From positions 96,001 to 160,000 of IMG/VR virus record IMGVR_UViG_3300024054_000269: 64,000 nucleotides of DNA; one strand, 5' to 3'. This stretch comes from a virus. The number at the start of each line of letters is the position of its first letter. Position 1 is the stretch's first letter. A program made the translations under genes and the position numbers. Below are positions 1 to 64,000 of the stretch, in pieces. The notes under the pieces were generated by a model. The model was not told where the DNA came from. It saw only the letters and a program-made list of their open reading frames with translations, and made no database searches.

Positions 1-49
1 TTTCAGTTGGACTTGGCGTTTATCATTTTGACGCATTGAGTTATATAAT

Positions 50-328
50 ATGTCAGATATTTCTTTCAAAGACCTTTCAGAAGAAGATGTGAAAGTTGCT
101 TCTGAAAAATTAAGTGAATTTGCTTGTTATGTGTTATGTTTACCAAGGAGCAGACTCAAAGAAGTAAAACTATTTGACATGACAGAACTTAATAACAAAA
201 CAGGTCTTGAATTTATTTGGGACCCGCCATTATCTGAAGAACAAAATTCAAGGTTATTTGAAGTCCTAAAAATTGTAAATACATTACTTGGAGGTTCTGA
301 GTTGCAAAAAATAGATAAAGAAGCATGA
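50..328 (+). CDS. hypothetical protein
   Basis: 92 aa ORF; stop overlaps next start (ATGA). Confidence 0.5.
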   Translation: MSDISFKDLSEEDVKVASEKLSEFACYVLCLPRSRLKEVKLFDMTELNNKTGLEFIWDPPLSEEQNSRLFEVLKIVNTLLGGSELQKIDKEA

Positions 329-528
329 ACCACAAATTTAAAGAGATTTACTGCGGCCAAGACTTTAAAATATTAAAATGCAAAGTTTGTAGCAGTGTGT
401 TTTACAATTTTGATTTTAACATTGACAACAAAAAATATGTAGAATATTCAAAATTCATACATGATGTTTTCAAGTCTGATTCAGAAGGGTGCGATGTAAA
501 ATTAACTAGGGACGTTGTTGAATCATAA
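325..528 (+). CDS. small CxxC protein with shared C-terminal motif
   Basis: CKVC; ends GCDVKLTRDVVES. Confidence 0.65.
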   Translation: MNHKFKEIYCGQDFKILKCKVCSSVFYNFDFNIDNKKYVEYSKFIHDVFKSDSEGCDVKLTRDVVES

Positions 529-736
529 AAAGATAAAATGCTTAGAATGCGGACGTAGTTCGTCCAGGTATTTTATTGACAGACATCCAAAATATTTTCG
601 GTTGCTTAGTTTCTGTTTTATACACGCATCAACAAGAAAAAATTATGCATCAAGAGATTTGCAACTTTATATGTTATACGGATTATATGAAATAACAAGA
701 AATGAATTTTTATCGTACGAGGTTTTAGAATCGTGA
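515..736 (+). CDS. small CxxC protein with shared C-terminal motif
   Basis: CLEC; ends RNEFLSYEVLES. Confidence 0.6.
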   Translation: MLNHKKIKCLECGRSSSRYFIDRHPKYFRLLSFCFIHASTRKNYASRDLQLYMLYGLYEITRNEFLSYEVLES

Positions 737-1038
737 CAGATCATGGTCCATATCGTACAGCAGCAATTGTTGTGCGACACAGCAGGCCAAAGCGAACCAT
801 ATCAGGTCGATTTCGTTCGTTGCTTCGTCGTTTTGCTGTTCGTTGGTATGGAAAATTTCTTATTAGATATCCAGTTAAATGCCCGACATGCAACAAACGA
901 AGTTGGAATCCGCACGCTATCCGTCGCAATGGTCCTGGCTTGCTTTCAGCTGGTGATTATTCAATAAGAGCTAATCGTTATCGGTGTGGTCATGGTGGCA
1001 TGCGTGTTGGACTCAGTGGAATGGTCAGATTAGGATGA
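733..1038 (+). CDS. basic hypothetical protein, possible Zn ribbon
   Basis: CPTC...C motifs; coupled GTGA/ATGA overlaps with both neighbours. Confidence 0.5.
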   Translation: MTDHGPYRTAAIVVRHSRPKRTISGRFRSLLRRFAVRWYGKFLIRYPVKCPTCNKRSWNPHAIRRNGPGLLSAGDYSIRANRYRCGHGGMRVGLSGMVRLG

Positions 1039-1421
1039 AACGCGCTTTTTACTTTGGTTCTTTAGGTTACGGTCACTTTTTGCACGACGATACTGGCAGA
1101 AGCCGATTGAAGCCAAAAGTGCTAGACGTCAACTTCCCATGGGAAATGGAACTATTAGACACAGGCCTACTCAAAAATGGTAAAGTGCCAGACTGGCCAG
1201 ATGGCCGTGTCTTCTGGACATGCGGTAAAGATGCACAAGCTCACCTTTGGTTTGCTTTCTTTTGGTGGGATCGTTCAGGTGACAAACGTCCTGGTTCAAA
1301 TTCTGGTTTTTACGTAAATGGGTTTAATTTTAATGAACGTAACGAAGCATTTGAATTTGCATGCAAAGAATGGCCGTCAGTTATCAAACGTCAAGAATTT
1401 CCATTAATGTTGCAACCATAG
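1035..1421 (+). CDS. phage hypothetical protein
   Basis: Trp-rich, WWDRSGDKRPGSNSGF; likely start ATG 1035 (overlaps upstream stop) rather than 984. Confidence 0.55.
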   Translation: MKRAFYFGSLGYGHFLHDDTGRSRLKPKVLDVNFPWEMELLDTGLLKNGKVPDWPDGRVFWTCGKDAQAHLWFAFFWWDRSGDKRPGSNSGFYVNGFNFNERNEAFEFACKEWPSVIKRQEFPLMLQP

Positions 1422-1629
1422 TTATGCCACCAGAAATTGTTAATCTTATTAAACACAATAACTATTTCAGTTTTCTTTGATTGTTCTCTAAGTTTTTAAG
1501 CAATCATTTTATATATTGTTTTACAATTATTTCTGCTAGGTTTTTCTTAATTGTGTTTTGTTCCATACAAACATTTATCAGTATCGTCCTGTATATCATC
1601 TCCTCTTAATCAGTCGAGACAATTGAAAC

Positions 1630-4224
1630 ATGGCGTATAAGAATCTTGGCGCTGGGGTAAGTCAAACTCCACAAAGCATACCAGCTGGTGATCAATTTTC
1701 TGGTGAAGACAAAGCTTATGAAAGTTTAGTTATTCAAGATACTAAGCCGGTAATCGATTGGGAGTTGAATTTACTTGGTGAAATCAAAGGCGACTATGGC
1801 TATCAACAAAGCAACCAAAGACTTCTTCCATCAGTCTGGTTACTTGGTGACTTTCAAGAAAAATCTGATATATCAGGATCTTACGAATTTCTTTCACCAA
1901 TAGTTGGTAATGAAAACAAATTCAGGATCAAAGGATCAACTCTTCAAATCAACGGTTGGACCGTAAAATTTGAATATTCTGACATATCGACATCTGATTT
2001 AAACGAAATAACCGTCCCAGCTCCTCCTGTAGCCGGTACAAGAACTGATTTGGTTGTTTTGGAAATTTGGAGAGCTTTACTTTCTCCATTTCCATCTGTT
2101 GCCAATAAGAGTCCAACCGGACTAATTTTAAGGCATGGGAACGTAAAAGCACCTGATGCCGTTAATTTTGTTGATGATTTAATAGACCCAACTTACACGC
2201 TTGAATCGACTAAACGTGTTCAAATTCAATATAGATATAGAGTTATTCAAGGCGTTAACATTACGACCTATCCAGACGGACTTGACGATCCAGTAGTTTT
2301 TGCTAATTCAGTCTCAGATTTTTCGGGTCCTGGCGCCGACGGTTCCGTAACGATTTATAATTATTCAGCCATGTCTGGCGATTCAGGACTATGGGTTGCC
2401 GGGACTGGTAATGCAGCGTCTGCCACGGCTATTGGAACAGTCGATGGTTACATGTACGCAATACCAATTTGTGCAGTTTTTAGAAGAAATACAACCGCGT
2501 TTGACAGAACATTGAATTTAAATGGTGGGTCAGCGATTTTATCAGGAACATCAACAAGGCCTGACGGACTATTCAATGATCAAATAGCAATAAACGATGT
2601 TAAAGACTTAAGAAAGACTGTATTTTTTGACTTTCTTCAACCATTGCAAAAAGGATCGCAACAGTTATTAAATAACAACCTTTCAACAAATCATGAAACT
2701 CTTTCTGGAGTAACTGGAACATCAGTCTTAGTTAAAGATGATATAAGCTTAACTGGTGTCATGATAAGTTCTGACCAGGTTAGGTTTAGATTTAGTGATA
2801 GATCAATCACAGAAAGGATAACGGTAAGAGTTGATGTTGGCGGCGTTGGGGTAGCGTTCATACCGTTATCACTAGCAGCATTGCCAATAGCAACTGATTC
2901 AACAATAACCACGGTTAACGTTGTAGCAAATTCACCACCTACAACAAAATTTTCTGGTGTTGGTGAAATAAGAGTTGTTGATTTTGTTGGAATTACTGAT
3001 ACTCAAGTTGTTTTTGGTGCTGGTGCGAATGACATATCATCAATATCAATTATTCCAGCCGCGATACAAATAAATTTTAACGTTTCGTCATTGACTAATG
3101 TTTCATACTTTATTATTATTGAAATTGAATATCCAATTGGTTCTGGTCTTTCAAGGAATTTTTTAAATGGTTATGAGTTGTGGACGCCAAACCCAGGTGG
3201 TGGCGTAGGGCAATTGCCAGTATGGGCAACAGCTGCGCAATTTACAACTTCACCAGTGCCAAGTGATGTAAATAGATCAGAATTGTCAACAACACGTTGG
3301 AGCACTGATCGTCTTCATAGAGAGTTATCTGTTTCGTTGCTTACAACAACTCAAACTGTTTCATTTCCGGCTGCAACCACAACTACAGTAAAAATTCCAG
3401 AGAGAATAGATTCGGTTGTATCATTAAATGGTGGTGCGTTAGCTGTAGTTGGTTTCACATATAATGAACCATACACAACAATAACTTTTTTCCCAGCCGT
3501 AATTTTACCAAGTTTAATAACTGTTGACTATGTTGCAATAAGGGCTTTACCAGTTGTATCCGGAGCGCCAGCTGATTCATATCAAATTTTCTATGAATCT
3601 AGAGCTATTCAATCGTTAGACGTCCCAGCTGGGAATGTTACTCTTGATTTAATACCAAGGTCGATACTAAATGAATTAGCTGTAATGCAAGTCGGTTCTG
3701 GTAGCCCGGATGATTGTTATCCATATATTGACCCTAGTAGCCAAATACCGGTGTCAGCAACACCGTCGCCAAATTATCCAGAAGCCAGACTTAACTCTCT
3801 TTCAATTATGTCTATTTCTAGTTTTTCATCTAATTTTGGTTTTGCACAATTAGGGACAGTTATTCCATATTCACCAGACACTGGTGAAGTTGTGTTGGAA
3901 CGACAAGCTGGTGATAATGATATAGATGCTGAAGGCAGACATTTTTGGGCACGTGGCGATGCATCATTCTATCTTCCATCAGCGTATACACTTCCAATTG
4001 CTGGTCCAACTAGACATAAAACCGCGTTATTTACAATTATGGAGTTAAAATCTGATTTTGCGTCAATTGGTAGAAAAGGAACTCTTGTGTTAGTTGTGTT
4101 TTCAACTTGGAATGAAATAGTAACTTCTAACAGTATAACATTGTTAAGTGTTCCAAGTGGAACTGGTGCATCGGTTTATAGATTAAGAGGTAATCCTCTT
4201 AACCCACACAGGACTAACACATGA
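1630..4224 (+). CDS. large virion structural (tail/baseplate) protein, paralog A
   Basis: 864 aa, beta-rich S/T/V/P composition; shares TKRVQIQYR, GTVDGYxYAIPxCAVFRRN and RPDGL..DQIA..D..DLR blocks with 4940..9601. Confidence 0.7.
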   Translation: MAYKNLGAGVSQTPQSIPAGDQFSGEDKAYESLVIQDTKPVIDWELNLLGEIKGDYGYQQSNQRLLPSVWLLGDFQEKSDISGSYEFLSPIVGNENKFRIKGSTLQINGWTVKFEYSDISTSDLNEITVPAPPVAGTRTDLVVLEIWRALLSPFPSVANKSPTGLILRHGNVKAPDAVNFVDDLIDPTYTLESTKRVQIQYRYRVIQGVNITTYPDGLDDPVVFANSVSDFSGPGADGSVTIYNYSAMSGDSGLWVAGTGNAASATAIGTVDGYMYAIPICAVFRRNTTAFDRTLNLNGGSAILSGTSTRPDGLFNDQIAINDVKDLRKTVFFDFLQPLQKGSQQLLNNNLSTNHETLSGVTGTSVLVKDDISLTGVMISSDQVRFRFSDRSITERITVRVDVGGVGVAFIPLSLAALPIATDSTITTVNVVANSPPTTKFSGVGEIRVVDFVGITDTQVVFGAGANDISSISIIPAAIQINFNVSSLTNVSYFIIIEIEYPIGSGLSRNFLNGYELWTPNPGGGVGQLPVWATAAQFTTSPVPSDVNRSELSTTRWSTDRLHRELSVSLLTTTQTVSFPAATTTTVKIPERIDSVVSLNGGALAVVGFTYNEPYTTITFFPAVILPSLITVDYVAIRALPVVSGAPADSYQIFYESRAIQSLDVPAGNVTLDLIPRSILNELAVMQVGSGSPDDCYPYIDPSSQIPVSATPSPNYPEARLNSLSIMSISSFSSNFGFAQLGTVIPYSPDTGEVVLERQAGDNDIDAEGRHFWARGDASFYLPSAYTLPIAGPTRHKTALFTIMELKSDFASIGRKGTLVLVVFSTWNEIVTSNSITLLSVPSGTGASVYRLRGNPLNPHRTNT

Positions 4225-4871
4225 TTAGGGCAGTAATTGCTGATGACATAGGACCAGCCGATGGAACAATTAATGCAATACACGATTCAACTATAACATC
4301 ACAGATAAACGGGTTCTACATAATAGAACTGCCAAATAATTTTGATTATAGTACTGTTCCGTCAACAGTAGAAAATTTAATTACTGCAAAGGATAATGCA
4401 TATCTTGCGGCCAATCCAAGCTTTAGTAACGCAAAATCTACAGAATTTTTAAGTTATTATGAATGGCCATCTATTGTCAATTCAGATATGATTTATTATG
4501 GTGATAATAAATTAACTGGTATAGAAACTGGTGGGCAACTAACTACTATAGGTGTAGTAGTTCCAGCCACAACTGATTATTTTATACATTTAGATTTGTT
4601 TAGAATATATTCAATAAAGGATACTTCAACAACAAATCCGTCATTAATTAAAAAATATTATAACTTTGACGGAACAACCGCGCAAGAAATAACGGCTTCA
4701 ACGGCCGTTACTGTTGAATTGGATGACGGCGGTGGTTCTGGGTTTCAATTCATATCACTTGATACATCATTTCCAGCACCAAGTGGCGGGTCACGTACTC
4801 AGGCCAAATTGAGAATTACACCTACTGGTGCTGGTTTAATGGTTTCTAGTATAACTATTTTGACGGTATAA
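4221..4871 (+). CDS. putative virion structural protein
   Basis: 216 aa beta-rich ORF coupled to upstream gene within structural operon. Confidence 0.55.
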   Translation: MIRAVIADDIGPADGTINAIHDSTITSQINGFYIIELPNNFDYSTVPSTVENLITAKDNAYLAANPSFSNAKSTEFLSYYEWPSIVNSDMIYYGDNKLTGIETGGQLTTIGVVVPATTDYFIHLDLFRIYSIKDTSTTNPSLIKKYYNFDGTTAQEITASTAVTVELDDGGGSGFQFISLDTSFPAPSGGSRTQAKLRITPTGAGLMVSSITILTV

Positions 4872-4939
4872 TGGAAAGCTGGATAGATCCCTTATGTCCT
4901 GCTTAAGCTGAACCGTCTATTGGCGGAGATCTCTATATA

Positions 4940-7900
4940 ATGGCTACAAACGAGCTGGGCGCTGGAGTTTCGAGATACTTAGATGGGCGTGATGCCCAGT
5001 TTGCTTTCGTGGTCTATCAATTTAACAGGCCACCGCTTGACTCAGAGTTAAACCTAACTGGTCTAGCTGAATTAGAGACAAAAGCTGAGTCAATCAGATC
5101 CAGATATCCGTCTGGATGGTTAATGAATGAATTAAGTCCAAAGAGTGACTTTGGTACAAACTCTAACTATTCAAATTTCTTTTATTTTGGAAGGAATACA
5201 ACAAATGAGACTAGGAACCCATCTTGGGCTATAGTAAATGGCTGGCTTGTGCCAGTTACAGGAACTAGAACTGGACAACCGCCATTAAACCCAAACAATT
5301 CAGATACGCATAACAAAATAGAACTTAACCCACCTAGTACTTCAACTGGCGGAAGTAAGGCAGAATTTGTATTTCTCGAAGTTTGGTTGCAGCGCATAGA
5401 TGTTGACCCGCCTTCTCCTGCGATAGCACCCGGAAAACCACAAAGAGGTTTCCTTTATAGATTTGGAAATGTCGAATGTGGATTTGACAATCTCCCAGAC
5501 GGACTGTTAGACCCAGATCTTAATTTTGAAACAACTAAACGCGTACAAATCCAATATAGAATTAGAACAATCCAAGGTGTTAATTTAATTCAATATCCAG
5601 AAGGATTTGACCCAGTAACAGTGTTAGCACAAGGCCCGTTATCATCTCCATCAACAATTCCGTTTGAAAACATGAGGGAAGACCTTGGTGATCCAGGTCT
5701 TTGGAGAGCCGGAACGGGTGACCCGACTACGTTTGGAACAGTTGACGGATATGTTTATGCCATACCATTGTGCGCAGTATTTAGAAGAAATGGTGCTGGG
5801 TTCAACGATGTAGGTAATCTTGCTGGCGCATTTAATAGGAATAGCATAGCTGTAGCAAGGGAAGATGCAACGAGTTTTACAGCTGTTCCGCAACTTCCAG
5901 CTACAATATCAGAAACAGATACAGTTTTAAATTTTACAAGCATAACTGGGACTGTTCTTGAGACTATAAATTCATTTGGGGAGGCGTTTTTTAGAATAAA
6001 CCAAGAAATTGTGCGCGTAACCAGTGTTGTTGATACTGGTGCAGTTTTCCAAGTCACAATAGATCGTGGGCAACTTGGAACAACAACCAGATCACATGAT
6101 TCTGGTACAGATATGGTTTTATATACGGTAAGACCAGACGGTCTATACGCTGATCAAATAGCAGTTACTGATATATTAGATCTGCGCCATGCCGTGGCTG
6201 ATCATTTCGATTATACTGAGATTTTAAAAACTAATCTTGTTTCGCTCATGAAAGGTGAATTGAGAACAACTTGGAAAAGATTTGGGTCATCAAATCCAGC
6301 TGGTCCAGTTGTTTTGTATGGGGATAGAATTACAGATTCTACAACATTTGTTGGTGGTTTATCTCGTCTTGACGCCCCAAACGGCAACAGACGTGCGTTT
6401 TCAGATTCAATTGTAACAGAGCGTTATGTTGTGTCTGTGCGTGCTCCGACAAATACAACAAATGATCCAACCGTATCTCTTTCTCCATTACAAATTGCAG
6501 TTGTTCCGTATAACATTGAAGTTCTGTGGACAGCTTCGGCGACTGGCCGACCTGGTGCTGGTACTGCTAGCCCAGCCGCCAGGAATTTTGCTAGCGTTCC
6601 ATATTGGTTTAATGGCGATGAAATAACTGTCCAACTTTCAGATTTTCAAGTTGGTCTGCCAGCAAGCGATGCTGACCAGGTTAGATTTGTTTTAGCAACA
6701 GAAGACGCTGATGCAGTTGTCCTTCATTTTGAAGGTATGACATCTGATCCAGCCGGTGGCGAGCCAAATAGCCCGGCAACTACTGCACCAACCACAACTA
6801 ATCCGACTCTTGGCGTTGCGATTGCCGGTAATAGAATTTTGAAAAATGGCCAAGGCATAACTGTAACATTAGATGGTAGCGGCAATCTAAAAATAACATT
6901 TGACAGTGGAACAGCTGGAACAGCTTTACAAGAGTTTACTGATGCGTTGCAAGGATCAGTTGACCCAGCGTTTGCACAAAACATTTTATTACACATACAA
7001 TTTTCGGTAGTTTATGGATCAGGCAGAGGTCTTTCGCATAAGCCTGATTATGTGCACGCAGCTCAATATTTAGGCACACCAACGAACACGTCAAAATTTA
7101 TGTTACGTCCTGGTCTAAATGGAAAGAACAGGATGGTCCCAACGTATGTGTGTGAATCGCCACTTGTACAAACTGGCAGATACAGACATTTGGCAGCAAC
7201 TTCTGAAGTTATGGTTGATACTGGATCAAAGACTGTTTACGTTGCACCATATAGAAATATCCAAATACAGAAAACTCTGGTTAGAAATGGGACTTCGTCA
7301 TTAAATTGGTATTACCCAGGACCAACATTCCAAGGTGGGATGCCGACTCTATCGCAAGACGGTTCCTCAGTTATTTACACAGTTGTAGACCCATTGAATT
7401 TGTTCCATAACGGTGGTGATACCAGATACGTTGACATACCGTTTGAGTATGCTTTAAGACCTGGGCCACACCACGTTCCAATAATACCTACAACAAATAG
7501 TGTTTTCCCGTCCGGAATCAACTGTTTCTTGATGGCTCAAGAAGGCTTGGTTGCTAACACATCTCTTTATAATCCGCATCTGGTTGCTTATCCAGCTAGC
7601 AGGCCCGGATATTATATAGCAATTCCAAATACATCAATTGGAGAGGCTTATGGTGCTTCTTTAGGAAGCTACACAATTTTTGGTCAAAGATACACAAATA
7701 GTAACATAAGATCAGAAAACGGCGGTCCATTCAGAGGAATACAATTTCCTCCATATATGGCACCTGCAAGAATAACTGGCATATACGCTAGAATTCCACC
7801 TGCTGCAGAACCAACTTTATCACCATTCGACAACAACCGTGTTTTCATAAATGCGCCTGGAAGCGACGAAAATTTATTGAAGGATGATTTTGACGGACCA

Positions 7901-9601
7901 ACTTTCTTGTTAGATGTCAATGAAGAAGGAGACGTGTCGTTTGTATTAAACGCAGACGTTATAGATTTCACAAAACTTTCGCCAGGATCAACATTTGATA
8001 ATACTTATTTCTTTGTTGAATGCACTTTGTTTGCATTTGACCGTGGATTCGGTCAAACTAACGCAAGATTGCTTACAACAACTTCCGGGTTTGGCGGTCC
8101 GTTGGCCGTAAACAATTTTATTAATTCAACTGACGGATTCATCGGCTTAATAACACCAGCACCATTGACTCTTAATTCTAATAACAATGAACTTACTGTT
8201 TATTATAGCAGAATGCCATATCAGGGCGACGCATTTGGGACGCAAGGCGCATTTTCTGATGATGTTCAAAGATTAGGCCCACTATCAGTATCAGAAGCAA
8301 ATTCGATACATAATAACCCAACTACTGAAGACACGGCTTCATATCCAAATAAAGCAGGTTATGAAGTTCTTGCATCACAAAGTTTTGTAACGACAATGGG
8401 AACTGGTAGACTTTCAGGACCTGTTATTATTCCATTACTAGAACCACAAGACAACCCAGACCAGGTTACTGATTATGAAGGGACTTTAGTTGACGTTACA
8501 AGAAGATTTTCTTTGAACAGGGTTGGGTACGAAAATTGGGCTACACCTAAATTCCCAGTTCTCTCAAGTTCATTTGCTGCAAGACCGTCAATTAATCTTG
8601 GGGCTTTGTCTGAGATTTTTGATTCTGATACACACCCAGACTTTTCTGGGAGTATTGCGCATCTCCCACTTGGAATTTATTTCAGAGACAAAGACTTCAT
8701 AGGAAAAGTTCTTTACCAAGTAAAAACTCACAGTGGCAATGCAGCAGTAAATCTTGGAACTTTGTCTTTGACAGATACATTCGCACCTACTTTCCAGGCC
8801 CCGTATGGAAGAACAACTTGGGAGGGTACTGAATTTGTGGTTGGGAATTCATCTGCAACAATTGGAGCCGGCGGAGAAGCAATAATCAAAGTTGATGGAA
8901 CAACAACTACAAGCGATAACACTAAATTCAAAGTAACACGTGGATCAGCTGCTTATTCAGCATCAGGTGATCATCCAGGCGGGCCAATAGCTGTTAGATT
9001 CCCGAAGTCAAGACCAAACACAGATGTTGGTTCAGTTTTAGTTGGAACAGCCTATTTAGTTAGATCACAACCTGAATCTGTTGGCGGATCAGAGATTCAC
9101 CAAGGCCACGAGTTGCAAATGATAATAGCAACACAGGCCATACCAGCTTATTTCAAAGAAACAAATCTTGAACACTCAGCAAATGGAACTTCTGAAGGAT
9201 TCTCAGCAATTGATAGGTTCAGGTGTTTAGGTCATCCATTAGAGAAGCGAAGGGGAGACATAGATACATCTATGTCTCCAACTCGTACTCCTATATTTAA
9301 AACCCAAATAACAAGTAACGACATAGAATTTGGATCAGGTGACCTTCCACTCATAACTGTCAAACAGGAAGTTTTGCCTGTTACAGTTAATGGGCAAACA
9401 GCATTTGTTTTGTCGTTGCGTCCAGCAGACGTTACGACTGTGCAGTTATTTGCACGCGGTGTCAAATTGACTTATGGAACTGATTATACAGTTGGTGGGT
9501 TTGGGTTATCTGATCAAGACGTTACATACATACCATCATTCCCTGATAATCCGCCGTTGATAACAACTGACACCGTAGAAGCATTTTATGTTGTTCTATG
9601 A
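4940..9601 (+). CDS. large virion structural (tail/baseplate) protein, paralog B
   Basis: 1553 aa; N-terminal region clearly paralogous to 1630..4224. Confidence 0.7.
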   Translation: MATNELGAGVSRYLDGRDAQFAFVVYQFNRPPLDSELNLTGLAELETKAESIRSRYPSGWLMNELSPKSDFGTNSNYSNFFYFGRNTTNETRNPSWAIVNGWLVPVTGTRTGQPPLNPNNSDTHNKIELNPPSTSTGGSKAEFVFLEVWLQRIDVDPPSPAIAPGKPQRGFLYRFGNVECGFDNLPDGLLDPDLNFETTKRVQIQYRIRTIQGVNLIQYPEGFDPVTVLAQGPLSSPSTIPFENMREDLGDPGLWRAGTGDPTTFGTVDGYVYAIPLCAVFRRNGAGFNDVGNLAGAFNRNSIAVAREDATSFTAVPQLPATISETDTVLNFTSITGTVLETINSFGEAFFRINQEIVRVTSVVDTGAVFQVTIDRGQLGTTTRSHDSGTDMVLYTVRPDGLYADQIAVTDILDLRHAVADHFDYTEILKTNLVSLMKGELRTTWKRFGSSNPAGPVVLYGDRITDSTTFVGGLSRLDAPNGNRRAFSDSIVTERYVVSVRAPTNTTNDPTVSLSPLQIAVVPYNIEVLWTASATGRPGAGTASPAARNFASVPYWFNGDEITVQLSDFQVGLPASDADQVRFVLATEDADAVVLHFEGMTSDPAGGEPNSPATTAPTTTNPTLGVAIAGNRILKNGQGITVTLDGSGNLKITFDSGTAGTALQEFTDALQGSVDPAFAQNILLHIQFSVVYGSGRGLSHKPDYVHAAQYLGTPTNTSKFMLRPGLNGKNRMVPTYVCESPLVQTGRYRHLAATSEVMVDTGSKTVYVAPYRNIQIQKTLVRNGTSSLNWYYPGPTFQGGMPTLSQDGSSVIYTVVDPLNLFHNGGDTRYVDIPFEYALRPGPHHVPIIPTTNSVFPSGINCFLMAQEGLVANTSLYNPHLVAYPASRPGYYIAIPNTSIGEAYGASLGSYTIFGQRYTNSNIRSENGGPFRGIQFPPYMAPARITGIYARIPPAAEPTLSPFDNNRVFINAPGSDENLLKDDFDGPTFLLDVNEEGDVSFVLNADVIDFTKLSPGSTFDNTYFFVECTLFAFDRGFGQTNARLLTTTSGFGGPLAVNNFINSTDGFIGLITPAPLTLNSNNNELTVYYSRMPYQGDAFGTQGAFSDDVQRLGPLSVSEANSIHNNPTTEDTASYPNKAGYEVLASQSFVTTMGTGRLSGPVIIPLLEPQDNPDQVTDYEGTLVDVTRRFSLNRVGYENWATPKFPVLSSSFAARPSINLGALSEIFDSDTHPDFSGSIAHLPLGIYFRDKDFIGKVLYQVKTHSGNAAVNLGTLSLTDTFAPTFQAPYGRTTWEGTEFVVGNSSATIGAGGEAIIKVDGTTTTSDNTKFKVTRGSAAYSASGDHPGGPIAVRFPKSRPNTDVGSVLVGTAYLVRSQPESVGGSEIHQGHELQMIIATQAIPAYFKETNLEHSANGTSEGFSAIDRFRCLGHPLEKRRGDIDTSMSPTRTPIFKTQITSNDIEFGSGDLPLITVKQEVLPVTVNGQTAFVLSLRPADVTTVQLFARGVKLTYGTDYTVGGFGLSDQDVTYIPSFPDNPPLITTDTVEAFYVVL

Positions 9602-9613
9602 TGAGGAAAGACA

Positions 9614-12600
9614 ATGGTACGTCCGCGTAAAGAACAAATTTTATCAATAAACACTAGACATGCCAGATACACAGCTGATGTGACAGCTGGTACGTCGTTA
9701 ACAACCATTACTGCAGCATCGGTGAACCCATATTTAATAACAGATACGCAAGGTGGAGCGCAGGAAGACTGCCCAGCATTTGTTAGAGGAACAGTTTCAG
9801 AAATTTTTACGATCGTAGCTTCTGACGCAATAAATATAAGTGTTGATGGTGGTTCAACAATAACCGTTACATTTGCTGGAACTGATACTATAGCTTCAAA
9901 AGTTGTTGCCAGAATAAATGGAACTGTTGGGATACCAGCCAATTTTGCCAGAAATGAAAATGGAAAGGTTTTACTAGTTAGTACAACAACCGGTTCTACG
10001 TCGACAATTCAGTTATCTGATTTTGTGGCTGGAACATTAGCAAAATTAGGGTTAACAGCTGGAACTACAACTGGAGCTACAGCACCAATCCGTGGTGTTG
10101 TTACAAAATCTGCTGATTTAAAAGGTGGTTTTGTTAGGCTTTCAAGATCAGAAGGAAACACAATAGTTACGAATGCAGACGAGCTTATTTCTATTAGTAA
10201 TGACATCAAGTTTGGCCATGGATTAACAGCTAACATTAAAGGCGGGCTTCCATTACATGGAAGATTACTACCAAGTGGTTCTAACTATGAATTAAGTTAT
10301 TTCTGTAAAATCCCACAAAGACCAGAAGTTGTAACTGGTGATTCTAGCTTTGCATCGTTAAATGGTACAGATTCATTCACCATAACAGTTTCTGGACCAA
10401 ACGGAATTTTTGGTCCATTCACCATAACATTCCCGGCTTTTCCGTATACGACAGCTGCGTCAATAGCTGATAGAATAAACACTGTGTTTGCTACAACTGC
10501 AAACACAGTCACTGGAACAGGTAATGCATTTGTTGACAGTGTTGAAGTTCAACCGTTCGACATGGAAGGTGGCGATACCTTTTATATATCAATAGATGGC
10601 GGCGTTACAACGCCAGTAACATTTGCTGGAACCGAAGTAACAGCTGCAGACGTGGTAGCGACTATTAACGCTGCACTTGGCGTCACTGGCACAGCTTCAA
10701 CTTATACAGATTTGTTAGGTAATATTTCGTTCAGAATTCAAAGTAATAACACGAATGGTAGAACGTCTTCTGTAGAAATTTTCGGTCCACCTGATAATAT
10801 CACAAAAAAGCTTGGGTTGTCAGTCGGTAAAATACGTGGGTTTATATGTGCAGATTTGTACGGAACACAATCTGTAAAAATATTTTCACCAACACGTGGA
10901 GCTTTAAGTTCACTCGTTATAGGCGGTGTAAACCCAACAACTTTAACACGCATGGGACTGACAGCTGGAACATATCCAGGTTCAGACTCTTATGTGGAAG
11001 AAAGCGTCAATTTACCAGTTGTTAGCGGATTCGCCTCTACTTATACACTTAAATGCTTAATACCAGAAGAATTAGAATTTGGTGAAGTTAACCCAGCAAC
11101 TGAGTCATTTTTAGAAAATTTTGACGATATATCAGCAGGAAATAATAATTCATATTCTGATGATTTGTATGCATCCGGTGCTTATCCGTATTTTGCTGCT
11201 GAGTCAGGTCTTGGAACACAAGGCGGGAAAGATCACGGAAAAGTTGTTTTAGCAAATCATTTTGGGGTACTTGATGAAGATTTATTAGTTCCAGCTCAAA
11301 CTTATGCAAACAGATTTTTCAAAAAATTTCTTAGAACAGCATCAAGTGGTGGATACAGGAGAGGTGAAGTTGCGGCGCTAGTAGCTTCATCTATAGAAAC
11401 CCCAGGTACAAGTGGTAACCCATTACCAACATCAAACATATTCACAGTTGATGTTGATCCAGATAATTCGTATACAGATGCTGAGTTTAGAATTCAAAAA
11501 GACAGACTTGGAACACCAGTTGTTCCGTTCAGAGTAAGGGAACTTGGTGGGGCATCACCGACAGCACTTGATTGGGTTTCCGATGCTGGAACAGGAACAA
11601 TTGATTTTGGATACGGGTCTGTACTCAGCAGATTATGGTTATACGACGTAAATACAATTGCAGCTGGTGGAGCTGAATCAATACCGTTTACAGATGCGAC
11701 ACAAACAGCTTTAAGAATCGGTGACGCGCTTGTAACAAGCGGTCTTTCTTTACTGAAGAAAGTAAACTCAGTTTTTACCATCACATGTGGTGATGGTGTA
11801 AATAGTTTTGGCGATTTCAACGGTGCGAACGCCATACAAGATGCGGTTGCCTACATAATATCAACGATATCATCTGATACATTTAGAATTCAAATAAAAC
11901 AAGGCACGTACACGGTTGACACTGGAGCTGTTAACGTAACTGGAACAATCGATCCAACTAACAGTGGTGCAATATCAAACGCAACTTTCATATTTGAAGC
12001 TGTTGGTCCCAACGCTGTTATAATTGCTTCATCAAATGCAACGGTGTTTGAAGGCGGTATATCAAATAGGCTGGAGTTAATAAATCTTAGAATTGAAACG
12101 TTTACTGCACCGTATTCTAGATTAACAAATATTGGCCAAAATTCAGTTTGTTATGCAACTGGTTGTAGCATAGTTGGTTCTCAAATTAGGGCTGTTGACT
12201 CAGAACGTGTAATATTTGACAAATCTACAATTGATATGTCAGCCGATGCAGCTTGCGATAGGCCAGCTTTTTTGTTTGAGTTTGGCGATGGGGCTGCAGA
12301 CACGCATCAGTTATTCAAGTTTGTAAATTCTAAAATAACATCTGGACAAAACAATCCAATACTTAGAGTTAGAGCAACTGGAGCTGCGGTTTCATATACA
12401 GTTTGTGAATCAATTGTGTTCGAAGATTGCAAACTTTCGACTAAATCAACAACCGTTGATGGCAATGGAAATTTGACTGGAAACTGTGGGATTTTTGATG
12501 TCGACCCGAATGGATCGATTGCAGTTGCTGGTTCAACTGGCGTATTAATCAATAGCCTGAATTTTACTAGATGCGATGTTCAGGCTAACACTTCCTTGGG

Positions 12601-14005
12601 TCCGGTTTCAGTATTGATTCATTTTATACCAACTGCCAATGGAGTTTTCACAAATGCTTCACCTTGGACATTTGGTGTGTCACCGTATCTAGCTGTGAAT
12701 TATTTAACAATAGATGGTGGTGATTGGGTAATTCCTGGCGTAAACACCTCAATAAATCCGTTCACAATAGGTGGTGTTGCCGTCAAGTTGACAATAAACA
12801 ATATTTCGTATGGAACACCACAATCAACTGGCGTTACGCAAGGTGCCGCAACAGCTGATGTTGGTGGATTCTTTACATCGCTAGTAGGCCCGTCAGGCGC
12901 CCCAGCAACAAGTTTCTGGGGGTCGATGGCTTTGTCTGCATTCAACTTGGATCTTGACAACATTAAGATCCACGAGATGACTAGAGCAGGCAATTCTGGG
13001 GATCTATTCGTTTATTGTTTACAAAACTGTAGGATGAAAGACATTAGTATTACTGATTACATTGATGCTGCGCCCGGCTCGGTTCCGAATCAGCGCGTTA
13101 GGTTTAGATTTGGTGATCCGATAGCATATAATACGTTGAACGCAAATATTAAGAGATTGATAATTAAGGGTGCAAATGGAACTGGCAACTGGACAGCTAC
13201 ATCAACTGGCGATAATGACTATGCCATTATCGTGTATGAACCAGTACAAGAAGTGTTTGGTATCAACAAACATGCAGTAACTTTTGAAAATTGTGAAGTT
13301 TCTGATTTCTTAAATGCTACCATTCAAAATAGCATTGGGTTTGCATTTCATGATATAGCCGGTGGTGCATTGTTCGGAACTGGACTTGGTGTGAATGGGA
13401 CAATGTTTACTGGTGTTAAATTAATAAATAATAAATTTGACCAAAACACAGTTGGTATAAGTTATGTTAATTCAAACACTGTTGTCAGAAATTTGGAAAT
13501 AATAGATAATAAAATAACAAATTGTTCAGATTGGGGCGTGTATTTATATGATACTACCACAGATGCGTTAGGTCTTTTGACAATAAATGATAATAGGATT
13601 TTTAACTGCGGAAATACGTCTGGCAGAGAAGGCATCTATGTGAATACAGCAGATTGGGATAACACTTATTTGATTATGAATCATAATTACGTGCACAATA
13701 ATAACACGGCAGTTACAGGCATACAGGTGAATATTATAAATAGTGCTATTCCTGGTTCGACATCACCCAGGGGTGTTGTCATGGGTAATTCAGCAAGAGC
13801 TAGCACTGGATTTGTTGGACAATTCAGAATACAAACCAACAACACGCCAACACTCATAACTGGTACATACCCGGCTGCTTTTACGCCAGCTGGTGAGCCA
13901 TTTAGAGGTGTTGAGACAGGGTACGTTGGCGGAGCTGCTCCAGGTGATAGTAGATATTTCCAGCCTGCTACACCAATGTTCCATAATGACGCGACATTGA
14001 CATAA
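9614..14005 (+). CDS. tail fibre/tail spike with repeated N-terminal modules and C-terminal right-handed beta-helix
   Basis: 1463 aa; repeats like ISVDGG..VTF.GT..TA..VV..IN...KLGL.AG; GDFNGANAIQDAV..IQIKQGTY beta-helix cap; Asn/Ile-rich parallel beta-helix repeats (I.NNKI.NC..WGVYL). Confidence 0.75.
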   Translation: MVRPRKEQILSINTRHARYTADVTAGTSLTTITAASVNPYLITDTQGGAQEDCPAFVRGTVSEIFTIVASDAINISVDGGSTITVTFAGTDTIASKVVARINGTVGIPANFARNENGKVLLVSTTTGSTSTIQLSDFVAGTLAKLGLTAGTTTGATAPIRGVVTKSADLKGGFVRLSRSEGNTIVTNADELISISNDIKFGHGLTANIKGGLPLHGRLLPSGSNYELSYFCKIPQRPEVVTGDSSFASLNGTDSFTITVSGPNGIFGPFTITFPAFPYTTAASIADRINTVFATTANTVTGTGNAFVDSVEVQPFDMEGGDTFYISIDGGVTTPVTFAGTEVTAADVVATINAALGVTGTASTYTDLLGNISFRIQSNNTNGRTSSVEIFGPPDNITKKLGLSVGKIRGFICADLYGTQSVKIFSPTRGALSSLVIGGVNPTTLTRMGLTAGTYPGSDSYVEESVNLPVVSGFASTYTLKCLIPEELEFGEVNPATESFLENFDDISAGNNNSYSDDLYASGAYPYFAAESGLGTQGGKDHGKVVLANHFGVLDEDLLVPAQTYANRFFKKFLRTASSGGYRRGEVAALVASSIETPGTSGNPLPTSNIFTVDVDPDNSYTDAEFRIQKDRLGTPVVPFRVRELGGASPTALDWVSDAGTGTIDFGYGSVLSRLWLYDVNTIAAGGAESIPFTDATQTALRIGDALVTSGLSLLKKVNSVFTITCGDGVNSFGDFNGANAIQDAVAYIISTISSDTFRIQIKQGTYTVDTGAVNVTGTIDPTNSGAISNATFIFEAVGPNAVIIASSNATVFEGGISNRLELINLRIETFTAPYSRLTNIGQNSVCYATGCSIVGSQIRAVDSERVIFDKSTIDMSADAACDRPAFLFEFGDGAADTHQLFKFVNSKITSGQNNPILRVRATGAAVSYTVCESIVFEDCKLSTKSTTVDGNGNLTGNCGIFDVDPNGSIAVAGSTGVLINSLNFTRCDVQANTSLGPVSVLIHFIPTANGVFTNASPWTFGVSPYLAVNYLTIDGGDWVIPGVNTSINPFTIGGVAVKLTINNISYGTPQSTGVTQGAATADVGGFFTSLVGPSGAPATSFWGSMALSAFNLDLDNIKIHEMTRAGNSGDLFVYCLQNCRMKDISITDYIDAAPGSVPNQRVRFRFGDPIAYNTLNANIKRLIIKGANGTGNWTATSTGDNDYAIIVYEPVQEVFGINKHAVTFENCEVSDFLNATIQNSIGFAFHDIAGGALFGTGLGVNGTMFTGVKLINNKFDQNTVGISYVNSNTVVRNLEIIDNKITNCSDWGVYLYDTTTDALGLLTINDNRIFNCGNTSGREGIYVNTADWDNTYLIMNHNYVHNNNTAVTGIQVNIINSAIPGSTSPRGVVMGNSARASTGFVGQFRIQTNNTPTLITGTYPAAFTPAGEPFRGVETGYVGGAAPGDSRYFQPATPMFHNDATLT

Positions 14006-14068
14006 ATTATTTCAATGTATTTTGTAAATAGATACTTATAGTGGGTATCTGCTCCAGAAGGAGTAGAG

Positions 14069-15067
14069 ATGAAAACAAAACATAGTCTTCTTTTGGTTCC
14101 TTTTGGTTTCTTTGTGTTTTTAGCGTGTGGTGGTGGTGGTGACGAGACGGGTTTGACAAAAGCGTCTTCTGGCGGTCAAGCCGGGGCGTCTTCTGGCGGT
14201 CAAGCCGGCTCTGGGTCTGGCGGTCAAGCCGGTGGTCAGTCCGGGTCTGGCGGTCAAGCTGGAAACACTGGAGGGTCTGCTGGATCTGTTATCGATTCGG
14301 GATCTGATGTTATCGATTCGGGATCTGATGCCATACTTGATTACAATCAAGATATTTTGACTGATTCACAGTCTGATGTTGAAGCATGCGTCCCCCAACC
14401 ATGCGCAAATGACGGCAAGACTTGTGGTAGTCTTCCAGACGGTTGTGGTGGGATGTCTAAATGTTTGTACCAGTGTTCTTATCCAAAAACTTGTGGTGGC
14501 AATCCGAATGACCCTAATGGGTGCTATTGCAAAATGAAAACACAAACTGAAATAAATTCTGTTTGTGCTACATATAGCTGTACTGATGGTGCGAGCGTTT
14601 CAGACCCGTGTGCTAACGGTGGTGCCGTTTCGTGTCTTCTTTATCCAAATCAGAAACGATGTAAGTATTTGCAGACATGTAAAGACGCTGGCGCAACCCC
14701 GACAGATTTTACTTGCCAGGGATGCACAGACAGTAGCATCGACACTGGTTGTTCACAAAATCAACCATTTGCTTATACATGCCCTGGAAATGTGACACCA
14801 CCAACTAGTGAATGCACATGGAATTCCTCCACTCAGAAATGGTGTTGCAAAAAGAATACGGCTGGTTGTTTTGTCCAGTTTGAAGAAACTTCATGCAATC
14901 CAACATTTGGATGCACATGTCCGGCCGGTAAGAAGGTTGTTTTTGATTGTGGTGCTTTTGGTACGAATCCTATTGCTAATGATTTGATGCCCCAGTTTGG
15001 ATGCATCAAATCTACAAATCAATACGCACTTGATAAGTGGTGTTGCCCAACTAATTCTGTTGGTTGA
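14069..15067 (+). CDS. Cys-rich lipoprotein, myxobacterial style
   Basis: Signal peptide with lipobox FLA-C, GGQAG linker, then Cys-dense repeats (C..QPCANDGKTCGSLPDGCGG..KC..CGG.P..PNGC). Confidence 0.75.
   Translation: MKTKHSLLLVPFGFFVFLACGGGGDETGLTKASSGGQAGASSGGQAGSGSGGQAGGQSGSGGQAGNTGGSAGSVIDSGSDVIDSGSDAILDYNQDILTDSQSDVEACVPQPCANDGKTCGSLPDGCGGMSKCLYQCSYPKTCGGNPNDPNGCYCKMKTQTEINSVCATYSCTDGASVSDPCANGGAVSCLLYPNQKRCKYLQTCKDAGATPTDFTCQGCTDSSIDTGCSQNQPFAYTCPGNVTPPTSECTWNSSTQKWCCKKNTAGCFVQFEETSCNPTFGCTCPAGKKVVFDCGAFGTNPIANDLMPQFGCIKSTNQYALDKWCCPTNSVG
14162..14330 (+). repeat. coding tandem repeats in lipoprotein linker
   Basis: TCTGGCGGTCAAGC x4 (14168, 14192, 14216, 14246) and TGTTATCGATTCGGGATCTGA x2. 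Confidence 0.85.
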
Positions 15068-15070
15068 TAG

Positions 15071-15108
15071 AAAGCCCTGATAGGAGTAAATCTCCTATCA
15101 GGGCTTTT
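15071..15108 (+). terminator. intrinsic terminator
   Basis: AAAGCCCTGATAGGAG-TAAAT-CTCCTATCAGGGCTTT perfect 16 bp stem ending in T-run, right after lipoprotein stop. Confidence 0.8.
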
Positions 15109-15112
15109 CCAT

Positions 15113-15619
15113 ATGAAAAAATTATGGTTGTATTTGAAAGCCCTTGGTAAAAGATTATTTCAAATAATAATAAGATACCCGTTAGCAACAGCTTTAACTG
15201 TTTTGTTAGTAATTGGTACGATGTTTCTGTTAATTTTTGGCCAAAAAGTACAAATCGGTGGTTTACTTGGTTCAATATGGGGCAAGAAAAAAATAAACTC
15301 TAGAGCCATCCCACCAGAAGACAGAAAAGATAAAGATGGCAAGCCAATCCAACCTGGTGAATCAGACGACAAAGGATACGTACAAGCGCCAGTATCAACA
15401 AAAATAAAGGAACCAACAATTTTTTCAGACCCGAATGTTGTTGAAATTGAAGAACAAAATGGTGAAGTTAAAAAAATACCGTTACCAACGGGTGTGTCAA
15501 ATACTGATGTACGAGAAGTGACAAAAATTTCACCAAATATATATGAAGTAAAAAACAAAGATAAAGGAACAAAAAAAGAAGAACTATCAACTCTAATAGA
15601 ATTATTGGGGGATAAATGA
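15113..15619 (+). CDS. membrane-anchored protein
   Basis: One hydrophobic segment (LATALTVLLVIGTMFLLIFG) then charged domain. Confidence 0.6.
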   Translation: MKKLWLYLKALGKRLFQIIIRYPLATALTVLLVIGTMFLLIFGQKVQIGGLLGSIWGKKKINSRAIPPEDRKDKDGKPIQPGESDDKGYVQAPVSTKIKEPTIFSDPNVVEIEEQNGEVKKIPLPTGVSNTDVREVTKISPNIYEVKNKDKGTKKEELSTLIELLGDK

Positions 15620-16230
15620 TCCCATTACTAATTTTGATGCAACAAGACCCAGTTAATGTTAACGCAGCGGTTGTGCCGCAACCGGAAGAACAAGTTTGTA
15701 TAAATAAAGAAGAAGCAGACAAGTTAGCTCAGGCTTTAAGAGAATACAAGAATATAAAAGAATCACCAGCTAAGTTGGAAATGAAAGAACCAATCATAAT
15801 TATTCGTGATTGGGAAGACAGAGTATATGTAAATGGTGGTGAAAAAAGTCCAATAAAACTCAGATTGAGGATAGGTGAATATGTTGATAGAGAATTTGAA
15901 GCAGTTTTTCCCGTCCAGGTTTTTTACAGAGAAGAACCTCCAGATCCGCCATTCAGACTAAGAATAAAAGCACAAGCCGGTTTTCTTTTGCCGCAGTTAT
16001 TTACGGCTGTGAAAGATGGCGGTGTTGACTCAACTATTGACATGGGCATAGCGTTTGATTTTTTCCACTACGGACCAGTGAACATAAATATTTATACTGG
16101 CATAAGAAGTATCGGAGCGGGCCTTGGTTTTGACATAACTAAAAATTTTGGTGTGTATAGCGGTTATGCTCTATCATATAGAGGTTTAGAATCTGGTGCT
16201 TTGACTGGCGTATTCTTTAGTTTTAATTAA
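15616..16230 (+). CDS. protein with C-terminal amphipathic beta-strands (outer-membrane-like)
   Basis: Alternating aromatic/Gly strands ending GVFFSFN. Confidence 0.5.
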   Translation: MIPLLILMQQDPVNVNAAVVPQPEEQVCINKEEADKLAQALREYKNIKESPAKLEMKEPIIIIRDWEDRVYVNGGEKSPIKLRLRIGEYVDREFEAVFPVQVFYREEPPDPPFRLRIKAQAGFLLPQLFTAVKDGGVDSTIDMGIAFDFFHYGPVNINIYTGIRSIGAGLGFDITKNFGVYSGYALSYRGLESGALTGVFFSFN

Positions 16231-16244
16231 TGTAAATTTAAGGC

Positions 16245-18323
16245 ATGTTGGAAGAACTTAGAAAAATAAGAAACCTTGAAAACCCAAAATTGAAACCATC
16301 ACCATATTTGAAAGACAAATTCATAGATGAATTTGGTGAAGAACAAAATGTTAAATTGAGAGATTACCAATGTTCTGGGATTATGAATATTTGTATGTCA
16401 CCAAGGCATATAAATGGATTCGACACAGGATTAGGAAAATCGCTTATTTCATTAGCTTCAGTAAGTTATATTTGGTTAGTAGAACCGACTTATGTTCCAA
16501 TTGTTGTAACAACGAAATCTTCATTATTTCAATGGGAATCAGAGTGTCACAAATTTATGAAAAACATGAGTGTGTTGGTTGTTAGTGGACAACCAACACA
16601 GCGGCATTCAACGTATGCTGAATTTTTTGATAATTACAATATAAATAACAAACGCATTATGATTGTTACTTACGACTCGATATTTAGAGATCTACGAAGT
16701 GGGATAATAAGTGAAAAGACTAAAGGACAAGGGTCTACAAAATTAAAAGAAAACACGAAAATATCTAAACAAAAACTAGAATTGGCCAAAAAAGAATTAG
16801 AAGAATACTCTCAGATATTTAATGACAAATTTTTGAGTTTACCATATGAGATTCAATCATGTGCAACAAATTTGATTCGCGGCAAAGACGTTATGCAAAG
16901 GCCTGATGGTTGGATTTCAGAATACGATAATTGGGTTTTAGATTACATAACTAAAAAAATAATTTGGTCTCAATGTTTAGATGAATACAACAATTCGAAA
17001 TCATTATCAAGTCCAACTAGAAATGTTAGGGGCATACTTGATTATATTCAAGATTTGAAATCAAATCACCCAGATACACAGTTTATGCTGATTATGGACG
17101 AAATGCACAAATTAAAAAATCACAGAAGTCAAATACATGAATCGGTTAAAGAATTATCCATGAATTGCAATAGAATTTATGGATTAACAGCCACCCCGAT
17201 TAAAAATCGGTTGATGGAATTCTTCAGTCTTTTTAGGGTGATCAAATCAGATTTGTTTCCAAAAATTTCACATTTCATGAATGATTATTGTGTTACAAAA
17301 CTCCAACCAATTGGAGGTGGAAGACAAGTTCCGATAGTTGTAGGTTACAAGAACTTGCAGCAATTTATCTCAAAAATTGAACCATATTACTTCTCAAAAA
17401 AGAAACACGAAGTTGCAGAACAACTTCCAAAGTTAATAAGCAGAGAAATACCGTGTGAGCTTTCTGATATACAAGAAGAATTGTATGACATGGCAGAGTC
17501 AGGTTTGCTAGGCAAAAATACTGATATTACACAAGCTGAAATGCTTCAATCTTTAACTCTATGTCAACAAGCAGTGAATTCTCCTTATTTGATTAAAGAT
17601 GAAAATGGCAATCCATTTGAAGGTCCTTCTACAAAAGAAGAAACCCTAATTGATTTATTAGAAAATGATCTGAGTGAAAAGAAAGTTATCATTTTTTCTA
17701 GATTTGAGAAAATGATTAGTAGACTTGAAAATTTGTTAGATGAAGCAAAAATAAAAAATGTTAGGATAACTGGAAAAGAACATAAAGCGCAGGATAGAGA
17801 GAAAGCAAAGAATAAATTCCAAGATCCGAATTCAGGGATGAATGTCATATTAATTACGACCGCTGGTTCTGAATCAATTAATTTACAAGCCGCTGAATAT
17901 ATAATATTCTTTGATTCATGCTGGAGTTTTGGAGATTATATTCAACTTGTTGGACGTGCTGTAAGAATCGGAAGCAGAAATGACTCAGTTGTTGCCATAC
18001 ATTTCGTTGGTGAAAAACAAAACGGAGAAAAAACTATAGATCAACATGTTTTAAATATTCTTAGAAAAAAGAAAAAATTGATTGATGTTGTTGCTGGACA
18101 AAATATACCAGATGCTTTAGATTTTAAGTCTAAAAACGAGATGTTTGAGTTGTTTTCGGAAATGTATTCTTCTTCTGCTTCTGAGGCAAATAGCAACAAA
18201 ACGAACAAAAGACAAGAAGATAAAAAGAAACCAAAGAAGAAACCAAAAGAAGACGTGTTAAGCGTAAAATCGGAAGATAACTGCAAAATATCATTGGTTT
18301 CTTTAGATGCATCAGACATCTGA
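16245..18323 (+). CDS. SNF2/SF2 helicase
   Basis: LRDYQ, DTGLGKS (motif I), DEMH (II), TATP (III), SINLQAA (V), QLVGRAVRIG (VI). Confidence 0.9.
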   Translation: MLEELRKIRNLENPKLKPSPYLKDKFIDEFGEEQNVKLRDYQCSGIMNICMSPRHINGFDTGLGKSLISLASVSYIWLVEPTYVPIVVTTKSSLFQWESECHKFMKNMSVLVVSGQPTQRHSTYAEFFDNYNINNKRIMIVTYDSIFRDLRSGIISEKTKGQGSTKLKENTKISKQKLELAKKELEEYSQIFNDKFLSLPYEIQSCATNLIRGKDVMQRPDGWISEYDNWVLDYITKKIIWSQCLDEYNNSKSLSSPTRNVRGILDYIQDLKSNHPDTQFMLIMDEMHKLKNHRSQIHESVKELSMNCNRIYGLTATPIKNRLMEFFSLFRVIKSDLFPKISHFMNDYCVTKLQPIGGGRQVPIVVGYKNLQQFISKIEPYYFSKKKHEVAEQLPKLISREIPCELSDIQEELYDMAESGLLGKNTDITQAEMLQSLTLCQQAVNSPYLIKDENGNPFEGPSTKEETLIDLLENDLSEKKVIIFSRFEKMISRLENLLDEAKIKNVRITGKEHKAQDREKAKNKFQDPNSGMNVILITTAGSESINLQAAEYIIFFDSCWSFGDYIQLVGRAVRIGSRNDSVVAIHFVGEKQNGEKTIDQHVLNILRKKKKLIDVVAGQNIPDALDFKSKNEMFELFSEMYSSSASEANSNKTNKRQEDKKKPKKKPKEDVLSVKSEDNCKISLVSLDASDI

Positions 18324-19119
18324 AATTATTTCGTGTTCCGAATGTGACGATATTGGTGTAATAGAAAAAAATGGAAAACTGTTTGAGTGTGAATGTGCAT
18401 TAGTACGTAGAATATCTGCTTCAATGCCGCCCTACATAAGGAAAGCAGAAATTTTACCAGCACATCTTGAACTCGGATTCTTTAATAAAATTAACAAATC
18501 GTTATACGTAATATCTTCTTGGCCTGATACAAAATCAATAATAAAAGCATGCATAATAAAATTCAACAAAAAATATTTTCGTATAACAAGTGATAGAGAA
18601 ATAAGGGATGTTTATGTTGGTTCCAGATCATCAGCTGCATCAAGTGATCAGGAAAAAGTTCTAAATACGTTAGAAGATTTGATGGATCCGCCAGATTTGG
18701 TGGTTGTTAGACTTAATGAGTTATCATATAAAAACAAAGCCGCGCCTGGTGCACTAGAGGAAGCAATATCATACAGATGCGATAGGGATAAACCAACTTG
18801 GCTAATTTCTGATATTGATCGAGTATTTGGTGTTGGCAGCCACGCATACTCAGAATCAGTATGGAATCTTATTAATGATGCATTTGAAATAACAAAGATT
18901 CCGATGATTTTGCCAAGAACTGTAACAAATGTAGATTCGGTTGTTCCGGTTCAGTTTGAACAAAAACACAATGAACAGCAGCTAAAGGAAAAAGAAACAA
19001 AATCTGACGAAAAACCGGCTAAGATAAATCGAATTTCAAATGAAGAGTTGACAGGTGGTTTGTCTATGTACGGTAGTGGTTTTGATAGATTAAAGCCGAA
19101 ATCGAAATTACGAAAATGA
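18307..19119 (+). CDS. DnaC/IstB-like helicase loader, degenerate ATPase
   Basis: N-terminal CxxC...CEC; LEEAISYRCDRDKPTWLIS resembles DnaC core; Walker A/B absent; directly upstream of dnaB. Confidence 0.6.
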   Translation: MHQTSEIISCSECDDIGVIEKNGKLFECECALVRRISASMPPYIRKAEILPAHLELGFFNKINKSLYVISSWPDTKSIIKACIIKFNKKYFRITSDREIRDVYVGSRSSAASSDQEKVLNTLEDLMDPPDLVVVRLNELSYKNKAAPGALEEAISYRCDRDKPTWLISDIDRVFGVGSHAYSESVWNLINDAFEITKIPMILPRTVTNVDSVVPVQFEQKHNEQQLKEKETKSDEKPAKINRISNEELTGGLSMYGSGFDRLKPKSKLRK

Positions 19120-20606
19120 ACAGATTATTCAGATCAGTAATTCAAATTGGAAGCGTACCCGATGAAGAAGACGCTTTACAGAATTGGAATAGACTACAAG
19201 AACATATTGTAGAATTTGATGACGAAGAAGGGAAGAAAGTTTTTGATTATTTAGTTCAATTTTATAGCCAGATGAATTCTCCACCAGATTTTTCTTTGGT
19301 TAGAGAATTTTTTGAAAAACAAGATGAGATAGAAGTTCTCGAAAAATTAGAGGATATTAAGAAATCGCAACACTATATTAGAACAAATTTCTTAGCCATT
19401 TTAAAAACGATAGTAGAACAACAACAGGTCAAAAATTTTATTTTAGCGTGTAGAGATGCTCAAACAATAGCTGAACATGGAAGAAATCTAAACAAACCAA
19501 TAGAAGGGAAGAAAATATTAAAAGGCGTAAACGATGCAGTTAATTTTATTTATTCAAAATTGTCTGATTTTACTAGAATAGAAGCTGGAACAAAACTTGA
19601 AGGCGTTGTTTCAGAAGATTCTGAGGAATTTATTGGTGAGTATGATAAAATTTCAGCAGAAGGCAATTTTACAGATAGAAATTTATTTGGACTTGAACCA
19701 GTTGATGTGGCTTGTATGGGTCACAGACGTGGTGAATATTGGATTCACGCTGGATTTTCAGGGGAATTGAAAACTACCTTAGCATTAAATTATGCATATA
19801 ATAATGTAATGGTTTATGGTCGAAATATATTTTATGCAATTTTAGAAATGCCTTATGAACAGCTTAGAAGACAATTATACGTAATTCATTCTTCGAACGG
19901 AAAATTCGTAACAGATTGGCATAAAGAAGACGGTTACACTGGGTTAGATTATAGAAAAGTTCGCGATGGTATGTTGTCTGATAGGGACTACAAGAGGTTA
20001 AAAATCGTTGCACAAGATTTTAAAGCTACAGCGAAAGGAACATTGTATGTCTGGAGGCCAGATGACGAAGTTACTTTATCAGATATTAAACGAAGAGCGG
20101 AGATGTTTCACAACAAATATGATTGTGATGGAATAATAATTGATCATTTGGGTTTAGTTAGACCAAAACGAACAGTTTCTGACTATGTTGTTTCTTTGAA
20201 TAACACGGTAAGAGAAACAAGGTTGTTAGCTTTAAATTTTGCACGCGGAAGAGCTGTTCCATTATTAGCTCTTTTTCAAATTAACCGTCAAGGAAAAATG
20301 CGAGCCGATAAAAATGATGGTAGATATGACTATGCGTCGATAGCCTACGCAAATGAGGCAGAAAAATCAGCTGACGTAATAACGTATACATATTTAAATG
20401 ACCAACTTAGAAAAGACGGAAAGTTCTTTCTTGGGTGTCTAAAGAACCGCGACAATCCTTTATTCGAGCGTATGATTGGAAAAATTATTTGGCAAAGTAA
20501 AAGAATGAGAGCACTGGAAAATGATTTGATTGATTTTGATAACGATAGAATAGTTAGTGCTTCAAAACGAATAACAAATCTTACTACTTCTGATCTTCTG
20601 TCGTAG
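19116..20606 (+). CDS. dnaB: DnaB-like replicative helicase
   Basis: GFSGELKTT P-loop variant, ILEMP, IIIDHLGLV, LFQINRQG, AEKSAD, LKNRD. Confidence 0.85.
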   Translation: MNRLFRSVIQIGSVPDEEDALQNWNRLQEHIVEFDDEEGKKVFDYLVQFYSQMNSPPDFSLVREFFEKQDEIEVLEKLEDIKKSQHYIRTNFLAILKTIVEQQQVKNFILACRDAQTIAEHGRNLNKPIEGKKILKGVNDAVNFIYSKLSDFTRIEAGTKLEGVVSEDSEEFIGEYDKISAEGNFTDRNLFGLEPVDVACMGHRRGEYWIHAGFSGELKTTLALNYAYNNVMVYGRNIFYAILEMPYEQLRRQLYVIHSSNGKFVTDWHKEDGYTGLDYRKVRDGMLSDRDYKRLKIVAQDFKATAKGTLYVWRPDDEVTLSDIKRRAEMFHNKYDCDGIIIDHLGLVRPKRTVSDYVVSLNNTVRETRLLALNFARGRAVPLLALFQINRQGKMRADKNDGRYDYASIAYANEAEKSADVITYTYLNDQLRKDGKFFLGCLKNRDNPLFERMIGKIIWQSKRMRALENDLIDFDNDRIVSASKRITNLTTSDLLS

Positions 20607-20886
20607 GAGATTCAACATACTTATCAAGTTTTGTGTAGTAATCTGAGACTTCCAAAAGATGTGCTAACGCTATTCTAGCGGCTTTTTCTAAACTATGACC
20701 TATAACATCAGTTTGGCCACCATCATCGCCATGTTCCATTTCAATTTCAATGCCGCGACGAAATTCATTTATATCGATGTCCCCCCAATTTATTCCAATT
20801 TTATCACCAAGCTCTTTAGCTTGCTCGAAAGACACTGGTTGTTTCCATGTTCCAGCAATACGATATGCAATGGTTGATAATTTCAT
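20584..20886 (-). CDS. DUF5661-like protein
   Basis: EFRRGIEIEMEH...ARIALAHLLEVSDYYTKL; likely start MKLSTIAYRIAG at 20886. Confidence 0.7.
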   Translation of the reverse strand: MKLSTIAYRIAGTWKQPVSFEQAKELGDKIGINWGDIDINEFRRGIEIEMEHGDDGGQTDVIGHSLEKAARIALAHLLEVSDYYTKLDKYVESPTTEDQK

Positions 20887-20931
20887 ATTAAATGTCTTAG
20901 AATAAAGATTCAAACTGATGTAATTTTTAAA

Positions 20932-21159
20932 ATGATAGATTCTCAACACATTTTTATTTCGATAAATGGTAAAATCCATTTGTTTAAACGTGTTTTGCGT
21001 GTTAATTATGCAAAAAGCGTGTCATTCTGTGGTTTGGAACCAATGCCTGCAAGGCCGATAACAATTCAATCGACAGATTTAAGTGAATGGGATAAAAAAA
21101 GTTGTTTGTGCCAAGAGTGTAAAAATCTAATATTTACATCAGAGGTCTGTGATGGTTGA
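20932..21159 (+). CDS. hypothetical protein
   Basis: 75 aa with CG...CQEC, overlaps next gene. Confidence 0.45.
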   Translation: MIDSQHIFISINGKIHLFKRVLRVNYAKSVSFCGLEPMPARPITIQSTDLSEWDKKSCLCQECKNLIFTSEVCDG

Positions 21160-21751
21160 ATTTTCTGATTCAGAAAAAAGATTAATAAAACAGAGAGTTG
21201 CAGCAGTTAATTCTGTTTTTACAGCATTTGACGCCCTAAATGAAAACGGTGTTATTATCACTGATAGGGGCTCGCCAATTCAAATTTCGTGTGTTTTACC
21301 TCAACATGGCCCAGACAAAAAACCAAGTGCAAGATATTATCCAGGAGAGGGCGGAGAAATACCTCATTTTTATTGTTTCAAATGCAAAGTTAGAATGAAT
21401 AGTGTTGAGATTCATGCAAAATCAAAAGGAATAACATTTTTCCAAGCATTATCTGAATTAGAAAAAAGATTTGACATCAAACCACCAAAGAAATCAGATC
21501 AAATTGACGATAATAAACCAAAAATTGATGTAGTTGCACGTCTTTTTCCATTAGCAGAAAAGAAATTAAGAAATATCAGAAACAAATGCGGGATGAACGA
21601 TTATATAAAAATTTGCAGAACACTAGATTCAATAGATTGGGATTTAAGACATGGAAATGGTAAACCAACACCAGAGATGGAAGCAGCGTTAAAACAAATA
21701 TTGGAAAAAATTAGAAACTTAGATTCAGAGAACAGTCATGGAATTGAATGA
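21149..21751 (+). CDS. stand-alone primase zinc-binding (CHC2-type) domain protein
   Basis: ISCVLPQHGPDKKPSA..Y...FYCFKC...F..AL..LEKRF; no TOPRIM domain. Confidence 0.7.
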   Translation: MMVEFSDSEKRLIKQRVAAVNSVFTAFDALNENGVIITDRGSPIQISCVLPQHGPDKKPSARYYPGEGGEIPHFYCFKCKVRMNSVEIHAKSKGITFFQALSELEKRFDIKPPKKSDQIDDNKPKIDVVARLFPLAEKKLRNIRNKCGMNDYIKICRTLDSIDWDLRHGNGKPTPEMEAALKQILEKIRNLDSENSHGIE

Positions 21752-22166
21752 ATATTCAATTCTCCTGAACACCGGAGAAAGATTTGAAATCGTAGAAATA
21801 AGAAAAGATCAAATAACTAATATAGATTTGAGTTTAGTTTTAGACAAATGTCCGGTAATACCTCGTGAAATTGTTGAAGAAGCAAAATTGGGGCATAGTA
21901 AAAGATTCCAATTGTTGTTGAATACTAATCCAATTGGCTCTTTGATGAAATTTAAAAAACCAAACTGTAGGCTTATAAATAACTGTGCAATGGCCGATAA
22001 GAAAATTTGTTTAACAACAAATGTTAACAACAAATCTGGAAATTTTCCTGAGTGTTGGGAATTCACAAATGATATAGATACAGAATTTTTGGACGAAAGT
22101 TCTGAATTAATAACTAAAATCGTCCATTTGTGGAAAATGAATAAATATGTGATAATCAGTGATTAG
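21738..22166 (+). CDS. hypothetical Cys-containing protein
   Basis: 142 aa ORF in replication operon. Confidence 0.55.
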   Translation: MELNEYSILLNTGERFEIVEIRKDQITNIDLSLVLDKCPVIPREIVEEAKLGHSKRFQLLLNTNPIGSLMKFKKPNCRLINNCAMADKKICLTTNVNNKSGNFPECWEFTNDIDTEFLDESSELITKIVHLWKMNKYVIISD

Positions 22167-23238
22167 TTTTGTTAAATTCAATTTTCAACTCCTCAACCAA
22201 CTTTCTGGCTCTTGGTGTCAATGTTGATGGCAAAATTGCTTTTAATACAACAATAAGATCACCTTTGTTTTTAGTTTTTATGTTTGTTGCTCCAGCACCT
22301 TTGACTATTACTTCATGATCTGGTTGCATGCCGGGCAATATGTCTATATTGACGTTGCTTCCATTTGGTAACTTTATGTTTTGTTTCAATCCGATTAAGA
22401 AATCAATAATTGGCGTATAATGAATAATCTTTAAATTGTCGCCAATTCTTGAACATTCTTCTCTTTGATCAACATAAATCGTTACGTAAAGGTCGCCTGG
22501 TTCACCATTTTCTATAAAATTTCCTTTTCCTTGAATTCTTAATTTTTGTCCAGCTTCAACACCTGGTGGAATAAAAATAGACACAAACTTTATTGATTTT
22601 GTTTTACCAGAACCGTGGCATGTTTTACATGACGAAATGAACAAAACACCAAGCCCGTTGCACACATCACATGTGATTACGTTCATGACGTGTTTTCTAG
22701 ACGAAATGATTTTCCCATGGCCAGCACAAGATTTACACGGTATCTTTTTACCGTTCACATCCTTGCCTGATCCAGAACAATCATTACAATTCAAATCTCT
22801 TTTTACGGATTCTATTTTAAGTTCCTTCTTACACCCATTTAATGATTCTTCAAGAGACAGTAATATATCAACTTCTATATCTTTTCCTTTTCCTTTTCCT
22901 ACTGAATCATCAAACCCATCAAACCCATCAAACCCATTATTAAACATGTCTTGAAAATGATTCATAAAATCAGAAAATCCTGGACCACTGGTTCTTGACC
23001 ACCTAGTCCCAGGGCTAAATTGAAATGATTTCGAATTATCGTATTTATTTCTTCTATCTGGATCAGATAAAACTGAATAAGCCTCAGACGCAGCTTTCAT
23101 TTTGTTTTCTGAATCTTGGCAGCCTGGATTTTTGTCTGGATGATATTCTTTGGCTATTTTTTGGAATGCTTTTTTTATTTGTTCAGAAGTGGCATTTTTT
23201 GGGATGCCAAGAATGCTATAATAATCGGTGTTGTTCAT
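22156..23238 (-). CDS. dnaJ: full-length class A DnaJ chaperone
   Basis: J domain with HPD, G/F-rich linker, four CxxCxGxG repeats, C-terminal domain. Confidence 0.92.
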   Translation of the reverse strand: MNNTDYYSILGIPKNATSEQIKKAFQKIAKEYHPDKNPGCQDSENKMKAASEAYSVLSDPDRRNKYDNSKSFQFSPGTRWSRTSGPGFSDFMNHFQDMFNNGFDGFDGFDDSVGKGKGKDIEVDILLSLEESLNGCKKELKIESVKRDLNCNDCSGSGKDVNGKKIPCKSCAGHGKIISSRKHVMNVITCDVCNGLGVLFISSCKTCHGSGKTKSIKFVSIFIPPGVEAGQKLRIQGKGNFIENGEPGDLYVTIYVDQREECSRIGDNLKIIHYTPIIDFLIGLKQNIKLPNGSNVNIDILPGMQPDHEVIVKGAGATNIKTKNKGDLIVVLKAILPSTLTPRARKLVEELKIEFNKTNH

Positions 23239-23254
23239 TTGAATGACCTAGTAA

Positions 23255-23260
23255 TGTAAT
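23255..23260 (+). promoter_or_regulatory. TGTAAT -10-like box 6 nt before polA start
   Basis: One of 15 similarly placed copies (see findings). Confidence 0.55.
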
Positions 23261-23266
23261 CTGACA

Positions 23267-25993
23267 ATGATGGAACTCCAGCAACTTGATGACAAAGTAG
23301 ACATTAAAAAATCTTGGTTTTCTGAATATTCGTTTCATTTAGTATCAAACCAAGAGCAGTTTTCTAAACTTGTTGACATGTGTGTTAAACGTGGTTTGTG
23401 TTCACTCGATGTCGAAACGACAGGTGTTGATAATCGAATATATCCCGATACACACTTCAATGACGGAAAAAAATCTAAACACGGAATAAGAACTATTGAT
23501 AAGGTTGTTGGATTATGCATTTCTTTTGATGGCAAAAATGGGTACTATGTTCCTCTGAATCATGAACCATCAGATTCAAACAATTTACCTTGGGACTCTA
23601 CCTGCGATGATTTAACAAGGCTTTGCAATGGTTGTAGGATAATTTTTCATAATTCGAAATTTGATCAAGAAATGTTATACCCGATGACGGGTAAGGAATT
23701 TTGGAAAATTAACGAATATGAAGATACAATGCTTATGGCAGGCGTTTTAAACCCGCTTAAAGCATTACCAAAAGGTCTTAAACAATTATCAAAGCTACAG
23801 TTTGGTATTGATATGATAGAATTAAATGAATTGTTTACTGAAGAACAAACCAAACAATTGGAATTAAACAAACAAGGCAAAAATTTCGGTATTTTACATC
23901 CTAAAGAAGGCCTTGAATACGGATGTTCTGACGGAATTTTTACTTACAAATTGTTTTTTTCTTTGAAAGACAAATTGAGAGAGAATGATTCTAGTATATA
24001 CGACCTAGAAAAAACATTTTGCAATATTTTGAGAAAAATGGAAAGAAACAGAGTAAGGCTTAATATAAAATTAGTTGAAGAACTAAATAATGAATGCAAT
24101 AAATCAATGCAAAATATCGGAGACTCAATAAGAAACTTTATTGAATCAAAAACTGGAAATACTGGAAAGTGGCTAAGTTTGAATGTCGGATCTGGCGATC
24201 AATTAAGGAAAGCTATTTTCCTTGATGTTGATGGTTTGAAATTAAAACCAATACCAGAAATGTTTGATTCTGAATCTGGTTCTGGATCAGACGATGATGA
24301 TGCTGCTGCTGATGTTACTTTTACACTAAAAGATGAAGCGCTCAAGGCTCTTTTAAAGGCATATTCAAAGTTGGTTATAAAAATTGATGGCACTGAAAAA
24401 ACAATATTTGGATGGGTTCTTGATTATAGGCATTATGAGAAGATGGAAGGTTCATTCACGTCTAAATTTATACAATCACATGATAAATACGGAGAGGTAA
24501 GGCCTGATTACAAACAAATAGGTACTGACACTGCTCGTCTTTCTTCGAAAGCCGGTGAAATCAAACATGGCTATTCTGGTGTCAATTTTCAAGGAATGCC
24601 AAGAGACTCTGATGATGATAAACCAGAAACATTTAAAAGATTAAGAGAATGTATAATACCAAGAGATGACTATGTTCTCGTAAAAATAGATTATGCTGGG
24701 GAAGAACTGAGGGTTGTTACAAATTTGTCAGGAGACCCAATTTGGACGAAATCATTCTTGCACGAAGACGGTGATGTCCATTCAATTACAACCAAAATCT
24801 TGTATGGAAAACAAAATATAACAAAAGATGAAAGAAATAGGGGGAAAAGGTGCAATTTCGCCGTTATTTACGGCGGAGGGGCTGGCGCAATATCTAGAAA
24901 TATTGGTTGTTCAATTGAAGATGGCGGGCGCATGCTTGACAATCTTAGAAGTGGCGTCCCAATTTTAATGGGGTATTCAGATCAACAAAGGCGCTTTGCA
25001 AAACAAAATAAATGCATCTACACAGCTTTTGGCAGAAGAATACCAATACCAACAATAGATCATCAAGTTGTTGCAATTAGAAGAAAAGCAGAAAGATGCG
25101 CCATTAATTACACCATTCAGTCAACATCAGCAGACGTATTGAAATTGGCAATGTGTTTCGTCGATAAAAACATAAGAAAAAGAGGGTGGGAAGACAAATT
25201 AAAATATGTTATGACTGTTCACGATGAAGTCGTTTATGAAATAAAACCAGAAATACTTCAAGAAGCTATACCATTATTAAATGAATGGATGGTGTTGCCT
25301 TGGAAATTGCCAAAGGCACATGGTAAAGCATGGGTTGTTCCGCTCGAAACTGAACCAGATATTGATTTGAGTTGGAGAGCAAAATACAACTTCTTCAAGA
25401 TGGTTGATGGTATAAAACCAAAACCAAGTGATGTTGATAAAAATGGCAATTTTGTTGGTGATTTAAAAAAGAACGAATATTTCCATAATGGAAAAATATA
25501 CCAGAGTATACCAGATTTTTTGAAGCCTTGGATAAAAAGAACCGATCAACTCGATGATAACGACGTCGACAATGATGAAATAAAATTAGACACGAAATTA
25601 AAGGAAGATGATGAAGTAAAATCAGATATAGTGGTTGTTTCAAATGAAGAAACTGTCTCTGTGGACGCAACATTATCTGATGTTGAAGTACATGATAATG
25701 TTGCGTCAGTTTCACCAATAAAAGATCTTGCTGGGCTTTCAACTAATACAGAACAAAAAGAACAAGTTGAACCTAAAAAAGAATCAAATGGCCATATTTT
25801 AAATTGGATAATTAAATCACCGTTGAACCACATGAATGTTAAAAAATTGCAGGCCATATGTTTATTAACCGACGGTGAAACACCATTAAGAATAAGTTTA
25901 CCAAACGGCGTAATTGTGGTAGACGATTCTAAAGGCATAAAAGTTAAAGAGGATGAATTTGTTATATTGACAAGGTTGTTTGGACTTGGATAA
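23267..25993 (+). CDS. polA: family A DNA polymerase with 3'-5' exonuclease
   Basis: LDVETTG, FHNSKFD (exo); DYAGEELR (A), KRCNFAVIYG (B), TVHDE (C); no 5'-3' exo; extra C-terminal domain. Confidence 0.92.
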   Translation: MMELQQLDDKVDIKKSWFSEYSFHLVSNQEQFSKLVDMCVKRGLCSLDVETTGVDNRIYPDTHFNDGKKSKHGIRTIDKVVGLCISFDGKNGYYVPLNHEPSDSNNLPWDSTCDDLTRLCNGCRIIFHNSKFDQEMLYPMTGKEFWKINEYEDTMLMAGVLNPLKALPKGLKQLSKLQFGIDMIELNELFTEEQTKQLELNKQGKNFGILHPKEGLEYGCSDGIFTYKLFFSLKDKLRENDSSIYDLEKTFCNILRKMERNRVRLNIKLVEELNNECNKSMQNIGDSIRNFIESKTGNTGKWLSLNVGSGDQLRKAIFLDVDGLKLKPIPEMFDSESGSGSDDDDAAADVTFTLKDEALKALLKAYSKLVIKIDGTEKTIFGWVLDYRHYEKMEGSFTSKFIQSHDKYGEVRPDYKQIGTDTARLSSKAGEIKHGYSGVNFQGMPRDSDDDKPETFKRLRECIIPRDDYVLVKIDYAGEELRVVTNLSGDPIWTKSFLHEDGDVHSITTKILYGKQNITKDERNRGKRCNFAVIYGGGAGAISRNIGCSIEDGGRMLDNLRSGVPILMGYSDQQRRFAKQNKCIYTAFGRRIPIPTIDHQVVAIRRKAERCAINYTIQSTSADVLKLAMCFVDKNIRKRGWEDKLKYVMTVHDEVVYEIKPEILQEAIPLLNEWMVLPWKLPKAHGKAWVVPLETEPDIDLSWRAKYNFFKMVDGIKPKPSDVDKNGNFVGDLKKNEYFHNGKIYQSIPDFLKPWIKRTDQLDDNDVDNDEIKLDTKLKEDDEVKSDIVVVSNEETVSVDATLSDVEVHDNVASVSPIKDLAGLSTNTEQKEQVEPKKESNGHILNWIIKSPLNHMNVKKLQAICLLTDGETPLRISLPNGVIVVDDSKGIKVKEDEFVILTRLFGLG

Positions 25994-26477
25994 TTCATCA
26001 ATTTTTTTAAATGAAGGTGAAGTAAAAGTTCTTAGTGTGGATAAGAGTAACAGACAGGCGTTGTTATTTTTCAATGTGCCGTTATATTTAGCCCAATCAG
26101 CATTGCCAGCTCTATTATACAGTGGTGTTATTGAGTCATTTTCATTGTCAAATCCAATATCAGTTTTTATACCAAATTTTAAAGACGAAGATGTTGTTAA
26201 TAAATTGCTCACAAATAAATTGAATTCAAAAGTGTCGAAATCAATATCTGATTCAATCTCGCTTTACAAACAATCATTACAAGTTCTAAAACGACCATCT
26301 GATATAATTTCATTATTACCAGTTGGTGTTTATGTATCATTTGCATATAAATGCAGTATAGATGCGTTTATTTCATCAATGAACGATAGATGGGTAATTG
26401 AAGAAAACTCATACGAACATGAATTTAAATGGGCTGTATCTAAAATTATGGCATCAATTCTAAATGACATTGGTTGA
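25980..26477 (+). CDS. degenerate ThyX-fold protein
   Basis: F.VPLYLAQ and DIISLLPVGVY...RW......EFKWAVSKIMASIL echo ThyX; RHRxxSxxxxSxR catalytic motif missing. Confidence 0.45.
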   Translation: MDLDNSSIFLNEGEVKVLSVDKSNRQALLFFNVPLYLAQSALPALLYSGVIESFSLSNPISVFIPNFKDEDVVNKLLTNKLNSKVSKSISDSISLYKQSLQVLKRPSDIISLLPVGVYVSFAYKCSIDAFISSMNDRWVIEENSYEHEFKWAVSKIMASILNDIG

Positions 26478-27326
26478 ATTTCTTAACAACTTTGGTGAAC
26501 GCACCTTTACTTTTACAGAAAACCATTTGTGTTTTGTGTTTGAATTTTCAGTTACTTCAATAACGTCACATGATATAATGTCGTCGTATTTTAGCATTAG
26601 TTTTTTAGCAACGAGTGCTCCATACATATGGGCTCTATGAAAATTCATGTTCATTGATTGATATTCACCATCAATGTGTTCTTTACCAACTTCTATAACG
26701 TCGTCTATTGCGTTATCAGTTAATTTTTCGATTTTAACACCCATTTCCAGTAACACTGATTTAGTGTAGTCAATTATGGAAACTGGATTCAACATATGTT
26801 CGAATGTTGATTTCAATGCCGGATTTTTTGATATTTTATCTAAAGCTAACTCTTTTTGATTATTCCTTTTTTCATCTTCATATTTCTTAAGACCTAGTGA
26901 TGATGATATGCCTGGGTGAATTATCAAGCCCGGGTGATGAATGTTCCCATTCTCATCAGTCCAGTCTTGCGGTCTATAAAATGATGATTCGTCTGCCTTT
27001 ATAATAGCTCTTCCGGTGTCTGTGTCTATTATGTATAAGCCCGGGTTTTCTTTTTGATATTTGTATTCATCTGCAATTATATTTGCGGCAATTTTTAAAA
27101 AATCGTCGTCGCTTATTTCTTCATTATTTAAATTTTTAAGGAAATTAATTATATTATCAGCTGATTCAAGAGCTGAAAAATTGTTTTCTTCAATTTTGGC
27201 TCTTATGAAATTTAATCTTGATACAGTTATTCTTTTTTTAAGTTCTTTTATTGACTCGATGTCACCATCAGTTTCAGCTTTAGTCAATGCCAAAAAATAA
27301 TCTTTAATTTCTGTCATTTCTGTCAT
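26460..27326 (-). CDS. hypothetical protein
   Basis: 288 aa ORF. Confidence 0.6.
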   Translation of the reverse strand: MTEMTEIKDYFLALTKAETDGDIESIKELKKRITVSRLNFIRAKIEENNFSALESADNIINFLKNLNNEEISDDDFLKIAANIIADEYKYQKENPGLYIIDTDTGRAIIKADESSFYRPQDWTDENGNIHHPGLIIHPGISSSLGLKKYEDEKRNNQKELALDKISKNPALKSTFEHMLNPVSIIDYTKSVLLEMGVKIEKLTDNAIDDVIEVGKEHIDGEYQSMNMNFHRAHMYGALVAKKLMLKYDDIISCDVIEVTENSNTKHKWFSVKVKVRSPKLLRNSTNVI

Positions 27327-27853
27327 TTGTCATCACCAAATGTGAATGTTCCGCCAGGGTCCATAAAAACTTCTGCATCATTTTTAACCATAGACCCTTG
27401 AGTAAATTGTGTATTTAATTTCTTGTCTATTTTATTTGAAACTTCTGTTTGCTTCTCAATCTTCTTTTTTTGTTTTTTTTCTTTTTTGTTTTTTTCAATT
27501 GGCTGTGTGATTTTAATGTCTTCCACGATCGGTTTTTCAATGATTTCAGTTATCGGTTTTGTATCTGGTATACTTTCATTTGGTATCGAGTAAACTTTGA
27601 TCGGATCTGGTTCGATTGATATAAAATGTTTGGCTCTTATGGCATCATACCTATTATCATTATCATCTGCACGCGGGACCTTTAAGAATAATCTATCTTC
27701 CCATTCATTTACTCGTTTGTTGAACAGAGATCCGGCCGCACTTCGCACACATGCGGAATTCGCACATAACCTGCAATATTGATTATTAAAATTATCTATC
27801 GGGGTTCGTTCAAATCCAGACATGCAATCTTTGAGAAAATCTTGTTTGCTCAC
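27323..27853 (-). CDS. hypothetical protein, N-terminal Cys cluster
   Basis: C...YCRLCANSAC; TGTAAA box 7 nt upstream. Confidence 0.6.
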   Translation of the reverse strand: MSKQDFLKDCMSGFERTPIDNFNNQYCRLCANSACVRSAAGSLFNKRVNEWEDRLFLKVPRADDNDNRYDAIRAKHFISIEPDPIKVYSIPNESIPDTKPITEIIEKPIVEDIKITQPIEKNKKEKKQKKKIEKQTEVSNKIDKKLNTQFTQGSMVKNDAEVFMDPGGTFTFGDDK

Positions 27854-27931
27854 AACGTACTTTACACAATCAATTGCGAATTTTGTATTAAATGTGCTAG
27901 AATCAATGATTCACAATAGAGGGAAATAAAC

Positions 27932-28588
27932 GTGATAGCTCAAGAGCTGAATCGATCTAGGACTATCAAGGTAAAAAACCCCATTAAAACACAACGGCTG
28001 CCATGGCCAAGATTATCAGAAGACGAACCAAAAGTTCAGCTTGGAGTTGACGTTGTAGCAAAACAACAAGATATAATAAAAATTGTATACAAATTTTTTA
28101 GAGTCGAAGATATATCAATGGACGAACTTTTACAAGAAGTATATCTTGCAATATTGCATAAAAATCAAACAAGAAGTGCGCATGATCAAAGGAAATCGAG
28201 TTTTGGGCATTATGTTTATATGGTAGCAGATAATGTATGCAAGAATTTGGTCAATAAAAGAAAACGACGAGACAGAGAAAAAGAATCGCTTGATGCACCG
28301 TGTAATGTAGATGGCAGTAGAAGAACGAATTTAGAGGTCATAGAAGATTGTGGGTTTTTGAATGTTGAACCAATTAATAATGATATAGAACCTGCTCAAG
28401 AATTTGAAGAAATCCTTAGAAAAAACGGCAAAAGAGAGCTTGCAAGATATATTAGGGCGGTTAGATACGGTGCAAGGCCTGAGATAATAAAAGAAGCCCT
28501 TTCCTTTGGTCAAAAAAGGTATTCTGCAAAGATGGTAAGAGATTTAAAAACGAAAGTCAAAGAAGCAGCTAAAGAATTTAGTCTTTAA
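27932..28588 (+). CDS. ECF/sigma-70 region 2-like transcription factor
   Basis: DELLQEVYLAILHK...SSFGHYVYMVADNVCKNLVNKRKRR...SLDAP. Confidence 0.7.
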   Translation: MIAQELNRSRTIKVKNPIKTQRLPWPRLSEDEPKVQLGVDVVAKQQDIIKIVYKFFRVEDISMDELLQEVYLAILHKNQTRSAHDQRKSSFGHYVYMVADNVCKNLVNKRKRRDREKESLDAPCNVDGSRRTNLEVIEDCGFLNVEPINNDIEPAQEFEEILRKNGKRELARYIRAVRYGARPEIIKEALSFGQKRYSAKMVRDLKTKVKEAAKEFSL

Positions 28589-28814
28589 TTTTCCATTTAG
28601 AAATACTTTCAATAAAACTGTTTATCGATTTATCCAAATTTTCTTTTGACATTTCATTTTTTAACAAAATTGTTAAATTGCCTCTAATTAGCGATAATCC
28701 AGTTGTTGGGTTTTTCAGCAGTTCCCAACATCCCTTGCAGACATATAAATTGGAACCGTCTTCATCTTTTCCCCTAAATTCACCGTCATTCACACAAAAA
28801 TAACATGTGTTCAT
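28578..28814 (-). CDS. small Zn-finger protein
   Basis: CYFC...VCKGCW. Confidence 0.5.
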   Translation of the reverse strand: MNTCYFCVNDGEFRGKDEDGSNLYVCKGCWELLKNPTTGLSLIRGNLTILLKNEMSKENLDKSINSFIESISKWKIKD

Positions 28815-29416
28815 TGATTAAACTCATTAAATAAAATTGACACCACCTGCTCTATGTCTTTATTAGACTGAGAATATATATTTTCAGCAAAAATTAGCGC
28901 CATTGGTATTGGTAATTTTATTTTAAGAACACCATACGAATCGATTTTTGAATTTATTAGCTTATCAAATTCCAACATTATTTCATCCATGTCAACTGGT
29001 TTATACAGACCGGTCTCACTACTCCATGGGTTGCAATATTCAGGATTTGATGAAACAAAATGTGTTGAACACGTCGGCGGCCTAACCGGATAAGCTGAAC
29101 ATTCACCTTTTTCGTTTAAGACCGGGCATTTTATATTCATTTTAAACCATGATACTGGATTAGAATTTCTAATAACTTTAATTTGATCCAACGATTTAAC
29201 TTTGGTTATTTTCCATTGATTATTGAGTAAATATTCATACATAATTATTGCTTCAGCGACTGTTATGTATAATAATCGGCTACAACAGCCATTGCATCCA
29301 ACCTTGCAAGATATAACGTCTTTGTAAATTGAAAGTCTTTTTTTATCTGACTTGTAAGCCGATTCTATTATTGATAATTTAATCGAATTTAAAGCTTGAG
29401 ACAGTTGAAAGTTCAA
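28811..29416 (-). CDS. YkgJ-family cysteine cluster protein
   Basis: CKVGCNGCC...CPVLNEKGECSAYPVRPPTCSTH. Confidence 0.85.
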   Translation of the reverse strand: MNFQLSQALNSIKLSIIESAYKSDKKRLSIYKDVISCKVGCNGCCSRLLYITVAEAIIMYEYLLNNQWKITKVKSLDQIKVIRNSNPVSWFKMNIKCPVLNEKGECSAYPVRPPTCSTHFVSSNPEYCNPWSSETGLYKPVDMDEIMLEFDKLINSKIDSYGVLKIKLPIPMALIFAENIYSQSNKDIEQVVSILFNEFNQ

Positions 29417-29424
29417 TTAATTTC

Positions 29425-29760
29425 TCAATTTATCGATGGTATAACATCATCAAAATCACATAGATATATTTCTTTCATTATCATTCTTTTCTCATTTTGA
29501 GATAAATCTAGTGTTTCAACTTTATTTAAAGCCGTAATTTTTATATAATTTTTAATTTGTTCTTTTGCTTCGTCGATTTTACCATATTCAAGAAATGATA
29601 ATATATCCTCATGAAGTTTAGACTTTGCAATGTTAATCAATTCTCGCTCAGTAATAGTAACTAAATGGTCATCCCCACATTTTGTTCTTAACAAACACAT
29701 CCTAGCAAATCTTTTGGCAAACACTTTAGAAGAATCTAATATCGGACCTAGGTGTAACAT
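29425..29760 (-). CDS. hypothetical protein
   Basis: 111 aa with AAAGAGG SD. Confidence 0.5.
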   Translation of the reverse strand: MLHLGPILDSSKVFAKRFARMCLLRTKCGDDHLVTITERELINIAKSKLHEDILSFLEYGKIDEAKEQIKNYIKITALNKVETLDLSQNEKRMIMKEIYLCDFDDVIPSIN

Positions 29761-29772
29761 ATGAACCTCTTT

Positions 29773-29810
29773 CTTCCTTTGGCGGTTCTATATAGAACCG
29801 CCAAAGGAAG
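29773..29810. repeat. perfect 38 bp palindrome
   Basis: CTTCCTTTGGCGGTTCTAT|ATAGAACCGCCAAAGGAAG. Confidence 0.9.
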
Positions 29811-29819
29811 CACAACATA

Positions 29820-30626
29820 TCAAATTACGGTCGCGACGTCAGAAGAGGCTTTTACAGAACTCAGAAGCCTATCAACATCGGCTTCCGATTTAGCTTTTGA
29901 GCCATTTGTATTAGAAAGTTCTACTTTATCGTCTTTGCCAATCTTAAACAAATTCTTGTCTTTTAGCGCATTGTATAATGACTGGCGAGACCATTTACCG
30001 ACTTTCTTCGTTTCAGAATAAATTTCAGATTTTGTAAGTTTTTTCCCCTTCAATATCTGGGAAATCACACCTTTAAGAGGCGGCTTAGCCCCAGCTTTTG
30101 TAAGCGCAACCTTTACAGGCTTTTTCTCAATTTTTTTATCCGATTTAGCTTCTATTGGTTTTGCCGCCTTGGCTGGTTTCGCCTTTGCAGCCTTTGCCGC
30201 CTTTGCTGGTTTGGCCACCTTGGCCACTTTGGCTGGTTTTTCCGCCTTGGCTGGTTTTTCCGCCTTGGCTGGTTTTTCCGCCTTGGCTGGTTTGGCCGCC
30301 TTGGCTGGTTTGGCCACCTTGGCCGCCTTTGCCGGTTTTGCCGGTTTTGCCGGTTTTGCCGCCTTTGCCGGTTTGTCAACTTTCTTTGTCACTTTTTCTT
30401 TCTTTTCCATTTTTGGTTTGGCCTTTTCCGGGTTTTTTAATTTATTTTCAATACCCGGCATAACATTACTAGACATCAATGTTACAATTTTATCAACTTT
30501 GGCTCTGTTTTCAGTCATTATTTTTGTGACTGATGCATTAGCATTATCGATGCCTTTTATCAATGCGTTGATTTTGGTTTGATTTTGAGTTGACTTTTGA
30601 TTTCCCGATTTCTTACCATCAGCCAT
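29820..30626 (-). CDS. histone H1-like (AKPAK-repeat) DNA-binding protein with C-terminal HTH-like domain
   Basis: K/A/P-rich repeats AKPAKAEKPAK; C-terminal LTKSEIY...WSRQSLYNALK. Confidence 0.75.
   Translation of the reverse strand: MADGKKSGNQKSTQNQTKINALIKGIDNANASVTKIMTENRAKVDKIVTLMSSNVMPGIENKLKNPEKAKPKMEKKEKVTKKVDKPAKAAKPAKPAKPAKAAKVAKPAKAAKPAKAEKPAKAEKPAKAEKPAKVAKVAKPAKAAKAAKAKPAKAAKPIEAKSDKKIEKKPVKVALTKAGAKPPLKGVISQILKGKKLTKSEIYSETKKVGKWSRQSLYNALKDKNLFKIGKDDKVELSNTNGSKAKSEADVDRLLSSVKASSDVATVI
30160..30372 (-). repeat. 9/18 bp coding tandem repeats
   Basis: TTGGCTGGTTTTTCCGCC x3 and GCCGGTTTT x3 (plus-strand text). Confidence 0.85.
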
Positions 30627-30861
30627 GTTTGTGTCCTCTTTGTCGGGGTTCTATTACCCCGGCCTTTTTTGAAAAGGAGCGTCTCTTGAATTGTTTAATG
30701 ATCCTATTGATATCAGACTCACTGACAATTCCAAGCTTTCGGCATACCCTTTCTTTCATGTTTGAATGGTTGACAAGAGTTGATCTTAGTCTTTCATGAC
30801 CACTGGATATTGCCATATTTAATGCAATACCCCATAGTCTTGAAAACTCGTCTGTCACCAT
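30619..30861 (-). CDS. hypothetical protein
   Basis: 80 aa; TGTAAA box 6 nt upstream. Confidence 0.5.
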   Translation of the reverse strand: MVTDEFSRLWGIALNMAISSGHERLRSTLVNHSNMKERVCRKLGIVSESDINRIIKQFKRRSFSKKAGVIEPRQRGHKHG

Positions 30862-30891
30862 TAATATTTTACATTTAAAGTTATATTAATT

Positions 30892-31107
30892 GTGCCAAGA
30901 GTACCGTACAAAATGCATTATCAAGAGTTTCTTAAAATGTTAAATAATATAGAAAATGAATTCAAAATTAACGGTAAACAGCTATTGACAATACGAGATT
31001 TAAAGGAGTTCATTCTAAACAAGACCAATAAGGTTCCCAAACAGCCGCAAGTGTTGAAGCTTAAAAGATCGAAAGGCCTGAAGTCGTTGAAGGGGTTTGG
31101 CTTGTGA
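30892..31107 (+). CDS. hypothetical protein
   Basis: 71 aa basic ORF coupled to next gene. Confidence 0.45.
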   Translation: MPRVPYKMHYQEFLKMLNNIENEFKINGKQLLTIRDLKEFILNKTNKVPKQPQVLKLKRSKGLKSLKGFGL

Positions 31108-31418
31108 CAATGTCGCTAGCCAGGGCCTGGCGAATTTTAGGGTTTGATATGCATGATATAATGCTATCTGCAAAACAAAATAGGGATGTCAATCAAAGAA
31201 TTGAACACATACGAAATTTGACTAAATCAGCCAAGACGGTGGCAAAAAAAGCCATGGCAAAACATCACCCAGATAAGGGTGGTGATCCAAAGATATTTAT
31301 AAGTATAAAAGAAGCCATAGATTCTATAGAACACCATCGTGATAAACTAATAGAAGAATTTAACCAAAAGAAAATAAACACCAAAAAGAAGAGGAAGCCA
31401 TATATTGAATTCAAATAG
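31104..31418 (+). CDS. J-domain-only protein
   Basis: AWRILG...AMAKHHPDKGGDPKIF..IKEA. Confidence 0.75.
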   Translation: MTMSLARAWRILGFDMHDIMLSAKQNRDVNQRIEHIRNLTKSAKTVAKKAMAKHHPDKGGDPKIFISIKEAIDSIEHHRDKLIEEFNQKKINTKKKRKPYIEFK

Positions 31419-31446
31419 TGAACTTATTATGATTGAGAATAATTAG

Positions 31447-31803
31447 ATGTCAAATTACTGTCCACTATCAATCGACCTGAATACAAAGTGCAATTTGACA
31501 CCAAACGAATGCACACTATGTAATAGACCAGCTAGCAAGGGAAATGTTTGGATAGAAAACAACATATGCAGATTGGATGAAATAGATTACGATGTTGTAT
31601 GCCGTGTTTTGTCACATGTGCCAAGGGCAAGGAAAGACTTGCTTGAAATAACAAACGACCCAACATTAATAGCATTGGCAAACACTGTCGGTTTAGTAAT
31701 TCCAGATCAAGAAGAAAATGAAATTCACAGAAAAAGATTAACTAGAAATACGCTTCCGTATTACACTATTTTCAAGGGAAATGTCGGGGGTAATATTATT
31801 TAA
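31447..31803 (+). CDS. hypothetical protein
   Basis: 118 aa, Cys-containing N-terminus. Confidence 0.5.
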   Translation: MSNYCPLSIDLNTKCNLTPNECTLCNRPASKGNVWIENNICRLDEIDYDVVCRVLSHVPRARKDLLEITNDPTLIALANTVGLVIPDQEENEIHRKRLTRNTLPYYTIFKGNVGGNII

Positions 31804-32296
31804 TAGCATCTGTAGTTGTGTCCAAAGTTCCGCCATAATAACCGTTGTTGGCTCTTTCTATGACAATCTCAACTTTTTCATTAACTAATTTTGTTAAGTC
31901 AATATCAAGAACGTATGCTAAAACATATGAATATATTATGATGTCTGGTAACTCTTTACGAATACCATCTAGTATTCTTGACCTATCGTAACCATTACGC
32001 AAACTTCGGACTATATTATTGGCCATTTCCCCCGACTCGGCATTTATGGCTAATGTGTAATATACAGACGGATCGTTACCGTAAGCAGCCTTTTCATCCA
32101 TATTTTTTACAGCGCATATAGCTTTATGGCTCCTTATGATCGAACTTAAAATTGGTTCTTGAGCTGAGTCAAGAGACGCAATTAAATTCTGTTTTCTTAA
32201 TTTGAGTTTTTCTTTGATCGTATCTGTGATTTCCTCATTTATTATTAGGTCAATCTCATTAACACGAGCCTTGATTGTGTTCTGGTCTTCTATCAT
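31796..32296 (-). CDS. MazG-like nucleotide pyrophosphohydrolase
   Basis: LAINAESGEMANNI...IRKELPDIIIYSYVLA..LDIDL. Confidence 0.75.
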   Translation of the reverse strand: MIEDQNTIKARVNEIDLIINEEITDTIKEKLKLRKQNLIASLDSAQEPILSSIIRSHKAICAVKNMDEKAAYGNDPSVYYTLAINAESGEMANNIVRSLRNGYDRSRILDGIRKELPDIIIYSYVLAYVLDIDLTKLVNEKVEIVIERANNGYYGGTLDTTTDAIK

Positions 32297-33030
32297 TTTG
32301 ATCTTTCGCGAGTTAATGACGATGAATAATAGTTTGACATTTCTGATGCGGACGATGCCATGTCATAGTATAAATCACTAAGTTCATTTGCGTGTTCAAT
32401 TTCTTGCTTTGATTGTTTTTTTGCCATTTTGACTAAATCTTCAATCATCATTTGGAAATTTGACTTAATTTCCCTATTTCCTCTTAGCCACTCTCTTCTC
32501 ATAAATTGATATAAACACAAAAAATCAGCTGCTTTAACTATTGCATTTACATAATTATTGTTCATTTCAGAAAGATTGTAAGACAATTTAACCAAATTTT
32601 TAATTGGCTGTTCAATTCGTTTTTCAAATTCTGTTTCTTCTGCTTTGTCTATGGCGTTTTTTAATTCTTCACTACTATGCTTAAACGTTCTTACAAAATC
32701 ACCGCTTATACTTTCCCCAACATCATGCATTAGAGCCTTTAATATTATTGCACCAAGCAATTTGTCCGAATCTTCTTTTTTATAAATTTCAGTATGTATT
32801 AGAGCTGAATAAAGTGCTGCCCAAAAACAGTGCGAAGAAACATTTTCAGGAACAAGTATTGGTATACTACTAAATCTCCATACATAATCTAATCTACGTA
32901 TTTCACCGGAAGCAGCATCTAAAATTTGTCCCCAATCTTTTCTCACCATTAATTTTACACACAAACTATGTGTCGTCCACCTTGATTTGGTAGGCTTTAG
33001 CTGAAACTCCTTGATTAGCAAATTTGTCAA
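32293..33030 (-). CDS. HD-domain 5'-deoxynucleotidase (YfbR/DatZ-like)
   Basis: RLDYVWRF...ENVSSHCF...ALMHDVGESISGD...VKAAD. Confidence 0.85.
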   Translation of the reverse strand: MTNLLIKEFQLKPTKSRWTTHSLCVKLMVRKDWGQILDAASGEIRRLDYVWRFSSIPILVPENVSSHCFWAALYSALIHTEIYKKEDSDKLLGAIILKALMHDVGESISGDFVRTFKHSSEELKNAIDKAEETEFEKRIEQPIKNLVKLSYNLSEMNNNYVNAIVKAADFLCLYQFMRREWLRGNREIKSNFQMMIEDLVKMAKKQSKQEIEHANELSDLYYDMASSASEMSNYYSSSLTRERSK

Positions 33031-33157
33031 TCATGTTTTTCATTTGAGATGGGGTAGCAACCATATGTTTTATTACGGTTTCACCCTCATCATCAATATA
33101 TTCTAAAGACCAAAAACATACCAACGGTTTCTGTCCGGTCTTTTTGATCTGATTCAT
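32966..33157 (-). CDS. hypothetical protein
   Basis: 63 aa; overlaps HD gene 5' end. Confidence 0.35.
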   Translation of the reverse strand: MNQIKKTGQKPLVCFWSLEYIDDEGETVIKHMVATPSQMKNMIDKFANQGVSAKAYQIKVDDT

Positions 33158-33206
33158 TTCAAATAAACCCTACGTAAATTCTAAAAAATGTTATGTAATT
33201 AACTAT

Positions 33207-33740
33207 ATGGAAAATAGACCTAAAATTCTTGATGACAAACACCCATCGTTCGGTTGTAAAACCGCAATGTTTCTATTCAATAACAACGGAAATCTTATAA
33301 TTGTTGAAGCCTCAAACCCGTGGCAGGTCCAGGTAATTGAGAGGCTCTTACTAGACGGTCAAGTTAGCCCTGGGTGTGAGGTTGTGGCCGTTTTCAGGAA
33401 TTGCTCCGACGCTGGTTTAAGGTCGGATAGTATCACTAACATCAATTATGTTGATTTTGTTGTTGACAAGGTTCAGCCTGGCAAATTTCTGGTGGATTCA
33501 GTTATGGCGTATTCACTTCGCTGTTCAATGAGTGATGCTGAATGCAAAGTTGCTAGCCAGAAACTCAAGAAATACATTGATAAGCAAAATGTCGTACAGG
33601 AAAAGCTTGAATCCAGTTTGGTAAATCTTGGATTCAAGAAATCGAAAGTCAGTAAGTGGGTAAATTCACTACCAAATGATTATCTAAATTCTACTGAATT
33701 TGAAAAGTTGTTCAAGGATGGGGTCCAGGCTTGTAGCTGA
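33207..33740 (+). CDS. protein with RuvA C-terminal-like domain
   Basis: C-terminal LESSLVNLGFKKSKVSKWV...EKLFKDGV resembles RuvA domain III; TGTAAT box upstream. Confidence 0.5.
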   Translation: MENRPKILDDKHPSFGCKTAMFLFNNNGNLIIVEASNPWQVQVIERLLLDGQVSPGCEVVAVFRNCSDAGLRSDSITNINYVDFVVDKVQPGKFLVDSVMAYSLRCSMSDAECKVASQKLKKYIDKQNVVQEKLESSLVNLGFKKSKVSKWVNSLPNDYLNSTEFEKLFKDGVQACS

Positions 33741-33766
33741 ATATATTTTTAATTACTAATCTCAAT

Positions 33767-34429
33767 ATGAGTATAATTGATGAAGCCAAATCAAATTGGG
33801 AACAGCTATTAAGCGAGTTGCCAACTGACATACCGATTTGGCGCTTAGAACGGGCATTAAGAGATATATCAAATATTAGGGCTGATTTTACATCATATAT
33901 TTATGAGTATGACCAAATCGACCCCAAAAAAATAACAGAAAAAGCCATTAGAATTCAGTTGAAACCTGGACCAGACGATGTATTAGTTAATGTTGGTGAG
34001 AAGGGCGTTGGTGGCACATATTACCTCTTTGAAAAGATGAATTTAGATGATGTTGTAACATCAATTAGTGAAAATATAGTTAAAGAGGTTGCTTTGGCAT
34101 TCGACAAAAATAAATTATCAACAAAATTAAAAGAAATAGCTAACAGGCTAGAATTAATGGTTAAACCTAGTAGATTAGCAGTTGCAAATGAATTAGAGGA
34201 CCTTTATATAGAGTTTGTTAGACCAGATGAAGAAATGGCTGCTAAAAAAGTTGCTAAGTCCTTAAGGGCTATGCACAATAACTTCTCAGACGTGGAATCG
34301 GTTGCGCGTAAAATTCAAGTAGACTTGGAAGACGGCGATGCTTCGAATGTCGAATCAACCATTGATGATATAAGATACAATCTCAAGTCGGCTTTTAAAA
34401 ATTATAGTAATTATTTAAACCCAAGATAG
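33767..34429 (+). CDS. hypothetical protein, possible internal head protein
   Basis: Helical; internal LKEIANRLE, KKVAKSL, SVARKIQ motifs. Confidence 0.55.
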   Translation: MSIIDEAKSNWEQLLSELPTDIPIWRLERALRDISNIRADFTSYIYEYDQIDPKKITEKAIRIQLKPGPDDVLVNVGEKGVGGTYYLFEKMNLDDVVTSISENIVKEVALAFDKNKLSTKLKEIANRLELMVKPSRLAVANELEDLYIEFVRPDEEMAAKKVAKSLRAMHNNFSDVESVARKIQVDLEDGDASNVESTIDDIRYNLKSAFKNYSNYLNPR

Positions 34430-34464
34430 CCGTAAATTGGACAGGCGATCTTTTATTAAATTTT

Positions 34465-34755
34465 ATGAAAAGAATTCACGAAACCAACGACATTGAAGTC
34501 TTTGAGTCTGATGACCTAAACGACAGGATAAAACTTCTTGAAAGTCTTGTTTCTATATCAGATTGCGAGAATCCGCAGGTTGTTTTTAATACTCTGAACG
34601 TCCGGACAGTTGAACCGGAACCGGTCAAACCTCCGGAAACTAACGTTATGAAGGTTGTTGTGACAAATTTCGTTAGTTCATTCATCCTGTCTTTTCTACT
34701 CGTGATGGTAGCGTTCATAGCAATCATTGTAGTTGCACACATGGGATGGTATTAA
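34465..34755 (+). CDS. small membrane protein
   Basis: C-terminal hydrophobic helix. Confidence 0.5.
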   Translation: MKRIHETNDIEVFESDDLNDRIKLLESLVSISDCENPQVVFNTLNVRTVEPEPVKPPETNVMKVVVTNFVSSFILSFLLVMVAFIAIIVVAHMGWY

Positions 34756-35150
34756 TAGGTTTTGGTCCGCCACAAGATAAAACACCAATATACCCGCTTG
34801 CTATATTGGTATTTGTTGAAAATAAATATAAAATATTAAGAAATGGATTATCAGAATTATTTGTATCTGAGTCTGAACTTGATGACTTAATACTTTTAAA
34901 CAAAATACAAAAGTTACCTAAACCAATTCAATATGAACCAAATAAATGGCCAGTAATTGAAGACAACCGTGTTGATTGGATAAATGTTGATGATGTTGAT
35001 TTTAAAAGATCAGAGCGATCTAAATCTATGTTAGAAGAGGGGCAGTCTTTGTTGAAAACAAACCCAATAAAAGCGATAGATTTGATATCCAGATCTGCGT
35101 TAATAATCGGTGTTGATATCAAGTCTATATATTTAAATTCTGATGAATAA
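34746..35150 (+). CDS. hypothetical protein
   Basis: 134 aa ORF. Confidence 0.5.
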   Translation: MVLIGFGPPQDKTPIYPLAILVFVENKYKILRNGLSELFVSESELDDLILLNKIQKLPKPIQYEPNKWPVIEDNRVDWINVDDVDFKRSERSKSMLEEGQSLLKTNPIKAIDLISRSALIIGVDIKSIYLNSDE

Positions 35151-35375
35151 ATATACTATTTGGACTAATAGTCCGATAATAGACAAAGACCCGGAAAATA
35201 TTGTAAAAACGCGTTTTGTTTCTAATTTAATATCACCAGCATTAACAAACCCACCAACAAAGCAGCACGTTTGAGTGAGTGTGAACAGTATTAATGTAGT
35301 CGGTTTTGAGGAGTCAATATTTACTATAATCCCTGATATGATTGATATCCAAATAAACACCAATAAGTTTGTCAT
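35133..35375 (-). CDS. small multi-pass membrane protein
   Basis: Three hydrophobic segments. Confidence 0.45.
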   Translation of the reverse strand: MTNLLVFIWISIISGIIVNIDSSKPTTLILFTLTQTCCFVGGFVNAGDIKLETKRVFTIFSGSLSIIGLLVQIVYLFIRI

Positions 35376-35587
35376 TCAGGTTTTCCGAACATTTCAATAA
35401 ATCTTAGTCTATCAACCGGTTCTACTCTGTCAAAACATAACTTCTTAAATTCGGGGTCTCTTTTAACTCGACCAAAAATTCTAGCTTTTTTCCTACCAAG
35501 AGAATTCAAACAAATTTCACAAATATCACCATCAAGTTTTTTCATTTGGTCACAATGATAACATTTTCCGATTTTTATCACAGTCAT
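35372..35587 (-). CDS. small Zn-finger protein
   Basis: CYHC...CEIC. Confidence 0.55.
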   Translation of the reverse strand: MTVIKIGKCYHCDQMKKLDGDICEICLNSLGRKKARIFGRVKRDPEFKKLCFDRVEPVDRLRFIEMFGKPE

Positions 35588-35626
35588 ACTCTATATATAT
35601 AAATCGCTAATCAAAATTTACGTTAG

Positions 35627-36166
35627 ATGTCAAAGTACAAAATTATTTCGTACAAAATTGCCTTCGATTCGCCCAGGGGTCTACTTGATCAAACAACAAG
35701 TGATCTGTGGTGTGATCCGGTTAGAGAGGGCGAATTTTCAGCACCAACAGGTCAGGTGATAGCAACTCTTCAGAAATATTTGTCTTTAAAATACGCAATA
35801 GATATAGCATATAGAAATTTTTCAGATAGAATAACTGGACCATGGAGAGACGCAACAGTTAAGCATTGGTATGAACATGCTGAAGATGAAAGAAAGCATC
35901 AATATAGTATAGCTATGAAGTTGGTCGCTCTTGGTAGTGACCCAGTTCCATCAGTTTATCAAATACCAAATTCCGGTCCAAATTTGGAGGTTATGTTCCA
36001 ATCATTAATGGATTTGGAATTAGAAGCAATCTCAATAGGAAGAGAACTTGTTGATTGTTCTGGGTCGAAAGTTGGATTCAGAGTCCTGATTGAAAACATG
36101 GTTCAAGATGACGGTCACCATCTAGACGATCTACGACGCATGTTTACAAAGGTTTCACAAATATGA
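35627..36166 (+). CDS. ferritin-like (bacterioferritin/Dps-fold) protein
   Basis: EHAEDERKH...LGSDP...DLELEAI...ENM..DDGHHLDDL. Confidence 0.75.
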   Translation: MSKYKIISYKIAFDSPRGLLDQTTSDLWCDPVREGEFSAPTGQVIATLQKYLSLKYAIDIAYRNFSDRITGPWRDATVKHWYEHAEDERKHQYSIAMKLVALGSDPVPSVYQIPNSGPNLEVMFQSLMDLELEAISIGRELVDCSGSKVGFRVLIENMVQDDGHHLDDLRRMFTKVSQI

Positions 36167-36717
36167 ATCAAATAATAACATTGAACAAAACAATAATAGA
36201 AATTGGAAAAGAATTCCAAAAGTTTGAAATTATCAAGAAAGATTCAAGCAAATTGATGAAGGCCATTAATTTATTTTTAGTTATAATGTCGTTCGGGACG
36301 AATCGGAACTTTATGAAGAATTTTGTTACAACAATTGGTCAAAAAGTTTATGTACCAAATGGGTGGGACAAATGGGTTGATGAAGCAAAGATAGGTGTGC
36401 TACGACACGAACGCGTACATATGAGACAATCAAAGAGATTAACTCCAATACTATATTCAATAATTTATTTATTCCTGCCAGTTCCATTTTTCTTTGCATA
36501 CGGAAGGGCAAAACTTGAATGGGAAGCCTACACAGAATCAATAAAAACCCGTGCCGAACTTTGTGGCATAGACAGCGCTAGAGACAAAGAATACAGGGAT
36601 AAACTGATAAAAAATTTTACTGGGCCATCATACCTGTTCATGTTTCCATTCAAGAAAACTCTAAATAAATGGTACGACAAAGTTTTGAGCGAGATAGAGG
36701 CTGGAGATAAAAAATGA
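36163..36717 (+). CDS. HExxH putative metalloprotease (DUF4157-like)
   Basis: TTIG..VY...LRHERVHMRQ...Y...FF..Y.R..LEWEAY. Confidence 0.65.
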   Translation: MNQIITLNKTIIEIGKEFQKFEIIKKDSSKLMKAINLFLVIMSFGTNRNFMKNFVTTIGQKVYVPNGWDKWVDEAKIGVLRHERVHMRQSKRLTPILYSIIYLFLPVPFFFAYGRAKLEWEAYTESIKTRAELCGIDSARDKEYRDKLIKNFTGPSYLFMFPFKKTLNKWYDKVLSEIEAGDKK

Positions 36718-37292
36718 AGAACATAATAAAGGTGTTGATGATAGTTCTGTTTGGACTTTTGGTAATACCAACTATTCAAATACCAATTGCTAAAGCTCAA
36801 ACAACTCAGTGTGAAGGACCAGCTGAACTTTGTTCAAAAATAAACGATTTACAAGACAAATTACACAAATTAGAACAATCTGGCACATCACAAGAAAAAA
36901 AGAGTGGTAGTAAAGATATAACCAAAGCAATAGCAATCGCAGCTGCAATCGCCGCTGCATTAAAATTACTATTGTCGTCTCTTAAACAGTGGGCCGGTTT
37001 CTTTAAAACTGACAAGCAAAAGGCGGCTTTAAAAGTTACTACTTTGTTTGTTGGGTTAGGTGCTTTCATGGCAACAAACATAGGATTCGGTATGCCATGG
37101 TGGGAAGCTTTAATAGTTGCAGGCGGTGGACCTGGCTCGATGTTGATTCATGATTTAACAAAATTAATAGAAGTATTTAAAGGGGAGAAAAAATATGACG
37201 ATGTAAAGAAAGATCTTGAATCCGATTTAGATAAAAGTTCAGAATCTGTAAAAGACCAATCAAAAGATGCTGAGGACAAACCTAACGGTTAA
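36714..37292 (+). CDS. membrane protein with signal peptide (holin-like)
   Basis: Signal peptide ...AKA, coiled coil, 2-3 TM segments, acidic tail. Confidence 0.5.
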   Translation: MKNIIKVLMIVLFGLLVIPTIQIPIAKAQTTQCEGPAELCSKINDLQDKLHKLEQSGTSQEKKSGSKDITKAIAIAAAIAAALKLLLSSLKQWAGFFKTDKQKAALKVTTLFVGLGAFMATNIGFGMPWWEALIVAGGGPGSMLIHDLTKLIEVFKGEKKYDDVKKDLESDLDKSSESVKDQSKDAEDKPNG

Positions 37293-37294
37293 AA

Positions 37295-37510
37295 TTAGCC
37301 GTTCACAACTTGTTCAGTAAGACTCTCGTTGCATCCAATAGATGATGTTATCTCTCTATCTGGATCCCAGGCTTGTATGTAACCTTGCAGCCCACATTTT
37401 TTGCACACGTAATTAAATCGCCTTTGTGTTTCTACCCATTCGTGACTATCGTTTTGTTCGTATTTCAACGGGTGTGCTTTGTGCAAATTCTTTAATGGGT
37501 GTATGGCCAT
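37295..37510 (-). CDS. small CxxC protein with shared C-terminal motif
   Basis: GGAGG SD; CKKC; ends GCNESLTEQVVNG. Confidence 0.65.
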   Translation of the reverse strand: MAIHPLKNLHKAHPLKYEQNDSHEWVETQRRFNYVCKKCGLQGYIQAWDPDREITSSIGCNESLTEQVVNG

Positions 37511-37553
37511 TAAATACCTCCAAATATACTACTAATTAAAAATACAATTGAAA

Positions 37554-38603
37554 TTACATTAAGTTAAATAATTTAATGTTTTTCTTCAACTTTTGTTTGG
37601 CAGAAACCTCTAATTGTCTTATTCGTTCTCTTGATAAAGACTTTTCGTCTCCTATTTCCTTAAGAGTTTTTTCTTGGTTTCCATCAAGACCAAATCTACA
37701 TCTAATTATGTATGCTTCGAATGGTGTAAGCTTGTTTAAAGCATTTCTTATTTCATCCTTTACCTTATCAACGTCAAGATCATCAAACGTGCTTGGATCA
37801 GATTCGTAAGTCAGGGTGTCTAACATTGTCAAATCATTATCATTTTTGACTTGTGCATTAAGACTAAACATTAAGTATTCTCTATAGCCATCAGTCCGTT
37901 TGACAATTTCATTTGGTATTCCAGTTTCGTATGATATTTCTTCGTCAGTTGGTTTTCTGCCAAGTTTTGTTGTTAATTTCAAACTAGCTCTATTCACTCT
38001 AGCAATATTATCAAACATATGAACCGGAAATCTGACCAACCTTGATTTGTCAGATAAATATCTTTTAACACCGTGTCTTATCCACCAAGTCGCATAAGTT
38101 GAAAATCTACATCCCATAGAAACATCGAATCTTTCGATAGCTCGCATAAGACCTAAATTACCTTCTTGTACCAAATCGGATTTATCACCAAAATGTTTTA
38201 TTTTTCTGACAATTGATATAACGAGCCTCAAATTTTGGTTAAAAAATTGTTTACGTTTATCAGCTATTATTTTAGCATCTCTTTTTAAAATCCTTTTCCA
38301 ATTTTTCTTACCATTCCAGTTTGGCAAATCAGAAAGATCAGCGTTTGTTAACTCAAACAACCAACACCTACCGCTATCAGTAAATCTAATCATTTTCTCC
38401 AAGTTTTCAAACTCAAAATCATCAATGCGTTCAGAAAGTTGTTTGGTGAATTTATTTTTCATCGGGCTAGAAAATATATGATTAATCAATGATTTTTCTA
38501 AATAATCAATTTCTGTTAATATTGTTTTTTCTTCTTCAGTTGATAACAACTTATGTTTTGATACATCAATGCAATAATAATCAAATGAATTTTTCTGTCT
38601 CAT
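37554..38603 (-). CDS. RpoD/RpoS-family sigma-70 factor
   Basis: NLRLVISI, DLVQEGNLGLMRAIERFD...FSTYATWWIR, TLKEIG...SRERIRQLE; ATG 38603 overlaps upstream stop. Confidence 0.92.
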   Translation of the reverse strand: MRQKNSFDYYCIDVSKHKLLSTEEEKTILTEIDYLEKSLINHIFSSPMKNKFTKQLSERIDDFEFENLEKMIRFTDSGRCWLFELTNADLSDLPNWNGKKNWKRILKRDAKIIADKRKQFFNQNLRLVISIVRKIKHFGDKSDLVQEGNLGLMRAIERFDVSMGCRFSTYATWWIRHGVKRYLSDKSRLVRFPVHMFDNIARVNRASLKLTTKLGRKPTDEEISYETGIPNEIVKRTDGYREYLMFSLNAQVKNDNDLTMLDTLTYESDPSTFDDLDVDKVKDEIRNALNKLTPFEAYIIRCRFGLDGNQEKTLKEIGDEKSLSRERIRQLEVSAKQKLKKNIKLFNLM

Positions 38604-38737
38604 TTGATTATTAACCAAATTACATAGAATGATATCAAAATCGATATTACAACTGAAGATGATAAATCTTTTTCAGTCTGTTTTTTGAGCGCTAAGTTTG
38701 CTTCAAACAAAGCCGATTGTTTTTTCTTGTCTAACAT
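38600..38737 (-). CDS. small membrane protein (below ORF-track cutoff)
   Basis: 45 aa MLDKKKQ...VVISILISFYVIWLIIK, ATGA-coupled to the sigma gene. Confidence 0.45.
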   Translation of the reverse strand: MLDKKKQSALFEANLALKKQTEKDLSSSVVISILISFYVIWLIIK

Positions 38738-38756
38738 AAGCTATATGTAAAATAAT

Positions 38757-39368
38757 TTACAAAATATTTATTAATTTTTGCTTCGATGACGACAAATCAT
38801 TAATGAAATCAATTTTAGCTTTTGGATTCCTTAATATGTAAGCTGGATGAAAAGTTGGCATTACTGGTATATTTGCGTACAATTGCAACTTACCACGCAG
38901 TGAAGTTATTCCGCCCGATATTCCAGTTAGACCTTGTACGGCAGTTGAACCTAAAGCAACTATAATTTTTGGTGACAACAATTCTATTTGTTGCTTTAAA
39001 TAAGGCATGCAGGACAAAATTTCGTCTATTTCAGGCTGTCTGTTATTAGGAGGTCTGCATTTAACGATATTTACTATCACAATCTCATCTTGATTAATAT
39101 TGCATTCTTGCAAAGACGCATCTAATAATTTTCCGGCACGACCAACAAATGGTTTCCCAACTGAATCTTCGTCAGCTCCGGGAGCTTCACCAACTAACAT
39201 AAATTTAGCATCAATTGATCCTCTATAAAATACAATTTTGTTTCTGTTTTTATGTAACTGACATTTTGTGCAATTTTTAACTGATTCTTCGATTTTCAAA
39301 AAATTAAATAATTTGTTTTCCACAAACGAATCTTCGAAAAAATCAATGTTTGTTTTAGATTCAATCAC
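38757..39368 (-). CDS. uracil-DNA glycosylase family 4
   Basis: CTKCQL...MLVGEAPGADED..G.PFVGRAG, NIVKCRPPNNR, TFHPAYILR. Confidence 0.92.
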   Translation of the reverse strand: MIESKTNIDFFEDSFVENKLFNFLKIEESVKNCTKCQLHKNRNKIVFYRGSIDAKFMLVGEAPGADEDSVGKPFVGRAGKLLDASLQECNINQDEIVIVNIVKCRPPNNRQPEIDEILSCMPYLKQQIELLSPKIIVALGSTAVQGLTGISGGITSLRGKLQLYANIPVMPTFHPAYILRNPKAKIDFINDLSSSKQKLINIL

Positions 39369-39376
39369 ATACGACT

Positions 39377-39829
39377 TTACAGTTGCTGTCTTTTCTGTAA
39401 GATGGAACCAACTAATTTAATAAAATCCACAAAATCTGGATTACACAAAGCAATCGGGCTTCTGTTTTCTCTGATAGTCAAAATAGCTTGTTCAGGTGTC
39501 ATATTTCTAAACAACATTATGGATAACGCAACAATCAACCCCGATCTGTTCAGGCCTTGATAACATGTGATTAAAACTCTTTTTCCGTCTTTGAGTTTAT
39601 TTACAATTCCAGACGCAAGTTTAATAGCTTTTCTCATTTGTTCTTTAGTAAGTAAGTTTAACCCATCATCATATAATTCTATTCTTTCAACTTCCAAACC
39701 TGGAAAATCCGTCGGTTGGTATTCAACAGCACACAAAACCAAACAGTCAAAATCAACACATAATTCATCACCCTCCGGAGGTGCGCTTCCCATCCAGAGG
39801 TTATCAATTATTCTATTTGCGCCCATCAA
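39377..39829 (-). CDS. dual-specificity protein phosphatase
   Basis: CX5R active site TCYQGLNRSG. Confidence 0.85.
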   Translation of the reverse strand: MMGANRIIDNLWMGSAPPEGDELCVDFDCLVLCAVEYQPTDFPGLEVERIELYDDGLNLLTKEQMRKAIKLASGIVNKLKDGKRVLITCYQGLNRSGLIVALSIMLFRNMTPEQAILTIRENRSPIALCNPDFVDFIKLVGSILQKRQQL

Positions 39830-39854
39830 GCAAACTGAATCAATTAAATTCTAA

Positions 39855-40550
39855 TTAGGCGGCCTTTTTAACATTTTTGGGGCGCATTTTCCTAATGTTC
39901 TTTCCACCAACAACCCGGAGCTTGCGCTTTGGGTTCTGTTTGTCCCATTGATTAAAAACCCTGGCTACAACATCGCCGTTATCAATGTCACCGAAAATTT
40001 CTTTTGCCTTTAATATAATTTCTTTGACATCATCAAATTGAGATTTTGTCATTAACACAGAAAAATGTTTGGTCTTTTTTCTGTTTCCAGTCAATTCAAT
40101 TTCAATTTCATCTTCAAGTTGACAACAGCTAAGCTGACCAGCTTTTTTCAACCAAGATTTCAAATTTTGCTTCGTGACTATTCTAGACAGAGCCCTCATC
40201 TTAGTGATTGGAAGCAAATCATCTGGGTTAAACGAACCTTTAAGACTCACGCCAAATACATCATATACATTTCTGTAACTGTTGGCGGTGTGTACATGCA
40301 TGTGAAGTTCACATTCAACGTAATTGAACCAACTGTCATGACCCCAAACTTTCCAAATCGGAATTGGTTTACCAGAAACCAAGACATCACTGTAATAAAT
40401 TTCATATAAAATTTTTCCGAGTTCAAATGACGCTCTGGCGTTGGAATTTGATAACTCTTTGGCTTTCTCTCGCAATGAATCAGCTTTACCGCGATCCAAT
40501 GTCCATTTTGTCCCTCTGTCGGTGTCTTTATCAAGATGCGTTTTAGCCAT
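39855..40550 (-). CDS. hypothetical, probable DNA-binding protein
   Basis: ELGKILYEI...W..WG..SW..YVE.EL pattern (DUF3102-like). Confidence 0.45.
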   Translation of the reverse strand: MAKTHLDKDTDRGTKWTLDRGKADSLREKAKELSNSNARASFELGKILYEIYYSDVLVSGKPIPIWKVWGHDSWFNYVECELHMHVHTANSYRNVYDVFGVSLKGSFNPDDLLPITKMRALSRIVTKQNLKSWLKKAGQLSCCQLEDEIEIELTGNRKKTKHFSVLMTKSQFDDVKEIILKAKEIFGDIDNGDVVARVFNQWDKQNPKRKLRVVGGKNIRKMRPKNVKKAA

Positions 40551-40574
40551 GACAAACCGTACATTTAAGTTTTT

Positions 40575-40877
40575 GTGTTTGTTTTATTTGTGATAAAAAT
40601 TGCTTTAAAACTAGCATCAATATTTGAGTATGGAGTTATCTCGGCTTTTGTAGAAGGTGGTGATAACAACCTCCAAAGACACGATTTTTTGTGTAACGAA
40701 TTAAAAGATCTTGGATACTCGCCAGTAAATATTACAGGTGAATGGGAAGGGCACAAAGAGCTGTCTGTTCTGGTGCCAAATATAAGTATGAATGACCTAA
40801 TAACTTTAGGTAAAAAGTATAATCAAGATGCAGTTGTTTATAGCTGCGAAAATAAACCGCAGATTATCAACCTCTGA
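40575..40877 (+). CDS. DUF3293 / SAM-lyase-like protein
   Basis: GVISAF...N..R...L..EL...GY....GEWEG.KE.S.LV...LGKKYNQDAV. Confidence 0.55.
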   Translation: MFVLFVIKIALKLASIFEYGVISAFVEGGDNNLQRHDFLCNELKDLGYSPVNITGEWEGHKELSVLVPNISMNDLITLGKKYNQDAVVYSCENKPQIINL

Positions 40878-41151
40878 GCTTCACAGCTTTTTTGCGTCCA
40901 CCACCAAAAACAGACGTTTTTTGTTCTTGACGAACTCTTTTCAATTGTTCTAATTCAGCTTGGCACGATGCCAAGATTGCATTTGTTCTGTGCAGTTGTT
41001 CTGATACTTTCATGACAGTTAAACCATCAAGATTTCTTTTGTTCTTTTTAAGAGATTTCAAATATGACTTGACTGTAACAATCAACCCATTTGTTAAATC
41101 AATAAATTCGGCATCAACTATCGGATTTCCTCTTACGACTGATCTAGGCAT
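40867..41151 (-). CDS. hypothetical protein
   Basis: 94 aa ORF. Confidence 0.45.
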   Translation of the reverse strand: MPRSVVRGNPIVDAEFIDLTNGLIVTVKSYLKSLKKNKRNLDGLTVMKVSEQLHRTNAILASCQAELEQLKRVRQEQKTSVFGGGRKKAVKLRG

Positions 41152-41602
41152 TTTGTTTTTCCTCGCTTTGTCTTTCCTCGTTGAATTTTGAACGGACTTC
41201 CATCAAAATCTTACCAAGCATGTTTTTCCCGCTTCCATCGCCACCATCACCCCAATAAGAATCATTTGAAGTATGTTCTACCAACGTTTCTTCACCAGTC
41301 TCAAGCAATTGCTGTTTCAAACTTTCATTTTGAGCAAACTTTTCATACACGATTTTCTTCATAATTTCATTTCGAATACGATCCCAACCAATTTGTGGTT
41401 TAAATTTCCAGGCCAATTTTTTTGCTTCGCCCGGAGTTTTAGTGTTTCTAATTAATTCTTCTTTATCTGTGCCATCGAACTTTTTTGCCTGAAACGCATG
41501 TTCTGAAGTCAGGTAAATTTTGCCATCAAATTCAAATTTGGCCGGGTAGAAATTTGACAAGAATCCGTATTCTGACCGAGTTCCATAAAATTTAATGGCC
41601 AT
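41144..41602 (-). CDS. NADAR (YbiA-like) family protein
   Basis: FLSNFY, TSEHAFQAKKF, KFAQN..L...LL.TG..LVE...D.YWG.G..G.G.N.LG..LM.VR. Confidence 0.92.
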   Translation of the reverse strand: MAIKFYGTRSEYGFLSNFYPAKFEFDGKIYLTSEHAFQAKKFDGTDKEELIRNTKTPGEAKKLAWKFKPQIGWDRIRNEIMKKIVYEKFAQNESLKQQLLETGEETLVEHTSNDSYWGDGGDGSGKNMLGKILMEVRSKFNEERQSEEKQNA

Positions 41603-41620
41603 TTGTTTACTAGTGCAAAT

Positions 41621-41914
41621 TTACATCTCCCAAGAAAGTCCGGATATGATCTCATCACAATCCGGGGTATTTTTTAAAGCATCGATATTAGACATAGAAC
41701 CAAATTCATCCTTTGGTATGTATTCACCAGGTTTTAATTCAACATTGTCTACAGTAAATTGACAATACGCACAAATTGCTAAGTATTTATTGTCATTATA
41801 CCGTTTGAATCTCCACGCATGAGACATATTAAACACCAAATATGAATGCGGGACCTTACCGGTCCCGCAGCTTCTACTTACCACATTTTCACTCAATAAT
41901 ATTTTACCATCCAA
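41621..41914 (-). CDS. small CxxC protein
   Basis: CAYC; true start may be internal MSHAWRF; ends PDCDEIISGLSWEM. Confidence 0.45.
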   Translation of the reverse strand: MDGKILLSENVVSRSCGTGKVPHSYLVFNMSHAWRFKRYNDNKYLAICAYCQFTVDNVELKPGEYIPKDEFGSMSNIDALKNTPDCDEIISGLSWEM

Positions 41915-42100
41915 CTTCAGAAACGGCTAGTTGTGGCATCGACCGTTCACGAAGCAGGACTACTTTCCTATCATCCAGATCTTATCTTTTTGTCCATTTT
42001 ATCCATTTTATCCCTGATCTTTCACTATATACCTAGTTGATGGTTAATTTCAGGATCTCCCATCACTCACGGCCATCGGCCGAATCATAATGATGTTTAT

Positions 42101-42427
42101 TTACGACATCATCACATCATATGCCTCCTTATGTTCTATTTTCTTCATCATTACTATGGCAGTCCTTCTCATTGAAGGTGATTTTTTTGACGAAAATCCA
42201 GCCTTGAATTTAAACACACCATCATCTGATCTGCAACTTACGCCAGATCCACCTTGATTTTCAAGTATACTGAGTATGTAAGTAGTTGATCCGTGCATGA
42301 ATTTTACAATAAAATTTTGTTTATTGAAAGACATCTTCGATTCTTCAGATAAAATCGTTATGCTAAAGCGCGGCCTTTTCAAAACCGAAACAAATACGTC
42401 GTAAGTTTGTTTCGTCCACGCATCCAC
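42101..42427 (-). CDS. small protein with shared C-terminal motif
   Basis: Ends KIEHKEAYDVMMS; TGTAAA box 7 nt upstream. Confidence 0.6.
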   Translation of the reverse strand: MDAWTKQTYDVFVSVLKRPRFSITILSEESKMSFNKQNFIVKFMHGSTTYILSILENQGGSGVSCRSDDGVFKFKAGFSSKKSPSMRRTAIVMMKKIEHKEAYDVMMS

Positions 42428-42545
42428 ACGATATTTTACAATAGTTTAATTGGATTTACGCCATGGTGTGAAAATCATAATAACAATTAACATCTGAACA
42501 AATTACTCTAGCACCAGCTGGTGTTGGGGATGGCATAGGTCATTT

Positions 42546-42698
42546 GTGAAATCAAATGGGGTAGCCAGGCCGGCTTTGTATGTTGATTCAGAAAATAGAG
42601 ATGATAGTGTTGGGGGGGGGCTATCACCAGCTCCAATCCAAACTCTTGCTGAATTAGAAAGTAGGTTTGGTGTAGGAACACCAAAGTTAACGTTTTAA
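42546..42698 (+). pseudogene. short ORF or relic resembling a tail-spike N-terminal cap
   Basis: LYVDSENRDDSVGGGLSPAPIQTLAELESRFG resembles YVD..G.D...G.....P..T..E caps; flanking frames broken; contains G9 run. Confidence 0.3.
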
Positions 42699-42739
42699 AC
42701 GTCTACGGACTTAAACACCAAAGACCAGAGCGAACACCA

Positions 42740-42931
42740 TTAATATTCATAATTAATCGTCCAACAATACTTTTTGAGTTCGCTGTGCTTCATTTTGTTT
42801 TTCTTTGAAACACCATTTACTTTCCACGGTTTGCACATAAGGCACCCAGAACGTCTGTTTTTTGGACGGCGACGTTTATGATTAGACATGTTGTACGCAG
42901 TATCCTTTCCATTCTTCTGGAATGCTGTCAA
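42740..42931 (-). CDS. small basic protein
   Basis: MSNHKRRRPKNRRSGCLMCKPWK; likely start at internal Met. Confidence 0.55.
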   Translation of the reverse strand: MTAFQKNGKDTAYNMSNHKRRRPKNRRSGCLMCKPWKVNGVSKKNKMKHSELKKYCWTINYEY

Positions 42932-43397
42932 TAAGGAAATATGGCTCAGCTATCGGAAGTGACTTCGGTTTAACTGGCCAATTTATAGGAAACATCCCAG
43001 ATTGGTCAGGGTTCATGTTGGCTTTCAATCTGTTGCATGGATAGCAAGCTGCAACTATGTTTTCCCAATTTCTCTTGCCACCATTAGATTTTGGGATAAC
43101 ATGATCCAAAGTTAGATGTTTTGAATGGAATTTAACACCACAGTATTGACAGGTGTATTTGTCCCTAGCATATACGCCTTCTCTGCTAAATTTAACACTA
43201 CGTCTGTTATAACGCATTTCTTTACGCATTCTAATAACCGCTGGCATTTTCCATACAATTGACGGAGATCTAACTTCTTCTTTATACTCAGCAATTGTAT
43301 CGACCTTTCCGAGGTACTTGAGCCTTATAGCAGCTTCCCACGGAATGATTCTGGTCGGTAAATACCAGCTATTCAAAAGCAAAGTTCTAGTGTGCAT
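42882..43397 (-). CDS. HNH endonuclease (McrA-like)
   Basis: RD.YTCQYCG...LTLDHVIPKS.GG...WENIV.AC..CN..K. Confidence 0.9.
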   Translation of the reverse strand: MHTRTLLLNSWYLPTRIIPWEAAIRLKYLGKVDTIAEYKEEVRSPSIVWKMPAVIRMRKEMRYNRRSVKFSREGVYARDKYTCQYCGVKFHSKHLTLDHVIPKSNGGKRNWENIVAACYPCNRLKANMNPDQSGMFPINWPVKPKSLPIAEPYFLIDSIPEEWKGYCVQHV

Positions 43398-43437
43398 GCT
43401 AACCTATTTGTATTCTTTATTGTTCACGATTTACTCC

Positions 43438-43824
43438 TCACGCGAAAAATGTATCATATATTGACGCCCAATTCTCTAACAATTCTTTGTCTGCGCCAGA
43501 AATTTCTCGCGCAAATGTTCTCATTAAGTCTGAGCTGCCATGTTTTATCACAATTTCTGTCAATTTCTTAACATTTGCGCCTGGAACATTTTTAGCAAAA
43601 TGATATGCACATTCAGCACTGCCGCTTTTCAAAACCAAAGTTTGAAGTTTTTTAATGTTTATGTCACGACTACGCCATTTGGTTGCAAATACAGCGGCAG
43701 CCCACCCCAATTCCCTGAAACCAGGATTTGTAACCCAGCTATCTGGCCCCGGCCCGCCGTTTAATATCTGGCGATACCAATTCCAAGTTCTTCTGGTTAA
43801 TTTAGGTTTTTTCTTTTTCGACAT
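43438..43824 (-). CDS. hypothetical protein with helical repeats
   Basis: AYHFAKNVPGANVKKL...FAREISGADKELL repeat pair. Confidence 0.6.
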   Translation of the reverse strand: MSKKKKPKLTRRTWNWYRQILNGGPGPDSWVTNPGFRELGWAAAVFATKWRSRDINIKKLQTLVLKSGSAECAYHFAKNVPGANVKKLTEIVIKHGSSDLMRTFAREISGADKELLENWASIYDTFFA

Positions 43825-43838
43825 TGGGCGCCTCTTCA

Positions 43839-43920
43839 GTTGAGGCCCCCGATGTGTGATGAGCCTAGTCAGCTATCCAGTATCACACGCGGGGGCAAGA
43901 CTTGTGGTTTGCCACTCAAC
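43839..43920 (-). promoter_or_regulatory. GC-rich structured leader (candidate cis-regulatory RNA)
   Basis: Nested stems GTTGAG/CTCAAC, GCCCCCG/CGGGGGC, GTGTGAT/ATCACAC, GGCAA/TTGCC. Confidence 0.5.
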
Positions 43921-43986
43921 GCGTGTATTCATGCTGAACATTGGTTCTCATCTCCTAACAAAATTTTACACCAACAATTAGTCTAT

Positions 43987-44322
43987 TTACAAGGCTTTAT
44001 TCCCGTGACGCCATGGTCGGTTTCTGTTGAATTCCATTTTCTCGGCTAGTGCTGATCCTAAATCTATATTATAAACACCGCACATGTCGAATATTCTAAT
44101 TAAAACATCGGCTAATTCACTAGCAACCCCTTCTGGTTTACCATCTTCACGTTTCCAATTTTTGTTAACATCATTAGTGTCACGAAAAGCTTCCAACGCT
44201 TCAGATAATTCAGAATGAACTAATGCTATTCTGTCACCAAATGTTGAATTAAGGTCGTGCCACCCTTTAGAATGTGCGGTTTCAAATGATTCTTTTATTA
44301 GTTGTTCTATAGTCAAACTCAT
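43987..44322 (-). CDS. MazG-like nucleotide pyrophosphohydrolase
   Basis: IALVHSELSEALEA.R...ELADVLIRIFD..G...IDL..A..EKM..N..RP..HG. Confidence 0.85.
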   Translation of the reverse strand: MSLTIEQLIKESFETAHSKGWHDLNSTFGDRIALVHSELSEALEAFRDTNDVNKNWKREDGKPEGVASELADVLIRIFDMCGVYNIDLGSALAEKMEFNRNRPWRHGNKAL

Positions 44323-44678
44323 TTCTTTTCTCCATTTGTGAATTTCCTTATCAGATCATTCACGCTGGTCTCATTGACAGGTTTAATAATCCAGCGTCCA
44401 AACATCATTGAAAGAAATACTTGATTTTCTCTCGATGTTGAACCTTTTGATATAAATAGAACATTTTTTTCATACGTTGGAAATTTTTTCTTAATTTCAA
44501 AATACAACCTTTGATTTGTGTCTATGTCGATTATGACAGCGCCATATTTATGTTTTTTAACTAATGGTAGCGCTTCATTTAAATTTCTAGCCGTATCAAT
44601 TTTACTATATTTCTTTTTCAGAATTGTTATCAACACGTCTCTAGCGCTTGAGTCACTATCAACAATTAAAATATCCAT
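44319..44678 (-). CDS. single-domain response regulator receiver
   Basis: ILIVDSD...AVIIDID...FISK...IIKPV. Confidence 0.7.
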   Translation of the reverse strand: MDILIVDSDSSARDVLITILKKKYSKIDTARNLNEALPLVKKHKYGAVIIDIDTNQRLYFEIKKKFPTYEKNVLFISKGSTSRENQVFLSMMFGRWIIKPVNETSVNDLIRKFTNGEKK

Positions 44679-45667
44679 TATTCAATTTCCCAAGGTGGTG
44701 GTCCATCCCAACCTAAACCGACTTCCCAAATCTCGTTTACTGGTTCATAATTGCTAACAGAAGTGATTTTATTATTTTTACCATCAGCCCATTTTTGGGT
44801 GAAAATTGACGTTACGATTAGCCCATCTGAGCCTGATTGAATTTTCTTTTTATATTTACCGAGAAATTTGCCGGTCTTTCTATAAGTTTTTACATACAAA
44901 CCATTAGTTGACATTCCAAACATGTATGAAACAGTTGGATGATTGCCAGACCCAAAAACTGATATTTTTAGAATTGCTTCTTCATCATCAGACAAATATG
45001 ACTTAATGGTGACAGGAAAATCATATTGATTTTTTATTTTTAGATCAACTGCTTGGCAATTTTTATCTTCATGCCCATTACATTCTTTTGGAAAATTAAC
45101 TGTGGCATCAAGGCCCTTTTCTATATATTTAGATGGCCTTGAATGCGATCTTCTCTCAACTATTTCAAGACCAGCAAATCTTGATACAGCGTATAAAGTT
45201 GATGAAACCTGACAAACACCTCCACCAATTCCAGACGTCATTTCACCAAGGAAAATTAATGGGGCTTCCAGGTAGCCGTTTTCTGTCGTTCTTGGTCCAA
45301 CATATTTATTGAAACTAAATATTTCATTGGGTTTTATAGTAATGTCTATATTTGTTCTCTTAACATTCAAGTATCTGTTTTTTTCTTTCCCAAAACTTTT
45401 AAGCTTAGTTGAGTAAGTCGAAATAACCTTGTCTTGGTCTTCTCTTGGTTTCTCTTGCCTTTTTTGTTCGGTTTTACCACCTGAATCACCTATTGATGAA
45501 GAAATTGAAGGAGAGTCAAAAGAGATGGCTTTATCATGTGTCGTACATGATACTACATATACAACAATAGGTAACCCTTGAGGAATCATGTTTAAGAATT
45601 TAGTCATAGAAATTACCGCGAATGGTACACTACGTGTGTTAGTTGATGGGTTGTATATTGGATTCAT
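44678..45667 (-). CDS. VanW-family protein
   Basis: FSFNKYVGPRT.ENGY..AP.I..GE...GIGGGVCQVSSTLY...R.SHS..Y...G.DATV...DLKIKN. Confidence 0.88.
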   Translation of the reverse strand: MNPIYNPSTNTRSVPFAVISMTKFLNMIPQGLPIVVYVVSCTTHDKAISFDSPSISSSIGDSGGKTEQKRQEKPREDQDKVISTYSTKLKSFGKEKNRYLNVKRTNIDITIKPNEIFSFNKYVGPRTTENGYLEAPLIFLGEMTSGIGGGVCQVSSTLYAVSRFAGLEIVERRSHSRPSKYIEKGLDATVNFPKECNGHEDKNCQAVDLKIKNQYDFPVTIKSYLSDDEEAILKISVFGSGNHPTVSYMFGMSTNGLYVKTYRKTGKFLGKYKKKIQSGSDGLIVTSIFTQKWADGKNNKITSVSNYEPVNEIWEVGLGWDGPPPWEIE

Positions 45668-45863
45668 AGATGAATTGAAATTAACATCATCAAATGATAA
45701 GAAACCATCAATCGAAATATCAATGGTGAGCCAAAATAAACTTCCAAATGAATCGCTTCATGTATTGCACAAAAATCGAGAAATTTTGCAGTCATGTGAA
45801 TTTATAAAATTGTTTGATCAAGCTGATACGTTACCGCAAGGCATGCAAACAGTTAATGATTGA
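45588..45863 (+). CDS. hypothetical protein
   Basis: 91 aa divergent from vanW. Confidence 0.45.
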   Translation: MFKNLVIEITANGTLRVLVDGLYIGFIDELKLTSSNDKKPSIEISMVSQNKLPNESLHVLHKNREILQSCEFIKLFDQADTLPQGMQTVND

Positions 45864-45884
45864 AGTTGTTATTAATCGTCTGAG

Positions 45885-46274
45885 TTGATAATGGATTTTA
45901 ACATATATCATAATATCGCGAATAGAATTGCAGGCGGCCCCAACTTTGTAGCCACTGGAAAAGCCATATCAAGCAATTCTTCCACAAACATGGCAAGAGT
46001 AAGTGATGGATACATGAGTACAGCTCTTAAAGAGGGTGAAGATCCGAGTTGGCCAAGAGTTAAAACACTATATATGTCTAAATTAAAGCCGCTGTTCAGA
46101 CATCTTGAAGAATCAATACGAAACGAAAGTATGATTGAAACTCAAGCAACTATAAAGGGAATTGTTGAGAATTTTGCTTTAATGTTTAAATCAATGGATA
46201 AACCAACAATTAAAAGAAAAACTGAAATGTTTGTAGATCGTATACTTTCAGAGAAAAACATTAACCTTCGATGA
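45885..46274 (+). CDS. protein with N-terminal IANRIAG motif
   Basis: MDFNIYHNIANRIAG. Confidence 0.55.
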   Translation: MIMDFNIYHNIANRIAGGPNFVATGKAISSNSSTNMARVSDGYMSTALKEGEDPSWPRVKTLYMSKLKPLFRHLEESIRNESMIETQATIKGIVENFALMFKSMDKPTIKRKTEMFVDRILSEKNINLR

Positions 46275-46569
46275 TGTCTTTTACTAAATTATTTTCACAG
46301 GTATCACCCACCATAAAATAATCATCACCAGAACCAGGCGATCTTCCACCAACAAGACCTAGCGCTACAACGCTACAACGCTTACATATCCAAACTTCGC
46401 TTTTTCTCTTTCTATTGTCAAGTAAATCATCAAATATTGTTTGTTGTTTTTCCCAGTCATGTGATTTAGCAACTTCACTATTTACGTTTTCCATTCTTGT
46501 TGTGTCATTGTTTGACATTAGAAAATCTTGTGCGCTAACCAAGTTGACGCACCAACTATAAAAAACCAA
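46261..46569 (-). CDS. small CxxC protein with shared C-terminal motif
   Basis: WICKRC; ends TCENNLVKDIIEG. Confidence 0.6.
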   Translation of the reverse strand: MVFYSWCVNLVSAQDFLMSNNDTTRMENVNSEVAKSHDWEKQQTIFDDLLDNRKRKSEVWICKRCSVVALGLVGGRSPGSGDDYFMVGDTCENNLVKDIIEG

Positions 46570-46811
46570 CTTACAGCCAAATCAATAAAATAAAACCTAG
46601 AATTTATCAAAATTGGTTTGTAAATAAGTACAAATGGTATCGCAACCCAAAAACTTGTACAATATGGGCATCTAATTAATTCATTGAGAAATTGGCTCTT
46701 ACTGCCTATTTTTAACCTAACTTTTTCAAAAATTACAGCACTTGAGGTTGTCATGGATATAACAGCTACAACCATTGATAACACACCGGTTAGTATCCAT
46801 TGATTAATCAT
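46518..46811 (-). CDS. DUF1360-family membrane protein
   Basis: IFEKVR...ELIRCPYCTSFWVA. Confidence 0.7.
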   Translation of the reverse strand: MINQWILTGVLSMVVAVISMTTSSAVIFEKVRLKIGSKSQFLNELIRCPYCTSFWVAIPFVLIYKPILINSRFYFIDLAVSWFFIVGASTWLAHKIF

Positions 46812-46854
46812 GTCAAATTATACTAAACAAAAATATTCTAATGTATAGTTATAC

Positions 46855-47145
46855 GTGTCAAAAATATTATGTTGGTTATTTGGCCACAAAGATATTCCAA
46901 AAGATTTTCTAAGGGCCAAAAATAAAGAATATGAAAGTCAAAAGCCAGCGTATAGTCATTCAGTAAAAATTGGCGATATCGTTATTAATTGCAGCACATT
47001 AACAGTGTCCTTTTTTGAATCACACGTCATTAAAATCAAACCTTGTCTAAGATGTGGTGTTTATATAGAATTAAAAAAACTAACAGAGGCTGAGATTAAC
47101 GAAGCAATTAATAACATGAAAACAGAAGATCTTCTAAATGGTTAA
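46855..47145 (+). CDS. small protein with shared C-terminal motif
   Basis: LCWLFGHK...CLRCG; ends AINNMKTEDLLNG. Confidence 0.6.
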   Translation: MSKILCWLFGHKDIPKDFLRAKNKEYESQKPAYSHSVKIGDIVINCSTLTVSFFESHVIKIKPCLRCGVYIELKKLTEAEINEAINNMKTEDLLNG

Positions 47146-47459
47146 CATTCAACCACTTGGAATGTTTTGTACATGTTCTTGTCAATTTCTTTAATTTCAA
47201 TAAGGTATAACTTTTTTGATAACATTTCTTCGGCATGAAAATCACAAAACTTAAAAACTGTTGGTTCTTTATTGATTAGTGTGTACAAATAATATTTGGT
47301 CGCAATCGCTTTGCACCCCCATAGCGAAGATGAATCATAATCACACATCTCATGTTTATTTTTTACTATCCATTCATTAAGTTTCTCCATTTGTTCTCGA
47401 ATAATATTGTTTTTTGCAATTGCAATTTTCTGAATTGTTTTTAATTGATGTTTGTTCAT
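47142..47459 (-). CDS. small protein with shared C-terminal motif
   Basis: C...C...FCDFH; ends DKNMYKTFQVVEC. Confidence 0.6.
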   Translation of the reverse strand: MNKHQLKTIQKIAIAKNNIIREQMEKLNEWIVKNKHEMCDYDSSSLWGCKAIATKYYLYTLINKEPTVFKFCDFHAEEMLSKKLYLIEIKEIDKNMYKTFQVVEC

Positions 47460-47908
47460 CTAACTCTACCCATAGCTGCTGTTGCCGAATAAGCAGCATT
47501 AGTTGCTAAGAATTGATCAGTCCAATCCCACTCATCTAAAATGAGATTTCTGAATTGTTTTGGTGTTAATTTAACAGTCGAACTTTGGTCCATATTTAAT
47601 AATTTGATTGCTATTCTGTATATGTCAGAATAATCCTGTGGTGCTGATAAATTGAATTGCAAACTAACAAGTTTTCCGTTCTTAATCTTTTCCAGTCTAT
47701 CTTCTAATGCTTTACGGGCTTTTTCAACATATCCAGATCTAGCTTCAACAACTATCTTCTGATGTCTGGTTAAATTTTCTTCAAGTTTGGATAATACTTC
47801 TTTCTTGTCAGCTATAATGTCCATTCCGTTAAGTTCATGCATTTGCATTTGACGAAACATTTCCACATCCAGACCCGGGGCTACTTCTTCAACCAATACG
47901 TCTTCCAT
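47456..47908 (-). CDS. phage hypothetical protein
   Basis: GAGGA SD; helical, P.DYSD.Y..AI..L.M...DEWDW. Confidence 0.65.
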   Translation of the reverse strand: MEDVLVEEVAPGLDVEMFRQMQMHELNGMDIIADKKEVLSKLEENLTRHQKIVVEARSGYVEKARKALEDRLEKIKNGKLVSLQFNLSAPQDYSDIYRIAIKLLNMDQSSTVKLTPKQFRNLILDEWDWTDQFLATNAAYSATAAMGRVR

Positions 47909-47968
47909 ATTTCCTCATTTCAGTTGTTTGTTTAATAATACATTTTTCATTACAATGCTATTTTAGAC

Positions 47969-48592
47969 ATGACTACCGGAATAGTTAGAGTTACTCATTC
48001 TGGGTTCTACCAAGATGGCAGGCCAAACACAGCCTCAATCTTATTAGATGACGTAACTGAAACTGGCCAAGATAACCAAAATAGGAAAAACCCTGTTTAT
48101 GTACCATTCGGTGGCTCAATAGATTTAGAGCCAACTTCACAAGTTTTGTTTTCTAAAAAACAAGGATCAATATCAAAATTAGCTACTGCGAATTTAGTAA
48201 CTGTTAGAGAAATAGAAGATAGATTTTTTTCGGCGCTCGGTACAACAGTTGATCCAACTACATCTAGCGCAACGTTTTCAGCTGTTCCTGAAATGTCAAT
48301 AACATTCAGTTCTCAGGGAACCAACTCAAGAATTCTATTTCAATCTGAAATGACATCAACATTAAGTATACCAACCGCTGAATTCAGATTTATGGATGGA
48401 GCATCTCCGATAGCTGGCGGAATTTGGCGTGACACAGTTACTGGTGCGGCAGTAACTCTTGTGTCATTTGAAATTGTTACTCAATTGTCAGCCGGATCGC
48501 ACACAATATCAGTTGAATTTAGACGTGATTCCGGAACTTCACCTGTCATATTGGCGGGTGTCAGAAGATCTCTCTTAATTGAGGATATGTGA
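47969..48592 (+). CDS. small structural / tail-fibre-like protein
   Basis: C-terminal beta-sandwich typical of fibre tips (TTSSATF..VP.MSITF...G.H.I.V..R). Confidence 0.55.
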   Translation: MTTGIVRVTHSGFYQDGRPNTASILLDDVTETGQDNQNRKNPVYVPFGGSIDLEPTSQVLFSKKQGSISKLATANLVTVREIEDRFFSALGTTVDPTTSSATFSAVPEMSITFSSQGTNSRILFQSEMTSTLSIPTAEFRFMDGASPIAGGIWRDTVTGAAVTLVSFEIVTQLSAGSHTISVEFRRDSGTSPVILAGVRRSLLIEDM

Positions 48593-48957
48593 TGCAAACA
48601 TTTGAGTATAAACTGCCAAATTGCCCAATTACAGAATTTGAACTAGAACTTGGATTGAGTACTGAATTATTAAGTCTCTACATTGGTTCAGCATGGTCAA
48701 TTGATGGTCCAATTGTTACTCATTGGAAGTCACAATTAAGTGAAGAACAAATACAAAATTTAGTAAACATGGCAGAAAAATTGGCTGGTGAATTATACCC
48801 TAAAAAGTTACAAAAATGTAGAGAAATAGATGAAAGAACCAATCAATTAATTAAAAAAGGTGACAGGTCTGCACCAGATTCTGGTGCAGAGATAAAGAAA
48901 AAAGTCATAGCAGCAAAATCAATTGAAGAACTTGATTCCATTATTGATGAAAGATGA
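48589..48957 (+). CDS. tail-fibre assembly chaperone-like (DUF4376-like)
   Basis: KKLQKCREIDERT...IKKKVIAAKSIEELDSI. Confidence 0.55.
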   Translation: MMQTFEYKLPNCPITEFELELGLSTELLSLYIGSAWSIDGPIVTHWKSQLSEEQIQNLVNMAEKLAGELYPKKLQKCREIDERTNQLIKKGDRSAPDSGAEIKKKVIAAKSIEELDSIIDER

Positions 48958-49012
48958 ACTAATGGATCATTTGCAAAATGACTTATGATCCAACTCCTAA
49001 ATTTGTTAAATA

Positions 49013-49234
49013 TTAGATTCCTTGAAGGAATTCTTTTCTAGTCAACCCAACTAAATTTCTTGAACCAATTCTGGCTGACTCCTGCCCAGAAGCAACATGG
49101 TCAATGCAATAACATGTATAACCAATCACACCGCCTTTAGAATTTTCGCATTTAAAATAATGTGTTGATTCTTGTACACATTTGAAACCACGACATTTTG
49201 TGGCTGCACTTTTGGCTAATATGATTTCACCCAT
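49013..49234 (-). CDS. small Cys-containing protein
   Basis: C..F.C...YCIDH; ends LTRKEFLQGI. Confidence 0.45.
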   Translation of the reverse strand: MGEIILAKSAATKCRGFKCVQESTHYFKCENSKGGVIGYTCYCIDHVASGQESARIGSRNLVGLTRKEFLQGI

Positions 49235-49257
49235 ATTATAATAGTCACACCAAAGGT

Positions 49258-49653
49258 TTAACCGTCGATCAAAATCTCAGTTAACTTCAAATCAAATGCG
49301 GTTTTTATCCTCTCAACTATTTCATCTTCTGTTCCAACAAATAAAAACACTTTCTTGTCATATCTATGATACCAAACTTCTCTTCCGTAAAGAGATTTAT
49401 GAAAATTCATACCACGTGTAAATGCAACATATTGACTAGTTTTATCTTTAACATTTTTCTCTGCATAAGTTGGAGAATCAGATACAACTTCATCAGCGAT
49501 AACTATTAATTGGTTTAGGATTTTTGAATATGGTTTGGCATCTGATTTATAGTTATAATTTTTATTTAGCGTTAATTCATCATTAAGCTCATCTCGAATC
49601 AAAACAGATAATTGTCTAAACAATTTGTCTATTTTGTCGGATTGTTTGATCAT
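49258..49653 (-). CDS. small protein with shared C-terminal motif
   Basis: Ends AFDLKLTEILIDG. Confidence 0.6.
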   Translation of the reverse strand: MIKQSDKIDKLFRQLSVLIRDELNDELTLNKNYNYKSDAKPYSKILNQLIVIADEVVSDSPTYAEKNVKDKTSQYVAFTRGMNFHKSLYGREVWYHRYDKKVFLFVGTEDEIVERIKTAFDLKLTEILIDG

Positions 49654-49949
49654 CAGCCTTCAATCACACATCTGGTTTTGACTTCATCACACGTTTCGAG
49701 CGGGGCTGATGACGGCGTTCTAATATTTCTTCTGCCGATTACCAAATCCTGCATTTCGTATTTGCATTTTATACAAACGTATTTCATATGAAACGAATTC
49801 TTTTCTGGTATTCTGTGCCAAATTGTAGCAAACATATGACCACCGGTTTCGGAGTATGATTTCAACGGTTCTGGGTATTTACCAATCAAATTCATACTCC
49901 AAAGAGAAGTGTCGAAGTTTACTAATTCTTCACTAAAGAATGAGTTCAT
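49653..49949 (-). CDS. small CxxC protein with shared C-terminal motif
   Basis: H.W...YVCIKC; ends TCDEVKTRCVIEG. Confidence 0.6.
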   Translation of the reverse strand: MNSFFSEELVNFDTSLWSMNLIGKYPEPLKSYSETGGHMFATIWHRIPEKNSFHMKYVCIKCKYEMQDLVIGRRNIRTPSSAPLETCDEVKTRCVIEG

Positions 49950-50269
49950 GAATCAATCACTTCTTTTGTACGCTGCTCTAGAACATGTTCTACACAGGCG
50001 GTGATGTTAATGTCGTTGCCTGATGTCACATTATCGTGTATTGCCTTACATAAATCAATTAATATTAAATTTATAAATGCTTGCATATTAATTGATTTTG
50101 ATATGCGACCAACTCCATCACAAACTTCACATTTAATATACAAATACATTACATTTTGATATGAATTCCTTATTTGACATTTTCCGCTCCCACCGCAATT
50201 CGGGCAACGTTCAGAAATCAAAAATTCAGTATCGCTCGAAACATACTCTCTGTCGCTGTAAATTTTCAT
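49946..50269 (-). CDS. DnaJ-type Zn-finger small protein with shared C-terminal motif
   Basis: CPNCGGSG...CEVCDGVG; ends VLEQRTKEVIDS. Confidence 0.6.
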   Translation of the reverse strand: MKIYSDREYVSSDTEFLISERCPNCGGSGKCQIRNSYQNVMYLYIKCEVCDGVGRISKSINMQAFINLILIDLCKAIHDNVTSGNDINITACVEHVLEQRTKEVIDS

Positions 50270-50682
50270 CAGTCTGAATTTACATACGTAAGAATTCCGA
50301 TTTTACCTTTCGGTAACAAATTGTTGTAAGAATGAATAATTTTAACCGGCACCCAGGCTTCATATAGATCTGTATTATGATCTTCTAATAAGTCTAATGT
50401 TGCCAAATAATCGTTATCTAAAGGTTCAAAATACATAGGTAAATCCTGTGATGAAGTTAAAAATTTTTCAACTAGATCACGATTGTATGGTTCTGCACGA
50501 TCAATTAGAACGTCATGTTCCGGATGCCAAAAAATTGGCAAAGGAACGTAATATCCTTCTGCCTTTGGGTGGCAACAACATGTGCCACCAACTTGGTTTG
50601 AATACCAAACCCCAGTTTTTGCTAAAACAATAATCCCATACAAATTTTCTAATGACCACAATTCAATTATGTTCATATACAA
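50269..50682 (-). CDS. DUF6210-like protein
   Basis: GIIV...GV.YSNQ.GG..C..P..EG..VPL. Confidence 0.5.
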   Translation of the reverse strand: MYMNIIELWSLENLYGIIVLAKTGVWYSNQVGGTCCCHPKAEGYYVPLPIFWHPEHDVLIDRAEPYNRDLVEKFLTSSQDLPMYFEPLDNDYLATLDLLEDHNTDLYEAWVPVKIIHSYNNLLPKGKIGILTYVNSD

Positions 50683-50729
50683 AAATTACACCCATTAAAG
50701 TATGTTTTGGATGTGAAAGAACAATCAGC

Positions 50730-51149
50730 TTATTTAACTGAATGAAGGCTTCTGAATGGAGGCATGGTTTGAATTTCAATGTTTTGTAGGTATTCTGACG
50801 TTATTTCGTTTCCATGCATCCATTCAACACTATCACCACCATCGTTTTTATGCCAGACTGACACATCAATATTCTTTAACATTTTCATGACATTTTTTAA
50901 GGTCATTTTGGTTTTTAATGCTTGTTTAATAGCATCGTATAAACCTTCTTTCTCAAAGTCGACCAAAATATAAGAATCCGGACCAGATCTGGCTAAATAA
51001 TAATCCGGGTAAACATCCTTTGGAAATCCAACAATACTCGGATCAATTCCGGCAAATGGGTCTTTTTGAAGAAGTCTGTCCGTAATATCAATTACGTCCC
51101 CAGATGTAATTGTTGATGATATCTTCGCAGCAATACGATGAAAATCCAT
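50730..51149 (-). CDS. protein with N-terminal IAAKISS motif
   Basis: MDFHRIAAKISS. Confidence 0.55.
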   Translation of the reverse strand: MDFHRIAAKISSTITSGDVIDITDRLLQKDPFAGIDPSIVGFPKDVYPDYYLARSGPDSYILVDFEKEGLYDAIKQALKTKMTLKNVMKMLKNIDVSVWHKNDGGDSVEWMHGNEITSEYLQNIEIQTMPPFRSLHSVK

Positions 51150-51192
51150 AATTTCCGTAATTAGTTATGAATAAAAGACTATAATTGCCCAA

Positions 51193-51648
51193 CTATCCTT
51201 CAACTATTAGCTTTACCATATCCATGTCACATTTGTCTTTGTCGTGACCCTTAGATACTCTTGAGTGTCTACCTGGGATTGGTTTGTTGCATCTCGGGCA
51301 CAACGTGTCTTTCTTTTTTTCAGGTGAATCATATTTTGGAATGTGATATGATATTACGTATTGATAATCATACGGGTGAAGTTGTTTTCTTTGTTTATTT
51401 TTAAATTCATATTTCTCAATTCTTGAGAAATATGAATTGTACAAAGAATTGCTCTGAAAACCAAGTTTTAGTTTTTGTTTCTGTTGTCTTTGTTTTTCAT
51501 CTCGTCTCAAACATTCGTTTATACAGTCTTGGACATGAACCGCGTTTTCACGCAGGGCTTCGCTTAAAGCATTGATAGTTACATATGGCTTATGCCAATC
51601 TCTTAGTTTAGAAGTAATTCTATTAAAAATGTCAGGTCGGTAGCGCAT
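51193..51648 (-). CDS. protein with shared C-terminal motif
   Basis: CPRC; ends KCDMDMVKLIVEG. Confidence 0.6.
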   Translation of the reverse strand: MRYRPDIFNRITSKLRDWHKPYVTINALSEALRENAVHVQDCINECLRRDEKQRQQKQKLKLGFQSNSLYNSYFSRIEKYEFKNKQRKQLHPYDYQYVISYHIPKYDSPEKKKDTLCPRCNKPIPGRHSRVSKGHDKDKCDMDMVKLIVEG

Positions 51649-51852
51649 TTAATTCACCTGATCAGATCCTTCTTGCATTTCTTGTTCTGCTATCAAATTT
51701 GCAATAAATCCTTCCTGTTCAAATTTACAAATTTGAATTTCTACTGATGATATATACCCTGGAAGGGTATCAAATTCTAACACCACATCTTTCGTACCAT
51801 GAAACTTACGTGTCTTTTTGTCGGTCAGCTCGAAAGTAGCCAACACCTTCAT
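51649..51852 (-). CDS. hypothetical protein
   Basis: 67 aa. Confidence 0.4.
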   Translation of the reverse strand: MKVLATFELTDKKTRKFHGTKDVVLEFDTLPGYISSVEIQICKFEQEGFIANLIAEQEMQEGSDQVN

Positions 51853-51995
51853 GTAGTTGTAACTTTACACCGTTTTCAACGTCTTCTTTTAAGTTATGGC
51901 TAATCATATAAGCATTTACATATATGATATGGTTATCTTCTTCAGTAATCATATGAAGATCATGATTCTCCCACCACATTTCCTTTACACAATAG

Positions 51996-52232
51996 TTAAC
52001 CATTGATAACCTCCTCTGTTTTTAGACAATTTTCACATTTATATTTTGATTCAAAGTCCGGTGTCAGTAAATCGCTCACACTTTCTGTACGTTTCTTACG
52101 TGCAACCCAATCTTTTGGCTTGTCAAATTTTAAATATAATTTGTTCCACGGATCGAAGCACAACTTAGCTTCACCTGGTATTACAACACCGCAATAATCG
52201 CATGTAAAATTTATTACTATAGAAAGCCCCAT
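51996..52232 (-). CDS. small Zn-finger protein with shared C-terminal motif
   Basis: TCDYCG...CENC; ends CLKTEEVING. Confidence 0.6.
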   Translation of the reverse strand: MGLSIVINFTCDYCGVVIPGEAKLCFDPWNKLYLKFDKPKDWVARKKRTESVSDLLTPDFESKYKCENCLKTEEVING

Positions 52233-52589
52233 ATGACAATTTTACATTGTTTAAGAATGGCTTTGCATTCAGCCTACAGTTCATGTAGGTTTGAAAGGTT
52301 AGACGAAGATTTAATATTGAAATTTGAGAACTTGGCAAAATATGAATTTATCAAACTCATTGCCAACAATTACCCAAATTATGTAGAAGCCGCAAAGACT
52401 ATTTCCATAAGCACTGTGTATACCGGATTTTGTTTAATCAGATTCAACATGAGATCATCAAGCTTCAACATGAGATCATCAAGCATAGACCTCGAACTTT
52501 ATGTGGATATAAATGACATATTGATGAAATCAAAAATATTACAAGAAATTAACGATGAACAAAAAACCTCAGAGATTATTAACGCATAA
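52233..52589 (+). CDS. small protein with shared C-terminal motif
   Basis: Ends INDEQKTSEIINA; contains a 21 bp tandem duplication at 52443-52484. Confidence 0.55.
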   Translation: MTILHCLRMALHSAYSSCRFERLDEDLILKFENLAKYEFIKLIANNYPNYVEAAKTISISTVYTGFCLIRFNMRSSSFNMRSSSIDLELYVDINDILMKSKILQEINDEQKTSEIINA

Positions 52590-53036
52590 TCAGGCTGATA
52601 ATACATCAAGAGATTTCAATTCATCGACTGTTAGAATAAGTGAAAGGGCCTTCGGTAAAAATTCATCAGCACCATTTTCAGTACCACCAACTTCAGTTTT
52701 CCAATCTTTGTTTATAAAGTATTTGGCTAACCCAGCAGCAGTGTCCCAACGTATAGAATTAAACAGTTGGTTTCTTAAACTATCAAGTTCCTGGTATGAA
52801 CCGCATGTTTCTAAAGCATCACATCCAGAACAAGACCCCCATCCAAACACTAAAAAACCATATTGAATGTCATTTTTGACATGACGACGTAATAAACACC
52901 AACTAGAACCTTGATATTCACCAAGTTCGTGTATTAATAAAGCTTCTACATCCATACTTTTTATTAAATCTGAATATGAATGTGCCCCGTTGTAATTACC
53001 ATTTACATTAGGAAAGCATTCTTCAATCGGTTTCAT
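52590..53036 (-). CDS. protein with shared C-terminal motif
   Basis: YQGS...GFLVFGWGSCSGCDALE body; ends TVDELKSLDVLSA. Confidence 0.65.
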   Translation of the reverse strand: MKPIEECFPNVNGNYNGAHSYSDLIKSMDVEALLIHELGEYQGSSWCLLRRHVKNDIQYGFLVFGWGSCSGCDALETCGSYQELDSLRNQLFNSIRWDTAAGLAKYFINKDWKTEVGGTENGADEFLPKALSLILTVDELKSLDVLSA

Positions 53037-53571
53037 TCTTAACCACCGGACTTATTAAAATGTTTACTTGTCTTCCTTTTACATGATTATACAATTCTGA
53101 ATCAAATGGTGCACCAGCATAAAATCCCTCTGGAACTATAATGTGTTTTCCACCACAACGTTTGTCTTTACATTTTACCGCGTCCGGATGTTTCATCGGA
53201 TTATAACCAGGACGAGGTACTCTAAATGAAGTTAGTTCAAATTCAGATCTTAAAGTTGGATCTACCCAGGCGTTAAGTCTAGTTTGCTGATAATCGACCC
53301 CTTCAAATTGAACACCAACTAATGGAAGTCTGAACGCATACGCTGAATCGTGCTCAAAATCAGTTGCTCCGCCGCTTAAATAAGCTTTCAACACCCAACG
53401 CCCATCCGGATGGTCACGATATGTGACCAAACATGATTGACCGCACGTAATCCAAGTGAACCTTGGTCTAGTTGAATTATCTGAATCATCTTGAATATAA
53501 ACAACAGTCAGACATAAATTAGAATGTCTGGTTATTTTTCTCAGATCTGTAGTTTCCAGTTTGAACGTCAT
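53023..53571 (-). CDS. hypothetical protein
   Basis: 182 aa coupled ORF. Confidence 0.55.
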   Translation of the reverse strand: MTFKLETTDLRKITRHSNLCLTVVYIQDDSDNSTRPRFTWITCGQSCLVTYRDHPDGRWVLKAYLSGGATDFEHDSAYAFRLPLVGVQFEGVDYQQTRLNAWVDPTLRSEFELTSFRVPRPGYNPMKHPDAVKCKDKRCGGKHIIVPEGFYAGAPFDSELYNHVKGRQVNILISPVVKNETD

Positions 53572-53759
53572 GGTTTAGTCCTATACGGACCGTCATCTTT
53601 GATTTTCTCATCAGTCAAGACTTCAACAGAACAGGTTAAGTCTTTTCCATAATTCGGAAATTCCGGATTACAAACTCGACTTTTATCGATATTGAAATTT
53701 TTTACTACATAGTTCCTGACTATTCTACATAACTCTTCTTGATTGAAAACGTACTTCAT
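53568..53759 (-). CDS. hypothetical protein
   Basis: 63 aa coupled ORF ending DGPYRTKP. Confidence 0.45.
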   Translation of the reverse strand: MKYVFNQEELCRIVRNYVVKNFNIDKSRVCNPEFPNYGKDLTCSVEVLTDEKIKDDGPYRTKP

Positions 53760-54568
53760 ATTGACTCCCTTAAATTGTTGTATAAATTGGCATATAAAAC
53801 TTCCGGATTATTTTCTGACAAACCTGACATCTGTCCATCGTTTAATTCTATTACGATCCATTCACCAGATTCAGTTTGGGCCACGTCAATGGTGAAAAAA
53901 TTGATATTTGATTTGATTGAGTTTATGGCTTTGGCCATAAACTCAATCGGAACTTCTTGAGATGATGGAATTTTCCCAAGTTTTTCTTTTATTTCCTCTA
54001 CATGTGAAGACCAATAATAACCGCTACTTATAACGCGGCCGTTTAATATGAAAAATCTGAATTCTTTAGTTATTGGTAAATCTTGCAATCCGATCATGTA
54101 AGTATGTAACGGAATATATTGTCTTATTATTATGTCTTGTTCACCAATCAATGAATCTGCACACAATAAACTGTGAATTTCTATGGCTCTTTTCTTATCT
54201 TCAGCAAACATGTGGCTCTTCCATAGAAATTTCTTTGAATTAGTCTCGCCTTTAAGCACAAAAGGACCATCTTCTGGCAAATCTTCAAGTCTAGTCCAAG
54301 TTTTTGGTGTGAGACCGTCCAAATCAACTGCCCAATTTTTGCAATCTGCAACATATTTGTGCTGTTTGTAAGTATTGATTAATTTTGCGTTAACAGACTT
54401 AATATCATCCTCTAATTCTTTATAAAATGGTAATACACTGTATCTACCAATTACTAAATCGTCAGATTTAATTTGCATCCTAGATGAATAACATTCAAAA
54501 TACTCATTCGCCGAATTGGATTCGTATTTCCAGTCACCTAAGTCCCTGTATAGTATGACAGGATTCAT
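53756..54568 (-). CDS. ATP-grasp domain protein (DUF4343/R2K-like)
   Basis: PFVLKG..SKK, IIIRQY, EFRFFI..G, FFTIDVA...G.WIVIELNDGQMSG. Confidence 0.8.
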   Translation of the reverse strand: MNPVILYRDLGDWKYESNSANEYFECYSSRMQIKSDDLVIGRYSVLPFYKELEDDIKSVNAKLINTYKQHKYVADCKNWAVDLDGLTPKTWTRLEDLPEDGPFVLKGETNSKKFLWKSHMFAEDKKRAIEIHSLLCADSLIGEQDIIIRQYIPLHTYMIGLQDLPITKEFRFFILNGRVISSGYYWSSHVEEIKEKLGKIPSSQEVPIEFMAKAINSIKSNINFFTIDVAQTESGEWIVIELNDGQMSGLSENNPEVLYANLYNNLRESI

Positions 54569-54878
54569 GAAAAAATATACAACTGATAAAGAAGATTTTG
54601 ATTCAATGTTATGTCTTGAATCAATAATGAGAGATATGTTATTCGAGGATACAAAAGTTGGTGAAATTAAACAAGAAGAGTTTTTAAATAAAAATCAAGA
54701 AGGTGACACATATGACAAATATATAGAAAAAAGAATTAGTGGTTTGGATGAGTTAATAAAAACAAACGATGTCTTAGAACAAGACACTGGCACATTTAAA
54801 TATCATGGGTCAAAAATACCAACTTGTGTAACTATCGACGTAGAAACCGGAGAAATAACAGAGTTTGAAAAAAGCTGA
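54516..54878 (+). CDS. acidic hypothetical protein
   Basis: 120 aa; true start likely internal. Confidence 0.45.
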   Translation: MDSYFQSPKSLYSMTGFMKKYTTDKEDFDSMLCLESIMRDMLFEDTKVGEIKQEEFLNKNQEGDTYDKYIEKRISGLDELIKTNDVLEQDTGTFKYHGSKIPTCVTIDVETGEITEFEKS

Positions 54879-54891
54879 CGTCGTTCAAATG

Positions 54892-55113
54892 TCATTTTGT
54901 TCTGTGTGTTATTAAACCGTGTGTCAAATCATAGGGTGAAACTGCAACTCTAACTTTATCACCTGGAAGAACTCTTATGTGATTTCTTCTCATGCGACCT
55001 GAAAGTTGGGCTCGAACGTGTGAGCTTGATTGTGTTAATTTGATGTTATATTGACCACCACCCATGGCTTCTTCAACAACACCATCAAGTTCTATTAAGT
55101 CGCCTTTGCTCAT
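54892..55113 (-). CDS. infA: translation initiation factor IF-1
   Basis: IELDGVVEEA...V.AQLSGRMRRNHIRVLPGDKV.V..SPYDLT.G.I..R. Confidence 0.95.
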   Translation of the reverse strand: MSKGDLIELDGVVEEAMGGGQYNIKLTQSSSHVRAQLSGRMRRNHIRVLPGDKVRVAVSPYDLTHGLITHRTK

Positions 55114-55418
55114 CCGTATAACACCTCAAGTGTTCTAACCTGTGCTATTAAATCTTCTTCTGACGTAGCAGTCAAGAGAAACACGTTAACTAATTTTTGT
55201 TGCATGTTTGACCGCAAAAATGGATTTGTTAATATTGCTTCGTACAACAATAAATTGTTTTGTTCCGCATAATCAATAGCCACATATGTTTGTGCTTTCC
55301 TTATCGTGGTTGATTGACTAGAACATTTCGCATATGAATATGATTCAACAATCGATTCCGGAAGACGTTTCAATATGCGGCATACTTCTTCAGGTGCTGC
55401 TAATGGAAATTTATTCAT
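55110..55418 (-). CDS. small protein with shared C-terminal motif
   Basis: Ends LIAQVRTLEVLYG. Confidence 0.55.
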   Translation of the reverse strand: MNKFPLAAPEEVCRILKRLPESIVESYSYAKCSSQSTTIRKAQTYVAIDYAEQNNLLLYEAILTNPFLRSNMQQKLVNVFLLTATSEEDLIAQVRTLEVLYG

Positions 55419-55650
55419 TATTAATCGTACTCGTACTCATGCTGGTTTCTAAATCATAACTTGATTGTGAATTTTGCCATGCAAATTTATCTGGCATAAA
55501 TCTGACTGTTACAATCCCTGATGTTTTATTTGTAGAAACATATTGAACATAATCTGGTGCAAAATAGTCAGTTCTAACGTCTTTCATTGCATGCCCCGGT
55601 TTTAACATCTTAATTCGTTTCCAAGGTTTACACTCTTCTGAGGTTACCAA
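55411..55650 (-). CDS. hypothetical protein
   Basis: 79 aa, start uncertain. Confidence 0.35.
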   Translation of the reverse strand: MVTSEECKPWKRIKMLKPGHAMKDVRTDYFAPDYVQYVSTNKTSGIVTVRFMPDKFAWQNSQSSYDLETSMSTSTINNE

Positions 55651-56087
55651 TCAACGATCTCATTTGAAATTACACTACCGTTATCTTTTTTCTTATTCCA
55701 ATATCCGACCGGAGGCGTGTTGATGTTTAATTTTTTGCATCTACGTCTTAGTGTCAAAATTGAAACGCCAATTTCTTTAGCAGCTTCATGCATTGGTTTT
55801 GACCAAATTAACTTATGCAAATCAATTGGTTCAACTTGGACAGCCAAGGCATTTGGTGGTTCATCATTTAATACAACATCTTGTGCTTCTTTAGTTACAC
55901 CAAATTTTGGTAATTTTTGAAATATTTTTGATCGTTCCTTTTCTCCAATTTTTTCAGGCCTTTGAAAAATTGGGTTACTACAAATTATAGAATGCCAATG
56001 TATGCAATTTATGCAATGAGATAAACTACAACCACAACATGTAATAAAATCAGTTTCTTTCTTACATCTGCTGCAAAACATAAACAA
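55644..56087 (-). CDS. Zn-finger plus HTH DNA-binding protein
   Basis: CSRC...CCGC..CINC; LIWSKPM.EAAKEIGVS..TLRRRCKKL.I..PP.GYW. Confidence 0.7.
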   Translation of the reverse strand: MFMFCSRCKKETDFITCCGCSLSHCINCIHWHSIICSNPIFQRPEKIGEKERSKIFQKLPKFGVTKEAQDVVLNDEPPNALAVQVEPIDLHKLIWSKPMHEAAKEIGVSILTLRRRCKKLNINTPPVGYWNKKKDNGSVISNEIVDW

Positions 56088-56095
56088 CCGTACGT

Positions 56096-56383
56096 TTATA
56101 TTTTGTTGGTTTTCACAACCAAATCACACCATTCGGCAATAATGTCGCCGTGGCATGCTTGTGGTGAACAGTAACAACCAAGCGTTTTGTTTGAACAAGT
56201 TTTATAAACTAATTTAGCAAACGAATGATCAGAGTTTATTTTTTCATAAAACCAAATTCTGTATTTGTCTATAACTTCCTGACGATTTCCGTCTTTACCA
56301 ATTATGAACTTGTTGCCAAATGGTCCAGGTCTACCAATGTAAATATCGTACTTCTCACGACGCAGATTGACAACTTTGGTCAT
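56096..56383 (-). CDS. DUF4326-family protein
   Basis: YIGRPGPFGNKF...KY..W...LGCYCSP..CHGDII. Confidence 0.85.
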   Translation of the reverse strand: MTKVVNLRREKYDIYIGRPGPFGNKFIIGKDGNRQEVIDKYRIWFYEKINSDHSFAKLVYKTCSNKTLGCYCSPQACHGDIIAEWCDLVVKTNKI

Positions 56384-56850
56384 GAATCTATCACATCAGA
56401 AGTGGTCAAACAGTTTGTTATTTCTGAGACCATTTTTTGTATTTGGTATGCATCAATTCCCTTATTTAGTAAGGATCTTATTGTTGTTGAAAGTTTTAGT
56501 GTCAGTTCAGGAACCTGAGAAGAAGTTGCGAAATTGTTAACATTATCGGTAAATTGAACCATAAACTCATATGGTGATTTAACATACCACAAATGTAAAT
56601 CTTCACCAATTAAACAAGCCATAATATGGCTACGTGTGTTTAATGGGTTTACAGCTTCAACGAATCTTTTTATTGAAACCTGATCACCATTGGCAGCTTT
56701 TATGATAGATCTTTTCGTTAGCTTCTTTTGGAAGATTTTTATTATCGCGTCAGGTTTTGGATCAATTTTTCGTTTGTAACCAGAACTTAACAATGATCTC
56801 GCCCGATTTAACCCAACAACATCTGATAACATGAAAAAATGAAGATTCAT
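56380..56850 (-). CDS. protein with shared C-terminal motif
   Basis: Ends ITNCLTTSDVIDS. Confidence 0.6.
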   Translation of the reverse strand: MNLHFFMLSDVVGLNRARSLLSSGYKRKIDPKPDAIIKIFQKKLTKRSIIKAANGDQVSIKRFVEAVNPLNTRSHIMACLIGEDLHLWYVKSPYEFMVQFTDNVNNFATSSQVPELTLKLSTTIRSLLNKGIDAYQIQKMVSEITNCLTTSDVIDS

Positions 56851-57443
56851 GGTTGATTATCTATCAAGTTCAATATATAATCATTTGGTTCTTCAACAAC
56901 ACTCAATGGTCCAATTTTCTTTATATTATCGTTTGGAATATTATTCATGTCTATATCTTTTAAACTTACAAAACCAACAAACATTCTATCTAATATTAAA
57001 TTTCGATTTTTCAAATTTTGAAACATATTTGAAGTACCAGAAACAAAACTCAATGGATTGAATACAATATCAAATTCAATGTTATCTGGAGGTGGGTAAC
57101 CGAATTCCAATTGGAATCTGATTTTCCATCTTTCAACGGATTTTTCAAGTTTTGGCATCAAGACTAACGCGTATTTACCGTCTTTAGAAAACATATATAA
57201 ATCAAACCACAAAGAAGGATCATTTTCTGACCATTCTATTAAATGTTCAGAAAGTTTATCGGCTTCATCATATACCAAAACTGGCATGACATGCCCATTG
57301 TCGTCAGATACCCATACGCAAGCTTGTGCTGATACAGGGTATTCCATGTGTTCTTTGATGAAATTTGACAATTCTTCATTAGTGGTTGGATAGTCTCTAT
57401 ACCTAAGTTTTGGCATATAAGATACCAATATTATTTGATTCAT
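56847..57443 (-). CDS. hypothetical protein
   Basis: 198 aa; TGTAAT box 7 nt upstream. Confidence 0.6.
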   Translation of the reverse strand: MNQIILVSYMPKLRYRDYPTTNEELSNFIKEHMEYPVSAQACVWVSDDNGHVMPVLVYDEADKLSEHLIEWSENDPSLWFDLYMFSKDGKYALVLMPKLEKSVERWKIRFQLEFGYPPPDNIEFDIVFNPLSFVSGTSNMFQNLKNRNLILDRMFVGFVSLKDIDMNNIPNDNIKKIGPLSVVEEPNDYILNLIDNQP

Positions 57444-57450
57444 ATTTGAA

Positions 57451-57456
57451 ATTACA
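57451..57456 (-). promoter_or_regulatory. TGTAAT -10-like box
   Basis: GTGTAATTTCAAAT-ATG; the same 12-mer recurs at 55662-55673 and in tandem at 59508-59531. Confidence 0.55.
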
Positions 57457-57461
57457 CTAAT

Positions 57462-57647
57462 CTAGTTAAATTTAGACTCAGACACAATATTATTAATCCT
57501 TTTCTCTAATTTAGACCACATTTTAAAATGTGGATGACCTTCATCACAATCAGACGGATGTGTACACGTTTCGCAATTTTTTGTTACATCAAAGAATAAC
57601 TTTAAATCTTTGATCAATTGAATCAGTAATTTTTCACGTGATATCAT
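57462..57647 (-). CDS. hypothetical protein
   Basis: 61 aa, CETC..C..H. Confidence 0.4.
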   Translation of the reverse strand: MISREKLLIQLIKDLKLFFDVTKNCETCTHPSDCDEGHPHFKMWSKLEKRINNIVSESKFN

Positions 57648-57907
57648 CGTGAATTTGGTAGTAAAGGTAAAAAACGTTTTCTTTGTGTTTTTGACCTATC
57701 AGTATTAGCCTTCTTACATGGATCGCACCGGCAACCTTTTCTATAACTACCATACGTTCCGTGTTCCTTAACAGAATTTCGCTCTCTTGAGTAAAATGCA
57801 ACACAATGAGAACGACAGCAAAACACACGAACCCCGTGTATTTGTCGCCTCTCTCTTTTAAACTTTCTACCACAAAGGGCACATTCTACATCAAGAACAG
57901 TTGTCAT
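57644..57907 (-). CDS. Zn-finger protein
   Basis: CALCG..F...FCCRSHC...HGT...Y..GCRC..C. Confidence 0.6.
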   Translation of the reverse strand: MTTVLDVECALCGRKFKRERRQIHGVRVFCCRSHCVAFYSRERNSVKEHGTYGSYRKGCRCDPCKKANTDRSKTQRKRFLPLLPNSR

Positions 57908-57910
57908 TTG

Positions 57911-58180
57911 TTATGGTTCTGCAAAAGCAGGACATTTATAACCACAATATTTACATCCGACTTCGCGGTTGTCTTCGTATGGATCAAAATGTTTTTCATA
58001 CGCATGACCACAACCACGGCGAGCGCATTCAACAAATTGGTTGTGGCTGTGATCTAGTTTTCTTTTTCCGTATCCAAGACCGCACAATGCTTCATACAAT
58101 TTCTGCTGATCAAATTGATCGCCGTTCCTATAAGCATCGCAGAATTCATATAAAACTAATTCTTCATGAAATTCCATCAC
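57911..58180 (-). CDS. small Cys/His-rich protein
   Basis: C.RRGCGH.YEKH...GCKYCG.C..F. Confidence 0.55.
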   Translation of the reverse strand: MMEFHEELVLYEFCDAYRNGDQFDQQKLYEALCGLGYGKRKLDHSHNQFVECARRGCGHAYEKHFDPYEDNREVGCKYCGYKCPAFAEP

Positions 58181-58587
58181 CAGTCACTCCCATAGCCGTC
58201 ATCGTGGTTGCGACGTCGTTTGTTCTTCTTTTTAAATTTTCTTGGCTCAGATTCACTACTGGTCGGTGGCGGTGAAAATTGACTCTGTCCAAATGACTGT
58301 CTATTATTTTGAAAATTTGGTCTAGGTCCTGATTTATCTCTCTCTTTTGCTTCACTAACTCTCATAGACCTTCCGTCAATTTCTCTTCCATCTAATGCCA
58401 ATATAGCTGATTGTGCCTCTGCGTCAGAACCAAGCGTAACGAACGCAAAACCTTTTGACCTTCCAGTTTCACGATCAATTATTACGTCAATTCTTTTTAC
58501 AGTTCTTCCATCTTCGGAAAAAACCGATCTCAACGTGAGCTCGGTCGTGTTATATGATAAATTGCCTACGTATACTCTATCACCCAT
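58177..58587 (-). CDS. RRM RNA-binding protein
   Basis: RNP2 VYVGNLSY, RNP1 RSKGFAFV, LDGREIDGR.MRV.EA. Confidence 0.92.
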   Translation of the reverse strand: MGDRVYVGNLSYNTTELTLRSVFSEDGRTVKRIDVIIDRETGRSKGFAFVTLGSDAEAQSAILALDGREIDGRSMRVSEAKERDKSGPRPNFQNNRQSFGQSQFSPPPTSSESEPRKFKKKNKRRRNHDDGYGSDW

Positions 58588-58598
58588 TTTATGACATC

Positions 58599-59183
58599 CT
58601 ATGTTTTATGTTCTTCATGAAGATCGACATTTGTCAATTCTTCGTCATCTTTTGGTAGAACCGTAACAACGAATGGAACGCATCCTACTCCGTCTCGTTT
58701 TATAACAAACATACAACCGGACGGAGACATCCATAATTCGTCCCCGTGTTTTGATTTCTGATTAATTCTTTTAGATTCATAAACCAACTCTCTGATTTTA
58801 ATTTCTGCTTCATTCCTTGATAGATTAGGTTCCCACCTTTTGATATACCTATCAACGGCATGATCAGCTATATCAATTTCACCTTTTCCAAGTCTTCCGC
58901 GTCTTTTTGAATCTAGTGAAGTTTTACTCTTTTTTGGCGGTTTATATTTACCTATGTATTTCGGCGGACGAGAATTCTTCATTAATCTTGCATATGATAG
59001 TCTTAAATCAGGGGCAAATCTCAAATTGAAAGCTGCCTTTGGCCCGCCAGATAAAAGTTTGTGCATCACTTTTTTAAGAAGTGACGGGTCAGCTGAGGCA
59101 AGATATGAAAGTTTATTCATCTCTTCTTTCGAGAGATTATCTTCACAGCATTTATCAACTAATTTTTTCAGTTCATCGTTCAA
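58599..59183 (-). CDS. hypothetical protein
   Basis: C-terminal IADHAVDRYIKRW (RelE-like fold possible). Confidence 0.5.
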   Translation of the reverse strand: MNDELKKLVDKCCEDNLSKEEMNKLSYLASADPSLLKKVMHKLLSGGPKAAFNLRFAPDLRLSYARLMKNSRPPKYIGKYKPPKKSKTSLDSKRRGRLGKGEIDIADHAVDRYIKRWEPNLSRNEAEIKIRELVYESKRINQKSKHGDELWMSPSGCMFVIKRDGVGCVPFVVTVLPKDDEELTNVDLHEEHKT

Positions 59184-59509
59184 CTTTCCACCAGACTTTG
59201 AATCTTTAAAAGATCTAAATCAGTCATTAAATCTGATATATTATAATTACCATATTCGTGTATTATTTTGAATTCATAGCCCACCTGACCAAATCCAACT
59301 ACAAATTTTGACGTTGACGTTGGTGCGCACGCATCTTCTTGAAATTCACCTTCCCATCCATCAATTATTTTATGTTTTTTTAGTTTATCAAGAACTAATT
59401 TAATTCTATTGTTCACATGTTCATGTGCAACATTCATTTCAATAAGTTTCAAAATGTTGTTCAGAATGGCCTCGTATGCAATTAATCTTTTCTCTATTAA
59501 ATTCAACAT
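59180..59509 (-). CDS. small protein with shared C-terminal motif
   Basis: Ends DLDLLKIQSLVES. Confidence 0.6.
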   Translation of the reverse strand: MLNLIEKRLIAYEAILNNILKLIEMNVAHEHVNNRIKLVLDKLKKHKIIDGWEGEFQEDACAPTSTSKFVVGFGQVGYEFKIIHEYGNYNISDLMTDLDLLKIQSLVES

Positions 59510-59624
59510 TTGAAATTACATTTGAAATTACAACACAGGCAGAAAAAATTTCCAAATCAATATCATTTGGCCAATTTGAACTACCACTATAAGGGATTAC
59601 TTCAACATCCGAATGCAAACACAT

Positions 59625-59909
59625 TTAATCTATCCTATTATCCAAGTCGTAGAGGATGCTTAATAAACTATCAAATGATATACTGTCAATATTTGGTAAA
59701 CAAATATTGTCAATCCCATCAATTTTGAGCGAACAATTATGTTTGTTTATTATTAAAACAAAATCACGTTTAACACTAGGCGTAATTAACTCGAATGATT
59801 TCGAAATTGGTGCTGAAATTTTGTTCTCATTTATTAAGTTAATAATAGTTTCAGACATGGATTTAATTATTTCATTTTGGTCATCTTCAACACGCAGAAC
59901 ATATTTCAT
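59625..59909 (-). CDS. hypothetical protein
   Basis: 94 aa coupled ORF. Confidence 0.45.
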   Translation of the reverse strand: MKYVLRVEDDQNEIIKSMSETIINLINENKISAPISKSFELITPSVKRDFVLIINKHNCSLKIDGIDNICLPNIDSISFDSLLSILYDLDNRID

Positions 59910-60283
59910 GTATACAACATCTCCATAGTTTTATGTTCGTCAATTTTCTGCTTCAGTTTATCAACTAACAAATAATAAAAGGTCTCATGATTTAATTCAG
60001 TTAAATTATGTACAACAACGTAAGCTTCAGATATTGGAGTTACGTACAATCTCCAACCATTACTATGTCTTTCTTTAGCAAAAACATACAAATCGCCATG
60101 ATATGGGGTCGACGTTTCACTGAATCTAAACATAATTGACGTTCTATCAACTCTTACATGTTTAGGCTTAAGGTACTTGGATAATCTTTCACTATATGGA
60201 TTATATGGATCAACCCATCCAATTTCTCTTAACACACTCTTCAAATACTCAAGCTGAAGCTCCTTGGCAGTCAGTTCCATCAT
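59906..60283 (-). CDS. small protein with shared C-terminal motif
   Basis: GGAGG SD; ends KIDEHKTMEMLYT. Confidence 0.6.
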   Translation of the reverse strand: MMELTAKELQLEYLKSVLREIGWVDPYNPYSERLSKYLKPKHVRVDRTSIMFRFSETSTPYHGDLYVFAKERHSNGWRLYVTPISEAYVVVHNLTELNHETFYYLLVDKLKQKIDEHKTMEMLYT

Positions 60284-60383
60284 TGTTTCCTCCGATAACT
60301 GCGGAGGCAGGAGGACCTCTTATTCTGGTCATCATATATAACATTACACTCTTACAAAACGATTTGCAGATGTAATGTATATT

Positions 60384-60746
60384 ATGCTAGTTGAGGGGTT
60401 CCAAAAATTATGGGGTAAAATAAATAACCCAAGTTCAGGTTCCCCAGATGTCTCAATTGGTGATATCTTAACGTTGATGGCAAAAATACTATCTGAGTAT
60501 GATAACAGAAACTTAGAGCCTATCGATAAATGGGTGTTAGCTTATTTAAATATTACAAACGGTTCTGCCAAAATGGATATCGTATTTTCTTGGCAGGACG
60601 CTGCAATTGGTCCAACTTATGGTATGCCATTTGATGAATTAGAAAAAAGAAGACATGAAGAATCAAAAAATATTAATAAAGCTGTGAAGAAATTAATTAA
60701 TTCAAAATTAATAAAACTTGAAAGCGAAAAACTTTGTCTGGTGTAG
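60384..60746 (+). CDS. hypothetical protein
   Basis: ATG 60384 lies 7 nt after TGTAAT (ORF track start 60375). Confidence 0.5.
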   Translation: MLVEGFQKLWGKINNPSSGSPDVSIGDILTLMAKILSEYDNRNLEPIDKWVLAYLNITNGSAKMDIVFSWQDAAIGPTYGMPFDELEKRRHEESKNINKAVKKLINSKLIKLESEKLCLV

Positions 60747-61054
60747 ACCTAGAAATTTATGATGCAATAGTTAATGAAATACAAGAAAAGTCCGATCCGA
60801 ATAGTAAGGGAAAGTCAAAAACTAATTTAATTGAAGCAATTTTTACTGACGACATTAATCTGTTTAATCATTTCGAATTGAATGGAGTTGCCTTCATACT
60901 TGCCATCAATACATCAACCAATGATGTGTATTATATAGTTGATAATGAAACTGGTAAATCGATAGATGTAGACATGTCAATAAAAGAATTCACTGGGAAT
61001 GACCTGAAACGAAAAATAGAAGAACTCTTAGCACTTGAGGTTGTAGAATCATGA
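60734..61054 (+). CDS. small protein with shared C-terminal motif
   Basis: Ends KIEELLALEVVES. Confidence 0.6.
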   Translation: MSGVDLEIYDAIVNEIQEKSDPNSKGKSKTNLIEAIFTDDINLFNHFELNGVAFILAINTSTNDVYYIVDNETGKSIDVDMSIKEFTGNDLKRKIEELLALEVVES

Positions 61055-61081
61055 AATCAGACAAATCACGACGAGAGAATA

Positions 61082-61672
61082 ATGGAAATTTATATAAGCA
61101 CGGATGTTGAGACAGATGGGCCGATACCTGGCCCAAATTCAATGCTAAGCCTCGGGGCAGCAGCATTTAAAAACTATGAACTTATAGGAACATTTTCGGT
61201 CAATCTGAGCCCTTTACCCGGGGCGTCGCCAGATCCAAACACAGAAGCTTGGTGGAAACAACAACCAAAAGAAATATACAATGCATGCAGGACTGATCAA
61301 AAGCCGCCGGAAGAGGCAATGAAACAGTATGTAGATTGGGTGTTGTCTTTTATTAATAGGCGAGACGGAACTAAACCGGTATTTGTAGGTTATCCAGCAA
61401 CTTTTGATTTTCTTTTCGTTTATTGGTATCTTATCAAATTTGTCGGTTCATCCCCATTCAGTTTTTCAGCTCTAGACATTAAGTCTTATGCTATGGCTAT
61501 GTTAGGTTCCGAGTACGGAAAATCAACAAAGAAGAACATGCCAAAAAGATGGTTCAATAATTTACCTCCACATACACACAAAGCCGTTGATGACGCAATC
61601 GAACAAGGTTATCTGTTTATGAACATACTTAAAGATAATAAAATGGCGCAGCGCGTGCAGGGCACCGGCTAA
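61082..61672 (+). CDS. DEDDh 3'-5' exonuclease (Rv2179c-like)
   Basis: [17 protein letters not shown]...FD..F..Y...HTH.A.DDAIEQ. Confidence 0.85.
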
Positions 61673-62086
61673 GCAGATGGTATACCGCGCCCGCACCGAA
61701 CTGGGGAGGAAGCCATGAGCGAGCATCGAGACGGCGCCCAGCGTATCGCAGCCGAACGCGCTAGGCAGAAGGGCGCCGAGGGCTGGTCGGACGAGCACGA
61801 CTCCGCCCACGACAACGGAGAGCTTGCGTGGGCCGCAGTGTGTTACGCGGCGCCGAAGGCGGTCTACGTGGAGCGCCGCGGCCAGGATTTGGTCACGTTT
61901 GCGGACCCCTGGCCGTGGGAGCCGAGCGACGACAAGCGAGTGCGCCCCTACGGCACCCTGAAAGAGCCCACCGAGCAGCGCATACGCCAGCTCGAAAAGG
62001 CCGGGGCGCTCATCGCGGCTGAGATTGACCGACTGCTACGGGATGCCGGCCATGTCTGAGACGAGTAAGCGGGTGTTGGCATGGAC
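61643..62086. other. high-GC horizontally acquired segment
   Basis: About 67% GC by hand count of part of it, against about 30% flanks; sharp borders. Confidence 0.85.
61715..62059 (+). CDS. phage hypothetical protein (high GC)
   Basis: IAAERARQ...EGW..EHD..H..GELA.AA.CYA...WPW...R...L.KAGALI.AEI.RL; GGAGG SD. Confidence 0.8.
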   Translation: MSEHRDGAQRIAAERARQKGAEGWSDEHDSAHDNGELAWAAVCYAAPKAVYVERRGQDLVTFADPWPWEPSDDKRVRPYGTLKEPTEQRIRQLEKAGALIAAEIDRLLRDAGHV

Positions 62087-62092
62087 ATCTAT

Positions 62093-62494
62093 CTAAGACT
62101 CAATAATTTCTCTAGTTTTTAATTCATTAATTGCTTTCATCAGCGATTCTTTTGTCAAATAATTGAATGAAATACACATACTAGACGAACCAAATATAAA
62201 CGAATTTAATCTACCGATCCCTAAAAAGTATTTTCTTACTTTCTTGTTTCCGTTTCTTTTAATTCTATGTTCGACTACCATAAAATATTCAATATAATTA
62301 AATTCAAAATTGCACACAAAAAAATCTTCACCTATATCAACTTCAACTAAATCACAATAATCGAATTGTTCCGCTCTGTTTAAAAACACTTTAGTTTTTC
62401 TAATACCGAAAAATTCCTTAGAAACACTAATACAAGTTTTAAATTTGATTTCATGCGAAATACGCTTCAATTGTTCTAAGTCTTGTTCTTTCAT
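62093..62494 (-). CDS. small protein with shared C-terminal motif
   Basis: Ends AINELKTREIIES. Confidence 0.6.
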   Translation of the reverse strand: MKEQDLEQLKRISHEIKFKTCISVSKEFFGIRKTKVFLNRAEQFDYCDLVEVDIGEDFFVCNFEFNYIEYFMVVEHRIKRNGNKKVRKYFLGIGRLNSFIFGSSSMCISFNYLTKESLMKAINELKTREIIES

Positions 62495-62820
62495 TACGAT
62501 TCCACAACATCCCTTGTGTACATAGAAACTATAGCATTATACAAATCAGTTGCGGTTATTTCCTTGAATGAAATATAAATTCGAAACTCATCACTAACAT
62601 CATCACGTAAAACTACGTGATTTTTACAATCTTTGATAACTAGTGTTCTTCCATTTGCATGGTCACCGTCAAAACTGAATTTAAACATGTAATTTTGTTC
62701 ACCATGAATTTGATTCTTGATTATTAACCCTTTCAAAAATTGACCAGTGTATCCGGAATTGTATGCAATAATCTCAATTAATACATCGCTAAGGTAATTA
62801 ATTAGTTTCTGATATCCCAC
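62494..62820 (-). CDS. small protein with shared C-terminal motif
   Basis: Ends AIVSMYTRDVVES; TGTAAT box 8 nt upstream. Confidence 0.6.
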   Translation of the reverse strand: MGYQKLINYLSDVLIEIIAYNSGYTGQFLKGLIIKNQIHGEQNYMFKFSFDGDHANGRTLVIKDCKNHVVLRDDVSDEFRIYISFKEITATDLYNAIVSMYTRDVVES

Positions 62821-62840
62821 AAATTAACATTACATTTGTA

Positions 62841-63056
62841 TTGTCAATAATGGAAATTGAAGACACTATAGGGAAACCAAGACCACATAAAGATGTGCTA
62901 GATGCATTGAAATGTATTGAACAAGAAATGATGTTAAATCCTCTTGCAATGTCTAAGAAAAGCGGGCCATTGCTTATTCATTATTCAGTAATCAGAGATT
63001 GTTTAAATGAACTTCTTGTCCTACGAGAATCAATTAAACGTGCGGAGATAAAATGA
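62841..63056 (+). CDS. hypothetical protein
   Basis: 71 aa; likely ATG 62850. Confidence 0.45.
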   Translation: MSIMEIEDTIGKPRPHKDVLDALKCIEQEMMLNPLAMSKKSGPLLIHYSVIRDCLNELLVLRESIKRAEIK

Positions 63057-63301
63057 CGTCTGAAGTTATTGAATGGTCAAAAATTGGGGATGATATCAAA
63101 ATAACGGTTTCCTTTTCAAAAGGAAATCGCTCAGAAACAAATACATACAGAGGACAATGCACAGTTTGGCACGAATATCCAAGCGGTAAGAGAGCAAGCT
63201 TAGAAATCGAAGAAGTTTTATCTGAGTATTGGGTGTTGATTAAATGGAACGAAGACAAATCATTGATTGGCAAAGAAAAGATAACAAAATTTAATGCTTA
63301 A
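63053..63301 (+). CDS. hypothetical protein
   Basis: 82 aa coupled ORF. Confidence 0.5.
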   Translation: MTSEVIEWSKIGDDIKITVSFSKGNRSETNTYRGQCTVWHEYPSGKRASLEIEEVLSEYWVLIKWNEDKSLIGKEKITKFNA

Positions 63302-63897
63302 GGAACATTGTTTAATTTCATAATTTCATGATGTTTAGTTTCATCCCAATCTTTGGTTGAATGTCCGATTATTAAATGGTTAAGTTCATGTTGAAACGCC
63401 GTCTCCTTTAATGGCACATTCTTCTCTTTATAACCGACTATCATGTCATAACCATTTGGAATTGTGTAACCAGCTATCGGTTTAACTTTTATCCCACGAA
63501 CTCTAGTTATAGGACCGGGTTGAAAATGAACCCAAATTATGTTTTTCGAAATTATTTCTTCAGGTTTATAACTTTCAACTTTAGACCATACGTCAATCAT
63601 TTCTTTAACTAAATCATCAAGTCCGGATGAATCGCCGTTCCAGCCGTCAGGGTTCAACATGAATCCATATTTAGAAAACCATTTGAATTTGTCTAGCGAT
63701 TTTTTCCTGGCTCTGACAAACATAATATAAATTGCAAAAAACGCGGCTGACGTCACATAAGTTCCATATATAGCTTGCTTTGGCGTTCCATCAACTGAGT
63801 ATTTGTGAAAATAAATAGCTACAACTAATGATAGAACAGCGATTAAACCGAAAGTTAGCGCATCTATCCACCTAAACCAATGCGGTTTCTTTTTCAT
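63298..63897 (-). CDS. membrane-anchored HExxH putative metalloprotease
   Basis: Two N-terminal TM helices; AFQHELNHLII. Confidence 0.55.
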   Translation of the reverse strand: MKKKPHWFRWIDALTFGLIAVLSLVVAIYFHKYSVDGTPKQAIYGTYVTSAAFFAIYIMFVRARKKSLDKFKWFSKYGFMLNPDGWNGDSSGLDDLVKEMIDVWSKVESYKPEEIISKNIIWVHFQPGPITRVRGIKVKPIAGYTIPNGYDMIVGYKEKNVPLKETAFQHELNHLIIGHSTKDWDETKHHEIMKLNNVP

Positions 63898-64000
63898 CGT
63901 GTTTACTTCAACTTTCCATAAATTTTTCCGTAGATGCCCCTGTCAGGCATATCCAAAACTTCTGGGTTACCTGGAAGTTTGGAATCTATAAAGGCTTGTT

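Follow-up and report, generated by a model that had tools for sequence, protein, structure and literature searches.

A recurrent C-terminal tail on unrelated small proteins of a huge phage suggests an address label with a candidate reader

Introduction

Why would many small and otherwise dissimilar proteins of one phage end in nearly the same peptide? The question is raised by a 64,000-nt stretch (the window, positions 96001-160000) of the 182,302-bp viral contig IMGVR_UViG_3300024054_000269, which covers ~40% of its genome. A preliminary description had listed 21 open reading frames (ORFs) in the window that share a C-terminal peptide and had proposed a phage-wide system docking them on one partner. 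We found no paper in the literature describing this tail tag. From the contig and related huge phages, we suggest that the tail is an undescribed address label, carried by about one in seven of this phage's genes, for which we can name a candidate reader only.

Results

The tail is real and more widespread than first reported. In our own gene calls for the whole contig (253 predicted genes), the pattern [VILM][VILM][EDN][SGACT]-stop was observed at 38 gene ends (~1 gene in 7), where ~0.9 would be expected from its frequency inside proteins (202 of 55,831 positions); among unselected ORF ends, 4 of 1,219 have it. A second scoring, a leave-one-out PSSM over 12 residues with a threshold of >=8 bits, gave 35 gene ends against 0.03 expected, 15 of them within the window.

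The tail form of this phage is [DEN](-11)...T(-7)-x-[ED]-[VI]-[VIL]-[EDN]-[SGA], with residue -3 being I in 19, V in 14, L in 7 and M in none of 40 tails, and T at -7 in 21 of the 40. Nearly all carriers have exactly one small residue after the acidic one, and the position of the tails relative to the stop codon is strictly fixed, which suggests that the free C-terminal end probably matters. For the last 40 residues of the carrier at 62093-62494 (tail alignment A9), AF2 gave one helix from -19 to -2 (pLDDT ~82). The tail is predicted to form a helix 12-20 residues long that is amphipathic, its hydrophobic stripe running through -12/-11, -8/-7 and -4/-3, and that ends hydrophobic-hydrophobic-acidic-small-COOH.

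The carriers and associated features of the window are:

325-528 (+): carrier, 67 aa, CxxC...C-D zinc-ribbon-like, ends KLTRDVVES; PSSM 19.4
602-736 (+): carrier (ORF open from 515), ends FLSYEVLES; PSSM 10.5
20932-21159 (+): carrier, 75 aa, overlooked in the preliminary description, ends FTSEVCDG; PSSM 8.5
37295-37510 (-): carrier, 71 aa, zinc-ribbon-like, ends SLTEQVVNG; PSSM 20.5
42101-42427 (-): claimed carrier, unsupported, ends YDVMMS; PSSM -6.3
46261-46542 (-): carrier, 93 aa, ends NLVKDIIEG; PSSM 19.2
46855-47145 (+): carrier, 96 aa, ends MKTEDLLNG; PSSM 17.5
47142-47459 (-): probable carrier, 105 aa, ends YKTFQVVEC; 4-residue pattern, PSSM only 0.1
49258-49653 (-): carrier, 131 aa, ends KLTEILIDG; PSSM 12.0
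49653-49889 (-): carrier, 78 aa, zinc-ribbon-like, ends VKTRCVIEG; PSSM 19.8
49946-50269 (-): carrier, 107 aa, DnaJ-type CXXCXGXG zinc finger (weak Pfam match), ends QRTKEVIDS; absent from the gene set, hence no PSSM score
51193-51648 (-): carrier, 151 aa, ends DMVKLIVEG; PSSM 17.6
51996-52232 (-): carrier, 78 aa, ends LKTEEVING; PSSM 25.6, the best score
52257-52589 (+): carrier, 110 aa (originally listed at 52233), ends QKTSEIINA; PSSM 19.1
52590-53036 (-): carrier, 148 aa, ends LKSLDVLSA; PSSM 12.8
53756-54568 (-): R2K_3 ATP-grasp (predicted peptide ligase) amid carriers; rejected as reader
55110-55418 (-): claimed carrier, unsupported, ends LEVLYG; PSSM -4.2
56380-56832 (-): carrier, 150 aa, ends LTTSDVIDS; PSSM 15.9; among 5.8 billion proteins, no homologue except itself
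59180-59509 (-): probable carrier, 109 aa, ends LKIQSLVES; 4-residue pattern, PSSM 5.2
59906-60280 (-): doubtful carrier, 124 aa, ends HKTMEMLYT; PSSM 3.9
60734-61054 (+): carrier, 106 aa, ends LLALEVVES; PSSM 21.5
62093-62494 (-): carrier, 133 aa, ends LKTREIIES; PSSM 24.7
62494-62688 (-): carrier, 64 aa, ends MYTRDVVES; PSSM 4.8 over 12 residues

All 21 peptides listed originally directly precede a stop codon, each where it had been placed. Fourteen pass the PSSM, and two, at 42101 (VMMS) and 55110 (VLYG), are unsupported, as is the 'weaker candidate' at 55644. Those at 47142, 59180, 59906 and 62494 are weak over 12 residues but match in the last 4-7, and the one at 49946-50269 fits the tail pattern, though it lies outside the gene set. 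The carrier at 37295-37510 is convergent with an upstream plus-strand gene; the convergent carriers 46855-47145 and 47142-47459 overlap by 4 nt, and 52257-52589 abuts the convergent 52590-53036.

Could a Shine-Dalgarno or other next-gene signal, read in frame, produce such ends? GAGGTGAT translated in frame does give E-V-I, and several carriers extend into the start codon of the following gene. However, the carrier share is 14-17% for all downstream arrangements (co-directional close, co-directional far and convergent); this independence of the neighbouring gene shows that the tail is not a Shine-Dalgarno artefact, in line with the original argument. At the unselected positions (-5 D/E, -7 T, -11 D/E/N), codon positions 1-2 only are informative and third positions hold almost no information; the rarity of the pattern at spurious ORF ends (4/1,219) also counts against a nucleotide-level origin. 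We consider such an origin refuted by the neighbour-independent carrier share and the codon-position information, and give it virtually no credence. The earlier claim of conservation at the protein level holds as well: in the two TRDVVES copies (325-528 and 62494-62688), 4 of 7 codons differ, all synonymously. The last seven residues of these two carriers are identical.

When the last 16 residues are removed, the carrier bodies are unrelated by blastp and phmmer, as originally stated, except for the pairs g21/g22 and g249/g250. The carriers are 44-242 aa long, with or without cysteines; ~8 form a CxxC...C-[DEN] zinc-ribbon-like subgroup, and Pfam gave only 4 weak matches among 42 carriers. A tail-like end (TKVVDL vs ILDVMKE) is also seen on a DHH/DHHA1 enzyme that does not belong to the pattern set and has an orthologue in the relative G003. 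As for the term phage-wide, it applies to the accessory genes and not beyond them.

We also found the tail in related huge phages, in genome-specific versions. In the complete relatives G003 (393 kb) and G004 (427 kb), tails of the ...V-M-E-S type are present on ~14% and ~30% of ORFs, respectively. With expected counts taken from the internal pattern frequency, the 4-residue ending occurs 50 times in G003 (0.5 expected; at least 84 tails by clustering) and 90 times in G004 (0.11 expected; ~200 of 674 ORFs by clustering). The syntenic 132-kb fragment G001 is of the V-M-E-S type as well (5 vs 0.02 expected, ~13 by eye). BLAST found in G001 no orthologue of any small carrier of the window genome; the sole pattern-matching gene of that genome with a G001 orthologue encodes a 1996-aa fibre-like protein. 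Some other relatives have ...V-L-E-S tails, while L272 and G008, which are one genome of at least 342 kb, have window-type tails (T-x-E-V-V-E-S), with the 4-residue ending in 12 of 35 ORFs against 0.04 expected. Residue -7 is V/I in the M-type relatives in contrast to T in the window genome, which undercuts the suggestion of FHA-domain phosphothreonine recognition that rested on this T. The tail family spans phages of 36-55% GC, and the tag-positive genomes are all one clade. In the complete relatives, the carriers cluster near one genome end.

Amid the tagged genes of the relatives lies a conserved three-gene neighbourhood encoding a MoxR-like AAA+ ATPase, a zincin-peptidase/vWA protein (DUF2201_N/DUF2201) and a 115-aa BRCT protein. 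The three adjoin in tag-rich regions of G003, L220, L268, L269, L271 and L272/G008, and are present but more spread out in G004. The HExxH and DxSGS motifs of the zincin-vWA proteins are invariant (HExxH and MIDAS intact), and conservation in the small BRCT protein extends to its phosphate-binding residues, T-G...K. Carriers and module are remote from the structural block, in early-looking regions. The window's contig has no BRCT, DUF2201 or MoxR gene, an absence that is not decisive either way because the contig is only ~40% complete. Given the single clade, common ancestry may account in part for the co-occurrence of tag and small BRCT.

The BRCT protein itself has the tail motif in its N-terminal helix, which switches between M, L and V/I in step with the tails. 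Among 144 family members found, 121 were aligned, and their N-terminus reads T-D-[LM]-[WA]-x-[VI]-x-E-[VI]-M-E; 109 of the 121 have M and 10 have L. Where the BRCT reads V..VME, residue -3 of the tails is M in 98 of 108 (G004), 9 of 10 (L271) and 7 of 10 (L220), and M in 35 and H in 13 of 57 in G003. BRCTs with VLE accompany tails mostly with L at -3 (3/5 in L268, 2/3 in L269), an L-type link seen at two short loci with 3-5 tails each, and the T..VIG BRCT of L272, the one relative genome providing the V/I-type link, accompanies V/I at -3 in 11 of 13 tails and T at -7 in 6 of 13. The M-to-L switch probably arose several times, because 6 of 10 L-type BRCTs are closest in identity to an M-type sequence. 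In the BRCT core, column 64 (YL[IV]TN) is V in 7 of 10 L-type but 9 of 109 M-type sequences (p=2e-5), and also V in L272. Being internal, the motif copy of the BRCT protein has no free carboxylate; the motif core occurs inside proteins by chance 10-15 times per genome, and the N-helix is predicted at a pLDDT of just 60-66. The MoxR C-terminus (RKAMKD) tracks the tails inconsistently (L222, L271).

Discussion

The tail looks like an address label because it changes in step with the BRCT-protein helix; across the relatives it behaves as the common handle that the preliminary description had envisaged. We suggest, with a probability of about 0.5, that it is a portable C-terminal docking tag read by one co-evolving phage partner, the likeliest reader lying in the MoxR/zincin-vWA/BRCT neighbourhood. 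Selection keeps the tag on fast-evolving, mostly orphan accessory proteins; the partner would co-evolve with it within each phage lineage, and the tagged proteins may be recruited to the module as a class, e.g. for processing, remodelling or timed removal.

Mutual pairing of the tails and the BRCT N-helix in small coiled coils or bundles, with no separate reader, would also make all copies in a genome, the BRCT copy included, change in step, and the amphipathic stripe suits it. The strict stop-codon register, however, points to free-end recognition, and the co-variation of core column 64 suggests that the helix packs on a domain rather than on another helix; we think this unlikely. Equally unlikely is one hugely expanded paralogue family whose bodies diverged beyond recognition around a most constrained C-terminal helix, with no common partner. 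Tandem arrays, the sub-families g21/g22, g249/g250 and CxxC...C-[DEN], and obvious paralogue runs in L003 and L263 speak for it, but the size range, the variable cysteines and the bodies unrelated by phmmer do not, nor do the tail-like end of the DHH/DHHA1 enzyme, the motif at the BRCT N-terminus and the retention of the tail between genomes with no common carrier bodies. C-terminal degrons are a known principle, and small accessory proteins encoded near one genome end could be early products that the tail hands over, for removal at a set time, to a host protease of the ClpXP, Lon or FtsH class. Yet the acidic and small ending is unlike non-polar ssrA-type ends, phage ClpP is absent, and the tail is kept across the 36-55% GC range, presumably in different hosts, while tracking a phage protein, so that we rate this reading as rather improbable.

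More doubtful still is a capsid-loading signal, by which many small proteins would enter the large head to be injected, the tail acting at the C-terminus as the T4 capsid-targeting sequence (CTS) does at the N-terminus. The tail ending is similar both to (L/I)-x-E cleavage sites and to the T4 CTS, MKTYQEFIAE, and V-M-E|S looks like the hydrophobic-x-Glu sites of prohead proteases of the T4 type. The BRCT copy, like a CTS, is N-terminal. Iyer et al. (2021, PMC7824862) proposed that the MoxR/vWA-peptidase pair of jumbo phages acts in virion assembly. Against this, 90-200 different proteins per genome would need packaging, carriers and module sit far from the structural block, and a cut one residue from the end would make an odd protease substrate. 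Finally, the preliminary description had named a ligase modifying the free C-terminus as one candidate. In this reading the tail would be the substrate for RimK/TTL-like C-terminal amino-acid addition by the R2K_3 ATP-grasp, whose gene lies between carriers in the window and likewise in L003; protein modification is the predicted role of the R2K clade (PMC4431377). This reading is largely refuted and very improbable: R2K_3 is missing from G003 and G004, which are complete and rich in tags, 78 of 80 R2K_3 neighbourhoods have no shared tail, and >1,700 homologues are 53-67% identical while the tails differ.

The docking-tag reading has a parallel in vWA-MoxR ternary conflict systems (Kaur, Burroughs, Iyer, Aravind 2020, PMC7159879), whose peptide modules combine a zincin metallopeptidase with small diverging 'FxSxx-COOH'-type proteins; an extended peptide is proposed there as the ligand of the vWA MIDAS. 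In both, the proteins are small and rapidly diverging with a conserved C-terminal peptide, and zincin peptidase, MIDAS-containing vWA and MoxR ATPase share one neighbourhood. In our case, however, phages carry the system, peptidase and vWA domain form one fused protein, the motif differs, no radical-SAM partner was seen, cleavage is putative, and the tag is on 15-30% of all genes rather than one or few precursors. The relatives' DUF2201_N+DUF2201/MoxR pair is the same as that of 'group 2.2' jumbo phages, a MoxR AAA+ with a vWA protein having an N-terminal metallopeptidase, for which virion assembly and structural-protein processing were proposed; that paper mentions neither tagged small proteins nor a small BRCT protein (PMC7824862). 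We found ~40 huge-phage loci with distant copies of this pair and no detectable tails nearby.

The best fold match of the small BRCT protein is the RFC1 p140 BRCT region (PDB 2k7f, 2ebu; 33-35% identity), and Dbf4 H-BRCT (3qbz) matches too; both have an extra N-terminal helix, as in the phage protein. That helix serves binding of a 5'-phosphate DNA end or Rad53, and we know of no client-protein family with a copy of it.

Short C-terminal tails common to unrelated phage proteins and docking on one hub are familiar from T4, where gp43, gp33 and gp55 bind the gp45 clamp, and T7, where the acidic tails of gp2.5 and gp4 bind the polymerase. Those are on 2-4 core enzymes, whereas here dozens to hundreds of orphan accessory proteins are tagged, replication enzymes have no tag and the motif differs. 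Terminal peptides also label unrelated proteins as a class for one receptor in PTS1 (SKL-COOH/Pex5), encapsulin cargo-loading peptides, the T4 CTS and ssrA/ClpX. The phage tail differs from all four in sequence and end chemistry (acidic plus small residue), and any link of it to a compartment, shell or protease is putative. The T4 CTS is N-terminal and cleaved, while the phage tails are C-terminal.

Tail enrichment at gene ends

The tail was evaluated on the whole source contig of the window (its bases 96001-160000), a single contig of 182,302 bp from an uncultured huge phage (36% GC, ~40% complete by CheckV) in which a simple self-trained caller predicted 253 genes. We found [VILM][VILM][EDN][SGACT] directly before the stop codon at 38 of the 253 gene ends, while the same four-residue pattern occurs at 202 of 55,831 positions inside proteins, which predicts 0.9 gene ends, and at the ends of 4 of 1,219 unselected ORFs. 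With a leave-one-out PSSM of the last 12 residues, 35 gene ends, 15 of them inside the window, score at least 8 bits against 0.03 expected. The last residue (-1, counting back from the stop) is S, G or A in 36 of the 37 strict carriers of the tail.

All 21 peptides listed in the preliminary description immediately precede a stop codon, and 14 of the 21 claimed carriers pass the PSSM (≥8 bits). The others are weaker: 47142, 59180, 59906 and 62494 have weak scores across the 12 residues, 49946-50269 fits the tail but is absent from the predicted gene set, and 42101 and 55110, together with the "weaker" candidate 55644, are unsupported. One further carrier in the window, 20932-21159, had been overlooked.

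Because GAGGTGAT read in frame encodes E-V-I, an origin of the tail as a Shine-Dalgarno sequence or overlapping start needed to be excluded. Such an origin would confine the motif to genes whose co-directional neighbour begins within ~15 nt and would conserve third codon positions too. On the whole contig, carriers make up 14% of genes whose co-directional next gene is close, 14% at 13-40 nt and 14% further away, and 17% of genes with a convergent neighbour. Moreover, the tail information resides at codon positions 1 and 2, the third positions holding 0.1-0.3 bits. The carrier share of 14-17% in every neighbour class and the near-uninformative third positions rule out the nucleotide artefact, as the preliminary description had argued. 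Conservation extends to positions that were not used in the selection (-5, D/E; -7, T; -11, D/E/N), and the two TRDVVES copies do differ at four sites that are all synonymous. From the codon-position pattern, the conservation at unselected positions and these synonymous differences, we therefore conclude that selection acts on the tail peptide itself.

In two convergent carrier pairs, the stop codons overlap or abut, with TTAA in common:
46855-47145 (+) and 47142-47459 (-), convergent carriers
52257-52589 (+) and 52590-53036 (-), convergent carriers
Within each pair, the sequences that encode the two tails are consequently in part reverse-complementary, which would allow a hairpin.

Carrier proteins

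The carriers are small, with a median of 106 aa, and the tag is present on one in five genes of ≤150 aa. Their bodies, taken without the last 16 residues, were described as unrelated, and blastp and phmmer agree except for the gene pairs g21/g22 and g249/g250. This absence of body homology is at odds with the carriers being a hidden paralogue family, an explanation that gains some ground from a subgroup of ~8 carriers with a zinc-ribbon-like CxxC...C-[DEN] layout, in which the tail helix begins at the last Cys; a single family is an unlikely rival reading at this level of comparison, although remote homology may persist. Pfam gave four weak matches only for 42 carriers, and the carrier 56380-56832 matched nothing but itself among 5.8 billion proteins. 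The AF2 model of the last 40 residues of 62093-62494, built from a 39-tail alignment, is one helix from -19 to -2 (pLDDT ~82).

Structural proteins and enzymes were initially considered untagged. Among the former, the last residues of a 1996-aa fibre-like protein are LVIDS, yet those of the orthologue in G001, a related phage fragment, are LVIDN, so that the match is probably due to chance. For enzymes, the DHH/DHHA1 phosphoesterase encoded outside the window looks like a genuine tagged enzyme from its ending, TKVVDL, and that of its orthologue in the related genome G003, ILDVMKE.

Several accessory genes with recognizable domains lie among the carriers:
58177-58587 (-), RRM RNA-binding protein
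41144-41602 (-), NADAR protein
39377-39826 (-), dual-specificity phosphatase
44678-45667 (-), VanW-like protein
37554-38618 (-), sigma factor

Tail dialects in related phages

Phage records gave no megablast match to 7 kb of window sequence, and a DNA-polymerase pattern scan was likewise negative. All tag-positive genomes belong to one clade. G001 is a syntenic 132-kb fragment with core proteins 30-70% identical to those of the window genome and no small carrier body in common with it; the ending hydrophobic-hydrophobic-x-[DE]-[VI]-M-[ED]-S is found on ~13 of its genes. In G003 (complete, 393 kb, 50% GC), the tail C-D-x-x-[VI]-[VA]-x-x-[VI]-[MH]-[EDK]-S is present on at least 84 of 587 ORFs, grouped at one genome end, and in G004 (complete, 427 kb), ~200 of the 674 ORFs have the ending hydrophobic-V-x-x-[VI]-M-[EDN]-S. 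The genome-specific four-residue endings were observed 5 times in G001 (0.02 expected), 50 times in G003 (0.5) and 90 times in G004 (0.11).

Two IMG/VR records from one sample, 3300032053_000004 (202 kb) and _000010 (141 kb), are pieces of one genome, as their ends (loci L228 and L272) share a 127-nt stretch of a zincin-vWA gene with 100% identity. This genome, comprising G008 and the L272 record, is at least 342 kb long and has tails of the window's type (TEQVVDS, STSEVVES, AEEVINS) on 12 of 35 ORFs, where 0.04 would be expected. More distant contigs have other common tails, ..K-x-L-L-K in L003 and ..K-L-I-F-[ST] in L263 and L255. The L003 tail (Logan contig, 31.9 kb), in full [ST]-C-x-[ED]-x-K-[MLF]-[KR]-x-L-L-[KLM]-stop, is basic, is found on ~20 of the 39 genes surrounding an R2K_3 gene, and has the same layout as the window tail (Cys, acid, hydrophobic pair) with the opposite end charge. 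G004 also has a second, minor tail, ..[PA]-K-K-I-[IV]-T-K-stop, on ~10 small genes beside the V-M-E-S set (L201, ~72.8-76.9 kb of the record).

A small BRCT protein beside a MoxR/zincin-vWA pair

G003 and G004 each encode a ~115-aa BRCT protein inside a tag-rich region. Beside the small BRCT gene in G003, L220, L268, L269, L271 and L272/G008, we observed genes for a MoxR-like AAA+ ATPase and a DUF2201_N+DUF2201 protein, the latter a zincin peptidase with a vWA domain in which HExxH and the DxSGS MIDAS motif are invariant. The window's own contig, itself ~40% complete, contains no BRCT, zincin-vWA or MoxR gene, and tails are mostly absent near ~40 distant MoxR/zincin-vWA loci. The small BRCT family was found at tag-positive loci only, the BRCT matches at tag-negative loci being ordinary LigA domains. 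The MoxR/vWA-peptidase pair has been reported in jumbo phages with a guessed role in virion assembly (Iyer et al. 2021, PMC7824862), and beside vWA-MoxR systems, zincin peptidases have been described whose substrates are small, variable proteins with a conserved peptide at the C-terminus (Kaur et al. 2020, PMC7159879). Putative counterparts of all components of the latter modules are neighbours in the six loci listed here.

The small BRCT family comprises 144 sequences, and the alignment covers 121 of them. The family N-terminus, M-A-R-x-N-E-x-T-D-[LM]-[WA]-x-[VI]-x-E-[VI]-M-E-[VP]-[ST], includes the core of the tail, V-x-x-[VI]-M-E, a motif with 10-15 internal chance occurrences per genome. 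The helix motif has M in 109 and L in 10 of the 121 aligned sequences. The protein matches Pfam BRCT, with T31, G32 and K81 of the T-G...K phosphate pocket invariant. In the predicted model, the core has a pLDDT of ~90 and a helix spans residues 8-16 (N-helix pLDDT 60-66); the top Foldseek matches are 2k7f and 2ebu, both of the RFC1 p140 BRCT region. This region and the Dbf4 H-BRCT, the nearest solved folds, both have an extra N-terminal helix as in the small BRCT, and the model fits an RFC1-like BRCT domain with an N-terminal helix.

Co-variation of the BRCT helix and the tails

BRCT N-helix motifs and tail residues by genome or locus
Genome or locus; BRCT N-helix; tail -3; tail -7
G004; V..VME; M 98/108; V/I
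L271; V..VME; M 9/10; V/I
L220; V..VME; M 7/10; V/I
G003; V..VME; M 35 and H 13 of 57; V/I
L268; VLE; L 3/5; –
L269; VLE; L 2/3; –
L272; T-M-Q-V-I-G; V/I 11/13; T 6/13
Window genome; no BRCT on contig; I 19, V 14, L 7, M 0 of 40; T 21/40

Judging from these sequences, the BRCT N-helix of a genome changes together with that genome's tails, the V/I-type link coming from one genome and the L-type link from two short loci. The metagenome loci L278 and L281 have tails of the M/H/Q type, which are consistent with their VME BRCTs. A search of representatives returned two further BRCT variants, P0245 (..AAVIGV) and P0272 (..EVIEVG); P0272 had no match in viral contigs. Since the nearest neighbour of six of the ten L-type BRCTs is an M-type sequence, and not a second L-type, the M-to-L switch in the helix probably arose several times, an estimate based solely on nearest-neighbour identities. 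Column 64 of the BRCT core (YL[IV]TN) is V in 7/10 L-type and 9/109 M-type sequences (p=2e-5), and also in L272; this co-variation fits a packing of the N-helix on the BRCT domain.

Readings of the tail

The likeliest role of the tail, we infer, is that of a docking tag that would be bound by a co-evolving phage-encoded partner, for which the BRCT/MoxR/zincin-vWA neighbourhood is the best candidate. A complex prediction of zincin-vWA, BRCT, Mg and a 40-residue G004 tail, run with alignments and without controls, scored 0.00 and weighs on neither side of the docking question. The full picture, a huge-phage clade with its own protein-addressing code, in which a C-terminal helix on 15-30% of the proteome docks on the BRCT helix site of such a reader, the fast-evolving accessory arsenal is recruited, processed or removed at a set time as one class, and code and reader drift together between lineages (-3 being M, L or V/I, and -7 being V or T), is unlikely to hold in every part, and we give it about one chance in five. 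If true, 15-30% of the proteome of huge phages, which are rich in small orphan genes that are hard to sort, would be recognizable by the tag as a single functional class, and the tag would offer a simple sequence rule for annotating their genomes and distinguishing lineages. The uncharacterised jumbo-phage MoxR/zincin-vWA pair and ~140 small BRCT proteins would gain a role as well, and the reader could be fished out with the peptide. Shared C-terminal tails that dock on one hub are known in principle from T4 and T7. Our literature search found no paper describing such a shared tag, and no description of shared tails on such a scale with lineage-specific dialects.

As a rival to docking on a BRCT site, the tail helices and the BRCT N-helix may pair mutually. 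Capsid loading, also proposed earlier, is a further rival: the T4 capsid-targeting sequence is cut by the prohead protease after hydrophobic-x-Glu, the tails fit this with hydrophobic-x-[ED] and one small residue behind it, and the motif copy of the BRCT protein is at the N-terminus. However, the T4 sequence is N-terminal, whereas the tails are C-terminal. A host-protease degron is another rival, but the ssrA/ClpX type is not supported because the tail ends in an acidic and a small residue, [EDN][SGA], instead of the non-polar ..LAA-COOH, and a search for a phage ClpP found none. A PDZ/PTS1-type ligand would end in a hydrophobic residue or an S-K-L-like tripeptide, unlike the S/G/A at the end of these tails. 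The suggested phosphothreonine motif for FHA domains (Thr with a hydrophobic residue at +3) is not supported either, with T(-7) in 21/40 tails here and V/I instead in G003, G004 and L271. The MoxR C-terminus (..RKAMKD/..RKALRD/..GVLKSK) is inconsistent as a co-varying tail, as L222 (..KSLND) and L271 (..QAFKD) both have M-type tails.

A ligase that modifies the free C-terminus had been another proposed partner, and an R2K_3 ATP-grasp gene (PF14243/PF18299) does lie among the carriers:
53756-54568 (-), R2K_3 ATP-grasp protein
For the R2K clade, ligation of amino acids to proteins has been predicted (PMC4431377). The gene is widespread and highly conserved in huge phages, with over 1,700 homologues that are 53-67% identical and in many cases lie on contigs of 100-420 kb. 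R2K_3 was rejected as the tail reader because it was not found in either of the complete tag-rich genomes, G003 and G004, and 78 of 80 R2K_3 neighbourhoods have no common tail; the expected co-occurrence of ligase and tail across genomes is thus not seen.

Other genes and motifs

A TGTAATTT(CAA) motif is located 6-8 nt upstream of ~20 start codons on the whole contig, at the usual Shine-Dalgarno place; examples in the window are:
57456 (-), TGTAATTT(CAA) motif
38624 (-), TGTAATTT(CAA) motif
33194 (+), TGTAATTT(CAA) motif
20919 (+), TGTAATTT(CAA) motif
It was the sole motif that the promoter and timing analysis returned upstream of starts, with no early/late split emerging, and could be a -10 box of leaderless transcripts or a translational operator.

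Outside the window, a full-length RuvB homologue (L096:9706-10653) adjoins carriers in three genomes. Three large paralogues with Mom-like/GNAT C-terminal domains (L092:14687-16237, L093:1366-3021 and L093:9296-11251) are conserved in G001; an MTES_1575 nuclease-like domain is present in two of the three. Finally, a 264-aa Zn-finger/HhH/BRCT protein, distinct from the small BRCT family, is encoded in G003 (L192:844-1638, -) and G004 (L211:9834-10628, +), and resembles the small subunit of a split NAD-dependent DNA ligase, comparable to the heterodimeric ligase of phage PR1 (PDB 9hu3).
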